Shown here in pieces: positions 1-64,000 of a DNA stretch of 64,000 bases. The position numbers and the translations under genes are program-made. Positions within the stretch are counted from its first letter, which is position 1. Every line of letters starts with the position of its first letter. The notes beneath the pieces are model-generated. The model searched no databases, was not told the DNA's origin, and was given only the letters and a program-made list of their open reading frames with translations. Source of the DNA: Thermoanaerobaculia bacterium (GTDB lineage: Bacteria > Acidobacteriota > Thermoanaerobaculia > UBA5066); NCBI GenBank assembly GCA_963816185.1, contig CAWFJJ010000030.1, positions 352,001 through 416,000 on the forward strand. Direction: 5' to 3'.

Positions 1-45
1 AAAAAACCTCCACGGGGCTGGCAGACTTCCCCCGTGAAGGCTTTT
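1..45 (-). terminator. Intrinsic terminator downstream of puuD-like gene
   Basis: Minus strand reads CCTTCACGGGG-loop-CCCCGTGGAGG followed by TTTTTT. Confidence 0.75.
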
Positions 46-106
46 CGCAGCAAGGAGCAGGCCACGCGCGACGGATCGCGGCGCTTCGCCCGCCAGCCCG
101 GATTCG

Positions 107-866
107 TCAGAATCCCTTGACGGTCGCGGCCTTCTTGTACATCCAGTACGTGAAGGCCCAGCCGAGAAGGACGACGACGGGCAGCGCCCATTCGTAGCTC
201 GCGGCCCACGTCGCGTGCTGGGAGAGCATCAGGAAGATCAGGGGCACCGACATGTACGTGTTGTGCTTGCTCCTGAGGCCCGCCATCGCGACAAGGGCCG
301 GGTCCGGCTTCTCGCCGTTCTTCGTGGCCGTGATGATCTTCTTCTGAGCGGGCCAGATCCGCATCCAGACGTTCGCCGCCATGATCGTCCCGAACATCGC
401 GCCGAGGTGGATCGCGGTGCCGCGGAATCCGAACCCGCCGACGTGCGAGAAGAAGAGAACGGCGGCCGTCGCGACGACGAGGCCGAGCCAGAAGTGGACC
501 TCGGTCTTCGCGATCGCCTTCGCGAGCGGATCGTAGACGGCGAAGAAGAGGAGGGCGACGAGGACGGCGATGCCGCCCGTTCCCCACGTCTTCACCGTCG
601 GGTCTTTGAACACGAGGCCGGTGTTGTAGTAGACGAGGCCGAGAAGCACGAGGCCCGTGATCCACGTCCAGGCCGCGCCCCAGCGGAACGCCCAGAGCGC
701 GCGGGGCATCAGCTCGGGAATGACTTTTTTCTTCGTGTCCGCGTCCATCGTGGGCGCGAAGTTGCGAGTTCACGAAATTGAAGAACCACAGAAGGCCGAT
801 CCACAGAACACCCGCGACGACGTGCCCCCACCGGAACAACGACTCGAAAAGGTTCATGCCGTCCAT
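107..866 (-). CDS. puuD: Urate hydroxylase PuuD-family membrane protein (one apparent frameshift near 763)
   Basis: ATG at 866 with AGGAGG RBS gives MDGMNLFESLFRWGHVVAGVLWIGLLWFFNF; continues in ORF 107..748 with FRWGAAWTWITG, GTIMAANVWMRIWPAQ and RSKHNTYMSVP motifs. Confidence 0.75.
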
Positions 867-895
867 GACGTCCTCCTTTTGTTTGAGACCGGATC

Positions 896-1995
896 TTAGC
901 AACGCCGGGAGATCGTGCGACGCGCTTGACGGAGAAGGAGCGCACCCCAGACGACGAGGGAGAGCCACACGGCGTTCCACGGCGGCGAATCGGGAGCGCC
1001 TGGAGATTGTTCGGCCCGGTCAGGAGAAAAGCGTACGCGACGCGGAGAGATCGAGTAGCCGGCCGACGCATGGACCGCCCCCCAGAGCGCCGGCACGATG
1101 AAGTACGCCTCACCCGAGCCCGGGATCAGGGTCATGAGCGCGACGGCCGAAAGCTCCATCGCCCGCGTGAGGCCGAGCCGGAGCGGGCCGCTCGCGGTAC
1201 GGGCAGCGCCACGAGGACGGCGACGAAGAGGACGGACGTGACGCTTCGCGGCAGGACCGTCGTCAGGCCGTACGGACGCGGAATTCCGGAATAGCGCAGC
1301 ACGTTTCTCAAGATCCCCTCGGCGCCGCCCGAGAGCCAGGGAAGAAGCTGGGCCTCAAAAACGGCGAGCGAGCCCGCCATGAGGAAGGCCGCTCTCTTGA
1401 CGCCGCCCGCCGCGTATACGAGGAGCATCCACACGGAGAAGAGGCAAAGGTGTTTGATGCAGAGGGCGAGCGTCGCGAGCGCCCACACGGACCCGAGCCG
1501 GGGCGCACCCCGCGCGCGAAGCGTCAGGAGAGCCGCGAAGAGGAGCGGAAGGGCGGCGAGGTTGTCGAACTGGCCGTGATGGCCGACGACGAGGATCGCG
1601 ACGGGGCTCAAGGCGTACACGAGCGCCCCCGCGCCTGCGCTCCTCACCCCGGCCTCGCGGGCGAGCAGCCCGACGAGGACCGCGTTCCGACGTCCGCGAG
1701 CGCCAGGAAGCCGCGCACGACGAAGTGGAGCGGCCACCCGGCGGCGGCGGAGAGTCCGCGCAAGAGCGCGAGAATCAGGAACCAGAGCGGCCCGTAGTTG
1801 TAACGGGAGGTTTCGGCGTAGACGTTTCCGCCGCGGGCGGCGATCTCCGAGACGATTCCCCAGCTCGTCTGGTCGTAGTTCCCGTACAGGCCCCAGGCGA
1901 GCCACAGCCGGAGCGCGAGGCCGGCGAGGATTCCCGCCCCGACCAGGACCGCGGGGGGAGGGGCGAGGCCACGGCCCTCCCCCGGCTTCCGTCAC
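896..1995 (-). CDS. GT-C-type (GT87/DUF2029-like) membrane glycosyltransferase, frameshifted
   Basis: Pieces in different frames: [69 protein letters not shown]; GTG overlaps the mrp stop (GTGA). Confidence 0.6.
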
Positions 1996-3064
1996 GCCCC
2001 GACAGCCTTCGCGACTTGCTCGGCGAGCCTGAGAAACGCCTTCGACACGGTCGACTCCGGCTCGGCCACCATGATCGGCGTGCCCGCGTCGCCCCCGGCG
2101 ACGACCCGGGGGTCGATCGGGATCTCGCCGAGGAACGGAACGCTCGAGCGCCTCGGCCGTCCGCCGCCCGCCCCCGTGCTTGAAGATCTCGTCGCGGTGG
2201 CCGCACTTCGGGCACACGTAGTAGCTCATGTTCTCGATGATGCCGAGCACGGGCACGTTCACCTTCTGGAACATCGCCAGCCCCTTGCGCGCGTCGATGA
2301 GCGAGACGTCCTGCGGCGTCGTGACGATGACGGCGCCCGAGAGCTGCGATCTTCTGCGTGAGCGTCAGCTGCGCGTCGCCGGTGCCGGGAGGCAGGTCGA
2401 CGAGCGAGGAAGTCCAGCTTTCCCCAGGCGACGTCCTGCAGAAACTGCTCGACGGCCTTCATGACCATCGGGCCGCGCCAGATCACCGGCTGGTCGACGT
2501 CCATCAGGAAGCCGAGCGACATGACCCTCACGCCGTAGCGCTCGATCGGGACGATCTTGTCCTCCTCGTTCACGAACGGCTTCTCGTGATCCCCATCATC
2601 ATCTGCTGCGACGGGCCGTAGATGTCCGAGTCCATGAGACCGACCTCGTAGCCGAGCTTGCTGAGCGCGAGCGCGAGGTTCGCGGTGACCGTCGATTTGC
2701 CGACGCCGCCCTTGCCCGAGGCGACCGCGACCTTGAACCGGACGTCCTTGAGGATCTCGCCGGCGGGCGGCGCGCGGCCGGGCCTCGCCGGCGCGCTGGG
2801 GCGGCGCGGCCTGCACGTCGAGCTGATCGTGACGGACGTGGACGCCCGGCGAGCGAGCGCAGCTTCTCGGTCGCGTCGCGCTGGATCTCTTCGGCGGCCG
2901 CGCGGCGATTCCGTCATGATCTCGAGACGGAACGAGACGTTGCCGCCGCCGACCTCGAGGTCCTTGACGAAGCCGAACGAGACGATGTCGCGCGAGAAGC
3001 CGGGGTACTTGACCTGCCGGAGCGCGTCGAGGACGGTCTGTTCGTTGAGCGTGGTCGTAGACAA
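1992..3064 (-). CDS. mrp: Mrp/ApbC/NBP35 Fe-S cluster carrier ATPase with N-terminal DUF59-like domain, several frameshifts
   Basis: [53 protein letters not shown] distributed over alternating frames. Confidence 0.85.
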
Positions 3065-3132
3065 TCTTGCTTCCCTCTCGAAGAGACAGGATCTCACAAA
3101 CCTGCTGCGCCTCGGCGCACCGTCGGGGCGCT

Positions 3133-3219
3133 TTTCTTAGAAGGGCGAATGCGGGCACGGCGACCGGAAGCGCTGAGGCGGCACCCAGAGCAACAGCGTC
3201 ACTAACCCCTTCTAAGAAA
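3133..3219. repeat. Inverted-end dispersed element, copy A (intergenic)
   Basis: Perfect 13-bp inverted ends TTTCTTAGAAGGG (3133-3145) and CCCTTCTAAGAAA (3207-3219); same ends recur at 32.8 and 45.7 kb. Confidence 0.75.
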
Positions 3220-3236
3220 TCCTCGGTCCCTTCTTC

Positions 3237-4715
3237 TCAGGGCTTGATGAAGAGCATCCAGGGGACGCCGATCGCGAGGAGCGCCACGAGGTAGATGAGC
3301 CCGAAGATCGCACCGAGCCGCCAGAAGTCCTTCCGCGCCACGAATCCGCTTCCGAAGTAGACCGGAGACGGGCCGGTCGCATACGGGGTCAGGATGCCCA
3401 TGATCCCGAGCGAGTAGCACAGGAGCAGCGCGAAGAGACGCGGGTCGACGCCCGGAACCGCGATCCCCGCGGCCAAAAGGACGGGCAGGACCGCGGTCAC
3501 GTGCGCCGTGATGCTCGCGAACATGTAGTGGATGACGAAGAAGAGCACCGTCAGGAGGACCATGACGGCGAGGGGCGAGAAGCCTGCGAGAGGAGCGGCC
3601 GCCTTCTTCGCGAACCACGTGATGAACCCCACGCGGTTCAGGCCGTCCGCGAGCGCGACGAGGGTCGCGAACCACACGAGGACGTTCCACGCGGACTTGT
3701 TGGCGAGCACGTCGTCCCACGTGACGACGCCCAGGACGACCATGAGCGCGATCGCGGCGAGCGCCACGGTTGTCGCGTCGATGAACTTGCCGCCGAAGAT
3801 CCAGAGGGCGAGCGCGCCGACGGCGAGAAGCCCCATCACGACCTGGTTGCGAGAGACGCGGCCCATCGTCCCGAGCTCGCGCCCGGCCCAGGCCGGGACC
3901 TCCGCGCTTTCCTTCACCTCGGGCGGATAGATCTTCGAAACGAGCCAGGGCACGAGGAGGACGAGGAGAACGCCGACGGGAAGGAAGCCGATGAGCCAGG
4001 CAGACCACGAGATGTCGACGTGCGCCGTCTTCCTCACGATGTCGAGCGCGAGGAGGTTCGGCGCGAGTCCGGTCAGGAAAAGCGAGCTCGTGACGCACGT
4101 CGTCGCGAGCGCCGTCCACATGAGCGGCCCGCCGAGGCGCCGCGACGTCTCGCCGGGCTCCGAGCCGTAGAGCCCCGGAATGTTCCGGATGACCGGGAAG
4201 ATCGTCCCGCCCGAGCGCGCCGTGTTCGAGGGCGTGAACGGCGCGAGCATGACATCGGACAGCGCGACGGCGTAGCTCAGGCCGAGGGAGCGCCGCCCCA
4301 TCTTCTTCACGAGAGAGAGCGCGAGCCGCCGGCCGAGGCCGGACTTCTCGTAGCCGAGCGCGAACATGAACGCTCCGAAGATCAGCCAGACGGTCGAGTT
4401 CGAGAAGCCGGAGAGCGCCCACTTCAGAGAGTCGGCGGGCTTCGCCTCGACGAGGGAGAGCACCGCCGCGAGCGCGACGCCCGTCACGCCCACCGCGGCC
4501 GCCGGGATCGGCTCGAGCACGAGCCCGACCACGACCGCGCAGAAGAGGGCGAAGAAGTACCACGCCGCCGGCTTCAGGCCGGCCGGGACGGGGAGCACGG
4601 CGACGATCGCTCCGAACAGGACGGCCAGAAGGCCCTTCCAGAGCGCCGGGTGCGCGTGAAAGTCGATGTGGAGGAACGAGGGCGGAGCTTTGACGGCTTG
4701 TGCATGCGCTTTCAT
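3237..4715 (-). CDS. DASS-family anion permease (CitT/TtdT-like di/tricarboxylate transporter)
   Basis: Multi-TM; FTPSNTARSGG, LTGLAPNLLA, HYMFASITAH, TPYATGPSPVYFGSG motifs. Confidence 0.9.
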   Translation of the reverse strand: MKAHAQAVKAPPSFLHIDFHAHPALWKGLLAVLFGAIVAVLPVPAGLKPAAWYFFALFCAVVVGLVLEPIPAAAVGVTGVALAAVLSLVEAKPADSLKWALSGFSNSTVWLIFGAFMFALGYEKSGLGRRLALSLVKKMGRRSLGLSYAVALSDVMLAPFTPSNTARSGGTIFPVIRNIPGLYGSEPGETSRRLGGPLMWTALATTCVTSSLFLTGLAPNLLALDIVRKTAHVDISWSAWLIGFLPVGVLLVLLVPWLVSKIYPPEVKESAEVPAWAGRELGTMGRVSRNQVVMGLLAVGALALWIFGGKFIDATTVALAAIALMVVLGVVTWDDVLANKSAWNVLVWFATLVALADGLNRVGFITWFAKKAAAPLAGFSPLAVMVLLTVLFFVIHYMFASITAHVTAVLPVLLAAGIAVPGVDPRLFALLLCYSLGIMGILTPYATGPSPVYFGSGFVARKDFWRLGAIFGLIYLVALLAIGVPWMLFIKP

Positions 4716-4820
4716 CGGAATCTCCCCTTTTCATGTTCGTGCCCGGCGGCCCGCCATGCCTTGATGCAAGTGACTCAATGGCACAAGCTGGGGAGCGGTC
4801 CTCAAAGGGCGTGAATCCCG

Positions 4821-5537
4821 TCAGGCGCGGAGCGCGACGATCTCGCGCCGGACGCTCTCCATCAGGTCCCGGCGCGCATGCACGGAGAGCCCGGCGGTCG
4901 GGATCGGATGCCCTGCGCGCACCCGGACGGGGCCGCGCCGCACGATCATTCCCTGCGCTCCGAGGACGGCACGGGCTCCGGAGACCCCCACAGGCACGAT
5001 CGGCACGCCGGACCTCAGCGCGGTCAGGAAACCGGACTTCTTGAAGGGGCCGAGGCTGCCGTCGCGGGACCGCGTGCCCTCGGGGAAGACCAGGATGGAC
5101 TTGCCCGTCGCGAGGCGGAGGTCGAGCTCCGAAAGGACGTCCCGTGCCTTGTCGGTCCGCCTTCGGTCCACGGGCACGAAGCCGGCCAGCCACATCGACC
5201 AGCCCATGAACGGCACCCAGAAAAGCGACCGTTTCGCGAGAAAGCGCACGTCCTGAGGGATCACGAGGAGCAGGAGAAGAATGTCGATTCCCGATTCATG
5301 GTTCGACATGTAGATCGCCTGAGGCAGCGCCGCCGCCTCCCCCGAGACCTCGATCGTCGCGGGAACCCCGGTCAGGAACAGGATTGCCCGTGCCCAGGCA
5401 CGCGCCCAGAAAAGATAGGTCCGTCCCCGGGGCGGGATCCAGGCCGTCAGGATCGCCAGAGATCCGAACACGGCCGTCGAAAGCGCGATCGCGAGCCAGC
5501 TCCAGAGGGACACGCCGAGGTCTCTGAGGAGCTGCAT
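4821..5537 (-). CDS. plsC: 1-acyl-sn-glycerol-3-phosphate acyltransferase (PlsC family)
   Basis: NHESGID (HX4D) and FPEGTRS motifs; start moved to MQLLRD because the upstream part of the ORF is antisense to mlaE. Confidence 0.85.
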   Translation of the reverse strand: MQLLRDLGVSLWSWLAIALSTAVFGSLAILTAWIPPRGRTYLFWARAWARAILFLTGVPATIEVSGEAAALPQAIYMSNHESGIDILLLLLVIPQDVRFLAKRSLFWVPFMGWSMWLAGFVPVDRRRTDKARDVLSELDLRLATGKSILVFPEGTRSRDGSLGPFKKSGFLTALRSGVPIVPVGVSGARAVLGAQGMIVRRGPVRVRAGHPIPTAGLSVHARRDLMESVRREIVALRA

Positions 5538-5582
5538 GCCGAGAGAGTCTAGCGATCCTGGGCGGGCCCGTAGAATGGGCTC

Positions 5583-6419
5583 GTGGCCCAGTTCGACTCC
5601 ACCACGCAGTACGTCGCGATTCTGAGGCAGCCGCTCTGGAAGATGGCGCGCGTGCGCCGGTGGATCCAGAACGTGTCGTTTCACCTCGGAGGCGTCGCGG
5701 TCATGACGGTCCAGCTCGCCCGCGAGGCCCGGGGCCGTTGGGAGACGTCCGAGATCGTCCGTCAGATGGACGCGCTCGGCGTCCAGTCGATCTCCATCAC
5801 GAACCTGACGGCGCTCTTCACCGGCATGGTCCTCGCTCTCCAGACGTCGTACGCGCTCGCGCAGTTCGGCGGGAAGCTCTTCGTCGGCCGTGTCGTCGTC
5901 CTGTCGATCTGCCGCGAGCTGGGGCCGACGCTCACCGCTCTCATGGTCGCGGCACGCGTCGGCGCGGGAATCACGGCGGAGCTCGGCACGATGTCGGTCA
6001 CCGAGCAGGTGGACGCCATGCGGGCGCTCGGCGCTTCGCCGATCCGGAAGCTCGTTCTGCCGCGCGTGGTGGCCGTGACGCTCATGCTGCCGGTCCTCAC
6101 GCTTCTCGCCGACTTTCTCGGAATGGTGGGCGGCCTGTTCATCGCGGTCGTGGAGGTGAAGATCGGGGCCTCGTTCTACCTCTCGACGGTCCAGCAGTCC
6201 GTACACCTCAACGACGTGATGCACGGTCTCTGCAAGACCCCGTTCTTCGGATTCGAAATCGCGATGATCGGCTGCTACAACGGCTTGAACGCGTCGGGCG
6301 GAGCGGACGGGGTCGGGCGCGCCACGACGATCGCCGTCGTCGTCGCGTCGATCGTGGTCCTCATGTCCGATTTCTTCCTCACGAAGCTCTTCCTCGTGCT
6401 GCCGCTGGGGCTGAAGTGA
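5583..6419 (+). CDS. mlaE: MlaE-family ABC permease
   Basis: RELGPTLTALMVAARVGAGITAELGTM..EQVDAM, GGADGVGRATT. Confidence 0.9.
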   Translation: MAQFDSTTQYVAILRQPLWKMARVRRWIQNVSFHLGGVAVMTVQLAREARGRWETSEIVRQMDALGVQSISITNLTALFTGMVLALQTSYALAQFGGKLFVGRVVVLSICRELGPTLTALMVAARVGAGITAELGTMSVTEQVDAMRALGASPIRKLVLPRVVAVTLMLPVLTLLADFLGMVGGLFIAVVEVKIGASFYLSTVQQSVHLNDVMHGLCKTPFFGFEIAMIGCYNGLNASGGADGVGRATTIAVVVASIVVLMSDFFLTKLFLVLPLGLK

Positions 6420-7243
6420 CGATCAGCGAGACCGCGGTCGCGAGGTTCGCGCAGGCCGACCGGCCCGACGCCGGGCCGATCATCGAATTCAAGCGCGTTC
6501 TCAAGACGTACAGCTCGCACCGCGTTCTCGACGAAGTCGATCTCACCGTCCAGCGCGGAGAGGTCCTCGTGATCCTGGGGGGTTCCGGGACCGGGAAATC
6601 CGTCTCGCTCCGGCACATGAACGGCCTCGAGCAGCCCGATTCGGGAGAGGTCTGGGTGGACGGCGTGGAGATCTCGCGGCTCCCCGAGGAGAAGCTCGTC
6701 GCAGTGCGCAAGAAGGTCGGCATGCTCTTCCAGGGCGGTGCGCTGTTCGACTCGATGACGGTCTTCGAGAACATCGCGTTCGCGCTGCGCGAGCACACGC
6801 GCTGGACGGAGGAGCAGATCACATCCCGCGTCGGGGAGGTGCTGGGGTTCGTGAACCTCGGGCGCGACGTGGAACGGTTTCTTCCGTCCTCGCTCTCGGG
6901 GGGGATGAAAAAGCGCGTCTCGCTCGCCCGCACCATCGCACTCAAACCCGAAATCCTCCTCTACGACGAGCCCACGACCGGGCTCGACCCCGTGACGTCG
7001 ATGACGATCAACCGCCTCATCGTCGACCTGAACGAGCGCCTCGCGACGACGTCCGTCGTCGTGACTCACGACATCGTCTCGACGCTTTTCGTGGCCGACC
7101 GCATCGCGTTCCTGAGAAACGGCCGTTTCGACTTCATCGGGACGCCGGAGGAAGCGCGTGCCTCGGAGATCCCCGACCTGCACGCCTTCCTCGTCGCCGG
7201 GAAATCGCCGGAAACGAGCGCGCCGAAGGGGGGGCCGCCTTGA
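6416..7243 (+). CDS. mlaF: MlaF-family ABC ATPase
   Basis: GGSGTGKS, LSGGMKKRV, LLYDEPTTGLDP; GTGA overlap with mlaE. Confidence 0.9.
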   Translation: MTISETAVARFAQADRPDAGPIIEFKRVLKTYSSHRVLDEVDLTVQRGEVLVILGGSGTGKSVSLRHMNGLEQPDSGEVWVDGVEISRLPEEKLVAVRKKVGMLFQGGALFDSMTVFENIAFALREHTRWTEEQITSRVGEVLGFVNLGRDVERFLPSSLSGGMKKRVSLARTIALKPEILLYDEPTTGLDPVTSMTINRLIVDLNERLATTSVVVTHDIVSTLFVADRIAFLRNGRFDFIGTPEEARASEIPDLHAFLVAGKSPETSAPKGGPP

Positions 7244-8415
7244 GAGCCGACATCAGGACCAAGACACGCGTCGGGGTCATCCTCTTCGCCGCCTTCGTGC
7301 TGCTCGCGGGAGCCATCCTCTTCATCGGAGGCACGAAGGGGTTCTTCGTGAGCCGCACGTCCTACTTCGCCCGCTTCCCGAACACGCAGGGCATCGTGGC
7401 CGGAAACCAGGTGCGCCTCGCGGGTGTGATCGTGGGTGCCGTGCGCGGCATCGAGGTGCCCCGCGTGCCCGGCCAGGACGTCACGATTCACTTCGACATC
7501 GAACGCAAGTACCAGCATCTCGTCAAGACCGACAGCCGCGCCGAGATCAAGACGATCGGGCTCCTCGGCGACAAGTACCTCGACGTGACGCCGGGCTCCG
7601 CCGACAAGCCCGACCTCCAGCCCGACCACGAGATCATCGCGTTCCGCGGGGCCGAGCTCGAGAAGATCCTCGCCGGCTCGGGAGACCTCGTCGACAACGT
7701 GGTCGCGATCTCGAAGTCGCTCAAGAACATCCTGGGCCGCACCGAGAAGGGCGAGGGCTTCCTCGGGGAGATCACCTCGGAGTCGGAGAACGGCGAGGCT
7801 CTCTCGCGCTCTCTTCGCCAGACTCTCGACAGCCTGAACGGCCTGATGGCGGACGTGCGTCACGGCAAGGGCCTCGTCGGGCGACTCCTGAACGACGAGA
7901 AGACGGCCGACACCGTCCTCGGCGAGCTCGGCTCGGCGTCGGCTTCGCTCCACCGGATCCTCGCGAGCGTCGAGAAGGGAACGGAAACGGGCGAGGGCCT
8001 CGTGCCCGCGCTCCTTTCCGACCCCGAGGGGAAGAGGAAGTTCTTCGCCATGGTCGATTCGCTCCAGGTCACCGCAGAAGGTCTCGCGTCCTTCTCGAAA
8101 GACCTCAAGGCGGGGAACGGCCTCCTCGGCCAGCTCGTCTCCGACGGCGAGTTCTCGAAGGAGTTTCTCGCCGACCTCAAGAACCTCTCGTCCCACCTCG
8201 CGAACGTGGCCGCGAAGCTCGACTCCACGCAGGGGACGGCCGGAAAGCTCATCGCGGATCCGGCCGTCGCGAACGCGATCGACGACATCCTCGTGGGGAT
8301 CAACCGGAGCAAGCTGCTGCGCTGGCTCGTCCGCGACCGGCAGAAATCCGGCATTCGGAAGCGGTACGACGAAGCGCAGAAGCACCTCGCGGCTACGCCC
8401 CAGCCAACCCCGTGA
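7240..8415 (+). CDS. mlaD: MlaD/MCE-domain protein with helical extension
   Basis: N-terminal TM, VRLAGVIVGAV, IKTIGLLGDKYLDVTPG, repeated GxGLLG helical units. Confidence 0.88.
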   Translation: MRADIRTKTRVGVILFAAFVLLAGAILFIGGTKGFFVSRTSYFARFPNTQGIVAGNQVRLAGVIVGAVRGIEVPRVPGQDVTIHFDIERKYQHLVKTDSRAEIKTIGLLGDKYLDVTPGSADKPDLQPDHEIIAFRGAELEKILAGSGDLVDNVVAISKSLKNILGRTEKGEGFLGEITSESENGEALSRSLRQTLDSLNGLMADVRHGKGLVGRLLNDEKTADTVLGELGSASASLHRILASVEKGTETGEGLVPALLSDPEGKRKFFAMVDSLQVTAEGLASFSKDLKAGNGLLGQLVSDGEFSKEFLADLKNLSSHLANVAAKLDSTQGTAGKLIADPAVANAIDDILVGINRSKLLRWLVRDRQKSGIRKRYDEAQKHLAATPQPTP

Positions 8416-9437
8416 GCTTGGTTCTCGTCGCCGGAGGAGCCGGACTCCTCGGATCCGCCCTCGTCCGGAGGCTTCTCGGCACCGGCGAGGGGGTCGTCCT
8501 GCTGGACACGTTCGACGATGCCGGAGAGGGCCGCATGAAAAAGGAAGCGCGCATCGCCGGGTTCTCGCGTCACCCGCGCGCAGCCGTCGTGCGGGGCGAC
8601 GCGACCGATCCCGCGTTCCTCACGAGCGTGCTGGCCGAGCACCGGCCCTCGTCGATCGTGAACGCGACGCTCCTTCCGCCGGACGGCCCCGGGTTGGGCC
8701 CGCTCCTCGAGAGCGCCCGCGGCGCAGGGATCGGAATCTTCGTCCATCTTTCGGACGGCAGGCTCTACGGGCCGCGCGACGAGGCGGGGCGGCGCGCAAG
8801 AGAGGACGAAGCGACAGAGCCCGGCGACGACCTCGATCTCGGCGCGAAAGCGGCCGAAGAGGAAGCCCTTCTCGCTTCCGGCATGCCCTTCGTCAACCTC
8901 CGGGTGTTCTCCGCCGTCGGACCGGGCGGCGGGCCGGTGAGGTTCCCCCAAGACGCGCTGGAGGCGCTCTTCGGCGGCGAAAAGGTCGTCCTTCCGGACG
9001 ACGCGCCACGGGATTTCGTGCACACCGAGGACGTCGTCCGAGGAATCCTGTTCGCGATCGCGCGGAGGCCGCTCGGCGAGACCGTGAATCTCGGGTCGGG
9101 ACTCGCCGTCCGTCCCTCTGAAATCGTCCAGGCGCTCGCGCTGCGCGCGGCCCGCGAGGCGCGCATCTCGATCTCCGGAGAATCGCCGCGTCCGCCGCGC
9201 ATCGCGGATCTCGAGAAAGCCTGGCAGACGCTCGGCTACGCCCCGCAGCTCGGGATCGGCGACATCGCCTGGGAGATCGTGCGCGCGCGCCAGTACCCCG
9301 AAGAGGCCGGCCGCGGCGTGCGCCCCGCAGAGACGTCCCGGGCGCCCGCGGAGGCCCTGAGACCCGTCTCACGCCGCGAGCTCTTCGGGTTCTTCCGCAG
9401 GCCGTTCGACGCCGCCACGAAAAGGCGCGACCGCTAG
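8412..9437 (+). CDS. NAD-dependent epimerase/dehydratase-like SDR (catalytic YxxxK apparently altered)
   Basis: LVAGGAGLLGS Rossmann motif, RDFVHTEDVV, VNLGSG; GTGA overlap with mlaD. Confidence 0.75.
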   Translation: MSLVLVAGGAGLLGSALVRRLLGTGEGVVLLDTFDDAGEGRMKKEARIAGFSRHPRAAVVRGDATDPAFLTSVLAEHRPSSIVNATLLPPDGPGLGPLLESARGAGIGIFVHLSDGRLYGPRDEAGRRAREDEATEPGDDLDLGAKAAEEEALLASGMPFVNLRVFSAVGPGGGPVRFPQDALEALFGGEKVVLPDDAPRDFVHTEDVVRGILFAIARRPLGETVNLGSGLAVRPSEIVQALALRAAREARISISGESPRPPRIADLEKAWQTLGYAPQLGIGDIAWEIVRARQYPEEAGRGVRPAETSRAPAEALRPVSRRELFGFFRRPFDAATKRRDR

Positions 9438-9519
9438 CTCGCCCGCGGGCTCCGCCCACGCCGGAGAAAGGCGGGCGAGCGAACGATCATTTCGGGGGAA
9501 CCCCGATCGGGTTCCCCCG
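9437..9519. terminator. Two GC hairpins between convergent genes
   Basis: GCTCGCCCGC..GCGGGCGAGC (9437-9480) and CGGGGGAACCC-CGATC-GGGTTCCCCCG (9493-9519); no strong U-tract. Confidence 0.5.
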
Positions 9520-9577
9520 TTCCCCCTCCTCTGACGCGAAAGACATAGATCTCCTGGACAGCCTCTTAGCTTCCCGA

Positions 9578-10486
9578 TCAGTCGCAGATCCGGAGGTTCG
9601 AGTCGGCGAACTTGCTCGCGACCTCCGGGGCGTGCGCATGTCCCGAGCAGCAGAACCGGGCGACGTCGTCCTTGTGAATGCGGCCTCCTGCCTTCGCGCA
9701 GTAGTCCGCGAAGACGACGATCCCGGTCGCGTTCGGCTTGCTGAAATCGACGTTGCGCCTCCACGAATAGTCCGCAAGCCGGTTCAGGGCCCGGTTCCAC
9801 TCCGCGACGCAGTTCCCGTCGTTCCCCGTGATGGCGTCGAGCGGGCCGGCCTGGCAGGCCATCCCGTGCGGATGGCTCGAGCAACACTGGTCGTGGAGCC
9901 AGCTTCCGCTGTTGATCGAGCAGCTCCCGAAGCTGCAAAGCGCAGCGATGGGAATGCCGAACTGCGCGCCTCCGCAGCCCGCGCCGAGTGCGCCGAAGCA
10001 GAACTCTGTCTTTCGCTTGAAGACAACCGGGACCGTCGGGAGAGTCTGAGGCACGGGCGTCTTCTCGAGGACGAACGGCGTCGGCACGATCACGGTTCCC
10101 CTGCCGCCAGGCACCGCCGGCCCCTGAGGGAGCGGCTGGACCGTGATGGAGCCCGAGCAGGTCGGACCGCCGGCGGCGAGCCGGAGCGTCAGCGCCGCGT
10201 GGGAGCCGCTCGGGACGACCGATGCCTCGGCGCCCCGCCCGAGATGGCTCGCAGTCACGAGGATCGCGCTCGACGGCACCTGGGCGAACGCCGCCTCGCC
10301 GGCCGCATTCGTGAGCGCGGTCCCGATCGCCGCGCGGTTCGAGAGCGATCCGAGGCAGACCCGGGCGCCGGAGACGGGGGCGTTCCCGTCCAGGACCGTC
10401 ACCGCGAGCGCCCCCGCGGCGGCGCGGGCTCCCAGAAGGATGGCCAGACTGGAAGCGGCACCAACCGACACTCGCCTACGCGTCAT
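9578..10486 (-). CDS. Secreted protein: carboxypeptidase-regulatory-like beta domain, Pro linker and Cys-rich C-terminal domain
   Basis: Signal peptide; VTVLDGNAPVSGARV..TNAAGEA; about 12 Cys in the C-terminal domain including WLHDQCC; GGGGAG RBS. Confidence 0.7.
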   Translation of the reverse strand: MTRRRVSVGAASSLAILLGARAAAGALAVTVLDGNAPVSGARVCLGSLSNRAAIGTALTNAAGEAAFAQVPSSAILVTASHLGRGAEASVVPSGSHAALTLRLAAGGPTCSGSITVQPLPQGPAVPGGRGTVIVPTPFVLEKTPVPQTLPTVPVVFKRKTEFCFGALGAGCGGAQFGIPIAALCSFGSCSINSGSWLHDQCCSSHPHGMACQAGPLDAITGNDGNCVAEWNRALNRLADYSWRRNVDFSKPNATGIVVFADYCAKAGGRIHKDDVARFCCSGHAHAPEVASKFADSNLRICD

Positions 10487-10605
10487 GTCTCATCTCCCCA
10501 AGGTAAGCGCATTCCGGCTCCCTCGTGGCTCGCGCCGCGGCGCGCGAGGGTCCGTCGCTGATCCGATCCCTTCTCTCCACCGGCCGCGTGCGCACGCGCT
10601 GACGA

Positions 10606-11229
10606 TCAGCGCCGGAGCGTGAACGTGCTGGCGGGCAGCGCTTCGCCGCCGCCGAGCACGATCCACGTGTACGTCGTCCCAGGGCGGAGCTTCGCACGCT
10701 CCGCTTCGGGAAATGCGACGGGCTTCCCCGGGTCAGACGGGACGCTCGTCCAGACGTAGCGCCTTTCTGCGTCGAAGACGCTCACGCGCACGCTCGCGGC
10801 GCCGCTCCGCGGGAACCGGAATTCGGCCGGCGGGGCCGCGATTTCACCCGAAGGGGAGAAGGCGCCGGGCGACGCAACGCCGCCGCGCAGCACGTCGGCC
10901 CCCCGGCGCGGGAGGAACATGACGAGCGCGACGGCCAGGCACACGGCGGCCGCCGTCGCAAGGGCAGTCATGGAGCCGAACACCGGGCGCCTCGGCACGG
11001 GCGCTCCGGCGAATTTCGTCCACGCAGCCCGGGCCCGGCGCGCTTCGTCTCCGAAAAGACCCGGCGGCCGCGCGTCGAACTGCTCGAGCGCGGCCAGCTC
11101 CGCGCTGCAGTCGGCGCACGTCGCCGCGTGGGCGAGCACCTCGGCCGACGCCTCGCTTTTCGGAGAGGCGTGGGCGCGGTAGAGGGACTCGGCGTCGGGA
11201 TGCGGCCCGCGCGGTTTCGGTGGGATCAA
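10606..11229 (-). CDS. Anti-sigma factor-like protein (HxxxCxxC zinc motif, one TM, extracytoplasmic domain)
   Basis: HAATCADC, TM ALATAAAVCLAVALVMFL, then DVLRG; TTG overlaps the sigma stop. Confidence 0.72.
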   Translation of the reverse strand: MIPPKPRGPHPDAESLYRAHASPKSEASAEVLAHAATCADCSAELAALEQFDARPPGLFGDEARRARAAWTKFAGAPVPRRPVFGSMTALATAAAVCLAVALVMFLPRRGADVLRGGVASPGAFSPSGEIAAPPAEFRFPRSGAASVRVSVFDAERRYVWTSVPSDPGKPVAFPEAERAKLRPGTTYTWIVLGGGEALPASTFTLRR

Positions 11230-11735
11230 GAGAGCACCTCGCGCAGCCGCCGCCTCGCGTTCCAGACCTGCACCTTCACGGTGCCGGACGACAGCGAGAG
11301 GCGCTCGGCGATCTCGTCGTACGGCAGCTCCTCCTGCACGCGCAAGAGGAAGCAGGCACGCATCCGGGCCGGCAGGGCCGCGAGGCCGTCGCGGACGCGG
11401 TCGAGCTTCTCTTTCTCGACGACTTCGCGCTCGGGAGACGGGGCCGCGCCCTCGAGGTCGCGGTTCTCGAGAGCCTCGGCCCGCGAATCGTCGTTCCGAC
11501 GCCACGCGTCGCGGGCCACGTTCCGGGCGACGCTGTAGACCCAGGGAGCGAAAAGTGTAATGTCTCGCACCTTCCCTCTCCCCCGGTAGACGTTCAGGAG
11601 CGCCGTCTGGCATAGATCGTCGGCGTCTTCGACAGCGAAGCCGAGGGAGCGGAAGTATCGGAAGAGCCTCGGGTGGTACTCGAGAAAGACCTCGCGGAAG
11701 TCGCCGAGCGTCGCGGCCGGACTCTCGGTGCTCAT
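11226..11735 (-). CDS. ECF RNA polymerase sigma factor
   Basis: Region 2 (DADDLCQ..FAPWVYSVARN) and region 4 (LPYDEIAERLSLSSGTVKVQVWNARRRL); ATGA overlap with the CHAT gene. Confidence 0.9.
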   Translation of the reverse strand: MSTESPAATLGDFREVFLEYHPRLFRYFRSLGFAVEDADDLCQTALLNVYRGRGKVRDITLFAPWVYSVARNVARDAWRRNDDSRAEALENRDLEGAAPSPEREVVEKEKLDRVRDGLAALPARMRACFLLRVQEELPYDEIAERLSLSSGTVKVQVWNARRRLREVLS

Positions 11736-14700
11736 CGTCCGTCTCCGAACAGCTCGAAAGCGGCCCAGTGCCAGGGGCGCGCGAACTCCGCGCCCGCCTC
11801 GCCCGAGATGAGGGCGCGCTGGGCGCTCCGGAGAGCGTCGTCCTTGCGCTGCCCGCGCGCGAGGCCGCGGTAGAAGCGGGTCATCAGCTCCTTCGTCGAA
11901 CGGTCCGACACGGACCATAGTGAAGCCGCTACCGTCCGTGCACCGGCGATCTGGAAAGCGCGCGTAAGACCCACGAGCCCTTCCCCGCCGCCGCCCGAGC
12001 CGAGCCCGGTTTCGCAGCCTGACAGCGTGACGAGGTCCGCGTCGAGGCGCATCGAATCCACGATGTCCCACGCGGAAAGCAGTCCCGCCGTGCCCGCGCT
12101 CGGTTCGCCCGTGTCATCGGGCGCAAGGGCGAGGGCCGACTCCATCGGGAAACGGAAATCCACGAGGGCGTGCGTCGCGAAGTGGACGTATCGAACGAAG
12201 CGGCCGAGCCGGTGCGCGCGCTCGCGCGTGGCCGTCTTTCCCGTGAAGACGACCTTCGGCCCCATCCAGAGGCCGGCGATCGCCTTTGCCTCTTCTCGGG
12301 CGCCCGGGAGCGGTGCGAGGCCCTTTCGATAGCGCGCGAGCGGCGCGCTCTCGGCTCCGCGGACCACGTCGCCGAACGCCGTCCCGGCAGAGGCCTGATC
12401 GGCCGCCTCGGGAAGCGCCGGATCCGCAAAGACGACGAGCCGGGCGGGCCCCCTCGTGCCGGCCGCGTGCCGCATCTCGGCGAACGCCGTGGCCGAAGGC
12501 GCGACGACGTAAGGCAAGCGCTCGGCGAGCCACGAGCCGTCACCCCCGGGGGCGACGATCGCGCCGAAAGGCAGAGTCAGGAGCGGCCCGTCGGGGGCGA
12601 GGAGAAGCCGTTCGGCGCGCGCGAGCGAAGCCGCGGCCGGCCCCAGGAGCAGCGCGCCGAGCTGCCCGGCCTGTACGCGGGCTCGGGCCGCCTCGGGCTC
12701 GCCGGAGACGAGGAGACTGCGGTAGATCTCGACTTCGCGCCGAAGAGAGTCGGCCCCCTCCGCGATCGTCCGGACTTCCAGGCTCTTCTTGTCTTCGCCG
12801 GAGCCGGGAGACACGACGAACAGCAGAGTTCGCGAAGGCTCGACCGCCCAGGCGAGAAAGAGCGTCCCTGGGTCGAGGACCGCGCGGATGCCCGCGAGGT
12901 CGAGCGGCTGCGGATGGAGCGCGCGCGCGAGGAGAGGATCCGACGCCGCGAGCAGCGAGACGAGCCCGGCGCGGTCGGTCCGAAGATCGCGGAGCTTCGC
13001 TTCCGCCGCCTCGAGCTTCGCCGCGTCCTTCTCGGGATCGAGAGAGGCGAGAGACTTCTCCGCCTCCGCCTCGGCGGCAGCCAATTCTCCACGCCGCTTC
13101 GCGAGCGCCTCGGGAAGGCGGCCGGCGATCGAGTCCCGCGTCTTGAGCATCGACAGCAGGCGTCGCGCGCGCGAACGCTCGAGGACGTGGAGCGCATCGG
13201 CCTCGCGCCCGCGGGCCAGGAGGAAGTCGATGTAGTCCCGGTAGACGTCGGCGGTCCACGTTGCGAACGCGGCGGCGCCGTCGTACGCGACGCCGAGCCG
13301 GTCGGCCTGCTCCTCGAGGGCGGAAAGGCCGCTCTCGAATGATCGCTCGGCTCCCGCGTCGTCCCCGCTCTCGGCGAGGACCTTCGCGAGGACGTCCCAC
13401 GCGGAGGCCTCGGCCGAGGATCCCGGCACGATCCTCCGGTGAAACTCGGCGGATTCCCTCGCGAGCGGCAGGGCCTCGGCCGCCTTCCCCTGTGCGAGCA
13501 GCGCCTCCGCCAGCGACCGGCGTGCTCCGGCCGTCGGGAGGGCGCGCGGGGCGAGCCGCGCGCCGATTGTGAGCGCTGACTTCAGATGCTCTTCTGCCGC
13601 GGGCCACTCCCCGACGCTCGACTCGATCTCGGCCACTCGCACGAGATTGGAGGCCTCGAGGAGGGAGCCCGGAGCCAGCTTTCTCGCCCCGTCGAGGGCG
13701 CGCCGACCCAGCGCCCTCGCCTCGTCGGGCCGCCCTCCGAGAAGCGTCACGCGCGCGAGGTCCGACAGGGACGCCACGACGTCGCGACCCTCCGGCGCGA
13801 GCGTCTCGCGGATCGCGAGGGCCTTGCGGTGGCGCTCCTCGACCAGCGCGAAGTCGCCGCGCTCGAGCGCCACGTTTCCGAGGTTCGCCGTGATGCCGGC
13901 GACGTTCATCGAGCCCGGTGCCGCCCGTTCGAAGCGGACTGCGGCCTGTCCATAGGCCTCTTCGGCCCCGCCGAGGTCGCCTCGCTGCTTGAGGATGACG
14001 CCGAGGCTGTTCCATATCGCTGCCGCCAAGGCGCCCTCTGGATCGCGCTCGAGGACGATCGCGAGTGCGCGGCGCTGGTCGGCCTCCGCGGCGGCGAAGT
14101 CACCCCTCATCCTCGCGATCGTGCCGAGGCCGTTGTAGCAGGACTCGGCGATGTCGCCTTTCGGCGCGAGTCGCGAGGCGATCGCGAGGGCCCTCGTGAG
14201 ACGGTGGCGGGCCTCGTCGAGGTCGTCGCGACGCGTCGCAAGCCCGCCAATGCTCAGGAGGATGCGGGCGTGCTCGAGGGACCCTGGCGCACTCTTCTCG
14301 ATCATCGCGAGCGCGTTCCGGACGAGCTCTTCGCCTTCCTTCTCCTGCCCCTTGAAGTTGCCGAGGAAGAGGCCGAGCGCGGCGAGCGCCAGCGCCTGCG
14401 GCGGCCCGCCAGCGTCCGTCCGCGCGCGGATCGCGAGGGCCTCGCGGAGCGCCTCCTCGGCGCCCTTGCCGTCCTGGAGGAAGATGAGCGTGCGGGCCTC
14501 GGAGCGCAAGACGAGGGCGCGGAGCCGGTCGTCCTTGGTCCGGAGGCTCGCCTCGCGAGCGGCCTCCCATTCGATCTTCGCGTCGGCGTAGCGGGCCTTG
14601 GCCGAAAGTTCGGCGGCGCGCTCGAGCGTCTGCCAGAGCGCCATATCTCCCTCAACGTCTGGCCGCGTCCTCAACCGCCACTCGCCGCCGCCGAGCCGCA

Positions 14701-14983
14701 CGACGGCCCTCTTCCCGGAGCGCGTATAGGCGACCGTGATCGGACCCCGCGGAACCTGCGCGAGCTCGAGGTCGTCGACTTCCCATGGGGCGAGGAACGC
14801 GCCGGATGCCGCGGTCGACGACTTCGTCGCAGCGCGTCGCCACGAGACGAGACGATCGCCGGGTTTCAGGTGTGCCTTCGCGGCCTCGCCGCCGGGCCTC
14901 GCCTCGACCACCACGACGTCCGCCCTGCCGGCCGAGCCGAAGGCCAGAACGGCGGCGGCAGCGAGGAGGCGTGGACGGGTCAT
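11732..14983 (-). CDS. Exported TPR-CHAT (caspase HetF-associated) protease with N-terminal PDZ-like segment
   Basis: Signal peptide MTRPRLLAAAAVLAFGSAGRA; PGGEAAKAHLKPGDRLV; many TPRs; HFATHA and LSGCETG His/Cys dyad; PWHWAAF end. Confidence 0.9.
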   Translation of the reverse strand: MTRPRLLAAAAVLAFGSAGRADVVVVEARPGGEAAKAHLKPGDRLVSWRRAATKSSTAASGAFLAPWEVDDLELAQVPRGPITVAYTRSGKRAVVRLGGGEWRLRTRPDVEGDMALWQTLERAAELSAKARYADAKIEWEAAREASLRTKDDRLRALVLRSEARTLIFLQDGKGAEEALREALAIRARTDAGGPPQALALAALGLFLGNFKGQEKEGEELVRNALAMIEKSAPGSLEHARILLSIGGLATRRDDLDEARHRLTRALAIASRLAPKGDIAESCYNGLGTIARMRGDFAAAEADQRRALAIVLERDPEGALAAAIWNSLGVILKQRGDLGGAEEAYGQAAVRFERAAPGSMNVAGITANLGNVALERGDFALVEERHRKALAIRETLAPEGRDVVASLSDLARVTLLGGRPDEARALGRRALDGARKLAPGSLLEASNLVRVAEIESSVGEWPAAEEHLKSALTIGARLAPRALPTAGARRSLAEALLAQGKAAEALPLARESAEFHRRIVPGSSAEASAWDVLAKVLAESGDDAGAERSFESGLSALEEQADRLGVAYDGAAAFATWTADVYRDYIDFLLARGREADALHVLERSRARRLLSMLKTRDSIAGRLPEALAKRRGELAAAEAEAEKSLASLDPEKDAAKLEAAEAKLRDLRTDRAGLVSLLAASDPLLARALHPQPLDLAGIRAVLDPGTLFLAWAVEPSRTLLFVVSPGSGEDKKSLEVRTIAEGADSLRREVEIYRSLLVSGEPEAARARVQAGQLGALLLGPAAASLARAERLLLAPDGPLLTLPFGAIVAPGGDGSWLAERLPYVVAPSATAFAEMRHAAGTRGPARLVVFADPALPEAADQASAGTAFGDVVRGAESAPLARYRKGLAPLPGAREEAKAIAGLWMGPKVVFTGKTATRERAHRLGRFVRYVHFATHALVDFRFPMESALALAPDDTGEPSAGTAGLLSAWDIVDSMRLDADLVTLSGCETGLGSGGGGEGLVGLTRAFQIAGARTVAASLWSVSDRSTKELMTRFYRGLARGQRKDDALRSAQRALISGEAGAEFARPWHWAAFELFGDGR

Positions 14984-15040
14984 CGATAGATCCTGCCCGG
15001 GGATCTTAGTGCGGCCCGAAAACGCGACGGGCCGGCCCCG

Positions 15041-15092
15041 AAAAAGACGAAAAGTCTCTATGCCGCTGGCTCGCGCCTGTCGTCTTTCCCGT
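15041..15092 (+). promoter_or_regulatory. 52-bp conserved upstream element, copy 1 (putative ECF promoter)
   Basis: AAAAAGACGAAAAGTCTCTATGCCGC-N14-CGTCTTTCCCGT, repeated with identical spacing at 16789-16840. Confidence 0.6.
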
Positions 15093-15135
15093 ACGAATTC
15101 GGTGCAGACAAGAGGCGCCGCGAGGAGGAGAAGGT

Positions 15136-16746
15136 ATGCGAACAGAAGCACGGAGACTGGTAATCGCCTTCGGCGCGGGCGCCATCCTCGGCGGGTGTCT
15201 CCTAAGCGGGTTTGCCCGCGCGCAGGAGCAGCCCCTCCCCCCTCGAGTGGGTCACGAGGAGACCCTAAATGCCCGGGCGACGCTCGCGGGTCGGCCCGTG
15301 TCGCGTTCGCCCGAGCCTCTCAGTCTCATGTCTCCTCAGGACCGGCGACAAGCCGTAGACGCGTACTGGGGAGAAGGGCTATCGACGGCGGACAAGCTCG
15401 TGTTATTCGACAAGTTCTGGCGGTACGCAGACGGGAAGTTCGCCGCGTTCCAGGGAATCGACGTGGACTGGGCCGCTCTTCGAGACCGTTATCGGGCGGA
15501 AATCGCGGCGGGCGTCAGCCGGGGCCGGTTCGCCGGAATCATGAATCACCTGTCCCTCGCGCTCCGTGACAGCCACACGGTGGCGCTCGACGTTCCCGTC
15601 AACCTCTTCACCGTGTCCCAGCCTGGGGTGCCGCTGCTCGCGCTCAGCGCCTGGACCTATGACACCTCCGGCACTTGCGAGACCGCGCTGGCGGACGGGT
15701 CGGCCCTGGTGTACTCGGCGGTCCCCGGACATCCTCTCGGACTCGAGCCGGGCGACCGGATCCTCGGCTACGACGGAAGGCCGTGGCGGGAGCTGTATCA
15801 GGAGCTGTTGAGCGAAGAGCTGCCGCTGTGGCCCCTGTGGTGGGGGTCGTCCCCCAGCTCCTTCGACCATTCGTTCGTGATGGCCGCCGCCATGAACTGG
15901 CACCTTTTCGACACCATGGACATCGCGAAGCACGGCAGCGGCCAGGTCGTTCACGTGCCGACGAGCCTCATGCCGGGCGTGATCTGGCACGGGTTCTGTT
16001 CGGAACAGATGAACATCCCGGGTGTCCCGAAGCCCGCGGACTTTTTCAACCTCGATTTCGTCAGCTCGGGCATCGTCGCAGGTACACACATCGGCTACAT
16101 CTACGTCTGGGGCTGGGTTGGAAACGCGGAGCAGGATTTCGCGCAGGCGGTGAATAACCTCACACAAGTCGAGCACGTCGACGGGCTCATCCTCGACTTC
16201 CGATTCAACGAAGGCGGATATATCAACGCGCCATTCCACGGTCTCGCCGAGCTGTTCGCACATCCGGCGCCGACGATGGGCTACGACGACCGAAAGTACC
16301 CGGCCGACCACCTCAAGATGAAACGCCTTTCGCCGCCGAGCGCGTTCAACATGGACTTCACCCCTGACGGCAGCCGCGTCAAGGCGTCCTACGGCGGCCC
16401 GATCGCTGTGCTGGTTGGCCCTGGTGCCGTCAGTGCCGGAGACTTGAGCTCGTTTTGGGCGACGTTCCTTCCGCGCGTCCGCACATTCGGGAAGCCCACA
16501 TCGGCGGCATTCACGATTCCGACCCAACCCGCACTCGGGACGAGCCTCGATCTGAACCCGGACTGGGATACGAAGGTCGGCGAAGCAAACGCATTCGCCG
16601 TCGGCGCGCCGCACGACTATCTGACCCACCGCGAATTCCCGGTCGATGAACTCGTCTGGCTGAAGCCCGACGACGTCGCTGTGGGGAAGGATACGGTCGT
16701 GGAGGCGGCGCTGAGCTGGATTCGTCAGCAAGTCGGGGGCAAGTAG
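15136..16746 (+). CDS. Secreted S41-family peptidase with PDZ domain
   Basis: Signal peptide; LRDSHT, GLEPGDRIL, IGYIYV, LILDFRFNEGG, AVSAGD, TFGKPT. Confidence 0.85.
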   Translation: MRTEARRLVIAFGAGAILGGCLLSGFARAQEQPLPPRVGHEETLNARATLAGRPVSRSPEPLSLMSPQDRRQAVDAYWGEGLSTADKLVLFDKFWRYADGKFAAFQGIDVDWAALRDRYRAEIAAGVSRGRFAGIMNHLSLALRDSHTVALDVPVNLFTVSQPGVPLLALSAWTYDTSGTCETALADGSALVYSAVPGHPLGLEPGDRILGYDGRPWRELYQELLSEELPLWPLWWGSSPSSFDHSFVMAAAMNWHLFDTMDIAKHGSGQVVHVPTSLMPGVIWHGFCSEQMNIPGVPKPADFFNLDFVSSGIVAGTHIGYIYVWGWVGNAEQDFAQAVNNLTQVEHVDGLILDFRFNEGGYINAPFHGLAELFAHPAPTMGYDDRKYPADHLKMKRLSPPSAFNMDFTPDGSRVKASYGGPIAVLVGPGAVSAGDLSSFWATFLPRVRTFGKPTSAAFTIPTQPALGTSLDLNPDWDTKVGEANAFAVGAPHDYLTHREFPVDELVWLKPDDVAVGKDTVVEAALSWIRQQVGGK

Positions 16747-16788
16747 CGGACAAGCCCGGTCTCCGAGACCACGGCGAACTGGTCCAGC

Positions 16789-16840
16789 AAAAAGACGAAA
16801 AGCCTCTATGCCGCCCGCCCGTCTCGCCCGTCTTTCCCGT
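16789..16840 (+). promoter_or_regulatory. 52-bp conserved upstream element, copy 2
   Basis: AAAAAGACGAAAAGCCTCTATGCCGC-N14-CGTCTTTCCCGT, directly before GAAGGGGG RBS and ATG 16855. Confidence 0.6.
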
Positions 16841-16854
16841 TGAAGGGGGCTTCC

Positions 16855-18612
16855 ATGTCTCTGTCTAACCGCTCCAACGCGTCCTGGGTCCGTGCGATCT
16901 GCTTGGGGTTCGCCGTGCTCTCGCTGGTCGCAGGCGCCGCGCAGGCCCAGGTCGTCTCCGAGTTCAGCGCCGGAATCACCGCCCCTGCGGCCCCTACCGG
17001 CATCACCGCCGGGCCCGACGGCAACCTGTGGTTCACGGAATTCAACGGCAACCGGATCGGACGGATTACCACGGCCGGAGTCGTCACCGAGTTCAGCGCC
17101 GGCATCACCGTCGGTGCGGCCCCTGACGGCATCAGCGCCGGGCCCGATGGCAACCTGTGGTTCACGGAATTCAACGTCGACCGGATCGGGCGGATCACCA
17201 CGGCCGGAGTCGTCACCGAGTTCAGCGCCGGCATCACCATCCCTGCGGGCCCTCGCAGCATCACGGCCGGCCCTGATGGCAACCTGTGGTTCACGGAAGC
17301 TGACGACCGGATCGGGCGGATTACCACGGCCGGAGTCGTCACCGAGTTCAGCGCCGGCATCACCGCCCTTGCCCACCCTTACGGCATCACCGCCGGGCCC
17401 GATGGCAACCTCTGGTTCACGGAATTCGACGGCAACCGGATCGGGCGGATTACCACGGCCGGAGTCGTCACCGAGTTCAGCGCCGGCATCACCGCCCTTG
17501 CGGACCCTCGCGGCATCACCGCCGGGCCCGACGGCAACCTGTGGTTCGCGGAATTCAACATCAACGCCAACCGGATCGGGCGGATTACCACGGCCGGAGT
17601 CGTCACCGAGTTCAGCGCCGGCATCACCGCCCCTGCGGGCCCTGTCGAAATCATCGCCGGCCCCGATGGCAACCTTTGGTTCACGGAAGCTGCCGACCGG
17701 ATTGGGCGGATTACGACGGGTGTCACCGTCGCCCCGCCGACGATCGTGAAGTCGTTCGGTGCGGCGAGCATTCCTCTGAACGGCTCGACCTCGCTCAGCT
17801 TCACGATCAACAACCCGAATGCCTCCACGGCGTTGACCGGCATCGGCTTCACCGACACGCTGCCGGCCGGCCTCGTGATCTCGACCCCGAACGGGCTCAC
17901 GGGTAGCTGCGGTGGGGGCACGATCACGGCAACGGCCGGATCGGGTGCCGTCAGCTTGACGGGAGCGACGCTCGCAGCGAGCGCTCAGTGCAACTTCAGC
18001 GCGAACGTGACCGGCACCACGCCGGGAACGAAGAACAACGTCACCAGCGCGGTGACCTCGGTCGAAGGCGGGGCGGGCGGTACGGCCTCGGCGAGTGTGA
18101 CCGTTGCCGCGGCAACAGCCCCGCCGGCAATCGTGAAGTCGTTCGGTGCGGCCAGCATCCCTCTGAACGGATCGACTTCTCTCAGCTTCACGATCGACAA
18201 CCCCAACACTTCCACATCGTTGACGGGCGTCGGGTTCACCGATACGTTGCCGGCTGGCCTCGTGGTCTCGACTCCCAGCGGGCTCACGGGTACCTGCGGC
18301 GGAGGCACGATTACGGCGACGGCCGGCTCGAATGCCGTCAGCCTGACAGGAGCGACGCTCGCAGGGAGCGCCTCGTGCACCTTCAGCGCGAACGTGACCG
18401 GTGACGCGCTGGGAACGCAGACTAATGTCACCGGCGCGGTGACCTCGGTCGAGGGCGGCACGGGCGGCACGGCCAGGGCGGGTGTTACGGTGGTTGCGGG
18501 CGGGCCCGCGGCGCCGACGAACGTTCCCGCGTTGAAGCCATGGGCGCTGGCGCTGCTCGGGCTGCTCCTGGCCGTCGTCGCCGGCATTGCCTTGCGCCAC
18601 AAGATCGGTTAG
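16855..18612 (+). CDS. Surface protein: Vgb-like beta-propeller repeats, two Ig-like (DUF11-like) domains, IPTL-CTERM-like sorting signal
   Basis: Signal peptide; six PxGITAGPDGNLWFTE..RIGRITTAG repeats; two PPxIVKSFGAASIPLNG domains; C-terminal VPALKPWALALLGLLL..RHK. Confidence 0.82.
   Translation: MSLSNRSNASWVRAICLGFAVLSLVAGAAQAQVVSEFSAGITAPAAPTGITAGPDGNLWFTEFNGNRIGRITTAGVVTEFSAGITVGAAPDGISAGPDGNLWFTEFNVDRIGRITTAGVVTEFSAGITIPAGPRSITAGPDGNLWFTEADDRIGRITTAGVVTEFSAGITALAHPYGITAGPDGNLWFTEFDGNRIGRITTAGVVTEFSAGITALADPRGITAGPDGNLWFAEFNINANRIGRITTAGVVTEFSAGITAPAGPVEIIAGPDGNLWFTEAADRIGRITTGVTVAPPTIVKSFGAASIPLNGSTSLSFTINNPNASTALTGIGFTDTLPAGLVISTPNGLTGSCGGGTITATAGSGAVSLTGATLAASAQCNFSANVTGTTPGTKNNVTSAVTSVEGGAGGTASASVTVAAATAPPAIVKSFGAASIPLNGSTSLSFTIDNPNTSTSLTGVGFTDTLPAGLVVSTPSGLTGTCGGGTITATAGSNAVSLTGATLAGSASCTFSANVTGDALGTQTNVTGAVTSVEGGTGGTARAGVTVVAGGPAAPTNVPALKPWALALLGLLLAVVAGIALRHKIG
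16951..17725 (+). repeat. Six near-identical coding tandem repeats (126-132 bp)
   Basis: GAGTTCAGCGCCGGCATCACC..GGCAACCTGTGGTTCACGGAA..ATTACCACGGCCGGA recurs in frame. Confidence 0.9.
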
Positions 18613-18677
18613 GCAAACGCGGGGATTTACGAAATCGCGGTATGCCGCACTTTCGGCTCGCAAGAAAGGAAGAACCC

Positions 18678-19127
18678 ATGAACCAGCATCGCATTAAGGG
18701 ACTTTGTATCGGCGCCGTGCTCCCGCTCCTCCTGTGCGCCGCCAGCGCCCTCGCATCGCCGAAGTCCGAGATCAAAGGCGCGGCGATCCTCGATCACCCT
18801 TGCGGCAAGGTCGCCGTCAAGCATATGGGTCTTGTTCACGCCGGCAAGATGGACGCGGCCGTCAAGCTCGGCACCAAAGAGATGCAGGAGCAATGGAAGA
18901 CGATGTCCGCCGCGGACAAGACGATGATGTCGGGAATGATGAAGGAAATGTCACAGAGCGAGGAGCAATACTCGGCCGACATCAAATCCAGCGGCCTCCT
19001 CCTCGTCGATGGCCCCGCCGCCACCCTGACCGTAAAGAAGACAACCAAAGACAAGAACGGCACCAGCACCTCGACCATGAGGGAGGAGTTCAAGCTCGAC
19101 GGCGGCCGATGGCTGATGAGTCCTTAG
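18678..19127 (+). CDS. Hypothetical exported Lys/Met-rich protein
   Basis: AAGGAAG RBS, signal peptide MNQHRIKGLCIGAVLPLLLCAASALA. Confidence 0.7.
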   Translation: MNQHRIKGLCIGAVLPLLLCAASALASPKSEIKGAAILDHPCGKVAVKHMGLVHAGKMDAAVKLGTKEMQEQWKTMSAADKTMMSGMMKEMSQSEEQYSADIKSSGLLLVDGPAATLTVKKTTKDKNGTSTSTMREEFKLDGGRWLMSP

Positions 19128-19232
19128 GTCGCGCTGAACGGTTGGAGACGGCAATCTACGCCCACGCCCGAACGCTGGCAGAAGAAATAGCACGCTCGGT
19201 GGAACTCGTTTCGAACAATCGGGAGACATCAC

Positions 19233-19781
19233 ATGAGCTACCTTCTTCGGCATGGAACGTTGTGGATCCTTGCGATCGGCCTTTGGTATTCCGGCGGGGC
19301 CATCGCCGGTGTCGCGAGCGTGCGGGCGAACCGTCCGATCTCCGAGGGTGTCGACGCCAAGGGCACGCTCGTCTACAGTAGCCGTGCGGGCGCGCTGAGT
19401 GCGACGCTCAGGTACGCGTGGCTCGTGAAGGGACCCGATTCGGTGGATCCGGGTAAGACGGTTCGCCGCCTGATTCTTTCGGCCGCAGATATTAGAGCGG
19501 CGTTGCAAACTTGCAAGACGATGATGTGCGCCGGCGGCCAGGTAACCGAAGGAATGACCGTGGACTTCGACGCCGGTCCGCGCCTGGGCTACTGGATCGC
19601 GCTGAATGGCCAGAAAGTTCAGTACTCGGGGACGGTGACGCCCGACGCCTTTGCGGCGCGCGTCAACGTCGCCCGTCATCTTGCAGGCAGGCTTGCGATC
19701 GACGACATCGCGGTCGGCGGGCCGAAGGTCGACGTCGAGTTCGACGTCAGGCTGTTGAAGGAATTCAAGCCGGAGCACTGA
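19233..19781 (+). CDS. Hypothetical exported protein
   Basis: GGGAG RBS, hydrophobic N-terminus, CKTMMC pair. Confidence 0.65.
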   Translation: MSYLLRHGTLWILAIGLWYSGGAIAGVASVRANRPISEGVDAKGTLVYSSRAGALSATLRYAWLVKGPDSVDPGKTVRRLILSAADIRAALQTCKTMMCAGGQVTEGMTVDFDAGPRLGYWIALNGQKVQYSGTVTPDAFAARVNVARHLAGRLAIDDIAVGGPKVDVEFDVRLLKEFKPEH

Positions 19782-19893
19782 TCTGCCGAAAATGTGCCCG
19801 GAGCAGCAGAGCTGCACGTCGCCCTTGTGAAGGCGACTTCTCGACAGGGTAGAATCGCCGGCCCGGGATCCCACCTTCGGAGGCTTCTCCCCG

Positions 19894-21192
19894 ATGAACA
19901 TCTGCATGGTCGGAACGGGCTACGTCGGCCTCGTGACCGGCGCCTGCCTCGCCGACTTCGGCATGGACGTGACGTGCGTGGACAAGGACGAGACGAAGAT
20001 CGCTCTGCTCAAGACGGGCGTCTCGCCGATCTACGAGCCGGGCCTCGAAGAGCTGATCCACAAGAACGAGAAAGCCGGCCGCCTGCGCTTCTCCACGAAC
20101 ATCGTCGAGGCCATCGAGCGCAGCCTCGTCATCTTCATCGCCGTCGGGACGCCTCCCCATGAAGACGGCTCGCCGGACCTTTCGTACATCTTCCGGGTCG
20201 CGGAGTCGATCGCGACGCACATGAACGGTTACAAGGTCGTCGTCACGAAGTCCACGGTGCCCACCGGGACGGGCGCGCAGATCGAGGAGATCCTCCGCAC
20301 GAAGAACGGCCGGCACAAGTTCTCCGTCGTCTCGAACCCGGAGTTTCTGCGCGAAGGGTCGGCCATCGAGGACTTCATGCACCCCGACCGGGTCGTCATC
20401 GGCTCGCGAGACGAGGAGGCGATCGCGATCGTCAAGGACGTCTACTCTCCGCTCTCGATCGGCGGCGTGCCCTTCGTCGTGACCGACGTCGAGTCGGCGG
20501 AGCTCATCAAGTACGCCTCGAACGGCTTCCTCGCCCTCAAGATCTCCTTCATCAACGAGGTCGCGGCCATGTGCGAGAGGATGGGCGCCGACGTGAAGGA
20601 CGTGGCCCGAGGCATGGGCCTCGACAAGCGCATCGCCCCGCATTTCCTGAACCCCGGGCCGGGCTACGGCGGGTCGTGCTTCCCGAAGGACTCCTCCGCC
20701 GTCGTCGACCTCGCGCGGAAGAACGGCTACAAATTCGAGATCATGGAGGCCGTCCTGTCCGTCAACGACCACGTCAAGGCGCGCATGGTGGAGAAGGTTG
20801 CGGGCGTGTGCCCGGACCTGAAAGGCCGGCGCGTCGCCATGCTCGGGATCGCCTTCAAGCCCGAGACCGACGACATCCGCGAAAGCGCGTGCCTGAGGCT
20901 CGCGTACGACCTCCAGGCGCGCGGCGCCGACGTCGTGGCCTACGACCCTGCCGCGATGGACAACGCGCGGAAGGAGATGCCCTCGCTCAAGCTCGCCGAC
21001 GACGTCTATTCGTGCGCCGCCGGAGCCGACGTCCTCATCCTAGCGACCGACTGGAACCAGTTCCGCAAACTCGACCTCGACCGGCTCGAGAAGACGATGA
21101 AGGCGAAGAACTTCGTCGACCTGCGCAACCTCTACGAGCCGAAGGAGATGAGGAAGGCCGGCTGGAATTACGTAGGGCTCGGCCGCGGCTGA
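19894..21192 (+). CDS. ugd: UDP-glucose 6-dehydrogenase
   Basis: GTGYVG, KSTVPTG, SNPEFLREG, GYGGSCFPKD, AFKPETDD. Confidence 0.93.
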   Translation: MNICMVGTGYVGLVTGACLADFGMDVTCVDKDETKIALLKTGVSPIYEPGLEELIHKNEKAGRLRFSTNIVEAIERSLVIFIAVGTPPHEDGSPDLSYIFRVAESIATHMNGYKVVVTKSTVPTGTGAQIEEILRTKNGRHKFSVVSNPEFLREGSAIEDFMHPDRVVIGSRDEEAIAIVKDVYSPLSIGGVPFVVTDVESAELIKYASNGFLALKISFINEVAAMCERMGADVKDVARGMGLDKRIAPHFLNPGPGYGGSCFPKDSSAVVDLARKNGYKFEIMEAVLSVNDHVKARMVEKVAGVCPDLKGRRVAMLGIAFKPETDDIRESACLRLAYDLQARGADVVAYDPAAMDNARKEMPSLKLADDVYSCAAGADVLILATDWNQFRKLDLDRLEKTMKAKNFVDLRNLYEPKEMRKAGWNYVGLGRG

Positions 21193-21254
21193 AGCGCGTG
21201 CATCATGGCCGCCGGACGACGCGGATGGCACCCTCGCCGCATCGGAGGTGGCTC

Positions 21255-21497
21255 ATGGCCATGAAGATTCAGGACACCTGCATCAACTGCGGCTCGTGCG
21301 AGCCGGATTGCCCGAACAAGGCGATCAGCGCGGGCGATCCGACCTACACGGTCGACGTGACGCGCTGCACCGAGTGCGTCGGCGCGTTCGACGCGCCGAA
21401 GTGCATCGAGATCTGCCCCATCGAGGGCTGCATCGTGACCGAGCCGGCCGAGCCGCGCGAGGTTCTCGAGGCCCGCTACACGCAGCTGCACGCCTGA
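21255..21497 (+). CDS. 2x[4Fe-4S] ferredoxin (YfhL-like)
   Basis: GGAGG RBS; [12 protein letters not shown] and [18 protein letters not shown]. Confidence 0.9.
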
Positions 21498-21546
21498 GGC
21501 GGCGCGCGCCGGAGCAGGCGCGTTCCTCCCTTACAATCGCGGTTTC

Positions 21547-22503
21547 ATGCGCGTCGTCGTCACCGGAGCCGCAGGGTTCCTCGGGAGCCATCTGACCGAT
21601 CGCCTCCTCGGCGACGGGCACGAGGTCGTCGGGCTCGACAATCTCATCACGGGCGACGAACGGAACATCGCCCACCTCTTCGGGAACAGGAAGTTCCGCT
21701 TCGTCCTGCACGACGTCACGGAGTACATCTTTCTCGACGGGCCCGTGGACGCGATCCTCCACTTCGCGTCCCCCGCCTCACCCATCGACTATCTCCAGAT
21801 CCCGATCCAGACGCTGAAGGTCGGCGCGCTCGGCACGCACAAGGCGCTCGGGCTCGCTCGCGCGAAGAAGGCCCGCTTCCTCCTCGCGTCCACGTCCGAG
21901 GTCTACGGCGACCCGCTCGTCCATCCGCAGCCCGAGACCTACTGGGGAAACGTGAATCCCGTCGGCCCGCGCGGGTGCTACGACGAGGCGAAGCGCTTCG
22001 CCGAGGCGATGACGATCGCGTACCGGAACTTCCACGGCGTCGACACGCGCATCGTGCGGATCTTCAACACCTACGGCCCGCGCATGCGCCCGAACGACGG
22101 CCGTATCGTTCCGTCGCTCATCGGCCAGGCTCTTCGCGGTGAGCCGCTGACGGTGTTCGGCGACGGATCGCAGACGCGGTCGTTCTGCTACGTCCCGGAT
22201 CTCGTCGAGGGGATCACCCGGCTCCTCCTGTCCGACTACAAGGACCCGCTGAACCTCGGCAACCCCGCCGAGATGACGGTCCTGGAGTTCGCCGAGACGA
22301 TCCGGCGTCTCACCTTCACGAAGGCGCCCATCGTCCACAGGCCGCTGCCCGTGGACGACCCGAAGCAGCGCCGCCCCGACATCGCTCTCGCGAAGAAGAT
22401 CCTCGGCTGGGAGCCGAAGGTCGGTCTCGAGGAGGGCCTGAAAAGCACCGTCGCGTATTTCGCGTCTCGCGACCGGCCGGGCCCGCCCGCTTCTTCGTCG
22501 TAG
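21547..22503 (+). CDS. UDP-glucuronate decarboxylase (UDP-xylose synthase)-like SDR
   Basis: [55 protein letters not shown]. Confidence 0.9.
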
Positions 22504-22517
22504 AATCCTTCTCAAGC

Positions 22518-23648
22518 GTGACTTTCACCCTTCCTCAGGTCCTCGTGCTCTTCTGCGCGCTTGGCGCGGTGTCGTTCGGCGTGCTTGCGCTGCTGCTTCT
22601 GCGCTGGAACCAGGCCCGTACGGAGCTCGTGCTCTATGCGACCCTCGCGTTCGCGATCGCGTTCTGGCTCGCGACTCCGCTCCTCACTCCGGTTCCGGTC
22701 CCCGTCTCCCGCGAGATCCTGGGGCGCCTCGTCCGCGCGCTTTCCTTCATCCTTCCCGCCGTCGGCTTTCTCTTCCTGCTCCGCTTTCTGAACCTCCCGC
22801 TGAGGCCCGCCCTGAGGGCTCTTCTGGCCCTTCCGCTCGCCGGCACGCTCCTCGCGCTCTTTCTGCCGGCCGCGAGCCCGCTCGTCGGGGGATTGTCCGT
22901 CCTCTCGGTCGGACTCGTCTCGATCGGGTTTCTGATCATCTTCGCCCGGAAGGAGAACCGGCGACGCGACACGACGCTCGTCTTCGTCGCCACGGCCTTC
23001 CTGCTCGCGGGGGCGACGCTCGAGACGGGCTCGCGCTGGGTCGCGGGTCCCGGGGCGTTCTCTGGCGCCTTCTTCGGGTTCGCGTTCCTCGTCTTCACCG
23101 CGCTCCTCCTTCCGACGGTGGCCGACGAAGAACGCCGCCTGTTCGCGCGGGCGACCACGGACGCTCTCACCGGGCTGCTCACACGTTCCCTTTTCCTGGG
23201 ACGCGCCGCCGAGGAGCTCGTGCGCGCGGAGCGGACGCGGCGCTCGGCGGCGCTCGTCGCGATCGCGGTCGACGGGTTCGAGGCTTTCGAGAAGGAGCAG
23301 GGGCGCGACGCCGCGGACGAGATTCTCGCCACTTTCGGGCAGGCGATCGGGCGGACGATCCGCGGGATCGACCTCGCCGCCCGCCGCCCGCGCTCCGAGT
23401 TTCTCGTGCTCCTCGTCGAGGCCGACGAGACGAACGCGACGATCGCAGTGGAGCGCATCCGGAACGGCTTCCCCGGCGCCCCAGGCCGCATCTTGACGCT
23501 CTCGGCCGGAATCGCCGTCCACGGCCGGCGGGACAAGACGCGCTGCGATGCGCTCCTCGAGCGCGCCGAACGGACTCTGGCCCGCGCGCGCGCCGCCGGC
23601 GGGAACCGGATCCTGCTCGAAGAGCCGCCGGCCGCTCCGGCCGCCTAG
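22518..23648 (+). CDS. Membrane protein with degenerate GGDEF domain
   Basis: About 7 TM, ATTDALTGL, SAGIA; the GGDEF position reads PRSEF. Confidence 0.8.
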   Translation: MTFTLPQVLVLFCALGAVSFGVLALLLLRWNQARTELVLYATLAFAIAFWLATPLLTPVPVPVSREILGRLVRALSFILPAVGFLFLLRFLNLPLRPALRALLALPLAGTLLALFLPAASPLVGGLSVLSVGLVSIGFLIIFARKENRRRDTTLVFVATAFLLAGATLETGSRWVAGPGAFSGAFFGFAFLVFTALLLPTVADEERRLFARATTDALTGLLTRSLFLGRAAEELVRAERTRRSAALVAIAVDGFEAFEKEQGRDAADEILATFGQAIGRTIRGIDLAARRPRSEFLVLLVEADETNATIAVERIRNGFPGAPGRILTLSAGIAVHGRRDKTRCDALLERAERTLARARAAGGNRILLEEPPAAPAA

Positions 23649-25087
23649 AAACTGTAGAAGAGGCTTGCCGCGAGCTGCCGCGAGGCGCGGCCGACGTCGA
23701 ACCCGAAGTCGATCGAAAGCGACCGGGCGACGGTCACGCCGAGACCGCCCGTGAAGCGGTCGTCCGCGCGCCCGCCGTCGAACACCGCGGCGACGCTCTC
23801 CGAGAAGGGCGGGTCCGTGATCGGAAACGGGGTGCCCGAGGCGTCTTTAGCCGCGAGGCTCGCCGTGACGCCGTGAGCGGGCTCGCGGTGATAGCCGACC
23901 CGGAACGCGAGGCGGCCGTCGTTCCCGCCTGCCACGTACTCGAGCCCGATACGCGGCACCCAGACGTTCGGCGCCGGAGAGACGTCGGCGAGGACGTCCG
24001 AGACAAAGAACCCCGGCGACGGGCCGACGAACCCCATGTACGAGACGATGGGAAGCGAACGGTCGAAGATGTCGCCGTAGGCGACCCACTGGACCTCAGC
24101 CGCGATGGTCAGGCCGGGCATGGGGTGAGACGCGAGACCGATCGCGGCGTCCCGCGGCACGCGGAACTTGAACGGCCGCGACGTCTGGGAGGCCAGCGCC
24201 GCGGGCACGTCGCCGCCGATCACGAGCGTTCCGTCATTGCGCGGCGAGGACCGGTAGTCCGCTCCGAGCGTCAGGACGCCGTCGGGGAGGAGGTCGGCGT
24301 GGATCCCCACGAGGAAGCCCGGCTTCGTGCCCGAGACGCCGTCCACGCGCATCGTAACGGTGCGGATCTCCTCTGCCGTGGGCGACAGGAAGAAGCGGCT
24401 CGTGATGCGGTGCGGGCCGTTCGCGTCGCCGCCCAGATCGAATGACGGGCGATTCAGTGTGACGGCGCCGCCCACGCGCAGGCGATCCGTCACGCGGTAC
24501 GCCAGGGACAGCCCGAGCAGCCGGTTCCTCAGGCTCACCGAGCCGAACTCGCGATACGAGTAGGGGAAGTCCTGGTGCGTGACGCTTCCGGAACGGTTGT
24601 CGTGCAGCTCAAAGTACTGATAACCGCCGCCCCCGGCCTCGCCCTCGAATCGCAGGTTCTCGGCGTACGTGACGGCCGCGACGAGGCGGCGCGTGAGGGG
24701 CACAACGACACCCGCGAAATCGACCGACGCGGCGCGCGTGTCGCGATCCACGTTCGAGGTCTCGACCGGCGAATAGGGCGTGGCCAACGGGCCCGTCGCC
24801 GTGGAGCGCGCCGTCACGAGGCCCAGGGTCTCGTCCGTGCGCTTTCCGGAGACCGCAAATTCGATCGAAGAGATGAGGCCGAGCCCGGCGGGATTCGCGA
24901 GCGCGGCCGTCGCGTCGTCGGCGATGGCCGTGAACGCTCCGCCCATGGCGAGCGACTTGCCGCCCGGGTTCGTGAGGTTGAAGCTGACCTTCGAGAGGAG
25001 CGCCGAATCGGTCTGGGCGCGGGCGGACGAAGGGATGACTCCCAGGAAGAGCAGCAGCGCCGCGTTCCGGAATCGTCTCTTCCTCAT
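23645..25087 (-). CDS. FadL/OmpP1-like outer-membrane beta-barrel
   Basis: Signal peptide; NPGGKSLAMGGAFTAIADDATAALANPAGL; C-terminal ASLFYSF; ATGA overlap with the kinase. Confidence 0.8.
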   Translation of the reverse strand: MRKRRFRNAALLLFLGVIPSSARAQTDSALLSKVSFNLTNPGGKSLAMGGAFTAIADDATAALANPAGLGLISSIEFAVSGKRTDETLGLVTARSTATGPLATPYSPVETSNVDRDTRAASVDFAGVVVPLTRRLVAAVTYAENLRFEGEAGGGGYQYFELHDNRSGSVTHQDFPYSYREFGSVSLRNRLLGLSLAYRVTDRLRVGGAVTLNRPSFDLGGDANGPHRITSRFFLSPTAEEIRTVTMRVDGVSGTKPGFLVGIHADLLPDGVLTLGADYRSSPRNDGTLVIGGDVPAALASQTSRPFKFRVPRDAAIGLASHPMPGLTIAAEVQWVAYGDIFDRSLPIVSYMGFVGPSPGFFVSDVLADVSPAPNVWVPRIGLEYVAGGNDGRLAFRVGYHREPAHGVTASLAAKDASGTPFPITDPPFSESVAAVFDGGRADDRFTGGLGVTVARSLSIDFGFDVGRASRQLAASLFYSF

Positions 25088-26574
25088 GGTGCCTCTCCCC
25101 TCGTCAGAAGGTCGGCGAGCGCGCCGGGCGTCTCGAAGGGCTCGGAAAGTAACACCGTCGCGCCTCCCGCCACCGAAACGACGCGCTCGACGGTTCGCCC
25201 GCTCGGGCCCGGCCCGGCGAGAACGACGCGGTAGCGACCGGGCGCGAGATCGGTCACGAGGAGGGGGGTCGTGGCGTTCGCGGGCAGGGCGACGGAGTTC
25301 CCGGTGCGCGCGTCGACGATCGAGACGACCCGAGCGAACGGCAGCGCGACGACCTGCAGGCGCCCCGGCGCGAGAGCGACTGCCGGCGGCGTCATGGGCG
25401 GCGCCGTCGGCGCGGTCCGGGCGGCGTGGGCCGCGGTCGAACCGGCCGGCGGAGTCCGCCTGTCCGCAGAGCGCGGCGAGGAGCGGCCGCGGGCCGCCCA
25501 CCATGAGGCCGCGAGCACGAGGACGATTCCCGCTGCCGCGAACCACAGGAGCAGGCGTGCCTCGTGAAGAGAAGGCTTGGCCACGGGAAGCGTCGCCGAG
25601 CCGGGACGCCGCCCCACGCCCACGAGCTCCGTGCCGCTCGTCTGTTCGGACGCCGCCGCGTCTCCTGTCACCTGGTCGATCCCGGGGGGCAGCCGCACGC
25701 CACCGGCTTCCCGAAGCGCGGCGACGAGGCGGTCCACGATCTCGCGCCAGGTCCCGGGCCGGCTCTCGCGCCGCTTCTCGAGCATCTGCCCCACGAGGCG
25801 GACGAGCGAGACGGGGAGCGAGGGCGCGTCGGAGGGAGCCGCGACGGGCGGCGGAACCGCGTTGAGGTGCGCGGCGATGTACTCGACGGGGGCCTTGCCC
25901 TCGAACGGCCTGTGCCCCGAGAGCACCTGATAGAAGATGACGCCGAGGCTGTAGACGTCGCTGCGCCAGTCGAGCGGCGCGCCGTGCCCGAGCGACCCCA
26001 GCTGCTCCGGCGACCCGTACGCGACCTTGCCGAGGAAGAACCCCGTGGCGGTCAGGGACTCGAGGCCCGTGCCCTTCTCGAACAGCTTCGCGACTCCGAA
26101 ATCGAGGAGCTTCACGAGCCGGTCGCTGCCGCGCTCGATGACGAGGATGTTGTCCGGAGACAAGTCGCGGTGAACGATCCCGCGTGAGGAGAGGTACTCG
26201 AGCCCGTGCGCGGCCTGTACGAGGAGCGGCACGGTCTCCGTCCACGGCCGGCCTGCGAAGGACGTCAGCGGCGTGCCGTCGAGGTACTCCATCGCGAGCC
26301 AGGGCGTCCCGTCCTCTTCTCCGATCTCGAAGAACGCGACGACGTTGACGTGAAGGAGGCTCTTGAGGATCGCGGCCTCGCGGTCGAAGCGTACGCGCGC
26401 CTCGGCGAGGTGCGCGCGCGACTCGTCGCCCGGTCCCTCCGCCTCGCGGATGACCTTCAGGGCGACCATGCGCTCGTCGCGCTCGTCGACGGCCTGGTAC
26501 ACGATGCCCATGCCGCCGCGGCCGATCCGCTTCAGGATGCGGTAATGGGCGATGCGCTCGACGGCGCCGGCCAA
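25084..26574 (-). CDS. Hanks-type Ser/Thr kinase with TM and PEGA-like extracytoplasmic domain
   Basis: IGRGGMG, VALK, HRDLSPDN, DFG, SPEQ, DVYSLG; TM; LAPGRYRVVL. Confidence 0.92.
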   Translation of the reverse strand: MAGAVERIAHYRILKRIGRGGMGIVYQAVDERDERMVALKVIREAEGPGDESRAHLAEARVRFDREAAILKSLLHVNVVAFFEIGEEDGTPWLAMEYLDGTPLTSFAGRPWTETVPLLVQAAHGLEYLSSRGIVHRDLSPDNILVIERGSDRLVKLLDFGVAKLFEKGTGLESLTATGFFLGKVAYGSPEQLGSLGHGAPLDWRSDVYSLGVIFYQVLSGHRPFEGKAPVEYIAAHLNAVPPPVAAPSDAPSLPVSLVRLVGQMLEKRRESRPGTWREIVDRLVAALREAGGVRLPPGIDQVTGDAAASEQTSGTELVGVGRRPGSATLPVAKPSLHEARLLLWFAAAGIVLVLAASWWAARGRSSPRSADRRTPPAGSTAAHAARTAPTAPPMTPPAVALAPGRLQVVALPFARVVSIVDARTGNSVALPANATTPLLVTDLAPGRYRVVLAGPGPSGRTVERVVSVAGGATVLLSEPFETPGALADLLTRGEAP

Positions 26575-26578
26575 CCCG

Positions 26579-29500
26579 TCACCGTCCCGTGCCGGCCGCC
26601 GCCGGACGCAGGAAGATGTTGGCCGGGTCGCCCGACGCGAGGTCGATCTTCGAGGCGAAGGCGAGGAAGACGCCGCCGCCGCCCACCTGCCGTACGACGA
26701 CGCGCACGTCGGTGAGCTCCGAGAGGTTCAGACCCAGGATGTTGTGGAAGAGGTCGTCCGAGAAGTAGCCGAATTGCGGGAGAGTCTTCGTGACCGAGGC
26801 GATCGGCACGAACGACCCCGGCAGATAGGCGGCGATGACGACGTCGCAGTAGTCGCCCCCGACCTCGTTCAGGATGAGGTTCGTGCGGTATGCCGACGAG
26901 CTCTCGGCGCCGTCGAACTCGACCGTTCCGAGATTCGACTGGTACGACGAGTAACCATGCTGGTACGAGTAGCCCTCCATGCCGGTCTTGAAGTCCCCGA
27001 CTCCCTGCACCGGGTCCACGGTATAGGCCTCGGTCTGCACGTCGACGCCTGCCCAGCTCGCATCGCCGTTCGGCGTGGCCTGAATTCGTATCGCGCCATA
27101 CGTGTTCTGGCCCGGAAGGATTCCGAGATCTGGCTGCTCCTCGAGCACGTCCTCGAAGTGCGCGACTGTCCCTGGGCTGAGGAAGACCGTCGATTGCCGG
27201 ATCACGCCGGTGCCGTTCGTCTCGAGGTACTCGAGTGTCACCTTCCGCTGGTCCGCCGCCGTTGTGCCGGTGTTCGTCAGCGTCACGCGCGTACGCCAGA
27301 AGGGTCTATCGCCGTTCTCCAGGGGCGCGCCCGCCGAATGGACCGTCGGGAAAAAGAGCGGAGCGGGACCACCCGCAAACGGCAAAGATGCCAGGGCGCG
27401 ACGGGACGCCGTCGAGCTCGAGCCTGGCACGTACGAGGGATTCAAAGCCTGAATGGACACGCCCACGTGGAGCGAAGAGTCCTGCGTGCGGTTGTCGATG
27501 ACCGTCGCCATCGCGACGACCGACCCTTTGGTGGCCCCGAGCGCGTCGGTCCCGCTCGTCTTCCAGGTGATGGTCGCGTATGCGTAGGCTCCCGGAAGCG
27601 GAGTGCCGTCGAAGAGCGCGTCGGCGTCGTTGATCTGCACGGTCGCGTTCGCCGGTACGGTCGTCTCGAACTGCACGACCGCGCCATTCCGCGTCACGGG
27701 ATGGCCCGCAACGTCGAAGAGCGCCACCGTGACGGTCGTGTCGTAGCCGGACGTCTCGAGGAGAAGAAGGTTCGAGCGGCGGTTCGCATCGTGCGCGAGG
27801 CCGGACACGACATGGATCGGGTCGCTTTGCTTGACGCCTTCACCCGGGACCGTCGGCCTCAGCTCGAAGCCGTATTGTCCGACGGCGGGCGTCGTGCCGG
27901 CGAGCGCGCGGCGCGAGTCGTTTCTTGCCGCGACGGTCGCCGGCAGAGGCCGGTTGTTGACGAGCACGGTGGCGGTCACGGTGGACGCGGAGGAGCGCAC
28001 TTCGGCGGTGAAGGCGCCCTCGACGCCGAGAAGAGTTCCCACGACGTTGCGGTACCGGCGCGTCTCGCCCGCCGCGAGATTCAGGTCGAAGCGGCGCACC
28101 AGCGAGGTGCCCGGCGCGCCGACCGGGTTGAAGAGGAGCGAGACGGCCACGGGATTGACGGCGTCGGTGTTCGTGAGCCAGAGGTCTGCCGCGAACCGTC
28201 CCGACATTCCGCGCGTCGACGGCGTTCGGGAACGCCGAATATAGAAGGCGCGTACGCGCGGCCGCGGCGGGCGCCGCGCCGGGGCCCGGGACGGCCGGGG
28301 GAACGGGCGGACCGTCGTCGGTCACGAGAAGCGTCTCCGGGCTGTCCGCAAACCCGACGGTGGCGAGCGCGATCGCGCCGACCTCGGTTCCGGTGCCCGA
28401 GCGACGTTTCGCCCGATCCACGGTGATCTGCACCGTACGCGACTCGTTCGCCGCGAGAGGGCGATCCCAGGGCTGTCCGTCCAGCGAAGCCACTGCGATC
28501 CACGGTGCCCGGATCGTCGCGACGAAGGACGCCGCCTGATTGGAGGGGTTCAGGATCGAGCGCAACATAGGATCGCCGCTCTTGTCGACGTCGGCGGCCG
28601 GGTCGCTCCATACGACCTTCGTCGCGGAGGGCGCAGCCGTGATCATGCAGTCGAGGGGAACCGTCAGCGTCGAGTCGCCCGCGGTGAGCTGAACCGTCGC
28701 GTGCACGGGGCGCTGAAGAGCCGTGACGTAGAGAGAGGTCGCGCCGACTGTCTGCTCGGCGTTCGGAGCGAGCGTGAAGGAGTCCGGCGCGACCACGAAG
28801 CCGCTGTCGTCCGGTTTCGCGCGCACGAGGATCGGGTCGTTTCCGCCGTTCCGCACGACGAACGACGTCGTCGGGCGTGTACCGGCCTGAGGGACGAGCA
28901 CCGCGATCGGCTCCGGCTCGGACACGAGCTGGAGAGCGGTCGAGAGGACGCCGCCGACCGTTACGCGAACCGCGGGTGACCATGGGCCGACAGATCCGCA
29001 CGCGGCCTCGGCCCTCACCTGGTAAACGTAGTCGCCGGGTCCTCCGGTGAACGAGGACGCCGCTCCCGCGACGATCCACTCGCTCGCGTTGGCGGACGCG
29101 CCGGAGGTCTGCCGGATGCGGAATTTGAGCCCCGTCAGCCCGCCGCCCGGACCCGGGCCCGTACCGAGCGCGTCCCACGTGACCACCCACGTGGAGAAAG
29201 CCGGCGGGTTCGGGGGACTCACGCTGAGCTCACCAACGCTGGGAGGGACGCTGCAGTCGGTGTTGACCGGGACCGCGACGACGTTCGACACGACCGCCGC
29301 CGCCGCCGCCGTGGGACAGGATGACTTGACGACGATGCGGTGGTACAGGATCGTCGCGCCCGCAGAACCCGGGGTAAGCGTGATCGCCGAACGCTGCGTG
29401 GTCGTCTGGTCGAGGCCCGATGTGAATCCCGCGTCCAGGGCGCGCTCGACGACGTAGTAGTTGAGGCTCGAGGCGGCCGGGTCGGTGAAAACGTTCGTCC

Positions 29501-29666
29501 AGGAAAGCGCGTACGGCTCGCCGGCCTGGATCTCGGCGGGACCGGTCAGGACGGGCACCGCAACCGGACAGGTCACCCCGCGCGCGGCAGGCGCCCACAC
29601 ACCCGCCAAGGCGGCAAACAACGCCGCCCCGACGATCGAGGGTGAAAGCCGCGACCTCGTACCCAT
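26579..29666 (-). CDS. Large secreted beta-rich protein (FN3/Ig-like domains plus repeated beta-sandwich modules), one frameshift near 28200
   Basis: Signal peptide at 29666; ORFs 27840..29666 and 26579..28207 join at NAVDARNVG/RFAADLWLTN on removing one base in a G run. Confidence 0.7.
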
Positions 29667-29687
29667 CCTTCTCTAGAATCCCTCTCT

Positions 29688-30542
29688 ATGCGCTCTTGGG
29701 AGTGTCACGGCACGCGTTCCATCCCACGCGCGTCCGGGTCCGTCGGGGCGATCGCGGTGGCGCTCGTCGTCTTCGCGGGCCCGCTCCAAGCGCAAGCGAT
29801 TCTACCCCCCGACGCCGCCGTGAAGGCTTATCAAGCGGGTCAGGCGGCCGCACAACGGAAAGACTGGCCGCTCGTGGTGCGGAAGATGAACGATGCCCTC
29901 GCGACCGGCCACACGCAGGCCCGAACGCACTTCGGCACGACGCGGAATTTCGTGGATCTCTACGACCCGTACTACTGGCTCGGCGTCGCCCACATGGAGC
30001 TCGGGGAGCTCCTGGAGGCCAAGCGCAACCTCCTCCTGTCCCGGAGCGAAGGGGTCATCGAGGGATTCCCGGAGTCCGCAGATCTCGTCGGGAGGCTCGG
30101 CCAGCTCGAACGCCGCGAAGCCCAGCAGTCAGCCGCCCGGGCCACGCCGACCGCCGGACCGACGCCGGAGCCGACGGCTCCGGCAGCTCCTTCCGCCGTT
30201 CCGACGGCGGCAGGTCTCTCTCTCGACGACGCGACGCCGACGCCGACCGTCGCCGCCGGAGCCGATCCCGAGCGCGTCCTGACCCTTTTCTCGGCGGGCG
30301 ACTTCGCCGGGGCCGAGGCCGCCATCGAGAGCCTGCGCCGGGCGCGCCCTCTCGCCCGCGAGGCGGATCTCCTCGCGACGCTCGTCCTCGGCACCCGCTA
30401 CGTCCTCGAAGGCCGCGCCGACCCGTTGCTCCTTTCGCGCGCGAGAAAGGCCTTCTCATCCTGGCGAAAGCGGGGCGGCGACCGCCGCTCGGAGGAGGCT
30501 CTTCTTTCTCCGTCCCTCCTCGCAATGCTGAACGGAACCTGA
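29688..30542 (+). CDS. Exported TPR-like protein with Pro/Thr/Ala linker
   Basis: Hydrophobic leader ending AQA; PYYWLGVAHMELG TPR-like helix; PTPEPTAP linker. Confidence 0.7.
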   Translation: MRSWECHGTRSIPRASGSVGAIAVALVVFAGPLQAQAILPPDAAVKAYQAGQAAAQRKDWPLVVRKMNDALATGHTQARTHFGTTRNFVDLYDPYYWLGVAHMELGELLEAKRNLLLSRSEGVIEGFPESADLVGRLGQLERREAQQSAARATPTAGPTPEPTAPAAPSAVPTAAGLSLDDATPTPTVAAGADPERVLTLFSAGDFAGAEAAIESLRRARPLAREADLLATLVLGTRYVLEGRADPLLLSRARKAFSSWRKRGGDRRSEEALLSPSLLAMLNGT

Positions 30543-30546
30543 CCCC

Positions 30547-31770
30547 TCAGCGAGACCTCACGACCCACGTGCCGGCCGCGAGATCCTGGAAGGCGCGCTT
30601 CTCCTTCTCGAAGAACGCCCATACCCAGCCGAGGCCGAGCGGAAGGCCCGCGAGCACGAGGACGACTGCGCGGATGAGGGCGGCTTTCCAGCCGATACCA
30701 CGCCCTCCGATCTCGCCGCGCTTGACGACCGTGAGGCCGAGCAGGGACTTGCCCGGCGTGCGTCCGCGCCACGCCCAGCCGCCCACGACGTAAAGCGCGT
30801 TCGCGAGCACGGCGAGCAGGATCGAAAGGGCCGTGACGCCGCGAAACGCCCAGTCGGGGGCCGCATCGCGCGTCTGAAGCTCCGTGCGGAAATAGTCGAT
30901 GAGGAAAACCGGCGCGAACAGGAGAAGATTGATGGCGGTCAGGATGACGGCGTCGACGAGCGCCGCGAGAAGACGCGCAAACGGATTCGCGGCGTTCCGA
31001 GGCCCCTCGTTGAACGCCGGAGCGCGCCTTTCGCGAAAAGCCGCCACGCGCTCGAGCGAGGCGGGGCGAGGAGGAGGCGCCTGGGACGCGCTCATCTGGA
31101 TCGAGATGTCCTCGAGCGGTCGCGGGGCGATCGCCGAGACGAACGGGGCCGCGGGTTCGGGAGCGGGAATGGAGCCGGGCGGCGGCGCGACGGTCGAGAC
31201 GTCGTCGGGCGGCCGAAGCGCCGCGGGGAACGCTTCCCGGAAACCTGAGCCCGCTCGCGGCGCGCCGGCTTTCTTGTCCACGTCCCGGAACAGCTCCGAG
31301 GCTGACATTCCGTCCGGCCCGAACGCCGAAGGTGCCGGGGCCGCCGCGCCCGGATCCGTGGCACCGGGAACCGGGTCGAAGGTGACCCCGGAAGGAGGCT
31401 TCGACGCCGCGGCAGGCGCCTGGGGCGGCAGCGCGTCGGCCCCGAGGAGCGCGGTGCGCTCCGAGGGCACGCTCGGCGGAACGATGCGCAGGTCGATGAC
31501 CGCCGCGCCGAGCTGGACGCGGTCGCCGTTCTGGAGCCGCGTTTCGCGCGAGATTCTCTTCCCTCCCACGTACGTGCCGTTCGAGGAGTTGAGGTCCTTG
31601 ACGACGGCTTCGCCGCGATTCAGGGTGAGCAGCGCGTGCGACCGCGAGACGGACTCGTGCTCGAGGCGCACGGTCGACGTCCGGCTGCGGCCGAGCGTCG
31701 CCTCGCCGTCCAGAAGGTCGATCTCACGGCCCTCCGCCGAGAGCACATACCGGAAGACATCGTTCGTCAC
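30547..31770 (-). CDS. FHA domain + Pro-rich linker + RDD membrane domain protein
   Basis: LGRS..VSRSHA..DLNSSNGTYV (FHA); RLLAALVD..GRTPGK..QDLAAGTWVV (RDD); GTGA overlap with the uvrA stop. Confidence 0.88.
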   Translation of the reverse strand: MTNDVFRYVLSAEGREIDLLDGEATLGRSRTSTVRLEHESVSRSHALLTLNRGEAVVKDLNSSNGTYVGGKRISRETRLQNGDRVQLGAAVIDLRIVPPSVPSERTALLGADALPPQAPAAASKPPSGVTFDPVPGATDPGAAAPAPSAFGPDGMSASELFRDVDKKAGAPRAGSGFREAFPAALRPPDDVSTVAPPPGSIPAPEPAAPFVSAIAPRPLEDISIQMSASQAPPPRPASLERVAAFRERRAPAFNEGPRNAANPFARLLAALVDAVILTAINLLLFAPVFLIDYFRTELQTRDAAPDWAFRGVTALSILLAVLANALYVVGGWAWRGRTPGKSLLGLTVVKRGEIGGRGIGWKAALIRAVVLVLAGLPLGLGWVWAFFEKEKRAFQDLAAGTWVVRSR

Positions 31771-34700
31771 CGTGATGGAAATTGTACCCGGCCCCGGAGC
31801 GCATCGGCCGTCGGAGTTCCGCCCCAGGCCCTGAGGGCCGCCGGAGAGCCCGAAAATACGACGCGGCCCCCCGCCGGGCCGCCGCCGGGCCCGAGCTCGA
31901 TCAGGCTGTCGGCGCGGGCGAGGAAGCCCGTGTGGTGCTCCACGGCCACGATCGAATGTCCCGCCCGAAGGAGCCTCCGGAAGACCGCGAGCAGCACGTC
32001 CACGTCGGAAGGTGCGAGTCCCGTCGTGGGCTCGTCGAAGATGAAGAGCACCGGCTCGTCCGGGCCGCCGCCCTTCAGGAACGAGGCGATCTTCAGCCGC
32101 TGCGCCTCGCCGCCCGAAAGCGTTCCCGTGGACTGGCCGAGCGTCAGGTAGGAGAGCCCTGCTTCCGCGAGAGGCTGGAGCCGGTCCGAGATGGCCCGCA
32201 CGTCGGCGAAGAGCTCGCGCGCCTCCTCGACAGTCGTGGCGAGAAGCTCGTCCACGTTCCGGCCCCGCAGCCTCACCGCGAGCACCTCGGGCTTGAACCG
32301 TCTCCCGTCGCACACGTCACACACGACCGTCACGTCGGCGAGGAACTGCATGTCGACGTTCACCACGCCGGCGCCCTCGCAGCGCTCGCACCTTCCACCG
32401 GGCGCGTTGAAGCTGAAAGCGCCCTTCTCCAGGCCGCGCGCCTTCGCGGCTGGCGTGCGCGCGAGAAGCGTCCGGATCTCGTCCCAGGCTTTCGTGTAGG
32501 TGGCCGCGTTCGAGCGAGAAGAGCGCCCCAGCGGCGACTGGTCCACGAGGATGACATCCGAGACCACGTCGAGCCCCTCGATCGCGTCGTGGGCGCCGAC
32601 CTCGTCCACGCCCGGGAGGAGCCCCTTCCCCATGCGCTGCCGGGCGCCGGCCGCGAGCACGTCCACGACGAGCGACGACTTCCCCGAGCCCGACACGCCC
32701 GACACGGCGACGAGCTGGTGAAGGGGGAAGTCGACGGATATGTTCTGAAGATTATTTGCTCGCGCACCCACGACACGGAGCGCTTCGACGGGACTCAGTT
32801 GCAGACGGCCAGAAGGTAGTTTCTTAGAAGGTGAATATGGGCCGGGGCTCTCGGTGGCGACGCGCGCGCCGACTCCGACACCCGGCTCGAGCGCCGGAGA
32901 GCTCATACCCCCTTCTAAGAAAGCGCCGAAGGCGCTCGGCATTTCCGCCGCCATGAGTTCACCCGCATCGGAGAGCCCGTACGGTCTGTTTCCTTCCGAA
33001 GCAAGAATTCCTTTCCTTTCCTCGGTCTCCCTCCTCAACGATCTCCCGGTAACCGTGTCTGCCTCTTCCAGCTCTTCCGGCGTCCCCTCGAACACGAGCC
33101 GCCCGCCGCGCGCTCCCGCGCCCGGCCCGAGATCGATGACGTGGTCGGCCGCGCGGATGACGTCCGTGTCGTGCTCGACGGCGACGACGGCGTTGCCGCC
33201 CGCCGCAAGTCGCTCGAGAACGCCGAGGAGCCGGTGCGTGTCGCGGGGATGGAGGCCGACCGTAGGCTCGTCGAGGACGTAGAGCGTGCCGGTGAGGGCG
33301 TTGCCGATCGCCGCTCCGAGCTGGATCCGCTGGGCTTCGCCGCCCGAGAGCGTGCGCATCGTGCGTGCGAGCGTGAGGTACCCGAGCCCGATCTCGACGA
33401 GCGTTCCGACGCGCCGCCGGAGGTCCTCGACGAGCGACGCTCCCCGCGCGCGTTCCTGCACGCCGGGGAGAGCTCCCGCCAGAAAGATGAGCAGCTCGTC
33501 GAGCGTGAGCGCGGCGACGTCCGCGATCGTCTTGCCCGCGAGCGTGACCGCGAGGGCCTCGCTCCTCAGGCGCGCTCCGCCGCAGGAGGGACACGGCGTG
33601 TAGCCGCGATACCGCGACAAGAGGACCCGGACGTGTACCTTGTACCGCTTCTTCTCGAGGTACTTGAAGAGCCCCTCGACGCCGTACCACTCGCCCGAGC
33701 CCTTCCAGACGACGTCGCGCTCCCGCGGTGTCAGGTCGTTCCACGGCACGTCCCACCGCAGCTTGTGGCGCCGCGAAACCGCCTTCAGATCGTCGTAGGC
33801 GCTCTCATACGCGGGCGAATTGAACGGCGCGATCGGCCGCTCGCGGAGCGACTTCCTCCCGTCCGGGATGACGCGCGCCGCGTCGATGCCCGTCACGCGC
33901 CCGAAGCCCTGGCACGTCTCGCACGCGCCACGCGGCGAGTTGAAGGAAAAGAGGGCCGGAACGGGATCCTGGAACGAGCGGCCGCAGACATCGCACGAGA
34001 GACCCCGGCGAAAGCGGCGCGCCGAGGCAAGGTCCTTTCCGGCCTCGAGAACCAGGAGCTCACTGTCCGCGGCGTCGAATGCCATCGAAAGTGAAGAGAG
34101 AATTTCCGGATCGTCCGCGCGAAGGACGTGGCGGCCGATCAGCAGTGGAAACGCGTCCCGATACGCCGCCTCCCCCATCTCCTTTTCATTCGAAGAGATT
34201 TCCAGAACGTCTCCCGAAGCGGAGACATAGCGGTAAAAGCCGAGCCGTCTCCATTCCGCACTCTCCGCCTCGAACGACTGAACTCTCTTTGGCGCGATCA
34301 CGAGCAGCCGCGCTCCCTCGCCGAAGGACTCGAGGAGAGCCTCGCGGACGCTCTCGGCCGTATGCCGGCGCACGGGCGTCCCATCGTCCGGGCAGCGCAG
34401 CGTTCCCGCGGCCGCGTAGAGGAGGCGGAGGACGTCGTGGATCTCGGTCGCGGTCCCGACCGTGGACCGGGCCGAGCGCGCGGGCGCCTTCTGCTCGATC
34501 GCGAGCGCGGGCAGGACGTGCTCGATGAGGTCGACGTCGGGGCGCTCGAGCCTCTCGAGGTATTGCCGCGCATACGTGGACATGGACTCCACGAACCGGC
34601 GCTGGCCTTCGGCGTAGAGCGTGTCGAACGCGAGCGAGGACTTCCCCGAGCCGGAAGGGCCGGTGACGACCGTGAGCGCGCCCACCGGAAAAGCGCACGT

Positions 34701-34781
34701 CACGTTCTTGAGGTTGTGCGTACGTGCGTTCACGACCGTGATCGCAGACGCGGCGCGCGACGCGGGGCGCGCGTCGCTCAC
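31767..34781 (-). CDS. uvrA: Excinuclease ABC subunit A-family protein (UvrA/UvrA2-like)
   Basis: THNLKN, GPSGSGKSSLAFDTLYAEGQRR, zinc-finger Cys pairs, two LSGGEAQR motifs, GVSGSGKS; GTG 34781 overlaps the upstream stop. Confidence 0.92.
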   Translation of the reverse strand: MSDARPASRAASAITVVNARTHNLKNVTCAFPVGALTVVTGPSGSGKSSLAFDTLYAEGQRRFVESMSTYARQYLERLERPDVDLIEHVLPALAIEQKAPARSARSTVGTATEIHDVLRLLYAAAGTLRCPDDGTPVRRHTAESVREALLESFGEGARLLVIAPKRVQSFEAESAEWRRLGFYRYVSASGDVLEISSNEKEMGEAAYRDAFPLLIGRHVLRADDPEILSSLSMAFDAADSELLVLEAGKDLASARRFRRGLSCDVCGRSFQDPVPALFSFNSPRGACETCQGFGRVTGIDAARVIPDGRKSLRERPIAPFNSPAYESAYDDLKAVSRRHKLRWDVPWNDLTPRERDVVWKGSGEWYGVEGLFKYLEKKRYKVHVRVLLSRYRGYTPCPSCGGARLRSEALAVTLAGKTIADVAALTLDELLIFLAGALPGVQERARGASLVEDLRRRVGTLVEIGLGYLTLARTMRTLSGGEAQRIQLGAAIGNALTGTLYVLDEPTVGLHPRDTHRLLGVLERLAAGGNAVVAVEHDTDVIRAADHVIDLGPGAGARGGRLVFEGTPEELEEADTVTGRSLRRETEERKGILASEGNRPYGLSDAGELMAAEMPSAFGAFLEGGMSSPALEPGVGVGARVATESPGPYSPSKKLPSGRLQLSPVEALRVVGARANNLQNISVDFPLHQLVAVSGVSGSGKSSLVVDVLAAGARQRMGKGLLPGVDEVGAHDAIEGLDVVSDVILVDQSPLGRSSRSNAATYTKAWDEIRTLLARTPAAKARGLEKGAFSFNAPGGRCERCEGAGVVNVDMQFLADVTVVCDVCDGRRFKPEVLAVRLRGRNVDELLATTVEEARELFADVRAISDRLQPLAEAGLSYLTLGQSTGTLSGGEAQRLKIASFLKGGGPDEPVLFIFDEPTTGLAPSDVDVLLAVFRRLLRAGHSIVAVEHHTGFLARADSLIELGPGGGPAGGRVVFSGSPAALRAWGGTPTADALRGRVQFPSR
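32820..32922. repeat. Inverted-end dispersed element, copy B, inside the uvrA coding sequence
   Basis: TTTCTTAGAAGG (32820-32831) and CCTTCTAAGAAA (32911-32922); translated as FLEGGM..PYSPSKK in the inter-ABC linker. Confidence 0.75.
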
Positions 34782-35353
34782 CGCGAGAACACCGCGAGCT
34801 GGTTCAGGCCGAGGAGAAAACGCCGGTAGAGGACGAGGGAGACGCCAGCCGAACGGCCCGCCTCCTCGAGGGCCGCCCGGCCCAGAAGCGTCTCGTGCTC
34901 GTCGCGGGCGTGCGGCGAGAGGAGGCCGAGGGCCGCGCCCGCCTCCAGGGGCCAGCGGCCGATCGGATGGGGGGTCGTCGCGATCAGGCGGCCCCCCGGA
35001 GAGAGAAGCGGAGAGAGCCGGGAGAGGACGGCGGCAGGGTCCGCGACGTGCTCGAGGACGGCGAGCAGAAGGATTCCTTCGAATGGTCCTTCGCGGACGA
35101 GCGGCGGCGGCGCCTCGGCGCGGGCAATATCCCATTCGAAGAAATCTCTGTTTGGAAATTTCCCGCGCTGGGCCGCCAGCACGTCCGCGTCGCGGTCGCA
35201 TCCGAAATAGACGGGGACGAGGGCTGCGAGGTCCGTCAGCCCGCACCCGACGTCGAGGACGCGCGCGCCGGGAGGCACGTGCGGAAGCGCGGCTGCAAGG
35301 CGCGCCGCCCCGACGCGCACCGTGAGACGTCCGTAGAAAGGCGAGCGCGGCAC
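34778..35353 (-). CDS. Class I SAM-dependent methyltransferase
   Basis: VLDVGCG, AVLEHVADP, LSPGGRLI. Confidence 0.85.
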   Translation of the reverse strand: MPRSPFYGRLTVRVGAARLAAALPHVPPGARVLDVGCGLTDLAALVPVYFGCDRDADVLAAQRGKFPNRDFFEWDIARAEAPPPLVREGPFEGILLLAVLEHVADPAAVLSRLSPLLSPGGRLIATTPHPIGRWPLEAGAALGLLSPHARDEHETLLGRAALEEAGRSAGVSLVLYRRFLLGLNQLAVFSR

Positions 35354-35393
35354 CGCGGGGTTTTACACCCTCCAACGTAAGATCGTAGGCCGA

Positions 35394-35879
35394 ATGAGCA
35401 AGGCCCCGTTCACCCTTCGCGAGGCGCGGCCGTCGGACGTGGACGCAATCGTCTCCCTGATCCGCGCCCTCGCCGAGTACGAGAGACAGCCGGAGGATTG
35501 CCACGCCGACGCGAAGCTCCTCGAGGAGCATCTCTTCGGAGAAAAGCGTTTCGCCGAAGTCGTTCTCGCGGAAATGAACGGTGAGACGGTCGGCTTCGCG
35601 CTTTTCTTCCACAACTACTCGACCTGGCTCACGCGGCCCGGCCTCTATCTCGAAGATCTTTTCGTGACGCCCGAACGCCGGGGGCTCGGCATCGGCGAGG
35701 CGCTCCTGACGCATCTCGCGCGGCTGGCGGTGGCCCGCGGCTGCGGGCGAATGGAGTGGAGCGTGCTCACGTGGAACGAGCCGGCGATCCGTTTCTACCT
35801 TCGGCTCGGGGCGGTTCCGATGGAGGGGTGGCAGGTCTACCGGCTCGCCGGAGACGCGCTCGCCCGTCTCGGGCGATAA
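35394..35879 (+). CDS. GNAT acetyltransferase (SSAT/diamine acetyltransferase-like)
   Basis: ALAEYE, FFHNYSTW, LYLEDLFV, RGLGIG, WNEPAIRFY. Confidence 0.92.
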   Translation: MSKAPFTLREARPSDVDAIVSLIRALAEYERQPEDCHADAKLLEEHLFGEKRFAEVVLAEMNGETVGFALFFHNYSTWLTRPGLYLEDLFVTPERRGLGIGEALLTHLARLAVARGCGRMEWSVLTWNEPAIRFYLRLGAVPMEGWQVYRLAGDALARLGR

Positions 35880-35883
35880 TCCG

Positions 35884-37674
35884 GTGGACTCCGAGGTCAA
35901 GACCGTGCAGAAGAGCCGATCACAGACGGACACGCAACCCATCCGCGTCCGCGAAGGACGGAAGGGATCGGGCGTCATCAGGCGTCCCGTGTCCCTGCTC
36001 ATCGATTCTCCCGACCCCACGGCTCTCTTCGACCGCACGGGCCGCGTCCTTCTCGCAAACGAGGCCGCACTCGCCGAAGGCACGCCCGGCCCCGGCAATC
36101 TCGACGAGGCGCCCGGGAGCTCACCGCCGTTCTGGATCACGCCGCCGGGGCGCGACAGCCTCATCGAGGCCGCGGCGAGCCCCGAAGGAGCGAAGAACTT
36201 CGAGGTCCGGATCCCGGCAGGACCCGAGACGGGCGAGCGCGTGTTCTGGGTGACGACGCGCCTCGCCTCGCAGGCGGCCGAAGGGGGATTCATCGCCGCG
36301 GCCCGCGAGGTGACCGGCGCAGCCGGTGAGAAGCTCCGCACCGACTCGGCGGACACCGTGACCGAGCCCGCCGACGCGCTGACGGGCTTCGCGAACCGTG
36401 AGCAGTTTCACTTCGAGCTCGAGCGCGAGCTGGCCCGCGCGGACCTTTTCGGAAGGCCGCTTGCTCTCATCGTCATCGGGCTCGACAACTTCAAGACCTT
36501 GAACGACACCCACGGGCTTCGCGCGGGAGACGAGTATCTCCGCTCCATGGCCGAGACTTTCCGCGGCACCCTCCTCGGGGGAGAGACCGCCGGCCGAGTG
36601 GGGGGCGACGAGATCGCGGTCCTGCTTCCCGGCGCCTCCGCGGCCGAAGCCGCGCCGCGCGCCGAGACCCTCATCGCGCTCATTCGCCGGATGGCGCCCC
36701 TGTGGGAGGGCAATTCGCTCACGCTCACCGCGAGCGCGGGCGTCGCCGTGTTTCCCGAACACGCGGGCGGCGCCGCGGACCTGTTCCTCGCGGCCGACCT
36801 CGCGATGCATCAGGCCAAGCGCCGCGGCGGCGGCCGCGTGCGCCTTCACGACCCGTCGGACCGCGAGCGGGACCGCACCGGTCGGCTCCGCGAGCAGTCG
36901 AACCGCATCCGCGCGTCGCTGGCCGAGTCGCGCTTCGTCCCCTACTTTCAGCCCGTGGCCGAGGTCGGAAGCGGTCGCATCGTGGCCGTCGAGACGCTCG
37001 CCCGCATGCGGGAGTCCGACGGACGCATCGCGCTTCCCGCCGAGTTTCTCGGAGCCGCCGAGCGCTTCGGCATCGTGACGGCGATCGACCGCGCCATCAT
37101 CGCGGCCGCCTTCGACGCCCTCGCGGCGGCCCGCAAGCGCATCAGCCCCGAGCTCGAGATCGGCATCAACCTCTCGGGCCTGGACTTCGACGACGACACG
37201 CTCGTCGCCGACATCTCGCGGATGGCCCGAGCCAAGGGCATCCGCCCGGAGCGCGTCACGTTCGAGATCACCGAGACGGCCGCGCTGCGCGACTTCGACC
37301 GCGTGCGGGACTTCACGCTCGCGCTCACGGGAGAGGGCTTCCACTTCGCGCTCGACGACTTCGGCATGGGCTTCTCCTCGTTCCGCTATCTCCGCGAGCT
37401 GCCCGTCTCCTCTCTCAAGCTCGACATCAGCTACGTGAGGGACCTCCCGAAGGACAAGGCGAACCGCGTCTTCGTGCGGGGCATGGCGGGCATCTGCCGC
37501 GGCCTCGGCGTCAAGACCGTGGCCGAGGGCGTGGAATCGGAGGAAGTCCTCGACCTCCTGCCCGAGCTCGGCGTGGACCGGGCCCAGGGGTGGCACGTGG
37601 GCTATCCGTCGCCGGACCTTCCGGTCGTCGAAACCGGCGCGAGTCTCATCCTGCCGCGGAGGCCGCGGCCCTGA
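35884..37674 (+). CDS. PAS-like + GGDEF + EAL c-di-GMP enzyme
   Basis: DALTG, RVGGDEI, FQP..ETLAR, FEITE, LDDFGMGFSS, VAEGVE. Confidence 0.88.
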   Translation: MDSEVKTVQKSRSQTDTQPIRVREGRKGSGVIRRPVSLLIDSPDPTALFDRTGRVLLANEAALAEGTPGPGNLDEAPGSSPPFWITPPGRDSLIEAAASPEGAKNFEVRIPAGPETGERVFWVTTRLASQAAEGGFIAAAREVTGAAGEKLRTDSADTVTEPADALTGFANREQFHFELERELARADLFGRPLALIVIGLDNFKTLNDTHGLRAGDEYLRSMAETFRGTLLGGETAGRVGGDEIAVLLPGASAAEAAPRAETLIALIRRMAPLWEGNSLTLTASAGVAVFPEHAGGAADLFLAADLAMHQAKRRGGGRVRLHDPSDRERDRTGRLREQSNRIRASLAESRFVPYFQPVAEVGSGRIVAVETLARMRESDGRIALPAEFLGAAERFGIVTAIDRAIIAAAFDALAAARKRISPELEIGINLSGLDFDDDTLVADISRMARAKGIRPERVTFEITETAALRDFDRVRDFTLALTGEGFHFALDDFGMGFSSFRYLRELPVSSLKLDISYVRDLPKDKANRVFVRGMAGICRGLGVKTVAEGVESEEVLDLLPELGVDRAQGWHVGYPSPDLPVVETGASLILPRRPRP

Positions 37675-37718
37675 TCCGTCCGCGGCGGGGCCCCGCGGGG
37701 CGCGCGTCGGGCCTCGCA

Positions 37719-39380
37719 GTGGACGCCCTGCTCTTCGTCGTGCTCGGCGCGCTCGTCGCGGGCGTCGTCTCCCTCGCCCAGCGCTGGCACGCGCCGATCC
37801 GACCGGCGGTCGAGATCGACCTTTCTCCTTCGGCGCTGCCCCTCTACACGCTTCTCTCGCTCTCGCGCGGGTTCGCGGCGTACGTGCTTTCCCTCGCGTT
37901 CACGCTCGTCTACGGCACGATCGCCGCGCACGACAGACGCGCCGAGAAAGTGATGCTGCCGCTCCTCGACATCGGGCAGGGAATTCCGGTGCTCGGATTC
38001 CTCCCGGGCCTCGTCCTCGGCATGGTCGCGCTCTTCCCGAAGACGAACGTCGGCCTCGAGCTCGCCTGCATCCTCATGATCTTCACGGCACAGGTCTGGA
38101 ACATGACGTTCTCGTACGTAGGCTCGCTGCGCTCGATTCCGGAAGAGCTCCGCGAAGTCGCGCGCCTCCATCGCTTCTCATTCTGGAAGCGCTTCCGGAC
38201 TTTGGAAGTGTCGGCCTCGGTGATCGGCCTCGTGTGGAACTCGATGATGTCCATGGCGGGCGGCTGGTTCTTCCTCACGGTCAACGAGGCGTTCACGCTC
38301 GGCGACCGCGACTTCCGCCTGCCGGGGATCGGCTCGTACATGGCCGTCGCGATCGAGAAGGGCGACCGGCGGGCCATGGCGTGGGCGATCGTCGCGATGA
38401 CGGTCATGATCGTGGCCGTCGATCAGGTCCTCTGGCGCCCGCTCGTCGCGTGGTCGCAGCGTTTTCGCATGGCGGACGTCGAGGGAGAGGACGCGCCGGA
38501 GTCTTGGGTGCTGAACCTCCTGCGCCGTTCGAGGTTCCTGCGCAGGATGCGCCTGAGGAGGAGGCGGCGCCCGCGGACGCCGGCTCCGCCGGCGAGCGCG
38601 GGGACGGTGCCGAGCGGCGCGGGTGAGCGCGCCCGGGCGGCCCTCGTCTCCGGGCTCGGGATCGCTGCCTTCCTCGCAGCGCTCCTCGGAGCGTGGAAGC
38701 TCGTCGGGCTTCTCGCCCGCGTTCCAGCCGCCAAATGGCTCGTCCTCGCCGGCGCCGTCGGCGCGACGAGCGTCAGGACCTTCTCCGCCCTCGCGCTCGC
38801 GGCCGCCTGGACGCTGCCGCTCGGAATCCTGATCGGCCGTTCGGCCGTCTGGTCACGCCGGCTGCAGCCCGTCGTTCAGATCGTGGCGTCTTTTCCGGCA
38901 CCCATGCTCTTCCCGATCGTGACGGGCGTTCTTCTCGCGCTGCGGGTGCCGTTCGGCGCCATCGCGGCCGTGCTCATGCTCCTCGGCGCCCAGTGGTACA
39001 TCCTCTTCAACGTGCTCGCGGGCGCAAGCGCGATCCCGCACGACCTCGACGAAGCAGCCGACGTCTATGCGATGAAGGGCGGAACGCGCTGGCGGACGTT
39101 GTTCGTCCCCGCGGTGTTCCCGTTCCTCGTCACCGGGCTCGTGACGGCCGCCGGCGGCGCGTGGAATGCCTCGATCGTGGCCGAGACATTGAACTGGCGC
39201 GGGAAGACGCTCGAGGCGTTCGGGCTCGGCTCCCTCATCACGAGAGCCACGCGCGAAGCCGACTTCCCGCTCCTGACGGCCGGGGTCCTCACGATGTCTC
39301 TCGCCATCGTCGCCCTCAACCGCCTCGTCTGGAAGCGGCTCTACCGCCTCGCCGAGACGAAGTACAGTCTCAACCGATGA
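37719..39380 (+). CDS. NitT/TauT-type ABC permease with two TM modules (start uncertain)
   Basis: LDIGQGIPVLGF, WNSMMSMAGGWFFL, GAQWYILFNV, GGAWNASIVAE. Confidence 0.85.
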   Translation: MDALLFVVLGALVAGVVSLAQRWHAPIRPAVEIDLSPSALPLYTLLSLSRGFAAYVLSLAFTLVYGTIAAHDRRAEKVMLPLLDIGQGIPVLGFLPGLVLGMVALFPKTNVGLELACILMIFTAQVWNMTFSYVGSLRSIPEELREVARLHRFSFWKRFRTLEVSASVIGLVWNSMMSMAGGWFFLTVNEAFTLGDRDFRLPGIGSYMAVAIEKGDRRAMAWAIVAMTVMIVAVDQVLWRPLVAWSQRFRMADVEGEDAPESWVLNLLRRSRFLRRMRLRRRRRPRTPAPPASAGTVPSGAGERARAALVSGLGIAAFLAALLGAWKLVGLLARVPAAKWLVLAGAVGATSVRTFSALALAAAWTLPLGILIGRSAVWSRRLQPVVQIVASFPAPMLFPIVTGVLLALRVPFGAIAAVLMLLGAQWYILFNVLAGASAIPHDLDEAADVYAMKGGTRWRTLFVPAVFPFLVTGLVTAAGGAWNASIVAETLNWRGKTLEAFGLGSLITRATREADFPLLTAGVLTMSLAIVALNRLVWKRLYRLAETKYSLNR

Positions 39381-40726
39381 GCGCCCGTCCGGCCCCTGCC
39401 CCTGCGCCGCCGATCGCCGCCGTCCGCGGCGTGGACAAGGCCTACGCCGACGACGCGGGGCGCACGCGCACCATCCTGAAGAACATCGACTTCGAGGTGC
39501 GCGCGGGCGAGGTCGTTGCCATCCTCGGTCCTTCGGGCTGCGGGAAGTCCACACTTCTGCGAATCCTCATCGGCCTGATTCCGCCGAGCGCGGGCCGCGT
39601 GGAGCAGCACGGGGTGCCTCTCGAGGGCATCCACTCGGGTACGGCCGTCGTGTTCCAGAACTTCGCGCTCTTCCCCTGGCTGACCGTGGAGGAGAACGTG
39701 CGAGTGGGTCTGAACGGCAGGCCCCTGCCGCCGTCCCAGGCCGAGGGGCGCGTGAAGGCCTCGCTGAAGGCCGTCGGCCTGGAAGGGCACGAGCGCGCCT
39801 TCCCGAAGGAGCTTTCGGGCGGCATGAAGCAGCGCGTCGGAATCGCCCGCGCGCTGGTGGGCCGGCCGGAGCTCCTCTGCATGGACGAGCCTTTCTCGGC
39901 CCTCGACATCCTTACGGCAGAGCTGCTTCGCACCGAGGTCTACCGGCTCTTCACCGAGCGCGCGAGCGGCCTTTCCTCGGTCATCCTCATCACGCATCTC
40001 ATCGAGGAAGCCGTCTTCCTCGGAGACCGCATCGTGATCATGGGCGCGGATCCCGGCACGGTGCGCCGCGAGATCGTCAACACCGTGCCCCACCCGCGCG
40101 AGTACCGCAGAGACGATTTCCTCCGGATGGTCGAGCGGATCCACGACATCGTCGCGGGCGTCCACCTGCCCGAGATCGAGCAAATCGAGCCCGCGGCCCC
40201 CGCGCTGCCCGGACGCCGCCGGGCGGGTCCCGTCGCCCCTCTTCCGGCCGTGCCCATGGGCGAGATCCTCGGCCTCCTCGAGATCCTCGCCGACCACGAC
40301 GGCACCATGAACCTCTTCGACATCGACGCCATCACCGACTACGACTTCGGGCGGACGATCGCCGTCGCGAAGGCCGCCGAGATGCTCGACCTCGTCGACA
40401 CCCCGAAGAACGACGTCGTGCTGACGGATTTCGGCCGGAAGATGATCCGCGCCTCGGCCGCCGAACGGCCTGCCCTGCTCCGGGCCGAGCTCCTCACCCT
40501 CGGAACGTTCTGCCTCGTCATCCGGGAGCTCGCGAAGGAGCCCGACACGCCCGCCGCCGGAGACGCGCTGCGCGACCTCCTCGCCGAGCGCCTGCCGACC
40601 GTGGACGCTTCCGAGCTCTTCGAGACCCTCCTCAGCTGGGGCCGCGCGGGACAGCTCTTCGAATACGACGCGGCGGCCGACACGATCGCGCTTTTCTCGG
40701 GGCGGGAGGAAGGGACCGGAGGCTGA
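39377..40726 (+). CDS. NitT/TauT-type ABC ATPase with C-terminal AAA-associated domain
   Basis: GPSGCGKS, LSGGMKQRV, MDEPFSALD; C-terminal LLSWGRAGQLFEYD. Confidence 0.9.
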   Translation: MSARPAPAPAPPIAAVRGVDKAYADDAGRTRTILKNIDFEVRAGEVVAILGPSGCGKSTLLRILIGLIPPSAGRVEQHGVPLEGIHSGTAVVFQNFALFPWLTVEENVRVGLNGRPLPPSQAEGRVKASLKAVGLEGHERAFPKELSGGMKQRVGIARALVGRPELLCMDEPFSALDILTAELLRTEVYRLFTERASGLSSVILITHLIEEAVFLGDRIVIMGADPGTVRREIVNTVPHPREYRRDDFLRMVERIHDIVAGVHLPEIEQIEPAAPALPGRRRAGPVAPLPAVPMGEILGLLEILADHDGTMNLFDIDAITDYDFGRTIAVAKAAEMLDLVDTPKNDVVLTDFGRKMIRASAAERPALLRAELLTLGTFCLVIRELAKEPDTPAAGDALRDLLAERLPTVDASELFETLLSWGRAGQLFEYDAAADTIALFSGREEGTGG

Positions 40727-40727
40727 C

Positions 40728-41603
40728 GTGGCCCCGCCCCCGCGCCTCGTCTCGCGAACCGCCGCCGCGCTTTCGGAACGACGCGCCCGGCTCGACGCGC
40801 TTCTCGCGCGCGTGTCGGGCCCGCCCGGAGGCGAGATGCTCCACGACCTGCGCGTCTCTCTGCGGCGGATCGCCGCGCTCGCGCGCCTGACGAGCGATGT
40901 CCCGCGGAAGGGGGCCGGAAAGGCCCTGAGGGCCGCGGCCCGCGATCTTCGTCGCGCGCTCTCCGTGCGACGCACGCAGGACGTTGCGCGAAGGCTCCTC
41001 CTTGCGCGCTTCCGGAGCGATCCACGCCGCCGGACGGTCGCCGTGCGCCTCGCCGCCCGCCTCGCGAAGGAAGGCGATCCCGGGCCGTCGCCGGAGCGGA
41101 CGCGTGCGCTTCTCGCCCGGCTGCGCCGAGCCTTCACGAGGCGCGACCTCGCGTTCGCACGGCTGCACGACCCGCTCACCGGCACGGCGGACGCGGACGC
41201 GGAGAAGAACCTCGCGAAATCTGTCCGGCGCCGTCTCCGTCGCGCCGCGAAGAGGCTGCGCGACGCCGGAACGCCCGGCCCGGCGGGACTTCACCCGGCC
41301 CGCATCATCGCCCGCGACCTCCGCTACGGGCTCGAGTTCGCCGGCGACGCGATGCCGGGTCCGGAAAAGCTCGTCCCGCTGCTCGCGGAGTTCCAGGACG
41401 CGGCGGGGCATGCTCACGATCTCGCCGAGCTCATCGCCGAAGTCCGGCGCCTCGCCGGAAGGTCCCGAGCCGCCGAGCGACGCGAAGCCCTTCGCCTCCT
41501 GCCCTCGCTGCTCGCGGCCGAGGAGCGCGCGGTCGCTCGCGCCCAGAGGTCTTCGCGGCGACTCCTCGCCCGGCTCGACCTCTCGGACCTCGAATGGTCC
41601 TGA
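40728..41603 (+). CDS. CHAD-domain protein
   Basis: LHDLRVSLRR, LHPARIIARDLRYGLE, FQDAAGHAHD. Confidence 0.82.
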   Translation: MAPPPRLVSRTAAALSERRARLDALLARVSGPPGGEMLHDLRVSLRRIAALARLTSDVPRKGAGKALRAAARDLRRALSVRRTQDVARRLLLARFRSDPRRRTVAVRLAARLAKEGDPGPSPERTRALLARLRRAFTRRDLAFARLHDPLTGTADADAEKNLAKSVRRRLRRAAKRLRDAGTPGPAGLHPARIIARDLRYGLEFAGDAMPGPEKLVPLLAEFQDAAGHAHDLAELIAEVRRLAGRSRAAERREALRLLPSLLAAEERAVARAQRSSRRLLARLDLSDLEWS

Positions 41604-41631
41604 CGCGCCTCGACCTCGCGCGCCCGTCGTC

Positions 41632-42276
41632 GTGACGAGGACTCCGAACCCTCCCGCGGTCATTCCGGTCGCGCGCGTCGCGTCGCCGGAGGGCGTCGTG
41701 TCACGGCCGCCCCATGGTCTCACCGACGTCGGCGGAGCGTCGGAGATTTCGCTCACGACCACTGTGCGTTTCGCCTCGACGCGCGACGCCTTCGTCGCCC
41801 TCTTCGAGGCCACCGCCGACCCTCCGCTGACCATCCAGCGCCTCGACGACGAGGACGTCTTCCTCGACGACTGCGTGGAGCTCTTCCTCGCCTCACCCCT
41901 CGCGCCCAGCGAATACGAGGAGATCGTCGTGAACCCGCGCGGCGCTTGCTACACCGCACACATCGTGAACCCCGACGAAAGCCGCGAGACATGGAGGGTC
42001 TCGCGCGGACGCGCGTCAGCCGCGATCTCGATCGGCGTTCACGGTGTCCCGGCCGGGCGACCCGCCGCGGAGTGGGCGCAATGGACCTGCCGGCTGGCCG
42101 TGGCGTGGACGTCTCTTCCCTCGGGCCGTGCGCCCGTCGAAGGAGAAGAGCGCCGGGGAAACGCCTACCGGATCGCGCGCGGGCGCACGACGCGCTATCT
42201 CGCCCTTTCTCCCACTCTCCGGTCGAGCCCGCCGGACTTCCACGTTCCGAGCCGGTTCGCCCGCTTCGTCTTCTGA
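41632..42276 (+). CDS. CBM9-like carbohydrate-binding/DOMON-like protein (start uncertain)
   Basis: DDCVELFL..YEEIVVNPRG..GNAYRI..DFHVPSRF. Confidence 0.7.
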   Translation: MTRTPNPPAVIPVARVASPEGVVSRPPHGLTDVGGASEISLTTTVRFASTRDAFVALFEATADPPLTIQRLDDEDVFLDDCVELFLASPLAPSEYEEIVVNPRGACYTAHIVNPDESRETWRVSRGRASAAISIGVHGVPAGRPAAEWAQWTCRLAVAWTSLPSGRAPVEGEERRGNAYRIARGRTTRYLALSPTLRSSPPDFHVPSRFARFVF

Positions 42277-42297
42277 GCGCGGCTCCCCTGCGAGCCC

Positions 42298-42717
42298 TCA
42301 ACCCTCCGTGTGTGATCCGTCGGTCCGGATGCCCTGCGCGGCGAGCCAGAGTTTGAGCTCTTCGCGGACGCACCGGTCGCGGAACACGAACCACGCCTTC
42401 TCGTCGTTCGGAAAAGTCAGGAGAACGTCGCGGAAGGCTCCAGGGCCGCCGGATTCGAGCGCGAGGAGCGCCTTTTCGCGCGCGGTGGCGCTCTCCATGC
42501 GCGGCGCGAACGCGCGGCACCGGGCTCCGTCGATCTCGCGCGTGGACTTCGGGATGCGAAGGTAGCGCCCCGACCGCTCGTGAAGAAGCGCCTCGCGCAA
42601 GTCCGGCGAGCCGTTCAAGTGGGCGTGCACTTCTCCCGTCGCGCGGTCGAGGAAGTGGTTCATGAGCGTCGATCGTGCCGCGAACGCGACCGTCAGGCCC
42701 TCCCAGTCGAGCTCCAT
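42298..42717 (-). CDS. UPF0158-family protein
   Basis: HFLDRATGEV, RYLRIP, GAFRDVL..WFVFR..WLAAQGI. Confidence 0.7.
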   Translation of the reverse strand: MELDWEGLTVAFAARSTLMNHFLDRATGEVHAHLNGSPDLREALLHERSGRYLRIPKSTREIDGARCRAFAPRMESATAREKALLALESGGPGAFRDVLLTFPNDEKAWFVFRDRCVREELKLWLAAQGIRTDGSHTEG

Positions 42718-42737
42718 CGGGCGAGTATCGTATCTCC

Positions 42738-43854
42738 GTGGATCCCGACCTCTTCCGGCGACACGCCGTCGCGCTGCGCCTCGCACGCTGGTATCGCCGA
42801 TCGAAGCGCGACTTGCCGTGGCGGAGGACGCGAGATCCGTACGCGATCTGGATTTCCGAGGTCATGCTCCAGCAGACGACCGTCGCGGTCGTCGCGAGAC
42901 GCTGGAAGCGGTTCCTTGCGCGCTTCCCCACGGCGAAGGCGCTCGCCAGGGCGCCCGAGCGCGCGGTCCTCGCCGAGTGGAGCGGCCTCGGGTACTACGC
43001 GCGCGCGCGGAATCTGCACCGCGCGGCCAGGATCGTCGCGGCGGCCGGCACATTTCCACGCACGCTCGAAGGCTGGCGGGAGCTGCCCGGCGTCGGGGCC
43101 TACACGGGCGCGGCGGTGGCCTCGATCGCCTTCGGCGTTCCCGCCGCGGTGGTGGACGGTAACGTCGTGCGCGTCATCTGCCGATTGCTCGGCCTCAGGC
43201 TCGATCCGAAGGCGCCGCGATCGCTCGCGCGCGTGAGGTCGGAGGTGCAGGCGCTCATGCCGGCTCGCGGGGCTGGTGACCACAACCAGGCCCTCATGGA
43301 GCTGGGGGCGCTCGTCTGCACACCCCGCGCGCCGCGGTGCGGCGCGTGCCCGCTCCGCGGCGCGTGCCGCGCCGCGGCGAGTGGGAAGCGCGGAAGGCTT
43401 CCCACGAGCTCCACGACGGGTGAAGCCCAGATCGATTCATCTCGTCGCGGGGATCGTCGAGAGGGAGAAGAGAATCTTGCTCGTAGAAGACAAGATCCTC
43501 GTCGAGGGCCATCTTTGCGTTCCGATGTTCGAGGTTCGCAACGGGCAGCGGTCTGCAAATGTTCTTAGCAGGGGGTGGGAGCGAATCGCGCATCGAAAGG
43601 CCGCCGCGCTCGAGCCGGTGGCCACGCTCAGACACTCGGTATTGAATCGTCGCTATCTCGTTTCTCTATTTACCTTCAAAGAAAAAACGCCCGAGCCCTC
43701 GCGCAGCCGACGACCCGGAGCGGACGAACCGTCGCTTTCCGTGCCCATCCCTCCGAGCCGCATTTCCCTCCTCTCTCCGAGCCAGATCTCCCGGCGCGCC
43801 CACGGTGGCCTGCTCCTGAAGGTGCTGGCGGCCTGGCGGGAGCACGGACGCTGA
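42738..43854 (+). CDS. mutY: A/G-specific adenine glycosylase MutY, frameshift near 43390 before the NUDIX-like domain
   Basis: RDLPWR..WISEVMLQQT, WSGLGYYARARNL, LPGVGAYT, VDGNVVRV, CTPRAPRCGACPLRGAC; C-terminus continues in ORF 43276..43854. Confidence 0.85.
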
Positions 43855-43877
43855 CGGCTCGGCTATTCTCGCAGCGC

Positions 43878-45731
43878 ATGTCGCGACGCGTGGGCAGGAC
43901 GCCGAAACCGGCGCCGGAGGAGTCCGCTGACTCGCAGACGAACGCCCCGGCGCTCGTCCTCGTCGGGATTCTCGCGGCACTCGCCCTTCCTTTTCTCGTC
44001 TTTTCGACGGCTTCCAGCGAGGCCCTTCGCGAGACGAAGCTCCTCGTGCAGGCGCTCGGGGCGGCTCTCGCGATGTTCGGCCTCGCGCGGAGCGGAACCC
44101 TCCCGTCCTTTGGACGAGGGCGAGCCGCGCGCATGGTCATCCTCGGAATCTTCGCGACTCTCGCTCTCACGCTCCTGTCGGGTCTCGCGAACGCGGACAT
44201 CGTGGACCCTCTGACGGCCGTCGCCATCCTCTCCCCGCTCGCGCTCCTCCTCGCCGGTACATCCCAGCCGGGCGGGCGCGCGGCATCCGCCGCGGCGATC
44301 GCGCTGATGGTTGCCGGCGCCGCCACCGGCGCCCTCGCGGCCCTCCAGCGCTGGGCGGGCCTCTTCCGGCTGCCCCTCGAGGTTCCGGAGCCCCGGTTTC
44401 TGGCGGCGGGCCTCATCGGGAACGCGGGGGACGTCGGGATGGCTCTCGTCGTGCCCGCCCTGCTCCTTTTCACGCGGGCGGCGGAGCCGGGAACGAGCGC
44501 CCGAGCGAAAAGCCTCGCGGCGCTCGGCCTTCTGGCGATTCTTCTCGGCCTCGTGGCGACCGAGGCCGTCGCGCCGGCGCTCGCATTCGGTGGGGGCGTC
44601 GCGGTCTTCGTCGCGCTCGACTTCCGGCGGCGCGCTCTCGCTCTCTCGTCCCTCGTCGTGGCGGCGCTCCTCGCAGTCGCGACCGGAGCGGGGCGTCGCT
44701 TCCTCGTGAAGGTCGACGAGTTCCGCCGCGGCGACCTGGCGTCCGCCACGACGCAGCGCGACATCGGTCTCCTCGCGGGGAGAGAAATGATCCGCGAGCG
44801 ACCCCTCCTCGGAGCGGGACCCGGGGCCTTCTCGAATCGATTCGTTCCCGCGCGTCTCGCGGCGGAGAAGCGCACGAGGCGCCATCTCGTGCACCGAAGC
44901 GGCTCGGCTCACTTCGACAATGCGCACAACGAGCCTGTCACCCTCGCGGCCGAGACCGGCGTGCCCGCCGCGATTGCCAGCGTGGTTGCCTCTTGCGCGC
45001 TTTTCGTGGGACTTCTCGCCCGCCGCAAGCTCGCGCCAACGGCCTCCGGCGGCGACTCGATCGACTCTCTCTTCTCCACGCTCTTCGCCGTTGCGCTTCT
45101 GTCTCTCGGCGACTTCCCGTTCCGGATCGCCGTCGCCTCGGGGCCTGTCGCTTTCTTCGCGGGCGTCGCGCTTCGTCGGGTCGCAGGCGATCAGGGAAAG
45201 CCGGAGATTCCCGCGCGCGGTTCCCGCGTCCTCTTCGCGACGCTTGCCCTGTTGCTCGTCGCTCTCGCGGCCTTGCGATCCCTTGCGACGTTCACTCAGG
45301 CGGATGGGGAGACCCTTCTGCGCGAAGCAGCGTCGGCCCCCGAGGACGCTGAATCCCAGAAGGCGGAGCTTCTCTCTGCGGCCGACGCGCGTCTCGCGCG
45401 TACCGTCGCCCTTCGGCCGCGCTCGGCCACGGCTCTTCTCGCCTGGGGTTCGGTGCAATCGCTGCAGGGTGAGCGCGAGCTCGCGTACGCGCTCTACGCG
45501 CGTTCGGTCCGGCTCGAAGAGCGCGCCGAAAGCGATTTGAATCTCGGCCGTGCCGCGGCGGCCCTCGGGCGAAGCCAGGAAGCACGGGCGCTTCTCGTAC
45601 GCTCCGTCTGGATCCAGCCGCGCCTTTTGGACGACGTGCCGCCCGGCGAACGGGATGCGGTCGCTGCCGCCGTCGCGTCTGCCGAGAAAGCTCTCACCCG
45701 CGGCGGAACGGTTCCCGCCGGGCCGCCTTAG
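43878..45731 (+). CDS. O-antigen ligase/Wzy_C-like membrane protein with C-terminal TPR
   Basis: Many TM; GLIGN, RPLLGAGPGAF, NAHNEPVTLAAETG; TPR-like tail. Confidence 0.82.
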   Translation: MSRRVGRTPKPAPEESADSQTNAPALVLVGILAALALPFLVFSTASSEALRETKLLVQALGAALAMFGLARSGTLPSFGRGRAARMVILGIFATLALTLLSGLANADIVDPLTAVAILSPLALLLAGTSQPGGRAASAAAIALMVAGAATGALAALQRWAGLFRLPLEVPEPRFLAAGLIGNAGDVGMALVVPALLLFTRAAEPGTSARAKSLAALGLLAILLGLVATEAVAPALAFGGGVAVFVALDFRRRALALSSLVVAALLAVATGAGRRFLVKVDEFRRGDLASATTQRDIGLLAGREMIRERPLLGAGPGAFSNRFVPARLAAEKRTRRHLVHRSGSAHFDNAHNEPVTLAAETGVPAAIASVVASCALFVGLLARRKLAPTASGGDSIDSLFSTLFAVALLSLGDFPFRIAVASGPVAFFAGVALRRVAGDQGKPEIPARGSRVLFATLALLLVALAALRSLATFTQADGETLLREAASAPEDAESQKAELLSAADARLARTVALRPRSATALLAWGSVQSLQGERELAYALYARSVRLEERAESDLNLGRAAAALGRSQEARALLVRSVWIQPRLLDDVPPGERDAVAAAVASAEKALTRGGTVPAGPP

Positions 45732-45733
45732 AT

Positions 45734-45820
45734 TCTCTTAGAAGGTGAATGAGCGCACGCCGCTCGAATCGCCGCGCCGCCATGTCGATCTGCCCCGACC
45801 CCACTCACCCTTCTAAGAAA
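45734..45820. repeat. Inverted-end dispersed element, copy C (intergenic, before the ku promoter)
   Basis: TCTTAGAAGGTGAATG ... CACTCACCCTTCTAAGAAA. Confidence 0.72.
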
Positions 45821-45835
45821 TTCTTCTTCCAACAA

Positions 45836-45850
45836 CGGCACGTTCGTTGC
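45836..45850 (+). promoter_or_regulatory. sigma54 -24/-12 motif for ku
   Basis: CGGCACGTTCGTTGC, then GGGAGGAGG RBS. Confidence 0.7.
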
Positions 45851-45872
45851 GAGCAGAAGGGAGGAGGTCTCG

Positions 45873-46737
45873 ATGCGCTCCACGAAGAGAAAACCTCACG
45901 CAGAGAGCGCTTCGCGCACGGCTCGGCGTGCAGTCTGGAAGGGCCGCATCTCGTTCGGGCTCGTGGGGATCCCGGTCGAGCTCGTGCCGGCCGTGGATGC
46001 CAGGGAGCATCTCGGTTTCCACCTCTTGCATCGCAAGGACCTCGCTCCCATCCGATACCGGAAATTCTGCAGCCAGGAAGATGTCGAGGTTTCGGATGAC
46101 GAGGTGGTGCGGGGATACGAGGCGTCGAAGGGGAAGTGGGCTGTCGTGGAGAAGGACGAGCTCGCCGCCGCGCGCACGGACGCGGGAGCGGGCACGGAGG
46201 CACACACGCTCGAGATCCTCTCGTTCCTGGGCACGGGACGCATCGACCCGTTGACGTTCGACCAGCCCTACTACCTCGTCCCGGACGAGGGCGGAGCCCG
46301 GCCCTTTGCCGTCTTTCGCAACGCGCTGGCGGCCTCGGACCGCGTCGGCCTCGGCCGCCTGAGGCTGCGGAGCCGCGAGCATCTGGCGGCTGTGATCGTG
46401 ATCCCGCACGGACTCGTCGCGATTCTGCTCAGGCCGTTCGAGGAAGTTGCCGCGGCGCCGTCGGCGGGGTCTCTGTCCGCGGGAACCGGAGAAATCAAGA
46501 TGGCGCGCCTCCTGATTGACCAGATGTCGGAGGAGGCGCTCGATCCGGCGAAGTACCCCGATCGGTATCGATCGGCGCTCAAGAAGCTGCTCGCCAAGAA
46601 GGGAGCCGTCGCCGGCACCGGCCGCAGCCGAGGGCCAGCCGGAGAAAGAGGGCCGTGTGATCGACTTGATGGAGGCGTTGCGCGCGAGCGTGGCTCGCCG
46701 CGGGGGCAAATCTCCGCGCAAGAGGCACGTCGCATAG
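45873..46737 (+). CDS. ku: NHEJ Ku protein, frameshift near 46600
   Basis: AVWKGRISFGLVGIPV, VVRGYE, FDQPYYLVP, YPDRYR; C-terminal VIDLMEALRAS lies in another frame. Confidence 0.87.
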
Positions 46738-46767
46738 GGGGCGACCGCGAAAGACACGGGAGGATCT

Positions 46768-46971
46768 ATGGCAGCGAGGAAATCTTCCAGACGGTACGGC
46801 AAGAAGGCGGGGGAGAAAGTGGAGCGCGCGATGCGTGAGATGAAGCAAGGCAAGCTGAAGTCCGGTCGTTCACACAAGACGGTCCGAAGCCGGAAGCAGG
46901 CGATCGCGATCGGGCTTTCCGAGGCGCGCGAGGCGGGCGGGAAGGTCCCGCCCGCCCCGAAGAGCAGCTGA
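46768..46971 (+). CDS. Small basic DUF6496-like protein
   Basis: GGAGG RBS; KVERAMREMKQGKLKSG..RKQAIAIGLSEAR. Confidence 0.8.
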   Translation: MAARKSSRRYGKKAGEKVERAMREMKQGKLKSGRSHKTVRSRKQAIAIGLSEAREAGGKVPPAPKSS

Positions 46972-46984
46972 CGACCGGGAGGTC

Positions 46985-47578
46985 TCAGCCCTTCTTCTCT
47001 CCGTCGAACGACACCAGGAGGTGCGCGAGGTCGTCCGCGTGCTCCTCCTCCTGGCCGAGAATCCATTCGAACAGGCGCCGCGTCGTGGGGTCGTCCTCGC
47101 CGACGAATGCGATCATCTCCTTGTAGGACTCGATCGCGACGCGTTCGGCCACGAGGTCCTCGCGGATCATGTCCACGAGCGACGCGCCTTCCTGATACTC
47201 CGTCTGACTCTTCGAGAGCAGACCCGCGGGGTTCAGGTCCGGCTCTCCCCCGAGCTGTCGGATCCTCTCCGAGATCCTGTCCGCGTGCGCCTGCTCCTCG
47301 GTCGCGTGCTCGAGGAACTCCGTCTTCACCGGATCGGCGTGAATGCCGTCGGCCATGAAGTAGTGCCTCTTGTAGCGCAGCACGCAGACGATCTCGGTCG
47401 CAAGGGCGACGTTCAGGATCTTCACGACATTCTCGAGGTCGGCGCGATAGCCGGGCGTGACCGCTCCCTCCTCGATCTCGCGTCGTGCGCGCCGTCGCAG
47501 CTCGACGACGTCGCTCAGAAAGGCGGCTTCCGCGATGCTCTTCTTCGGGCCTTCGGCCCGCTTCGCAGCGTGATTCAT
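46985..47578 (-). CDS. Ferritin/bacterioferritin-like protein
   Basis: ALATEIVCVLRYKRH, EEQAHAD, EDLVAERVAI, EEEHADD di-iron motifs. Confidence 0.9.
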   Translation of the reverse strand: MNHAAKRAEGPKKSIAEAAFLSDVVELRRRARREIEEGAVTPGYRADLENVVKILNVALATEIVCVLRYKRHYFMADGIHADPVKTEFLEHATEEQAHADRISERIRQLGGEPDLNPAGLLSKSQTEYQEGASLVDMIREDLVAERVAIESYKEMIAFVGEDDPTTRRLFEWILGQEEEHADDLAHLLVSFDGEKKG

Positions 47579-47603
47579 GACAGTCCTCCCCGGTCAACAA
47601 GCA

Positions 47604-47618
47604 GCAACGGATGTGCCA
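47604..47618 (-). promoter_or_regulatory. sigma54 motif for the ferritin-like gene
   Basis: TGGCACATCCGTTGC, near-consensus. Confidence 0.75.
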
Positions 47619-47621
47619 CCG

Positions 47622-47658
47622 AAGAAAAGAAAAAGGGGACGTCGGCTACGACGTCCCC
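47622..47658 (-). terminator. Intrinsic terminator
   Basis: GGGGACGTCG-4nt-CGACGTCCCC followed by TTTTTCTTTT on the minus strand. Confidence 0.85.
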
Positions 47659-47689
47659 GACGAAGGAGCGGCGAGAGAGGCTCAGGCTC

Positions 47690-48025
47690 TCAGCTCGTGG
47701 GGTTCACGGTGAGCGTCTTGTTCCCGTTCGCATCCTTCGATTCGGTGATCTTCACCTTGGAGCCGACGGCTACTGCCGGGTCGACGGTGGTGTTCACGGA
47801 CTGAGAGTCGAGATCGAACGAACGCGTCTTCTTTCCGACGAGGACCTTGATCTCCTTCCCGGCCTGGTACTCCTTGACGGTCCCGACGACGATGTGGTCC
47901 TTCGACTTCATCGTGCCCTCCGTCGTCTTCACCTTCTTCTCGTCGGTCCTTTCCATCTGACCGAAGGCGGCCGTTCCGCCGAGGAGAAGGACCGAAACGG
48001 CGGAAGCGAAAAACTTGCGATTCAT
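47690..48025 (-). CDS. Small exported Lys/Thr-rich protein (OB-fold-like)
   Basis: GGAGG RBS, signal peptide MNRKFFASAVSVLLLGGTAAFG. Confidence 0.75.
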   Translation of the reverse strand: MNRKFFASAVSVLLLGGTAAFGQMERTDEKKVKTTEGTMKSKDHIVVGTVKEYQAGKEIKVLVGKKTRSFDLDSQSVNTTVDPAVAVGSKVKITESKDANGNKTLTVNPTS

Positions 48026-48048
48026 TCTTACCTCCCGAGACTTCGACT

Positions 48049-48063
48049 GCACCCTCCGTGCCA
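48049..48063 (-). promoter_or_regulatory. sigma54 motif for the 47690..48025 gene
   Basis: TGGCACGGAGGGTGC. Confidence 0.6.
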
Positions 48064-48065
48064 GG

Positions 48066-48683
48066 TCACGCCAGCGCCGACACGTGAACCTGCGCCCGCG
48101 CTGTCTCGAAGCGGTGAGTCGCGAGACCCCAGTCCGCCGCCGCGAGGAAAGCGTCGATGTACTCCGCGCGCTTCGTGCCGTAATCCATCATGAACGCGTG
48201 CTCGAAGACGTCCATCAGGAGCAGCACCGGGCACCCGGCGAGCTGGCCGCGGTCGTGCTCGTCGATCCAGACGTTGAAGAGCCGGCGCGCCTCCGCGTCC
48301 CAGACGAGCGCGGCCCAGCCAATTCCCCGGAGGCTTCCGGTCGCGCGAAACTCCTTCTCCCAGGCATCGTGCGAGCCGAAGTCGCGAGTGATCTGCGCCC
48401 CAAGGCCGGCAGCCTTTTCCAGATTCGTCCGGGTTTTTGTCAGATTTCCAAAGTACATCTCGTGAAGCCGCATCCCGTTCCACTCCCAGCCGAAGCGGCG
48501 CTTGAGCTCGGACCAGTAGGGAGCAGGCGGCTTGCCGGGTGAAGCTGATTCCAGCTCATCGTGAAGGGCGTTTGTGTTCTTCACGTACCCGCGGTAGAGC
48601 TCGAAGTGTTGCGTCAGAAGAGCGTCGCTGAATCCAGGCGTACCGAGGAGCCGCGTGAAATCCTGTGCCGAATAGAGAGCCAT
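48066..48683 (-). CDS. Fe/Mn superoxide dismutase family protein (ChrC-like)
   Basis: QHFELYRGY, LHEMYF, GWAALVWD, LMDVFEHAFMMDYG. Confidence 0.88.
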   Translation of the reverse strand: MALYSAQDFTRLLGTPGFSDALLTQHFELYRGYVKNTNALHDELESASPGKPPAPYWSELKRRFGWEWNGMRLHEMYFGNLTKTRTNLEKAAGLGAQITRDFGSHDAWEKEFRATGSLRGIGWAALVWDAEARRLFNVWIDEHDRGQLAGCPVLLLMDVFEHAFMMDYGTKRAEYIDAFLAAADWGLATHRFETARAQVHVSALA

Positions 48684-48706
48684 GCCGTCCTCCTTCCCTC
48701 CTCACA

Positions 48707-48740
48707 GCACGATCCGTTCCATGCGCGGCACGGCTGTTGC
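48707..48740. promoter_or_regulatory. Back-to-back sigma54 motifs (SOD gene and first lmo0937-like gene)
   Basis: Minus: TGGAACGGATCGTGC (48721-48707); plus: CGGCACGGCTGTTGC (48726-48740). Confidence 0.65.
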
Positions 48741-48767
48741 TCAATCGAGGAGGAAGGAGGACGCAGC

Positions 48768-48920
48768 ATGCTTTGGACCATTTTCGTCATTCTCCTCGTC
48801 CTGTGGCTTCTCGGGATGGTGACGTCGTACACGATGGGCGGCTTCATCCACATCCTGCTCGTCATCGCGATCGTCGTCGTCCTCATCCGCATCATTCAAG
48901 GCCGACGGCCGGTCCTATGA
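48768..48920 (+). CDS. lmo0937-family small membrane protein, copy 1
   Basis: MLWTIFVILLVLWLLGMVTSYTMGGFIHILLVIAIVVVLIRIIQGRRPVL; AGGAGG RBS. Confidence 0.88.
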   Translation: MLWTIFVILLVLWLLGMVTSYTMGGFIHILLVIAIVVVLIRIIQGRRPVL

Positions 48921-49003
48921 ACGCGTGCCGCAGCGCCCCCGAGGCGAGATCACGCGGCGGACGCGCGGCACGCCGCTTGAGTAAGGCCTGAGAGGAGGGG
49001 CTC

Positions 49004-49219
49004 ATGCTTACCTTCCCGTTGCTCTCCGACGTTTACAGTGCGGTCCTGACCGCGACCGAATGTGGAGACTCCGAATCCCAAGGGCAATCCCAAGAGGACG
49101 AGGCACGTGGTCTGAACCCGGCGGACGCGCGTCCGGCCGGGCCAAATCCGCCGGACGACGACGAGGATCTCGAAACGGCGCCGACCCGGCCGCTGCGTCT
49201 CGACCGGCTCCGCCTGTGA
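49004..49219 (+). CDS. Small acidic hypothetical protein
   Basis: AGGAGGGG RBS; weak sigma54-like CGGCACGCCGCTTGA at 48966-48980. Confidence 0.5.
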   Translation: MLTFPLLSDVYSAVLTATECGDSESQGQSQEDEARGLNPADARPAGPNPPDDDEDLETAPTRPLRLDRLRL

Positions 49220-49234
49220 TACCCCGAGGGAGCC

Positions 49235-49249
49235 AGGCACGGCGGTTGC
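49235..49249 (+). promoter_or_regulatory. sigma54 motif for the second lmo0937-like gene
   Basis: AGGCACGGCGGTTGC. Confidence 0.68.
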
Positions 49250-49273
49250 CCCGTGCTTGCAGGAGGAAGAAAG

Positions 49274-49426
49274 ATGCTCTGGACCATTTTCGTGATCCTG
49301 CTCGTCCTGTGGCTTCTCGGCATGGTGACGTCGTACACGATCGGGGGCTTCATTCACATCCTGCTCGTCATCGCGATCGTCATCGTCCTCATCCGCATCA
49401 TTCAGGGCCGACGCCCCGTCCTCTGA
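49274..49426 (+). CDS. lmo0937-family small membrane protein, copy 2 (absent from the ORF track)
   Basis: MLWTIFVILLVLWLLGMVTSYTIGGFIHILLVIAIVIVLIRIIQGRRPVL; AGGAGG RBS. Confidence 0.88.
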   Translation: MLWTIFVILLVLWLLGMVTSYTIGGFIHILLVIAIVIVLIRIIQGRRPVL

Positions 49427-49574
49427 GCACGCGCGTCAAATGCGAGACCCGTCCCCCATCACTCATTCTCTGACCTCGCCGACCGCGCGGGCATGGCTGA
49501 ATTGCGAGGGTGATCCGTTCTCAGGCCACCGGGGTGCCCTTCCTCGTCGAACCATCCGGCGAACGTGACCCTTT

Positions 49575-49949
49575 TCAGGGCGACGGGTGCTGAGGACGGC
49601 AGTGCTCGCCCACGGTCGCGAGCAGCCGAACGGGGTCGACCGGCTTTCGCAGCCAGCCGACGGCCCCGATCTCTCTGGCGTCGTCCGCCGCCCGGGCATC
49701 TGCCGTACACACGACGATGGGAATCGACGCGAGGGCTTCGTCCTTGACCTGCTCTTTCCGAAACTGCCAGCCGTTCATTCCGGGCATGGTCATGTCGAGA
49801 AGAATGACGCTCGTCCTCTCGCCCGAGCGGAGCTCTGCGAGCGCCGACCGGCCGTCCGGCACGTGGACAGCCCGGTACCCCTCGCTTTCGAGGAGGCTCG
49901 CGAGCGCCTGCGCGATCGCTTCGTCGTCTTCGACGATGAGAATCTTCAC
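49575..49949 (-). CDS. Single-domain response regulator (REC only)
   Basis: KILIVEDD, ILLDMTMPGMNG, VVCTA, LRKP; GTGA overlap with the kinase. Confidence 0.9.
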   Translation of the reverse strand: MKILIVEDDEAIAQALASLLESEGYRAVHVPDGRSALAELRSGERTSVILLDMTMPGMNGWQFRKEQVKDEALASIPIVVCTADARAADDAREIGAVGWLRKPVDPVRLLATVGEHCRPQHPSP

Positions 49950-51733
49950 TTCACCTCTCCCGTTCGTCTCGGCAGGGCGACCTGAAACATGGCCCCGGCG
50001 CCCGGACGACTTTCGACACCGATCCGCCCCCCGTGCGCCTCGACGATCTCGCGCGTGATCCACAGCCCGAGGCCCATCCCCGGGTAGGTCTCGCGCGAAA
50101 CGGCGCGCTCGAACCTTCCGAAGATCCGACGCTGGTCCGCGTCGTGGATTCCGATCCCGTGGTCCCTGACGAAAACGAAGGCCTCGTCTCCGACGGACGT
50201 CACGCGGACCTCGACCGGCTCGCCGGCGCCGAACTTCAACGCGTTCGTGAGGAGGTTCGAGAAAACCTGCTCCAGCCGGAGGCGATCCCAGAACCCGCTC
50301 ACGCTGCCCGGCGCGTCGACCACGAGTTTGCAACCGGCGCGCCGGGCGCTCTCCTCGAGCCGTTCCACGAGGTCGCGGGCGAGGAGCGCGAGATCCATCT
50401 CCTCGGGGTCGAGGTGCAGGCTGCCCGCCGAGATACGCGAAACGTCCAGCAGCTCGTCGGCGAGCCGGATGAGCCGGGCGACCTGCTTCTCGCAACGCGA
50501 CGCCAGGTCGACCGCCTTCTCGTTCCCGAGCGCCCGGACCTGCCGCGCGAGCTGGTAGACGATCAGGTTCAGGGCCGACAGCGGAGTCCGGATCTCGTGA
50601 CCGGCAACGGAGAGAAAGGCGTCGCGCGCCTTCACGGCGTCACGCGCCTCTTCGTAGAGGCGGTTGCGCTCGGTCTCCAGCCGCTTGAGCTCCGAGAGGT
50701 CCACGACGAAGGACGCGCGCACGGGGACGTGTCCGCCCAGGTCCACGTTCGTCGAGCCGAAAAGGACGGGGACGCGCGTCCCGTCGGTCCGCAGGAGCTC
50801 CTTCTGGTAGGGAGGGCAGGTGCCGGTCTCGCGCAGCGCCTTGTCACAGTTCTCGTCGAGCTCCTTGTACTCGGGCGCCGTGAAGCCGAAGAGTCGATGT
50901 TCGTGCGGCCTCCAGTTTTCGCGGTCGATCCCCACGATCGACAGAAACGCGCCGTTCGCGTCCGTGACGTGCCCGTCGTCCGAGAACAGGACGCCGATCA
51001 GGTTCGCGTCAATGAGGCGTCGGATGCGCGCCTCGCGTTCACGGATCGCCGCCTCGGCGCTGTTGCGCCGTGCGAGGTCGGCGCGGATGAGATACCAGAT
51101 GAGGATCAGGAAGCCGAACAGGAGGCCGCAGCCGATCCCGAGCGTCGTCAAGAGGGTCCGTGCCGTCTCGCTCGAGCGCCGGTCGCGGACCGCGAGAAGC
51201 GCTCGCTCTTCGGCCTTCATCTCGGTGATGAGCTGCCGAATCGCGTCCATCGACCTCTTCCCGACCCCGGTTTTCAGGTACGCGCGCGCCTCGTCTTCAT
51301 GGCCACGCTGCGCCATCTCGATCGTCCGGCTCATCTCGAGGAGCCGGTCTTCCGTCAGGTATCGAAGCTGCGAGGCGCGCGTCCGCTGCGCGGGGCTGTC
51401 GGCCGTGAGCGCGGCGATACGCTCGAGCCGCCGCGGAAGCTCGGAGACGGCGGCCCGGTAGGGGTCGAGGTACGAGTCCGAGCCCGTCAGGAGGAAACCC
51501 CTCTGGCTCGCCTCGCCGTCCTTGATGGCGGAGAACGCCCCCTCGAGCTCGCCGATGACGTCCTTGGTATGGTCCACGAGGCGGGCGTCCTCGATCAGAC
51601 GCGACGTGTTCACCCAGGTCACGGAAACGAGCAGCACGAGAGCCCCGAACGTCACGGCGATGGCGGCCGCGAGACGGGTGTCCATCCCGTGCGGCCGCCA
51701 CCGCGCGCCACTTCCTGTCGTTTCAACGCCCAT
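49946..51733 (-). CDS. CHASE3-PAS sensor histidine kinase
   Basis: Two TM flanking EASQRGFLLTG (CHASE3); PAS; GHEIRTPL, NLLTNALKF, DHGIG, GLGL. Confidence 0.92.
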   Translation of the reverse strand: MGVETTGSGARWRPHGMDTRLAAAIAVTFGALVLLVSVTWVNTSRLIEDARLVDHTKDVIGELEGAFSAIKDGEASQRGFLLTGSDSYLDPYRAAVSELPRRLERIAALTADSPAQRTRASQLRYLTEDRLLEMSRTIEMAQRGHEDEARAYLKTGVGKRSMDAIRQLITEMKAEERALLAVRDRRSSETARTLLTTLGIGCGLLFGFLILIWYLIRADLARRNSAEAAIREREARIRRLIDANLIGVLFSDDGHVTDANGAFLSIVGIDRENWRPHEHRLFGFTAPEYKELDENCDKALRETGTCPPYQKELLRTDGTRVPVLFGSTNVDLGGHVPVRASFVVDLSELKRLETERNRLYEEARDAVKARDAFLSVAGHEIRTPLSALNLIVYQLARQVRALGNEKAVDLASRCEKQVARLIRLADELLDVSRISAGSLHLDPEEMDLALLARDLVERLEESARRAGCKLVVDAPGSVSGFWDRLRLEQVFSNLLTNALKFGAGEPVEVRVTSVGDEAFVFVRDHGIGIHDADQRRIFGRFERAVSRETYPGMGLGLWITREIVEAHGGRIGVESRPGAGAMFQVALPRRTGEVK

Positions 51734-51743
51734 CGCAGAAATT

Positions 51744-52769
51744 TCAGGCCGCGGCGTAGCCGCCCTGGGGAACCGCTTTCGGCCCGCGCTCGGAGCGGAT
51801 CGTCCGACTGAACAGCGAGAGCTTGCGGTCGAAGACGAAGCGCAGCAGCAGTCGAGTCCACGAGCGGTGGGACGAGAGGGCGTCGTACACCTCGGGCACG
51901 GCGCGTCGAACGGCCGGCAGCCGGTTCCACGGAACGGACGGAAAGTCGTGGTGCTCGTTATGGTGGCCGACGTTGAGCGCGATGATGTTCAGCGGCCCGT
52001 AGTAGCTCGACGTCTCCTGCCCTTCGAACACGAGGTAGTGCTCCTGGATCCAGCGCGCTCCGAGCGGGTGCAGGCCGACGGAGAAGAAGAACGAAACTGC
52101 GAGGTAGAGGAAAGCCTTCGGCCCGAGCAGCGTCCACACGGCGACGTCGTAGGCGATTTGCGCGGCGACGTTCGCGAACACCCAGGGCCCGAGGAGAGGG
52201 ATCTCGCCGAGGCGCGGCGGGCGCGTGAGCTGAAAGATCGGAAAAAGGAGGAGCCAGAGCGCTTTTCTGAGCGCGGAGTGTCCGACGAGCCGCGCTTCCC
52301 AGCGGCTCGGGATGTCCGCGTCCAGCTCGTAGACGCCCTGAAACGCGTGGTGCTTCAGGTGGTACGTCTGGAACGAGATCGCGCTCGGCAGGACGTGCGG
52401 GAAATTCGCGACGATCGCGGCGATCCGGTTCCAGGGCGCGCGCCGGAACACGAGATTGTGAGAGCACTCGTGGATGAGCACCCAGAGGGTGTGATCCAGA
52501 AAAGCGCCGACGAGGAACGCGGCGGCGAGCGCGGCCCAGACCGGCACGCGAAACATGAGCCCCGCGAGAAAGGTTTGCAACAGGACGAGACCGATCACGA
52601 GAAGAGCGCTCCACGCATTTCGTCCGGCGAGCGACCGGATCTCCGCGTGCCGACGGAGAATCTCGCGGGCCCGGAGTGCGTGCGGCTCACGCTCGTTGGA
52701 GAAGAGGAAATCCTCTTGCTCGGGCGTCTGGGTCGCCGGGATGGTCGTCGGCTCCGGAAGGAATGTCAC
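51744..52769 (-). CDS. Membrane desaturase, sphingolipid delta-4 desaturase (DEGS1/DES1)-like
   Basis: DF..EPHALRAREIL N-terminus; His boxes HECSH, HLKHH, HNEHH; SYYGPLN..NVG..HDFP. Confidence 0.85.
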   Translation of the reverse strand: MTFLPEPTTIPATQTPEQEDFLFSNEREPHALRAREILRRHAEIRSLAGRNAWSALLVIGLVLLQTFLAGLMFRVPVWAALAAAFLVGAFLDHTLWVLIHECSHNLVFRRAPWNRIAAIVANFPHVLPSAISFQTYHLKHHAFQGVYELDADIPSRWEARLVGHSALRKALWLLLFPIFQLTRPPRLGEIPLLGPWVFANVAAQIAYDVAVWTLLGPKAFLYLAVSFFFSVGLHPLGARWIQEHYLVFEGQETSSYYGPLNIIALNVGHHNEHHDFPSVPWNRLPAVRRAVPEVYDALSSHRSWTRLLLRFVFDRKLSLFSRTIRSERGPKAVPQGGYAAA

Positions 52770-52846
52770 GAATCTCCAACGAGTATCGCCGATTCCCTTT
52801 CCGGATTGAAACTTTTCCAATCTCGAAGCGCTCCGGAGGCCGCGGC

Positions 52847-52885
52847 GCAATGTCGATGCCCGCCCGGACGTGGCGTAGAGCTTGC
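52847..52885. promoter_or_regulatory. Divergent sigma54 motifs (desaturase-kinase operon and glucan gene)
   Basis: Minus: GGGCATCGACATTGC (52861-52847); plus: TGGCGTAGAGCTTGC (52871-52885). Confidence 0.6.
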
Positions 52886-52899
52886 GACGGACCGAAGGG

Positions 52900-55800
52900 A
52901 TGCTTGGTGAGCGCCGGCGCGGTCCCTTGGGGGAATTTCTGCCTCTCGAACGCCTCGAGGAACGTGCCCGCGCGCTCGGCGCCGCTTGGACCGTGGCGCC
53001 TCGAGGCGGCGGACGTCACGTGCTCTCACGCCTCGACGAGAACCTTCCGGTGCTCCGCCGCGCGTACCGCGTCCTCGCCTCGGACGTGCGGGCGGGCGAA
53101 GCGGTCACGCCGGCCGTCGCGTGGCTCCTCGACAATTTCCACCTCCTCGAGGCGGAGGTACGGGGCGCCCGGCACGACCTTCCGCGTGCGTACAACCGCA
53201 AGCTTCCGCGTCTCGTCGGGGCGGAGCACGGAGGAGCGGCGCGCATCGAAGCGCTCGCGTGGGACATCGTGGCGCAGAGCGACGCCCGCCTGGACGCGAT
53301 TTGGCTCGAGCGGTTCCTCGCCGCGTTCCAGACGGTCACCCCCCTCACGCTCGCCGAGCTCTGGGCCTGGCCGAGCTTCCTGCGCGCCGCTCTCGTCGAC
53401 CATTTGCGCGTTCTCTCGGACGATCTCCTCGAGATCCGCGCCGAGAGACTCCGGGCGGACGCCCTCCTCGCGCGCGATCCATCCGCGCGCCCGCTCCTCC
53501 CCGACCCTCCGCCGCCGGCGTTCGCAACACGTGTCCTCCAGCGCGCGCGGGAGTATGGAGCGAGCGCCGGTGGGCTCGTCGCGGCCCTTGCCGATCGGCT
53601 CGGCGCGACCGGGCAGACCCTCGAGGACGCGGTCCGCGCGGAAAACCAGCGACAGGCGGCCCTGCAGGTGTCGATCGCGAACGCGGTTTCCGCGCTGAGG
53701 CTCTGCGAAACGCTCGACTGGGGCCAATTCGTGGAACGCGTGAGCCTGGTCGACGAGGCGCTCCGGTACGACCCGGGCGGCGTCTATGGCCGCATGGATT
53801 TTTCGACCCGGGATCGCTATCGACACGCGATCGAAAAGCTCGCGCCCCGGAGCGGGGAGGATCAGGTTCGCGTCGCCCGGCGGGCCGCGGCCCGCGCTCG
53901 GGAGGCGCCGCCCGAAGCAGGTCCCCGGGTGGCGCACGTCGGATGGTTTCTCGTCGGGCCGGGCCGCCCCGAGTTCGAGAAAGACGTCGGACAGCGGCGC
54001 GGACCGATCGCGCGGATCCGGCGATCTTTCTTCCGGCATGCGGCGCCTCTCTACCTCGGCTGCATCTTCGTCCTGACGGCGGCAGGCCTTGTGGCCGTCT
54101 CGGCCTACGCGCGCGCCGCCGGCGTCGCGCCCGGAGTCGAGATGTGGGCCTTCGCGCTCGCGGCTCTGCCCATCTCCGAGATCGCCGTGTTTCTCGTTCA
54201 GCGATTCGTCGACGCGCTGATCCCGCCCCGCCGCCTCCCCCGGCTCGACTTCTCGACCGGCGTACCCGAAAGCGCCCGGACGCTCGTCGTCTTCCCGACG
54301 CTGTTCGAAGGGGTGGCGGCCGTCGAGCCCATGCTTCGCCATCTCGAGGTCCAGGCGCTCGCCAATCCGGACCTCCACGTGCACTTCGCGCTCCTCTCCG
54401 ATTTCGCCGACGCGGTCGATGCGACCCGGCCGGACGACGACGCGATCCTCGCTGCGGCCTCGCGCGGGATCGCGGCGCTGAACGCCGCGCACGGAACGGA
54501 ACGCTTCTTTCTCTTCCATCGCGTGCGGCGCTGGAACGCGTCCGAGGGGCTGTGGATGGGCTGGGAGAGAAAGCGGGGGAAGCTCGAGGAGCTGAACCGA
54601 CTGCTGCGCGGAGCGACGGACACGAGCTTCGGCCTGCAGGTCGGAGATCTTTCGATCCTGCCTTCCGTGCGTTACGTCCTCACGCTGGACAGCGACACGC
54701 GCCTTCCGCGCGATACGGCGCGCACGCTCGTCGGCATCCTCGAGCATCCGCTGAACCGGCCACGTCTCGACCCCGCGATCCGGCGCGTAACCGAGGGCTA
54801 CGGGATCCTCCAGCCGCGCGTGAGCATCGCGACGACGAGCGCCGCGTCGTCCCGGTTCGCGCGCGTCTTCTCCGGCCACACCGGCGTCGACCCGTATACG
54901 ACCGCGGTCTCGGACACCTATCAGGATCTCTTCGGCGAAGGCGTGTTCGCCGGCAAAGGCCTCTACGACGTCGACGCCTTCCAGACGGCTCTCGAAGGCC
55001 GCGTGCCGGAGAACTCCCTCCTCTCGCACGACCTGTTCGAGGGTCTTTACGCACGCACCGCGCTCGTGACCGACGTCGAAGTCGTCGACGACTATCCGAG
55101 CAATGTCCTCGCGCACGCGCGGCGCCAGCACCGCTGGGTGCGGGGCGACTGGCAGATCCTGCGATGGCTGCTTCCGCTCGTCCCGACGCGGCTCGGGCTG
55201 GAGCGCAACCGCCTGCCGCTCATCGCGCAATGGAAGATCCTCGACAACCTCCGGCGAAGCCTCCTGCCGCCGGCGCTCCTCGCGCTCTTCGCCGCGGGCC
55301 TCACCCTCTTGCCAGGCAATCCTCTCGTGTGGGTGCTTCTCGCCTCCTCGGTGCTGGCGCTTCCGCTCGTCGGCGTCCTGCGTTCCCTCGCGGCGGGTCC
55401 CCGCCCGCAGCAGCCGTCGCTTTCCTTCGTGCGAGAGCTCTTCGGGGATCTCGAAACCGCAGCCGCCCAGACGCTCGTCGGCTTCGCGTTCCTCCCCCAC
55501 TACGCATTCGAGTCCGTTCACGCGATCGTCCTGACGCTCGTGCGCCTCGTCGTCACGGGGCGGCGGCTCCTCGAATGGGAGACCTTCGCGAAGGCTGCGG
55601 CGCGTGCCGCCGGCCTTCTCGCCGCCGGAGGGCCGCGCTCGTTCTTCGTCGAGATGGCCTCGAGCCCGCTCGCGGCGGCGCTGCTCGCGCTCCTCGTAGC
55701 CGCCATGAGGCCATCCGCTCTCCCCCTGGCCGCGCCCCTGCTCGTCTTGTGGGCTCTCAGTCCCATTCTCGCGTGGTGGCTCAGCCACGCGGCGCCGTTC

Positions 55801-58800
55801 GGGCGCGAGGCGCTCTCGGCCGGCGACCGGGACTTCCTCCTCAGCACGGCGCGGAAGACGTGGCGGTACTTCGAGGAGCTCGTGCAGGAGGACGCGAACG
55901 GCCTCGCTCCGGACAATCTCGCCGTATCGCGGGACGGGGGCTCTCCGCTGATCGCGCCGCGCACCTCCCCCACGAACATCGGCCTCGCGCTTCTCGCGGA
56001 CCTCGCCGCTCACGACTTCGGCTGGCTCGAGACGGACGCCCTCCTCGCGCGACTCGACCGGACGCTCCGCACCGTCGAGGGCCTCGAGCGCTGGAGAGGG
56101 CATCTTCTCAACTGGTACGACACGCGGACTCTCGAGCCGCACGAGCCGCGATACGTCTCGACGGTCGACAGCGGCAATTTCGCTGCGTGCCTCCTCGTGC
56201 TCGCCCAGGGGCTTCGCGAGATGCGGGCCGACGGCGATCTCTTGCGGGCGCAGGATCTCGCGCGGCGCGCCCGGTCTCTGGCCGACGTAATGGACTTTCG
56301 CCCGCTCTACGACGCCTCGCGCGGGCTTTTCGTGACCGGATGCCGCCCCGGCGTCCACGACACCGTGAAGCGCGACGAGACGTTCTACGACCTTCTCGCC
56401 TCGGAGGCGCGCCTCGCGAGCTTCCTGGCCATCGCCAAGGGCGACGTGCCTCAGAGCCACTGGTTCCGGCTCGGCAGACTCGCCGTGACCCTCCACGGGA
56501 TTCCGACGCTCCTGTCGTGGAGCGGCTCGATGTTCGAGTACCTCATGCCGCTCCTCTTCACGCGGACGTACCCGCAAACTCTTCTCGACGCGTCGTGCCG
56601 CATGGCGATCCGGCGCCAGGAGGAGTGGGGGCGCGCGCACGGCGTGCCGTGGGGAGCTTCCGAATCGGCATATCGCGTCACGGACCTCGTGGGCGAGCAC
56701 CAGTACCGGGCCTTCGGCGTCCCCGGCCTCGGCTTTCGCCGGGGCCTCGACGAAGACCTCGTCGTGGCGCCTTACGCGTCCGCTCTCGCCGCGCTTCTCG
56801 CGCCCGCCAAGGCGGTGAAGAACCTGCGCGCCTTCGCGGCGGCGGGAGCAGAAGGCCCATGGGGCTTCTGGGACGCGCTCGACTACACGGAGGGAGACGC
56901 GCCTGCCGAGCCGGACGCTCTCCCGCGCACCACGGATGGGCGCGGCGTCATCGTGCGCACGGCTTTCGCACACCACGAGGGAATGAGCCTCGTCGCGTTC
57001 GCGAATGTTCTCCTCGGCGACGTAATGGTGAGGCGCTTTCACGCGGATCCGCGGGTGCGCGCCACCGAGCTCCTCCTCCAGGAGCGCCCGCCCCGCGAAG
57101 CGCCGGTGCCTCAGCCGCGCCCCACGGAAGACGAAGTGCTTCCGCTGCCGGCGTCGCCGGCCGCGGCTCCGCGCCTTCTGCGCTCTCCGCACCAGCCTTT
57201 CCCGGTCACGCAGTACCTGTCCAACGGCACGCTCGTCTCGGCAATCACGCAGGCAGGTGGAGGTGCGAGCTTCTGGCGCGGTCTGTCGGTGGCCCGCCAC
57301 CGCGAGGACCCGACCTCGGATCCGGTCTCCAACGCTCTCTATCTCCGCGACGTGCGAAGCGGCGCCGTCTGGTCCGCCACGTTCGCGCCCACGCGGCGCG
57401 AGCCCGAGCTCTATCGGGCGACGTTCCTTCCCGAGCTCGCCTCGTTCCGGCGGCGCGACGCGGAGATCGAGTCGTTGCTCGAGGTCGCGGTGTCGCCAGA
57501 AGACGACGTCGAGGTCCGCCGCCTGACGCTCACGAACCTCAGCGACACGACACGCGAGATCGAGGCCACGAGCGCCGTCGAGATCGCGCTCGCCAAGCCG
57601 CAGGACGACGTCGCGCATCCCGCCTTCGGGAAGCTCTTCCTCGAGACCGAGGCGGTCCCCGCGGACGCGGCGCTTCTCTGCACCCGGCGCCCGCGGACGG
57701 CAGGCGAGAAGCCGCTCTTTGCGGTCCACGTCCTCGCGGCCGCGGCACGCGTGCAGGGGCCTCTCGAGTGGGAAACCGACCGTGTGCGCTTCTTCGGGCG
57801 AGGGCGCGACGCGTCGGACCCGGAGGCGATGGAGCGCCGGGCGCTCTCGGGAACGACCGGGACGGTGCTCGAGCCGATCCTCAGCCTGAGGCAGCGCGTG
57901 CGACTTGCGCCGGGCGCGATCGCGCGTTTGACGTTCACGACGGGCGTCGCGGACACGCGCGGGGCCGCGCTCGCCCTCGCGCAGAAGTATCACGACCCGT
58001 CCGCGGCGGTGCGCGCCTTCGCGCTCGCGCGGACTCACGCGCAGGTCGCGGTCCGGCATCTCGGGCTGACGCCGGAGGAGGCGCACCTCTTCGAAAGGCT
58101 CGCGTCGAGAGTCCTCGGCTCGGATCGCACGCTCGCCGCGCCTCCCGCCGTGCACGAGGCGAACACGCTCGACGTGTCGGCTCTCTGGCGCCGCGGGATC
58201 TCGGGCGACCTGCCCCTCCTCGCCGTGCGCATCGAGCGCGCCCAGGATCTCGCTTTGGCGCGACAGGCGCTCGAAGCACAGGAATACTGGCGGCTCAAAG
58301 GCCTCGTGGCGGACCTGATCCTGCTGAACGAGCACGAGGAGGGGTACCGCAAGGAGCTTCACGACCTTCTCACCCTTCTTGTCGAGCGCGGCCCCTGGGC
58401 TTCACGCGCCGGCAAGAGCGGCGGGGTCTTCCTCCTCAGAGCGGATCTCCTGAGCCCGGACGATCACCGCGCGCTCCTCGCATATGCGCGCGCGGTCCTC
58501 CGCGGGGAGGACGGCAGCCTCGCGATGCAGCTCGACCGCGCCGCGCCCTTTGTGCCGGAAGCGCCCCCGCCCCCCGCCGCCCGCCCGCGGGCCGTTCTGG
58601 AGGCAGAAAGGCCGCCGTCCGGGCTGAAGATGGCAAACGGCTTCGGGGGGTTCGGAGAGGGCGGCCGCACGTACGAGATCGTGCTCGAGGGAGCCCGCGA
58701 GACGCCTCTCCCCTGGACGAACGTTCTCGCGAACCCCCGCTTCGGCTCCCTCGTGACGGCCTCCGGCGCCGCGACGACCTGGTCCGAGAACAGCCGCGAG

Positions 58801-61488
58801 AACCGTCTCACGCCTTTCGCGAACGACCCGGTGAGCGACCCGCTGCCGGAGGCCGTCTTCGTTCGAGACGAGGAGACCGCCGACGTCTTCGGTGCGACAC
58901 CGGGAGTCCGCCCGCGGGAGAAGGAGGGCCTCTGGCTCGTGACGCACGAGGCGGGCCTGTCGCGGTTCCGGCGGAGGACGGCCGGAATCGTGCGCACGTT
59001 CGAGACCTTCGTCGCCCATGAGGACCCGGTCAAGCTGATGCTCCTCACGCTCGAGAACACCTCGGGCAGGTCCCGCCGCCTCTCCGTCTTCGCGTACGCC
59101 GAATGGGCTCTCGGTCCGCCGCGCCCGGAGGCGCCGCGGCACGTCGTCACGTCCGTGGCGCCCGACCTCCGCGCGATCCTCGCGCGCAATCCAGCGAGCG
59201 TGGATTTCAAGACGCGCGTCGCGTTCCTCGCCTCGAGCGAGCCCCTCGTCTCGTTCACCGCGGATCGCCGCGAGTTCCTGGGCTCTTTCCGGAACGTTCG
59301 CGCGGCGGCGGGCCCGCACTGCGCGCGGCTCTCGGGCCGGACAGGCGGAGGTCTCGACCCCTGCGCGGCCCTGCACGTCGCCGTGGCGCTCGAGCCGGGC
59401 GAGTCCCGCACGCTCGTGTTCCTCCTCGGCCAGGGGCGGGACGACGAGGAAGTGCGGAGTCTCGCGGCACGCTTCTCGCCGCCGAGCGAGGCCGCGAAAG
59501 AGAAGGAGCGCGTGAAGGCCGCGTGGGATGAGACGCTCGAGGCGCTCGTCGTCGAAACCCCCGACGACTCGCTCGATCTTCTCGTGAACCGATGGCTCCC
59601 CTGCCAGGCGATCGCCTCCCGCCTCTTCGGACGCACGGGTTACTACCAGCCCGGCGGCGCCTGGGGCTTTCGGGACCAGCTGCAGGACGTTTCCTCGCTC
59701 GTCCTCATAAGGCCCGATCTCGCGCGCGAGCACCTCCTGCGGGCTGCTCGACGACAGTTCCGCGAGGGCGACGTGCAGCACTGGTGGCACGAACCTTCCG
59801 GGCGGGGAACGCGCACGCGCTGCTCGGATGACCTGCTCTGGCTCCCCTGGGCGGCCCTGCGGTACGTCGACGTCACGGCGGACGCCTCCGTGTGGGACGA
59901 GAAGACCCCTTATCTTGAGGCCCCTCTCCTCGCCGAAGGCCAGCGGGAGTCGTACCTCGAGCCCGCCGTCTCGTCCGAGACCGACACGCTCTTCTCTCAC
60001 GCCGCGCGCGCCATCGACGCCGCGCTCACGGCAGGCGCGCAGGGCCTCCCGCTGATCGGCGCGGGGGACTGGAACGACGCCATGAACGAGATCGGCCCTG
60101 AGGGCCGAGGCGAAAGCGTCTGGCTGGGCTTCTTTCTCCATTCCGTGCTCGTCCCGTTCGCCGCGCTCTGCGAGAGACGCGGAGACGCCGCCCGCGCCGC
60201 GCGCTACCGGAACGAGGCCGAACGGCTGCGGCACGCGCTCGACCTCGCGTGGGACGGCGAGTGGTATCGGCGCGGGACGTTCGACGACGGGTCCCCGATC
60301 GGATCCCGGCGGAACGTGGACGGACAGATCGACTCGATCGCCCAGTCGTGGGCGGTGCTCTCCGGCGTGGCGCCGGCCGCCCGCGCAGAGCGGGCGCTCG
60401 ACGCCGTGCGGTCTCGCCTCGTCAGACGCGACGCCGAGATCGTCACGCTGCTCGCGCCGCCGTTCGACCGCGGTCCGGAGGATCCCGGCTACATCAAAGG
60501 CTATCCGCCGGGGATTCGCGAGAACGGGGGCCAGTACACGCACGCCGCCGCGTGGGTCGTCATGGCGGCGGCCGCGCTGGGCTCCGCCGACGAGGCGCTC
60601 GAGCTCTTTCACATGCTCAATCCGGTGAACCACACGCGCACCGAGGCGGCCGTGATGCGTTATGGGGGCGAGCCGTACGTCGTGGCGGGAGACGTGTCGG
60701 CCCACCCCGCCCATCTCGGACGCGCCGGCTGGACCTGGTACACCGGCTCGGCGGGCTGGCTTTACCGCATCGCCACGGAAAGCCTTCTCGGCCTTTACCT
60801 TCGAGGCGCCGAGCTGATTCTCGATCCCCGCATTCCGTCGACGTGGCCTTCCTACTCGGTCTCTCTTCGCGTCGGCGGCACACGCTGGAAGATCCGGATC
60901 GAGAACCCGGACGGAAAGACCAGCGGCGTTCGGGGCCTTCGAGTCGACGGGAGGGAGCTGCCGGGAAACGTCGTGCCCCTCCTCGATGACGGAGGCGTTC
61001 ACGAGGTCAGGGGCGTCCTCGGCGGCACGATCACGGCGCGTGAGCGGGCGACCGCCTCACCCGCGCGCACCCGTCCGCCGTCCGAGCAGCCCGGGGCGCG
61101 CGAGAACGTGCCGGCACAAGCGCAGCCGGACGTTCTCGTCGTGGACGACGACCGCGCGCTGCGCGACGGCATCCTCCGTCTTCTCGACGACGAGGGATTC
61201 AGCGGGATCGGAGCCGAGGATGGTCTCGAGGCGCTCCAGCACCTGGACGCGGGCCTTCGTCCCCGCCTCGTCCTCGTGGACCTCGAGATGCCGCGGATGA
61301 ACGGCTGGTCGTTCGTGAGGAGGATCGAGGAGCAGCCTGCGCTCGCTTCGCTTCCCGTCGTCGTGATGTCCGGCATCGCGACTCCGGGATTCGCGCCGGC
61401 CCGGCGGAACGACGCGGGCTTCCTCAAGAAGCCGCTCGCGCCCGCGGAGCTCCTCCGGGTGACCCGCCGGTACGCGTCCGGGCGATGA
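52900..61488 (+). CDS. ndvB: NdvB/Cgs-like cyclic beta-1,2-glucan synthase/phosphorylase (GT + glucoamylase-like + GH94) with C-terminal receiver domain
   Basis: WERKRGKL, TLDSDT, SHDLFEG, RWVRGDWQ; TSPTNIG, WSGSMFEYLMP; GAWGFRDQLQD, GDWND, RENGGQYTH, WYTGSAGW; tail VLVVDDD..VDLEMPRMNG..KKP. Confidence 0.88.
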   Translation: MLGERRRGPLGEFLPLERLEERARALGAAWTVAPRGGGRHVLSRLDENLPVLRRAYRVLASDVRAGEAVTPAVAWLLDNFHLLEAEVRGARHDLPRAYNRKLPRLVGAEHGGAARIEALAWDIVAQSDARLDAIWLERFLAAFQTVTPLTLAELWAWPSFLRAALVDHLRVLSDDLLEIRAERLRADALLARDPSARPLLPDPPPPAFATRVLQRAREYGASAGGLVAALADRLGATGQTLEDAVRAENQRQAALQVSIANAVSALRLCETLDWGQFVERVSLVDEALRYDPGGVYGRMDFSTRDRYRHAIEKLAPRSGEDQVRVARRAAARAREAPPEAGPRVAHVGWFLVGPGRPEFEKDVGQRRGPIARIRRSFFRHAAPLYLGCIFVLTAAGLVAVSAYARAAGVAPGVEMWAFALAALPISEIAVFLVQRFVDALIPPRRLPRLDFSTGVPESARTLVVFPTLFEGVAAVEPMLRHLEVQALANPDLHVHFALLSDFADAVDATRPDDDAILAAASRGIAALNAAHGTERFFLFHRVRRWNASEGLWMGWERKRGKLEELNRLLRGATDTSFGLQVGDLSILPSVRYVLTLDSDTRLPRDTARTLVGILEHPLNRPRLDPAIRRVTEGYGILQPRVSIATTSAASSRFARVFSGHTGVDPYTTAVSDTYQDLFGEGVFAGKGLYDVDAFQTALEGRVPENSLLSHDLFEGLYARTALVTDVEVVDDYPSNVLAHARRQHRWVRGDWQILRWLLPLVPTRLGLERNRLPLIAQWKILDNLRRSLLPPALLALFAAGLTLLPGNPLVWVLLASSVLALPLVGVLRSLAAGPRPQQPSLSFVRELFGDLETAAAQTLVGFAFLPHYAFESVHAIVLTLVRLVVTGRRLLEWETFAKAAARAAGLLAAGGPRSFFVEMASSPLAAALLALLVAAMRPSALPLAAPLLVLWALSPILAWWLSHAAPFGREALSAGDRDFLLSTARKTWRYFEELVQEDANGLAPDNLAVSRDGGSPLIAPRTSPTNIGLALLADLAAHDFGWLETDALLARLDRTLRTVEGLERWRGHLLNWYDTRTLEPHEPRYVSTVDSGNFAACLLVLAQGLREMRADGDLLRAQDLARRARSLADVMDFRPLYDASRGLFVTGCRPGVHDTVKRDETFYDLLASEARLASFLAIAKGDVPQSHWFRLGRLAVTLHGIPTLLSWSGSMFEYLMPLLFTRTYPQTLLDASCRMAIRRQEEWGRAHGVPWGASESAYRVTDLVGEHQYRAFGVPGLGFRRGLDEDLVVAPYASALAALLAPAKAVKNLRAFAAAGAEGPWGFWDALDYTEGDAPAEPDALPRTTDGRGVIVRTAFAHHEGMSLVAFANVLLGDVMVRRFHADPRVRATELLLQERPPREAPVPQPRPTEDEVLPLPASPAAAPRLLRSPHQPFPVTQYLSNGTLVSAITQAGGGASFWRGLSVARHREDPTSDPVSNALYLRDVRSGAVWSATFAPTRREPELYRATFLPELASFRRRDAEIESLLEVAVSPEDDVEVRRLTLTNLSDTTREIEATSAVEIALAKPQDDVAHPAFGKLFLETEAVPADAALLCTRRPRTAGEKPLFAVHVLAAAARVQGPLEWETDRVRFFGRGRDASDPEAMERRALSGTTGTVLEPILSLRQRVRLAPGAIARLTFTTGVADTRGAALALAQKYHDPSAAVRAFALARTHAQVAVRHLGLTPEEAHLFERLASRVLGSDRTLAAPPAVHEANTLDVSALWRRGISGDLPLLAVRIERAQDLALARQALEAQEYWRLKGLVADLILLNEHEEGYRKELHDLLTLLVERGPWASRAGKSGGVFLLRADLLSPDDHRALLAYARAVLRGEDGSLAMQLDRAAPFVPEAPPPPAARPRAVLEAERPPSGLKMANGFGGFGEGGRTYEIVLEGARETPLPWTNVLANPRFGSLVTASGAATTWSENSRENRLTPFANDPVSDPLPEAVFVRDEETADVFGATPGVRPREKEGLWLVTHEAGLSRFRRRTAGIVRTFETFVAHEDPVKLMLLTLENTSGRSRRLSVFAYAEWALGPPRPEAPRHVVTSVAPDLRAILARNPASVDFKTRVAFLASSEPLVSFTADRREFLGSFRNVRAAAGPHCARLSGRTGGGLDPCAALHVAVALEPGESRTLVFLLGQGRDDEEVRSLAARFSPPSEAAKEKERVKAAWDETLEALVVETPDDSLDLLVNRWLPCQAIASRLFGRTGYYQPGGAWGFRDQLQDVSSLVLIRPDLAREHLLRAARRQFREGDVQHWWHEPSGRGTRTRCSDDLLWLPWAALRYVDVTADASVWDEKTPYLEAPLLAEGQRESYLEPAVSSETDTLFSHAARAIDAALTAGAQGLPLIGAGDWNDAMNEIGPEGRGESVWLGFFLHSVLVPFAALCERRGDAARAARYRNEAERLRHALDLAWDGEWYRRGTFDDGSPIGSRRNVDGQIDSIAQSWAVLSGVAPAARAERALDAVRSRLVRRDAEIVTLLAPPFDRGPEDPGYIKGYPPGIRENGGQYTHAAAWVVMAAAALGSADEALELFHMLNPVNHTRTEAAVMRYGGEPYVVAGDVSAHPAHLGRAGWTWYTGSAGWLYRIATESLLGLYLRGAELILDPRIPSTWPSYSVSLRVGGTRWKIRIENPDGKTSGVRGLRVDGRELPGNVVPLLDDGGVHEVRGVLGGTITARERATASPARTRPPSEQPGARENVPAQAQPDVLVVDDDRALRDGILRLLDDEGFSGIGAEDGLEALQHLDAGLRPRLVLVDLEMPRMNGWSFVRRIEEQPALASLPVVVMSGIATPGFAPARRNDAGFLKKPLAPAELLRVTRRYASGR

Positions 61489-61515
61489 TTCGAGGCGCCG
61501 CCGGGCGCGCGGGCC

Positions 61516-62982
61516 TCAGGGCTCGAGCTTGTATTGCTTGATCTTGTTGTAGACGGTCTTGAGGCTCACGCGGAGGATCTCGGCGGCCTTCTTCTTGTTG
61601 CCTGAGACGGCCGCCAGCGTGCGCTCGAGAAGACGGCGCTCGACGTCCTCGAGCGAGTCCCCCACGCGGACCGGCACGCGGAGAGGATCGTCCGGCGCGG
61701 GCTGCTCGACGGCGCGGTTCGCCGCCGAGCCTTCGGCGGCCGCGGCGGACGGCTCGGTGGGAGGCCGTGGCGAGGCCGGCGCGGGCGGGCGCACGGCGGC
61801 GAATACCCCGCTCGCGCGGCCGGCGAGAACCCCAGCCACGATCGATTCGTCCACGACCCCGTCGTCCGAGAGCACGTACGCGCGGTGGACGACGTTTCGA
61901 AGCTCGCGCACGTTGCCGGGCCACGGGTGCGCGGCCAGCTTCTCGAGCGCGGCGGCCGAGAAGTTCCGACGTCCTCCCTCCTCGCTCTCGGCGACGAGGT
62001 CGAGGAAGTGTTTGGCGAGCACGGGGACGTCCTCGCGGCGTTCGCGCAGGGGCACGATGTGCAGCGGGAAGACGTTGAGGCGGTAATACAGGTCCTCCCG
62101 GAGCGTCTTCTTCTCGACGGCCTCGAGAAGATCGCGGTTCGAGCTCGAGATGACGCGAACGTCGCACCCGATCTCGTCGTTGCCTCCGACCCGACGGAAC
62201 GAGCGCGTCTCGAGCACGCGCAGGAACTTGACCTGCAGGTCGGCGGACATCTCGGTAATCTCGTCGAGAAAAAGCGTGCCGCCGTGGGCGAGCTCGAAAT
62301 ACCCGGCGCGGCGCTTGTCGGCCCCGGTGAAGGCGCCTTTCTCGTGCCCGAAAAGCTCGCTCTCGATCAGGTTCGCCGCGACCGCGCCGCAGTTGATCGC
62401 CACGAGCGGCTTCTCGCGCCGGCGCGAAAGCGAGTGGATCGTCTGTGCCGCCGCTTCCTTGCCGCTGCCGCTCTCGCCCGTGATCATGACGGGCGCATCC
62501 GAGCGCGCGATTCGCGCGATGACCGCGCACGTCTCGCGCATGGCGTTCGAGACGCCGACCATCGCCCCGAAGTGTCCGGTCTCGTCCAGGGTCTTCCACA
62601 GGGCGGCATCGCCGTCCTGAGAAGGACCCCCGGGCCGTAGGCGCTCGAGCACGGCTTCGAGCTGCACGGGACGAAGAGGCTTGACGAGATAGTCGAAGGC
62701 GCCTGCCTTCATCGCCTCGACCGCCGTGTCGAGCGATCCGTGGCCCGTCAGGACGACGATCTCCCGGCGAGGATCCGCGGCGCGGGCATCGCGGATGAAA
62801 TCGATGCCGTCCCCGTCGGGAAGCTGGAGATCGGTGAGACAGACGTCCGGATCGAACGACGCGAGAGCCGCGCGCCCCTCCGCGAGCGTCGACGCGGCTT
62901 TCACGTCGAGATCGAACTCCTCGAGGAGCATCTGAACTCCCTTTCGGGTCTCGGAGTCGTCTTCGACGACGAGGATCTTCAT
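61516..62982 (-). CDS. sigma54-dependent (NtrC-family) response regulator: REC-AAA+-HTH
   Basis: DLQLPDGDG, GESGSGKE, ESELFGHEKGAFTGA, LFLDEI, WPGNVREL, Fis-type HTH. Confidence 0.95.
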   Translation of the reverse strand: MKILVVEDDSETRKGVQMLLEEFDLDVKAASTLAEGRAALASFDPDVCLTDLQLPDGDGIDFIRDARAADPRREIVVLTGHGSLDTAVEAMKAGAFDYLVKPLRPVQLEAVLERLRPGGPSQDGDAALWKTLDETGHFGAMVGVSNAMRETCAVIARIARSDAPVMITGESGSGKEAAAQTIHSLSRRREKPLVAINCGAVAANLIESELFGHEKGAFTGADKRRAGYFELAHGGTLFLDEITEMSADLQVKFLRVLETRSFRRVGGNDEIGCDVRVISSSNRDLLEAVEKKTLREDLYYRLNVFPLHIVPLRERREDVPVLAKHFLDLVAESEEGGRRNFSAAALEKLAAHPWPGNVRELRNVVHRAYVLSDDGVVDESIVAGVLAGRASGVFAAVRPPAPASPRPPTEPSAAAAEGSAANRAVEQPAPDDPLRVPVRVGDSLEDVERRLLERTLAAVSGNKKKAAEILRVSLKTVYNKIKQYKLEP

Positions 62983-63659
62983 CGGCCCACCATCGGCAGG
63001 GATCCTGTCACGGTCAGGTGCGTTTCGTCCTCTTTGCCCTCCAGCCGGCCCCCGTGCGCCTCGAAGGTCCAGCGCGCGAGAAACGGGCCGAGCCCCGCAT
63101 TCGGGCGGCTGCGCGTCTTGAACAGCATCTCGCCGGGCGCTCCGCGCGCGAGCGGGACGCGAAACGAAAACGATACCGTTCCATCGTGCAGGTGCGTCTC
63201 GAGCTGCGCCTCCCCGGCCGCGGCCCAGCGCGACGCGGTCAGGAGCGCCTCCTGAGTCGCGGCCTCGAGCTCATCCTCGAACCCGTCCACGAACGCACCC
63301 TCCGAGGGCCCGACGCTGCGCAGCCTCAGGCCCCGCTGCTCGAGCTCCGGCACGCGTGCCCGAGCCGCGCGCGCCACGAGCGCCGCGAAATCCAGGAGGC
63401 CGGGGTCTCCCTCGTGGGCGCTTCCGAGCGCCGTGAGGCCGTCGAGAAGCCGGGAGGCCTCTTCGAGCTGCTCTTTCCCCGTCTCGAGGCCGGCGCGAAG
63501 CTTCTCAGGGATCGCCTCCTCGGCGCGGGCGGCGGCGCGCCGCGCGACCTCCAGGTGGAGAGCAGCGGCCGAAAGAGGAGTCGCAAATTCGTGACGCAGC
63601 GCACGGCATGCCCGAAGCGTGGCTCCCAGCCTATGCTGTTCGAAGGTCTCACGCACCAT
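62979..63659 (-). CDS. Sensor-less HisKA protein with degenerate HATPase (possible ChpT-like phosphotransferase)
   Basis: LRHEFATPL H-box; no recognisable N-box Asn or DxGxG; residual AGLG..HGGRL; ATGA overlap with the activator. Confidence 0.65.
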   Translation of the reverse strand: MVRETFEQHRLGATLRACRALRHEFATPLSAAALHLEVARRAAARAEEAIPEKLRAGLETGKEQLEEASRLLDGLTALGSAHEGDPGLLDFAALVARAARARVPELEQRGLRLRSVGPSEGAFVDGFEDELEAATQEALLTASRWAAAGEAQLETHLHDGTVSFSFRVPLARGAPGEMLFKTRSRPNAGLGPFLARWTFEAHGGRLEGKEDETHLTVTGSLPMVGR

Positions 63660-63705
63660 GACGGCTCTTTTCTGGGCCTGGAAAACGCATGTAAACATCC
63701 AAATA

Positions 63706-63720
63706 GCAATGCTGGGGCCA
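63706..63720 (-). promoter_or_regulatory. sigma54 motif ahead of the HisKA-like/activator operon
   Basis: TGGCCCCAGCATTGC(T). Confidence 0.62.
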
Positions 63721-63752
63721 TCGTAAATATTACGGAGGACCCGAAGGAGAGT

Positions 63753-64000
63753 TTAGAGACCGCTTCCTTTCAGAACCGTGACGATCGTCCGCAGGAGGAT
63801 GAAGACGTCCAGAAACGGCGTCCAGTGGAATAGATAGCCGAGATCGTAACGCAGCTTGACGTCCGGCTTCGTCGCGTAGGCACCCATGACCTGAGCGAGG
63901 CCCGTGAGGCCCGGCTTGAGCGCGTGGCGCAGGCGGTAGGCGGGAATCTCCTTCTCGTACGCCGCCACGAACTCCGGCCGTTCGGGCCGCGGCCCGATGA
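63753..64000 (-). CDS. Polyprenyl-phosphate glycosylphosphotransferase (WcaJ/WbaP-type), 3' part only
   Basis: IGPRPERPEF..KPGLTGLAQV..KLRYDLGY..DVFILLRTI. Confidence 0.85.
   Translation of the reverse strand, partial: IGPRPERPEFVAAYEKEIPAYRLRHALKPGLTGLAQVMGAYATKPDVKLRYDLGYLFHWTPFLDVFILLRTIVTVLKGSGL

Follow-up and report, generated by a model that had tools for sequence, protein, structure and literature searches.

Predicted sigma-54 promoters in a probable stress-protection gene cluster of a Thermoanaerobaculia bacterium

General stress regulons with gene content of the Ku, Dps-like, superoxide dismutase (SOD) and lmo0937 type are usually run by RpoS, SigB or EcfG. Master regulators of the general stress response and of dormancy have, to our knowledge, been described in only a few phyla, and we know of none for most uncultured, high-GC environmental lineages. 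In Myxococcus xanthus, the available portion of one preprint proposes Nla28, an NtrC-type two-component regulator of the starvation regulon, as the activator of many sigma-54 promoters of defense and regulatory genes; Nla28 works at its own promoter, and most of its target promoters lie in or against neighboring coding sequence (bioRxiv 10.1101/2021.11.28.470282). Desulfovibrio vulgaris, according to the accessible sections of its regulome study, is rich in sigma-54 promoters and in two-component activators, some of which control stress regulons of small size as well as the operons that encode them; one of these activators, DVU3305, is tabled there as "general stress response" (PMC4641369). 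In Listeria, the relevant excerpt of a further study gives lmo0937 as PrfA-regulated and as newly seen to be down-regulated by a SigB inhibitor (PMC3225968).

Here, we describe the region from 45.8 to 63.7 kb of a 64,000-nucleotide stretch of DNA (hereafter the window, meaning the whole stretch analyzed). Its sequence suggests that it is likely a conserved chromosomal stress-protection gene cluster in which nearly each transcription unit has its own sigma-54 (-24/-12) promoter (Table 1). Because sigma-54-type promoters stand before nearly all cluster genes and a sigma-54 activator adjoins them, sigma-54 is probably used for part of the stress defense in this bacterial group. A sequence-only reading of the window had called the region an island; what lies there is a cluster conserved on the chromosome, not a mobile island.

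The gene content is of the general-stress type at the level of annotation, with Ku, a ferritin/Dps-like protein, SOD and the lmo0937 family. The ferritin-like protein scores below the cut-offs of all NCBIfam Dps and bfr models, and the small exported protein matches no known family in Pfam or NCBIfam; its two paralogues in other parts of the genome (L174 and L187) likewise lie behind sigma-54-like sites. A second Ku, about 30% identical to the cluster copy, is located at G000:C28:621533, and the glucan synthase ends in a C-terminal receiver (Response_reg at residues 2751-2859). Given the strong terminator that separates them, the exported-protein and ferritin-like genes would form separate transcription units.

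Table 1. Predicted features of the cluster in order of position in the window; mismatches are counted against TGGCAC-N5-TTGC.
Feature	Sequence	Position	Strand	Details
Ku promoter	CGGCACGTTCGTTGC	45836..45850	+	1 mismatch; 22 nt before ATG
Ku (NHEJ), island-type paralogue		45873..46838	+	Pfam Ku 1.1e-33; NCBIfam Ku_bact 204.6 bits (cut-off 150)
Ferritin-like (Dps/bacterioferritin-like) protein, 197 aa		46985..47578	-	Pfam Ferritin 8.9e-28
Ferritin-like gene promoter	TGGCACATCCGTTGC	47604..47618	-	Perfect, 0 mismatches; 25 nt before ATG
Intrinsic terminator		47635..47658	-	10-bp stem and T-run; between exported-protein gene and ferritin promoter
Small exported protein, 111 aa		47690..48025	-	From ATG at 48025
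Exported-protein promoter	TGGCACGGAGGGTGC	48049..48063	-	1 mismatch; directly after SOD stop codon
Fe/Mn superoxide dismutase		48066..48683	-	Pfam Sod_Fe_C 1.7e-22
SOD promoter	TGGAACGGATCGTGC	48707..48721	-	2 mismatches, GG and GC kept
lmo0937/DUF5670 copy 1 promoter	CGGCACGGCTGTTGC	48726..48740	+	1 mismatch
lmo0937-family membrane peptide copy 1, 50 aa		48768..48920	+	NCBIfam NF033488 66.6 bits (cut-off 30)
Weak motif before acidic ORF	CGGCACGCCGCTTGA	48966..48980	+	Ends TTGA, no -12 GC
lmo0937/DUF5670 copy 2 promoter	AGGCACGGCGGTTGC	49235..49249	+	1 mismatch
lmo0937-family membrane peptide copy 2, 50 aa		49274..49426	+	NCBIfam NF033488 62.7 bits; Pfam DUF5670
CHASE3-PAS sensor histidine kinase		49946..51733	-	Domain search
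Fatty-acid/sphingolipid-type desaturase		51744..52769	-	Pfam FA_desaturase 1.4e-26 and Lipid_DES; start approximate, inferred from G011 orthologue
AT-rich near-palindrome	TTGAAACTTTTCCAA	52806..52820	.	Between desaturase and glucan-synthase promoters; 1 genomic match
Desaturase-kinase operon candidate promoter	GGGCATCGACATTGC	52847..52861	-	2 mismatches, GG and GC kept; partly conserved
Glucan synthase promoter	TGGCGTAGAGCTTGC	52871..52885	+	2 mismatches, GG and GC kept; likely ATG 52900, 14 nt downstream
NdvB-like cyclic beta-1,2-glucan synthase (GT2 and GH94)		52900..61488	+	Pfam GH94 domains 1e-138 and 8.4e-106
NtrC-family activator: receiver, sigma-54 AAA+ (GAFTGA), Fis-type HTH		61516..62982	-	Pfam Response_reg 2e-25, Sigma54_activat 1.4e-68, HTH_8 3.2e-12
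Small putative histidine kinase without sensor domain		62979..63659	-	Pfam HisKA 21.3 bits (cut-off 26.9); in-frame ATG 63659
Kinase-activator operon promoter	TGGCCCCAGCATTGC	63706..63720	-	1 mismatch
Palindrome GTAA-N3-TTAC, candidate operator		63723..63733	.	2 nt upstream of kinase-activator -24 element

Candidate promoters were scored against the consensus TGGCAC-N5-TTGC, with GG-N10-GC as its core. The ten motifs of the sequence-only reading all occur where it placed them, each oriented toward its gene, and nine have GG and GC exactly 10 nt apart with 0-2 mismatches. Eight of these are very probably promoters on the evidence of position and conservation, namely those of Ku, the ferritin-like gene, the exported protein, Fe/Mn-SOD, the two lmo0937/DUF5670 peptides, the NdvB-like glucan synthase and the kinase-activator operon. 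They are situated 14-46 nt upstream of start codons, so that leaders would be very short. The desaturase site has an intact core but is conserved in only one of five orthologous desaturase loci, and we keep it as a candidate; in G003, the CHASE3 kinase is preceded by an identical motif. The tenth motif (48966) fails the core and is probably non-functional. The acidic ORF behind it (71 aa, coding score near zero) has no family match in Pfam or NCBIfam and no tblastn match in seven relatives, and the promoter proposed for it is not supported.

In GC-rich DNA such motifs could be chance occurrences of GG-N10-GC, or they could be the sites of another DNA-binding protein. Consistent with chance, near-consensus sites are not above background genome-wide (113, against 84-117 in five order-3 Markov simulations), and a site taken by itself therefore says little unless its position and conservation are considered too; nor is the window enriched when three mismatches are allowed (351 vs 382). 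At no more than one mismatch, however, it holds seven matches against 1.60 +/- 1.33 expected, a number reached in none of 100 dinucleotide shuffles. Six of the seven fall within 45.8-63.7 kb, all before genes, while the seventh (59785) is intragenic and has no GC. As the earlier reading had noted for genes in the first 45 kb, no site of this quality occurs between 1 and 45 kb. With five sites within 3.4 kb, no other 4-kb segment of the 5.09-Mb genome is as densely occupied (Poisson 4e-8 per 4-kb segment). Spacing is also specific: 14 of 113 N5 sites are in strict promoter position, compared with 1-3 of 74-130 for N2-N4 and N6-N8. Finally, the motif is non-palindromic and always oriented to the gene, and its GG and GC are kept in up to three families while the flanks change. 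The sigma-54 signal thus resides in position, exact spacing and conservation, and an origin by chance or through another protein, which we regard as scarcely credible, is already ruled out for the most part.

Conservation was followed promoter by promoter in related genomes, where orthologous promoters retain the GG-N10-GC core as the flanks drift. The island-type Ku has the site directly upstream in 14 of 17 non-self loci and before the preceding small Cys-rich gene in two, whereas the second Ku paralogue shows no such site in any of 12 loci, ten of which carry a TAGAAT -10-like box near the ATG. Within the genus, each of the 16 non-self ferritin loci carries a site with 0-1 mismatch: two have it immediately upstream, and the other 14 have it ahead of the co-oriented gene that precedes the ferritin gene. 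G011 and G003 retain the perfect motif despite differing flanks, and seven of 13 ferritin loci outside the genus are without a site. For SOD, a GG/GC site with at most two mismatches is found in 14 of 15 non-self loci (the identical 15-mer in six), and the same tolerance recovers the DUF5670 promoter in each of the eight orthologous loci examined. The promoters of the exported protein (10/10 orthologous loci), the glucan synthase (5/5) and the kinase-activator operon (10/11) are likewise kept. These counts take in the unpublished genomes G025 and G030 (L020, L221, L227, L253 and L260), and the conclusions are independent of them.

The arrangement of the promoters bears on whether they would be active. 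Those of SOD and lmo0937 copy 1 are back-to-back with 4 bp between their -24 elements, and three such pairs (two in the cluster and one in relatives) are separated by 4 to about 20 bp. Packed in this way, the promoters have too little space between genes for a classical enhancer, and any enhancer sites would therefore be inside genes. Because back-to-back sites without enhancer room are atypical for activation, the holoenzyme might instead be bound mostly as a stable closed complex, with the genes silent or poised and much of their expression coming from other, unrecognized promoters. The SodC gene, which is behind sigma-70-like promoters in most relatives, suggests that promoter class is interchangeable in the group and lends this idea some weight. 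Against it, a search of 45.6-53.0 kb gave no sigma-70-like promoter (0.4 expected), and the constant 22-27 nt to the start codon, with a ribosome-binding site just 3' of the expected start, is the geometry of a working promoter. We consider the silent or poised state very improbable and continue with working sigma-54 promoters, for which transcription starts and rpoN dependence are predictions.

The machinery for such promoters is encoded. rpoN is present in the genome and in 40 of the 41 related genomes searched (G000 included), and, as the earlier reading had recognized, a GAFTGA activator lies at the cluster edge, behind a sigma-54 promoter of its own. The GAFTGA motif can be read in its translation, and its domains follow the plan of an NtrC-family enhancer-binding protein. 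It scores below the cut-off of every NCBIfam equivalog, including that of the nitrogen regulator NtrC itself (TIGR01818, 391.4 bits against a cut-off of 558.6). The small putative kinase appears from the sequence to be co-transcribed with it. Orthologues with 76-93% identity occur in 13 genomes of the genus, and a paralogue, 52% identical and with a nearly identical recognition helix, is encoded elsewhere in the genome, surrounded by its second-densest site cluster.

We propose that sigma-54 holoenzyme would wait at the cluster promoters as closed complexes, which a phosphorylated NtrC-type response regulator would open by ATP hydrolysis. The most likely opener would be the activator at the cluster edge, together with its paralogue, and the sigma-54 promoter of the activator operon would make induction self-reinforcing if the activator works there. 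The neighboring activator appears the likeliest for the cluster because it stays linked to the target genes across three families, an argument from synteny alone. In five genomes (G011, G010, G021, G006 and G004), it shares a contig with the ferritin gene, at a distance of 5-16 kb; in family f2 (G027 and G031), its homologue is directly followed by DUF5670 and then by a Ku operon, both with sigma-54 sites; and in family f3 (G034), DUF5670 and a small kinase are within the locus around the activator homologue.

Assignment by neighborhood can nevertheless be wrong, since the sigma-54 activator family has 43 matched stretches in the genome, or about 35 genes. The promoters could be real and yet form no single regulon, with several of these activators answering to different signals and each acting on one promoter or a small number of them, and with the control of the local one extending no further than the operon that encodes it and possibly the glucan synthase. 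Several observations would fit this. In family f3, neither Ku nor the ferritin gene lies close to the activator homologue, and genomes without the 76-93% orthologue still have the promoters, which there must depend on a different activator, probably the paralogue. The kinase-activator promoter also differs from the others, with TGGCCC at -24 and a GTAA-N3-TTAC palindrome that it has in common only with SodC; palindromes of this type number only four distinct cases in the genome, and a matching or near-matching element flanks 10 orthologous kinase-activator promoters. Moreover, the search for a shared enhancer was negative: the ten upstream regions yielded no common exact k-mer or dyad, and no perfect inverted or direct repeat (5-6 nt, gaps 0-15) recurs in four or more of the 21 promoters that make up both clusters. 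The three-family linkage of the activator or its paralogue to DUF5670, Ku or ferritin clusters, the presence of one paralogous activator in each of the two densest genomic site clusters and their recognition helices argue the other way, and we judge a division among separate activators possible but doubtful. The earlier claim of one regulon under a local, positively autoregulated activator accordingly goes too far: only synteny favors it, and no common enhancer motif was found. An element similar to the AT-rich near-palindrome between the desaturase and glucan-synthase promoters is also present in G003, G011, G004 and G007.

Elsewhere in the genome, two BON genes (BON/OsmY-like), SodC, MscS, CBS and DegP, all at annotation level, are located behind sigma-54-like sites, as is a further gene read as ElaB-like without a family match. 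Extending this view, sigma-54 with a paralogous, self-induced pair of NtrC-type activators may replace RpoS, SigB or EcfG throughout the order, switching on one survival program (repair of DNA ends, sequestration of iron, removal of superoxide, membrane peptides and an osmoprotective glucan) from back-to-back, nearly leaderless promoters. Such an architecture would imply either enhancers within coding sequence or activation from solution, without specific enhancers; we offer this as a speculative proposal, and a rather unlikely one as it stands. The earlier statement that the lineage runs its general stress response through sigma-54 is plausible but overstated. The sigma-70 region-2 family has 26 loci over the cut-off in the genome, two of them in long open frames, and some links are genus-specific (in family f2, SodC 2/19 and BON 0/3).

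Overall, comparative genomics alone yields a concrete, testable wiring that comprises a promoter class, a candidate activator with its kinase, and no fewer than eight target promoters whose conservation reaches from the genus to the order; the inducing signal and the choice of activator are among its conjectural parts. Full-text literature searches returned no description of Ku, Fe/Mn-SOD or a Dps-like gene as sigma-54 targets. The tight back-to-back pairs also provide a natural test case for enhancer-dependent promoters without enhancer room.

Among known systems, Nla28 is similar by description in that an NtrC-type activator is associated with many sigma-54 defense promoters and with its own promoter. 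As far as the available part of that account extends, the gene content differs (here Ku, Dps-like, SOD, lmo0937 peptides and glucan synthase), as does the packing of the promoters, which are back-to-back in our cluster, and Nla28 uses tandem 8-bp repeats where we found no binding repeat (bioRxiv 10.1101/2021.11.28.470282). Classical NtrC, PspF and RtcR share the domain plan of the activator and the promoter class; in our case the activator is below the named equivalog cut-offs, has other targets and has no evident upstream enhancer. The D. vulgaris genome, again likened by description, is also sigma-54-rich with many activators, but its regulons, in the sections available, comprise one to few operons, whereas at least eight adjacent promoters here span DNA repair, iron and oxidative defense (PMC4641369).

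Finally, the regulons of RpoS, SigB and EcfG contain the same type of genes, including the BON/OsmY-like, MscS and CBS genes found elsewhere in this genome. They differ from the present cluster in being run by an alternative sigma-70-family factor rather than by -24/-12 promoters that need an ATP-driven activator, and the control predicted here is phosphorylation of a response regulator rather than partner switching or proteolysis.

The ten motifs placed by the sequence-only reading ahead of stress-protection genes at 45.8-63.7 kb of the window are all present, and each is oriented toward its assigned gene. The motif of the ferritin-like gene is a perfect TGGCAC-N5-TTGC, five others have one mismatch, and three have two mismatches with the GG and GC of the GG-N10-GC core intact. 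The tenth, in front of an acidic ORF, ends in TTGA and therefore lacks the near-invariant -12 GC; no homologue of this ORF was found in the relatives searched, and the site is probably not functional. For eight sites, the interpretation as sigma-54 promoters is well supported and very probably correct. Gene content and site conservation are listed in the table; the source genome comprises 5.09 Mb in 30 contigs at about 68% G+C, and the window corresponds to contig C30:352001-416000.

Genes of the cluster (positions within the window) and sigma-54-type sites at orthologous loci
Feature	Position	Strand	Assignment	Site in orthologous loci
Ku, island type	45873-46838	+	family search	14/17 directly upstream; 2/17 before preceding small Cys-rich gene; 1/17 none
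Ferritin-like (Dps/bacterioferritin-like) protein	46985-47578	-	family search	genus 16/16, 0-1 mismatch (2 directly upstream, 14 before preceding co-oriented gene); other families 6/13 (<=2 mismatches), none in 7/13
Small exported protein, 111 aa	47690-48025	-		10/10
Fe/Mn-SOD	48066-48683	-	family search	14/15; 15-mer TGGAACGGATCGTGC identical in 6
lmo0937/DUF5670 peptide copy 1, 50 aa	48768-48920	+		8/8 (DUF5670)
lmo0937/DUF5670 peptide copy 2, 50 aa	49274-49426	+		
CHASE3-PAS histidine kinase, downstream of desaturase	49946-51733	-		
Desaturase	about 51744-52769	-		1/5; identical motif precedes kinase in related genome G003
NdvB-like cyclic-glucan synthase, about 2860 aa	52900-61488	+	C-terminal receiver domain	5/5
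NtrC-type activator	61516-62982	-	receiver, AAA+ with GAFTGA, Fis-type HTH	
Small putative kinase, one operon with activator	62979-63659	-		10/11 (kinase-activator operon)

Against background, enrichment holds for the window but not for the genome. At no more than one mismatch, the window contains seven matches compared to 1.60 +/- 1.33 in shuffled sequence (0/100 shuffles reached seven); six of the seven lie within the cluster, each before a gene, and the first 45 kb, where no motifs ahead of genes had been noticed, contains none. The densest 4-kb cluster of the genome consists of five sites within 3.4 kb (Poisson 4e-8). At up to three mismatches, however, the window is not enriched (351 observed, 382 expected), and the genome-wide total of 113 sites with at most one mismatch does not exceed the Markov expectation of 84-117, so raw motif density alone is no evidence. 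The informative control is spacing rather than count. With the N5 spacer, 14 of 113 sites occupy a strict promoter position, whereas spacers of N2-N4 and N6-N8 place only 1-3 of 74-130 there; at up to two mismatches, the corresponding figures are 49/1284 for N5 and 9-25 for the other spacers.

In a search of 40 related genomes (24 of the genus, in family f1, and 16 of families f2 and f3 of the same order), GG-N10-GC proved to be kept at most orthologous promoters, with the desaturase a weak case. These counts include two unpublished genomes (G025 and G030), and the conclusions are the same without them. Where the ferritin gene is operonic, the preceding gene begins MEN(I/L/T)YSP in 13 of 14 loci and is exported-protein-like in the fourteenth; the MEN(I/L/T)YSP protein, which has no family hit, may be ElaB-like.

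Promoter geometry is compact. For Ku, SOD, the ferritin gene, the exported protein, and both DUF5670 copies, 22-27 nt separate the motif from the start codon, which puts the ribosome-binding site directly past the expected transcript start; the glucan synthase has a shorter gap of 14 nt and the kinase-activator operon a longer one of 46 nt. SOD and DUF5670 have their -24 elements back-to-back in every case, with 4 bp between them here and 4-7 bp in most relatives. The corresponding gap is 9 bp for the desaturase and glucan synthase and, in relatives, about 15-20 bp for the ElaB-like gene and the gene divergent from it. Such a layout leaves no intergenic room for an enhancer, so enhancers would sit in coding sequence or might be unneeded.

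The glucan synthase has two further features. Its conserved start codon falls about 12-16 nt past the -12 GC (window 52885-52900; orthologues in G011, G010, G019, and G021), so the predicted sigma-54 transcript would be almost leaderless. The receiver domain of this NdvB-like cyclic beta-1,2-glucan synthase spans residues 2751-2859, and phosphorylation may control the enzyme itself, perhaps via the divergently encoded CHASE3-PAS kinase.

Searches of the ten upstream regions for exact k-mers and perfect dyads yielded nothing specific, and no perfect inverted or direct repeat of 5-6 nt (gaps 0-15) was common to four or more of 21 promoters in a comparison of 262-nt upstream regions with 2000 random regions, a search that degenerate sites would escape. 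One palindrome, GTAA-N3-TTAC at 63723-63733, precedes the -24 element of the kinase-activator operon by 2-3 nt and recurs, exactly or nearly so, in the ten orthologous promoters. A near copy, GCAATCCTTAC, holds the matching place before the SodC sigma-54 site (contig C8:368464-368474); both promoters read TGGCCC at -24, and the genome contains only four distinct exact copies of the palindrome.

The AT-rich sequence beside the Ku promoter is one arm of a genome-wide repeat and was for this reason rejected as a candidate enhancer. This repeat, TTCTTAGAAGG (consensus about gaaTTTCTTAGAAGGgGAA), has 337 copies, one of which abuts the Ku promoter and 251 of which have no gene start in the next 120 nt. 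In the window it forms inverted pairs 85-100 nt apart (3134/3218, 32821/32921, and about 45735/45819) that look like the two termini of a MITE/REP-like miniature inverted-repeat element. A separate sequence, TGAACCAnAGGTTGC, recurs five times within 16700-17700 (17021, 17150, 17279, 17405, and 17669); four of the copies are spaced by about 129 nt, pointing to a gene built of tandem repeats.

The machinery for sigma-54 transcription is present. We found rpoN in the genome, as the sequence-only reading requires, and in 40 of 41 related genomes with the source included; the only one without a detected copy is 51% complete. The sigma-54 activator family accounts for 43 matched stretches, or about 35 genes, and the local activator falls under the cut-off of every NCBIfam equivalog. 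Thirteen genomes of the genus have an orthologue of it (76-93% identity), which in five of them (G011, G010, G021, G006, and G004) lies on the same contig 5-16 kb from the ferritin gene; the G011 cluster is syntenic with the one described here. In family f2 (G027 and G031), an activator homologue (54-55% identity) is followed directly by DUF5670 and then a Ku operon, each behind a sigma-54 site. In family f3 (G034), the surroundings of the activator homologue include DUF5670 and a small kinase, with Ku and the ferritin gene elsewhere. Homologues in a wider contig scan share no more than 47% identity and derive mostly from Acidobacteriota along with many other phyla.

A paralogue (C24:583561-584928), 52% identical by BLASTP and with an almost identical recognition helix, is encoded, along with a small kinase of its own, in the second-densest site cluster (contig C24:563-586 kb); a BON protein and a third copy of DUF5670 are among the other genes there. 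Where the 76-93% orthologue is missing, genomes retain both the promoters and the paralogue. This neighbourhood evidence makes the pair of paralogues candidate activators of these promoters. That the local activator regulates the cluster, as originally suggested, is plausible and slightly favoured. Nearby, C24:580509-581009 encodes a 166-aa protein (locus L176) with a Fis-type HTH, no AAA+ domain, and its own sigma-54-like site in front; the HTH closely resembles the DNA-binding ends of both activators, and the protein could compete for their binding sites.

Elsewhere in the genome, near-consensus sites precede two BON proteins, Cu/Zn-SOD, MscS, a CBS protein, a glycine-zipper protein, WXXGXW proteins, DegP, a thioredoxin-like protein, and an ElaB-like protein (a reading without a family hit). 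Stress and envelope protection is a genuine common theme of these genes, and how far it reaches differs from genus to order. For BON, the site persists in 12/12 genus orthologues and 0/3 in family f2. Of 19 SodC loci, only two (the source genome and G011) show a sigma-54-type site, the other 17 featuring sigma-70-like -10 boxes (TAGAAT, TATCAT, or TATTAT); judged from these sequences, the SodC promoter class has turned over. Given this variable extent and the 26 loci over cut-off for the sigma-70 region-2 family, the bolder proposal that this lineage runs its general stress response through sigma-54 seems rather unlikely. A short match to the same family (11490-11687, minus strand; contig C30:363490-363687), situated among the polysaccharide genes of the window, is probably an ECF-type sigma factor, judged by its 295-aa open frame.

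The genome also encodes a second, canonical Ku (contig C28:621533-622342), about 30% identical to the island type. Sigma-54-type sites are found in 0/12 of its loci, and a TAGAAT -10-like box lies near the ATG in 10/12; relatives (loci L233-L242) have TTGAGA-N17-TAGAAT-type promoters 7-10 nt from the ATG. This arrangement suggests that its sigma-70 transcripts are leaderless and that the two Ku genes of the genome are wired differently. A wider spread of sigma-54-driven Ku was rejected: in a sample of 201 genomes from across the phylum, the island type was found in only three, the source included, and no site with at most one mismatch was seen in the locus of the single match outside the order.

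Finally, literature and full-text searches found neither a description of the present regulon nor any case of sigma-54 driving Ku, Fe/Mn-SOD, or Dps-like genes. Listeria lmo0937 is reported as PrfA-regulated and newly found to be down-regulated by a SigB inhibitor (PMC3225968). In Desulfovibrio, sigma-54 and two-component activators reportedly control small stress regulons (PMC4641369). In Myxococcus, sigma-54 and the two-component activator Nla28 are described as controlling starvation and defence genes, with the enhancers of most targets within coding sequence (bioRxiv 10.1101/2021.11.28.470282); the same placement is possible in the cluster described here.
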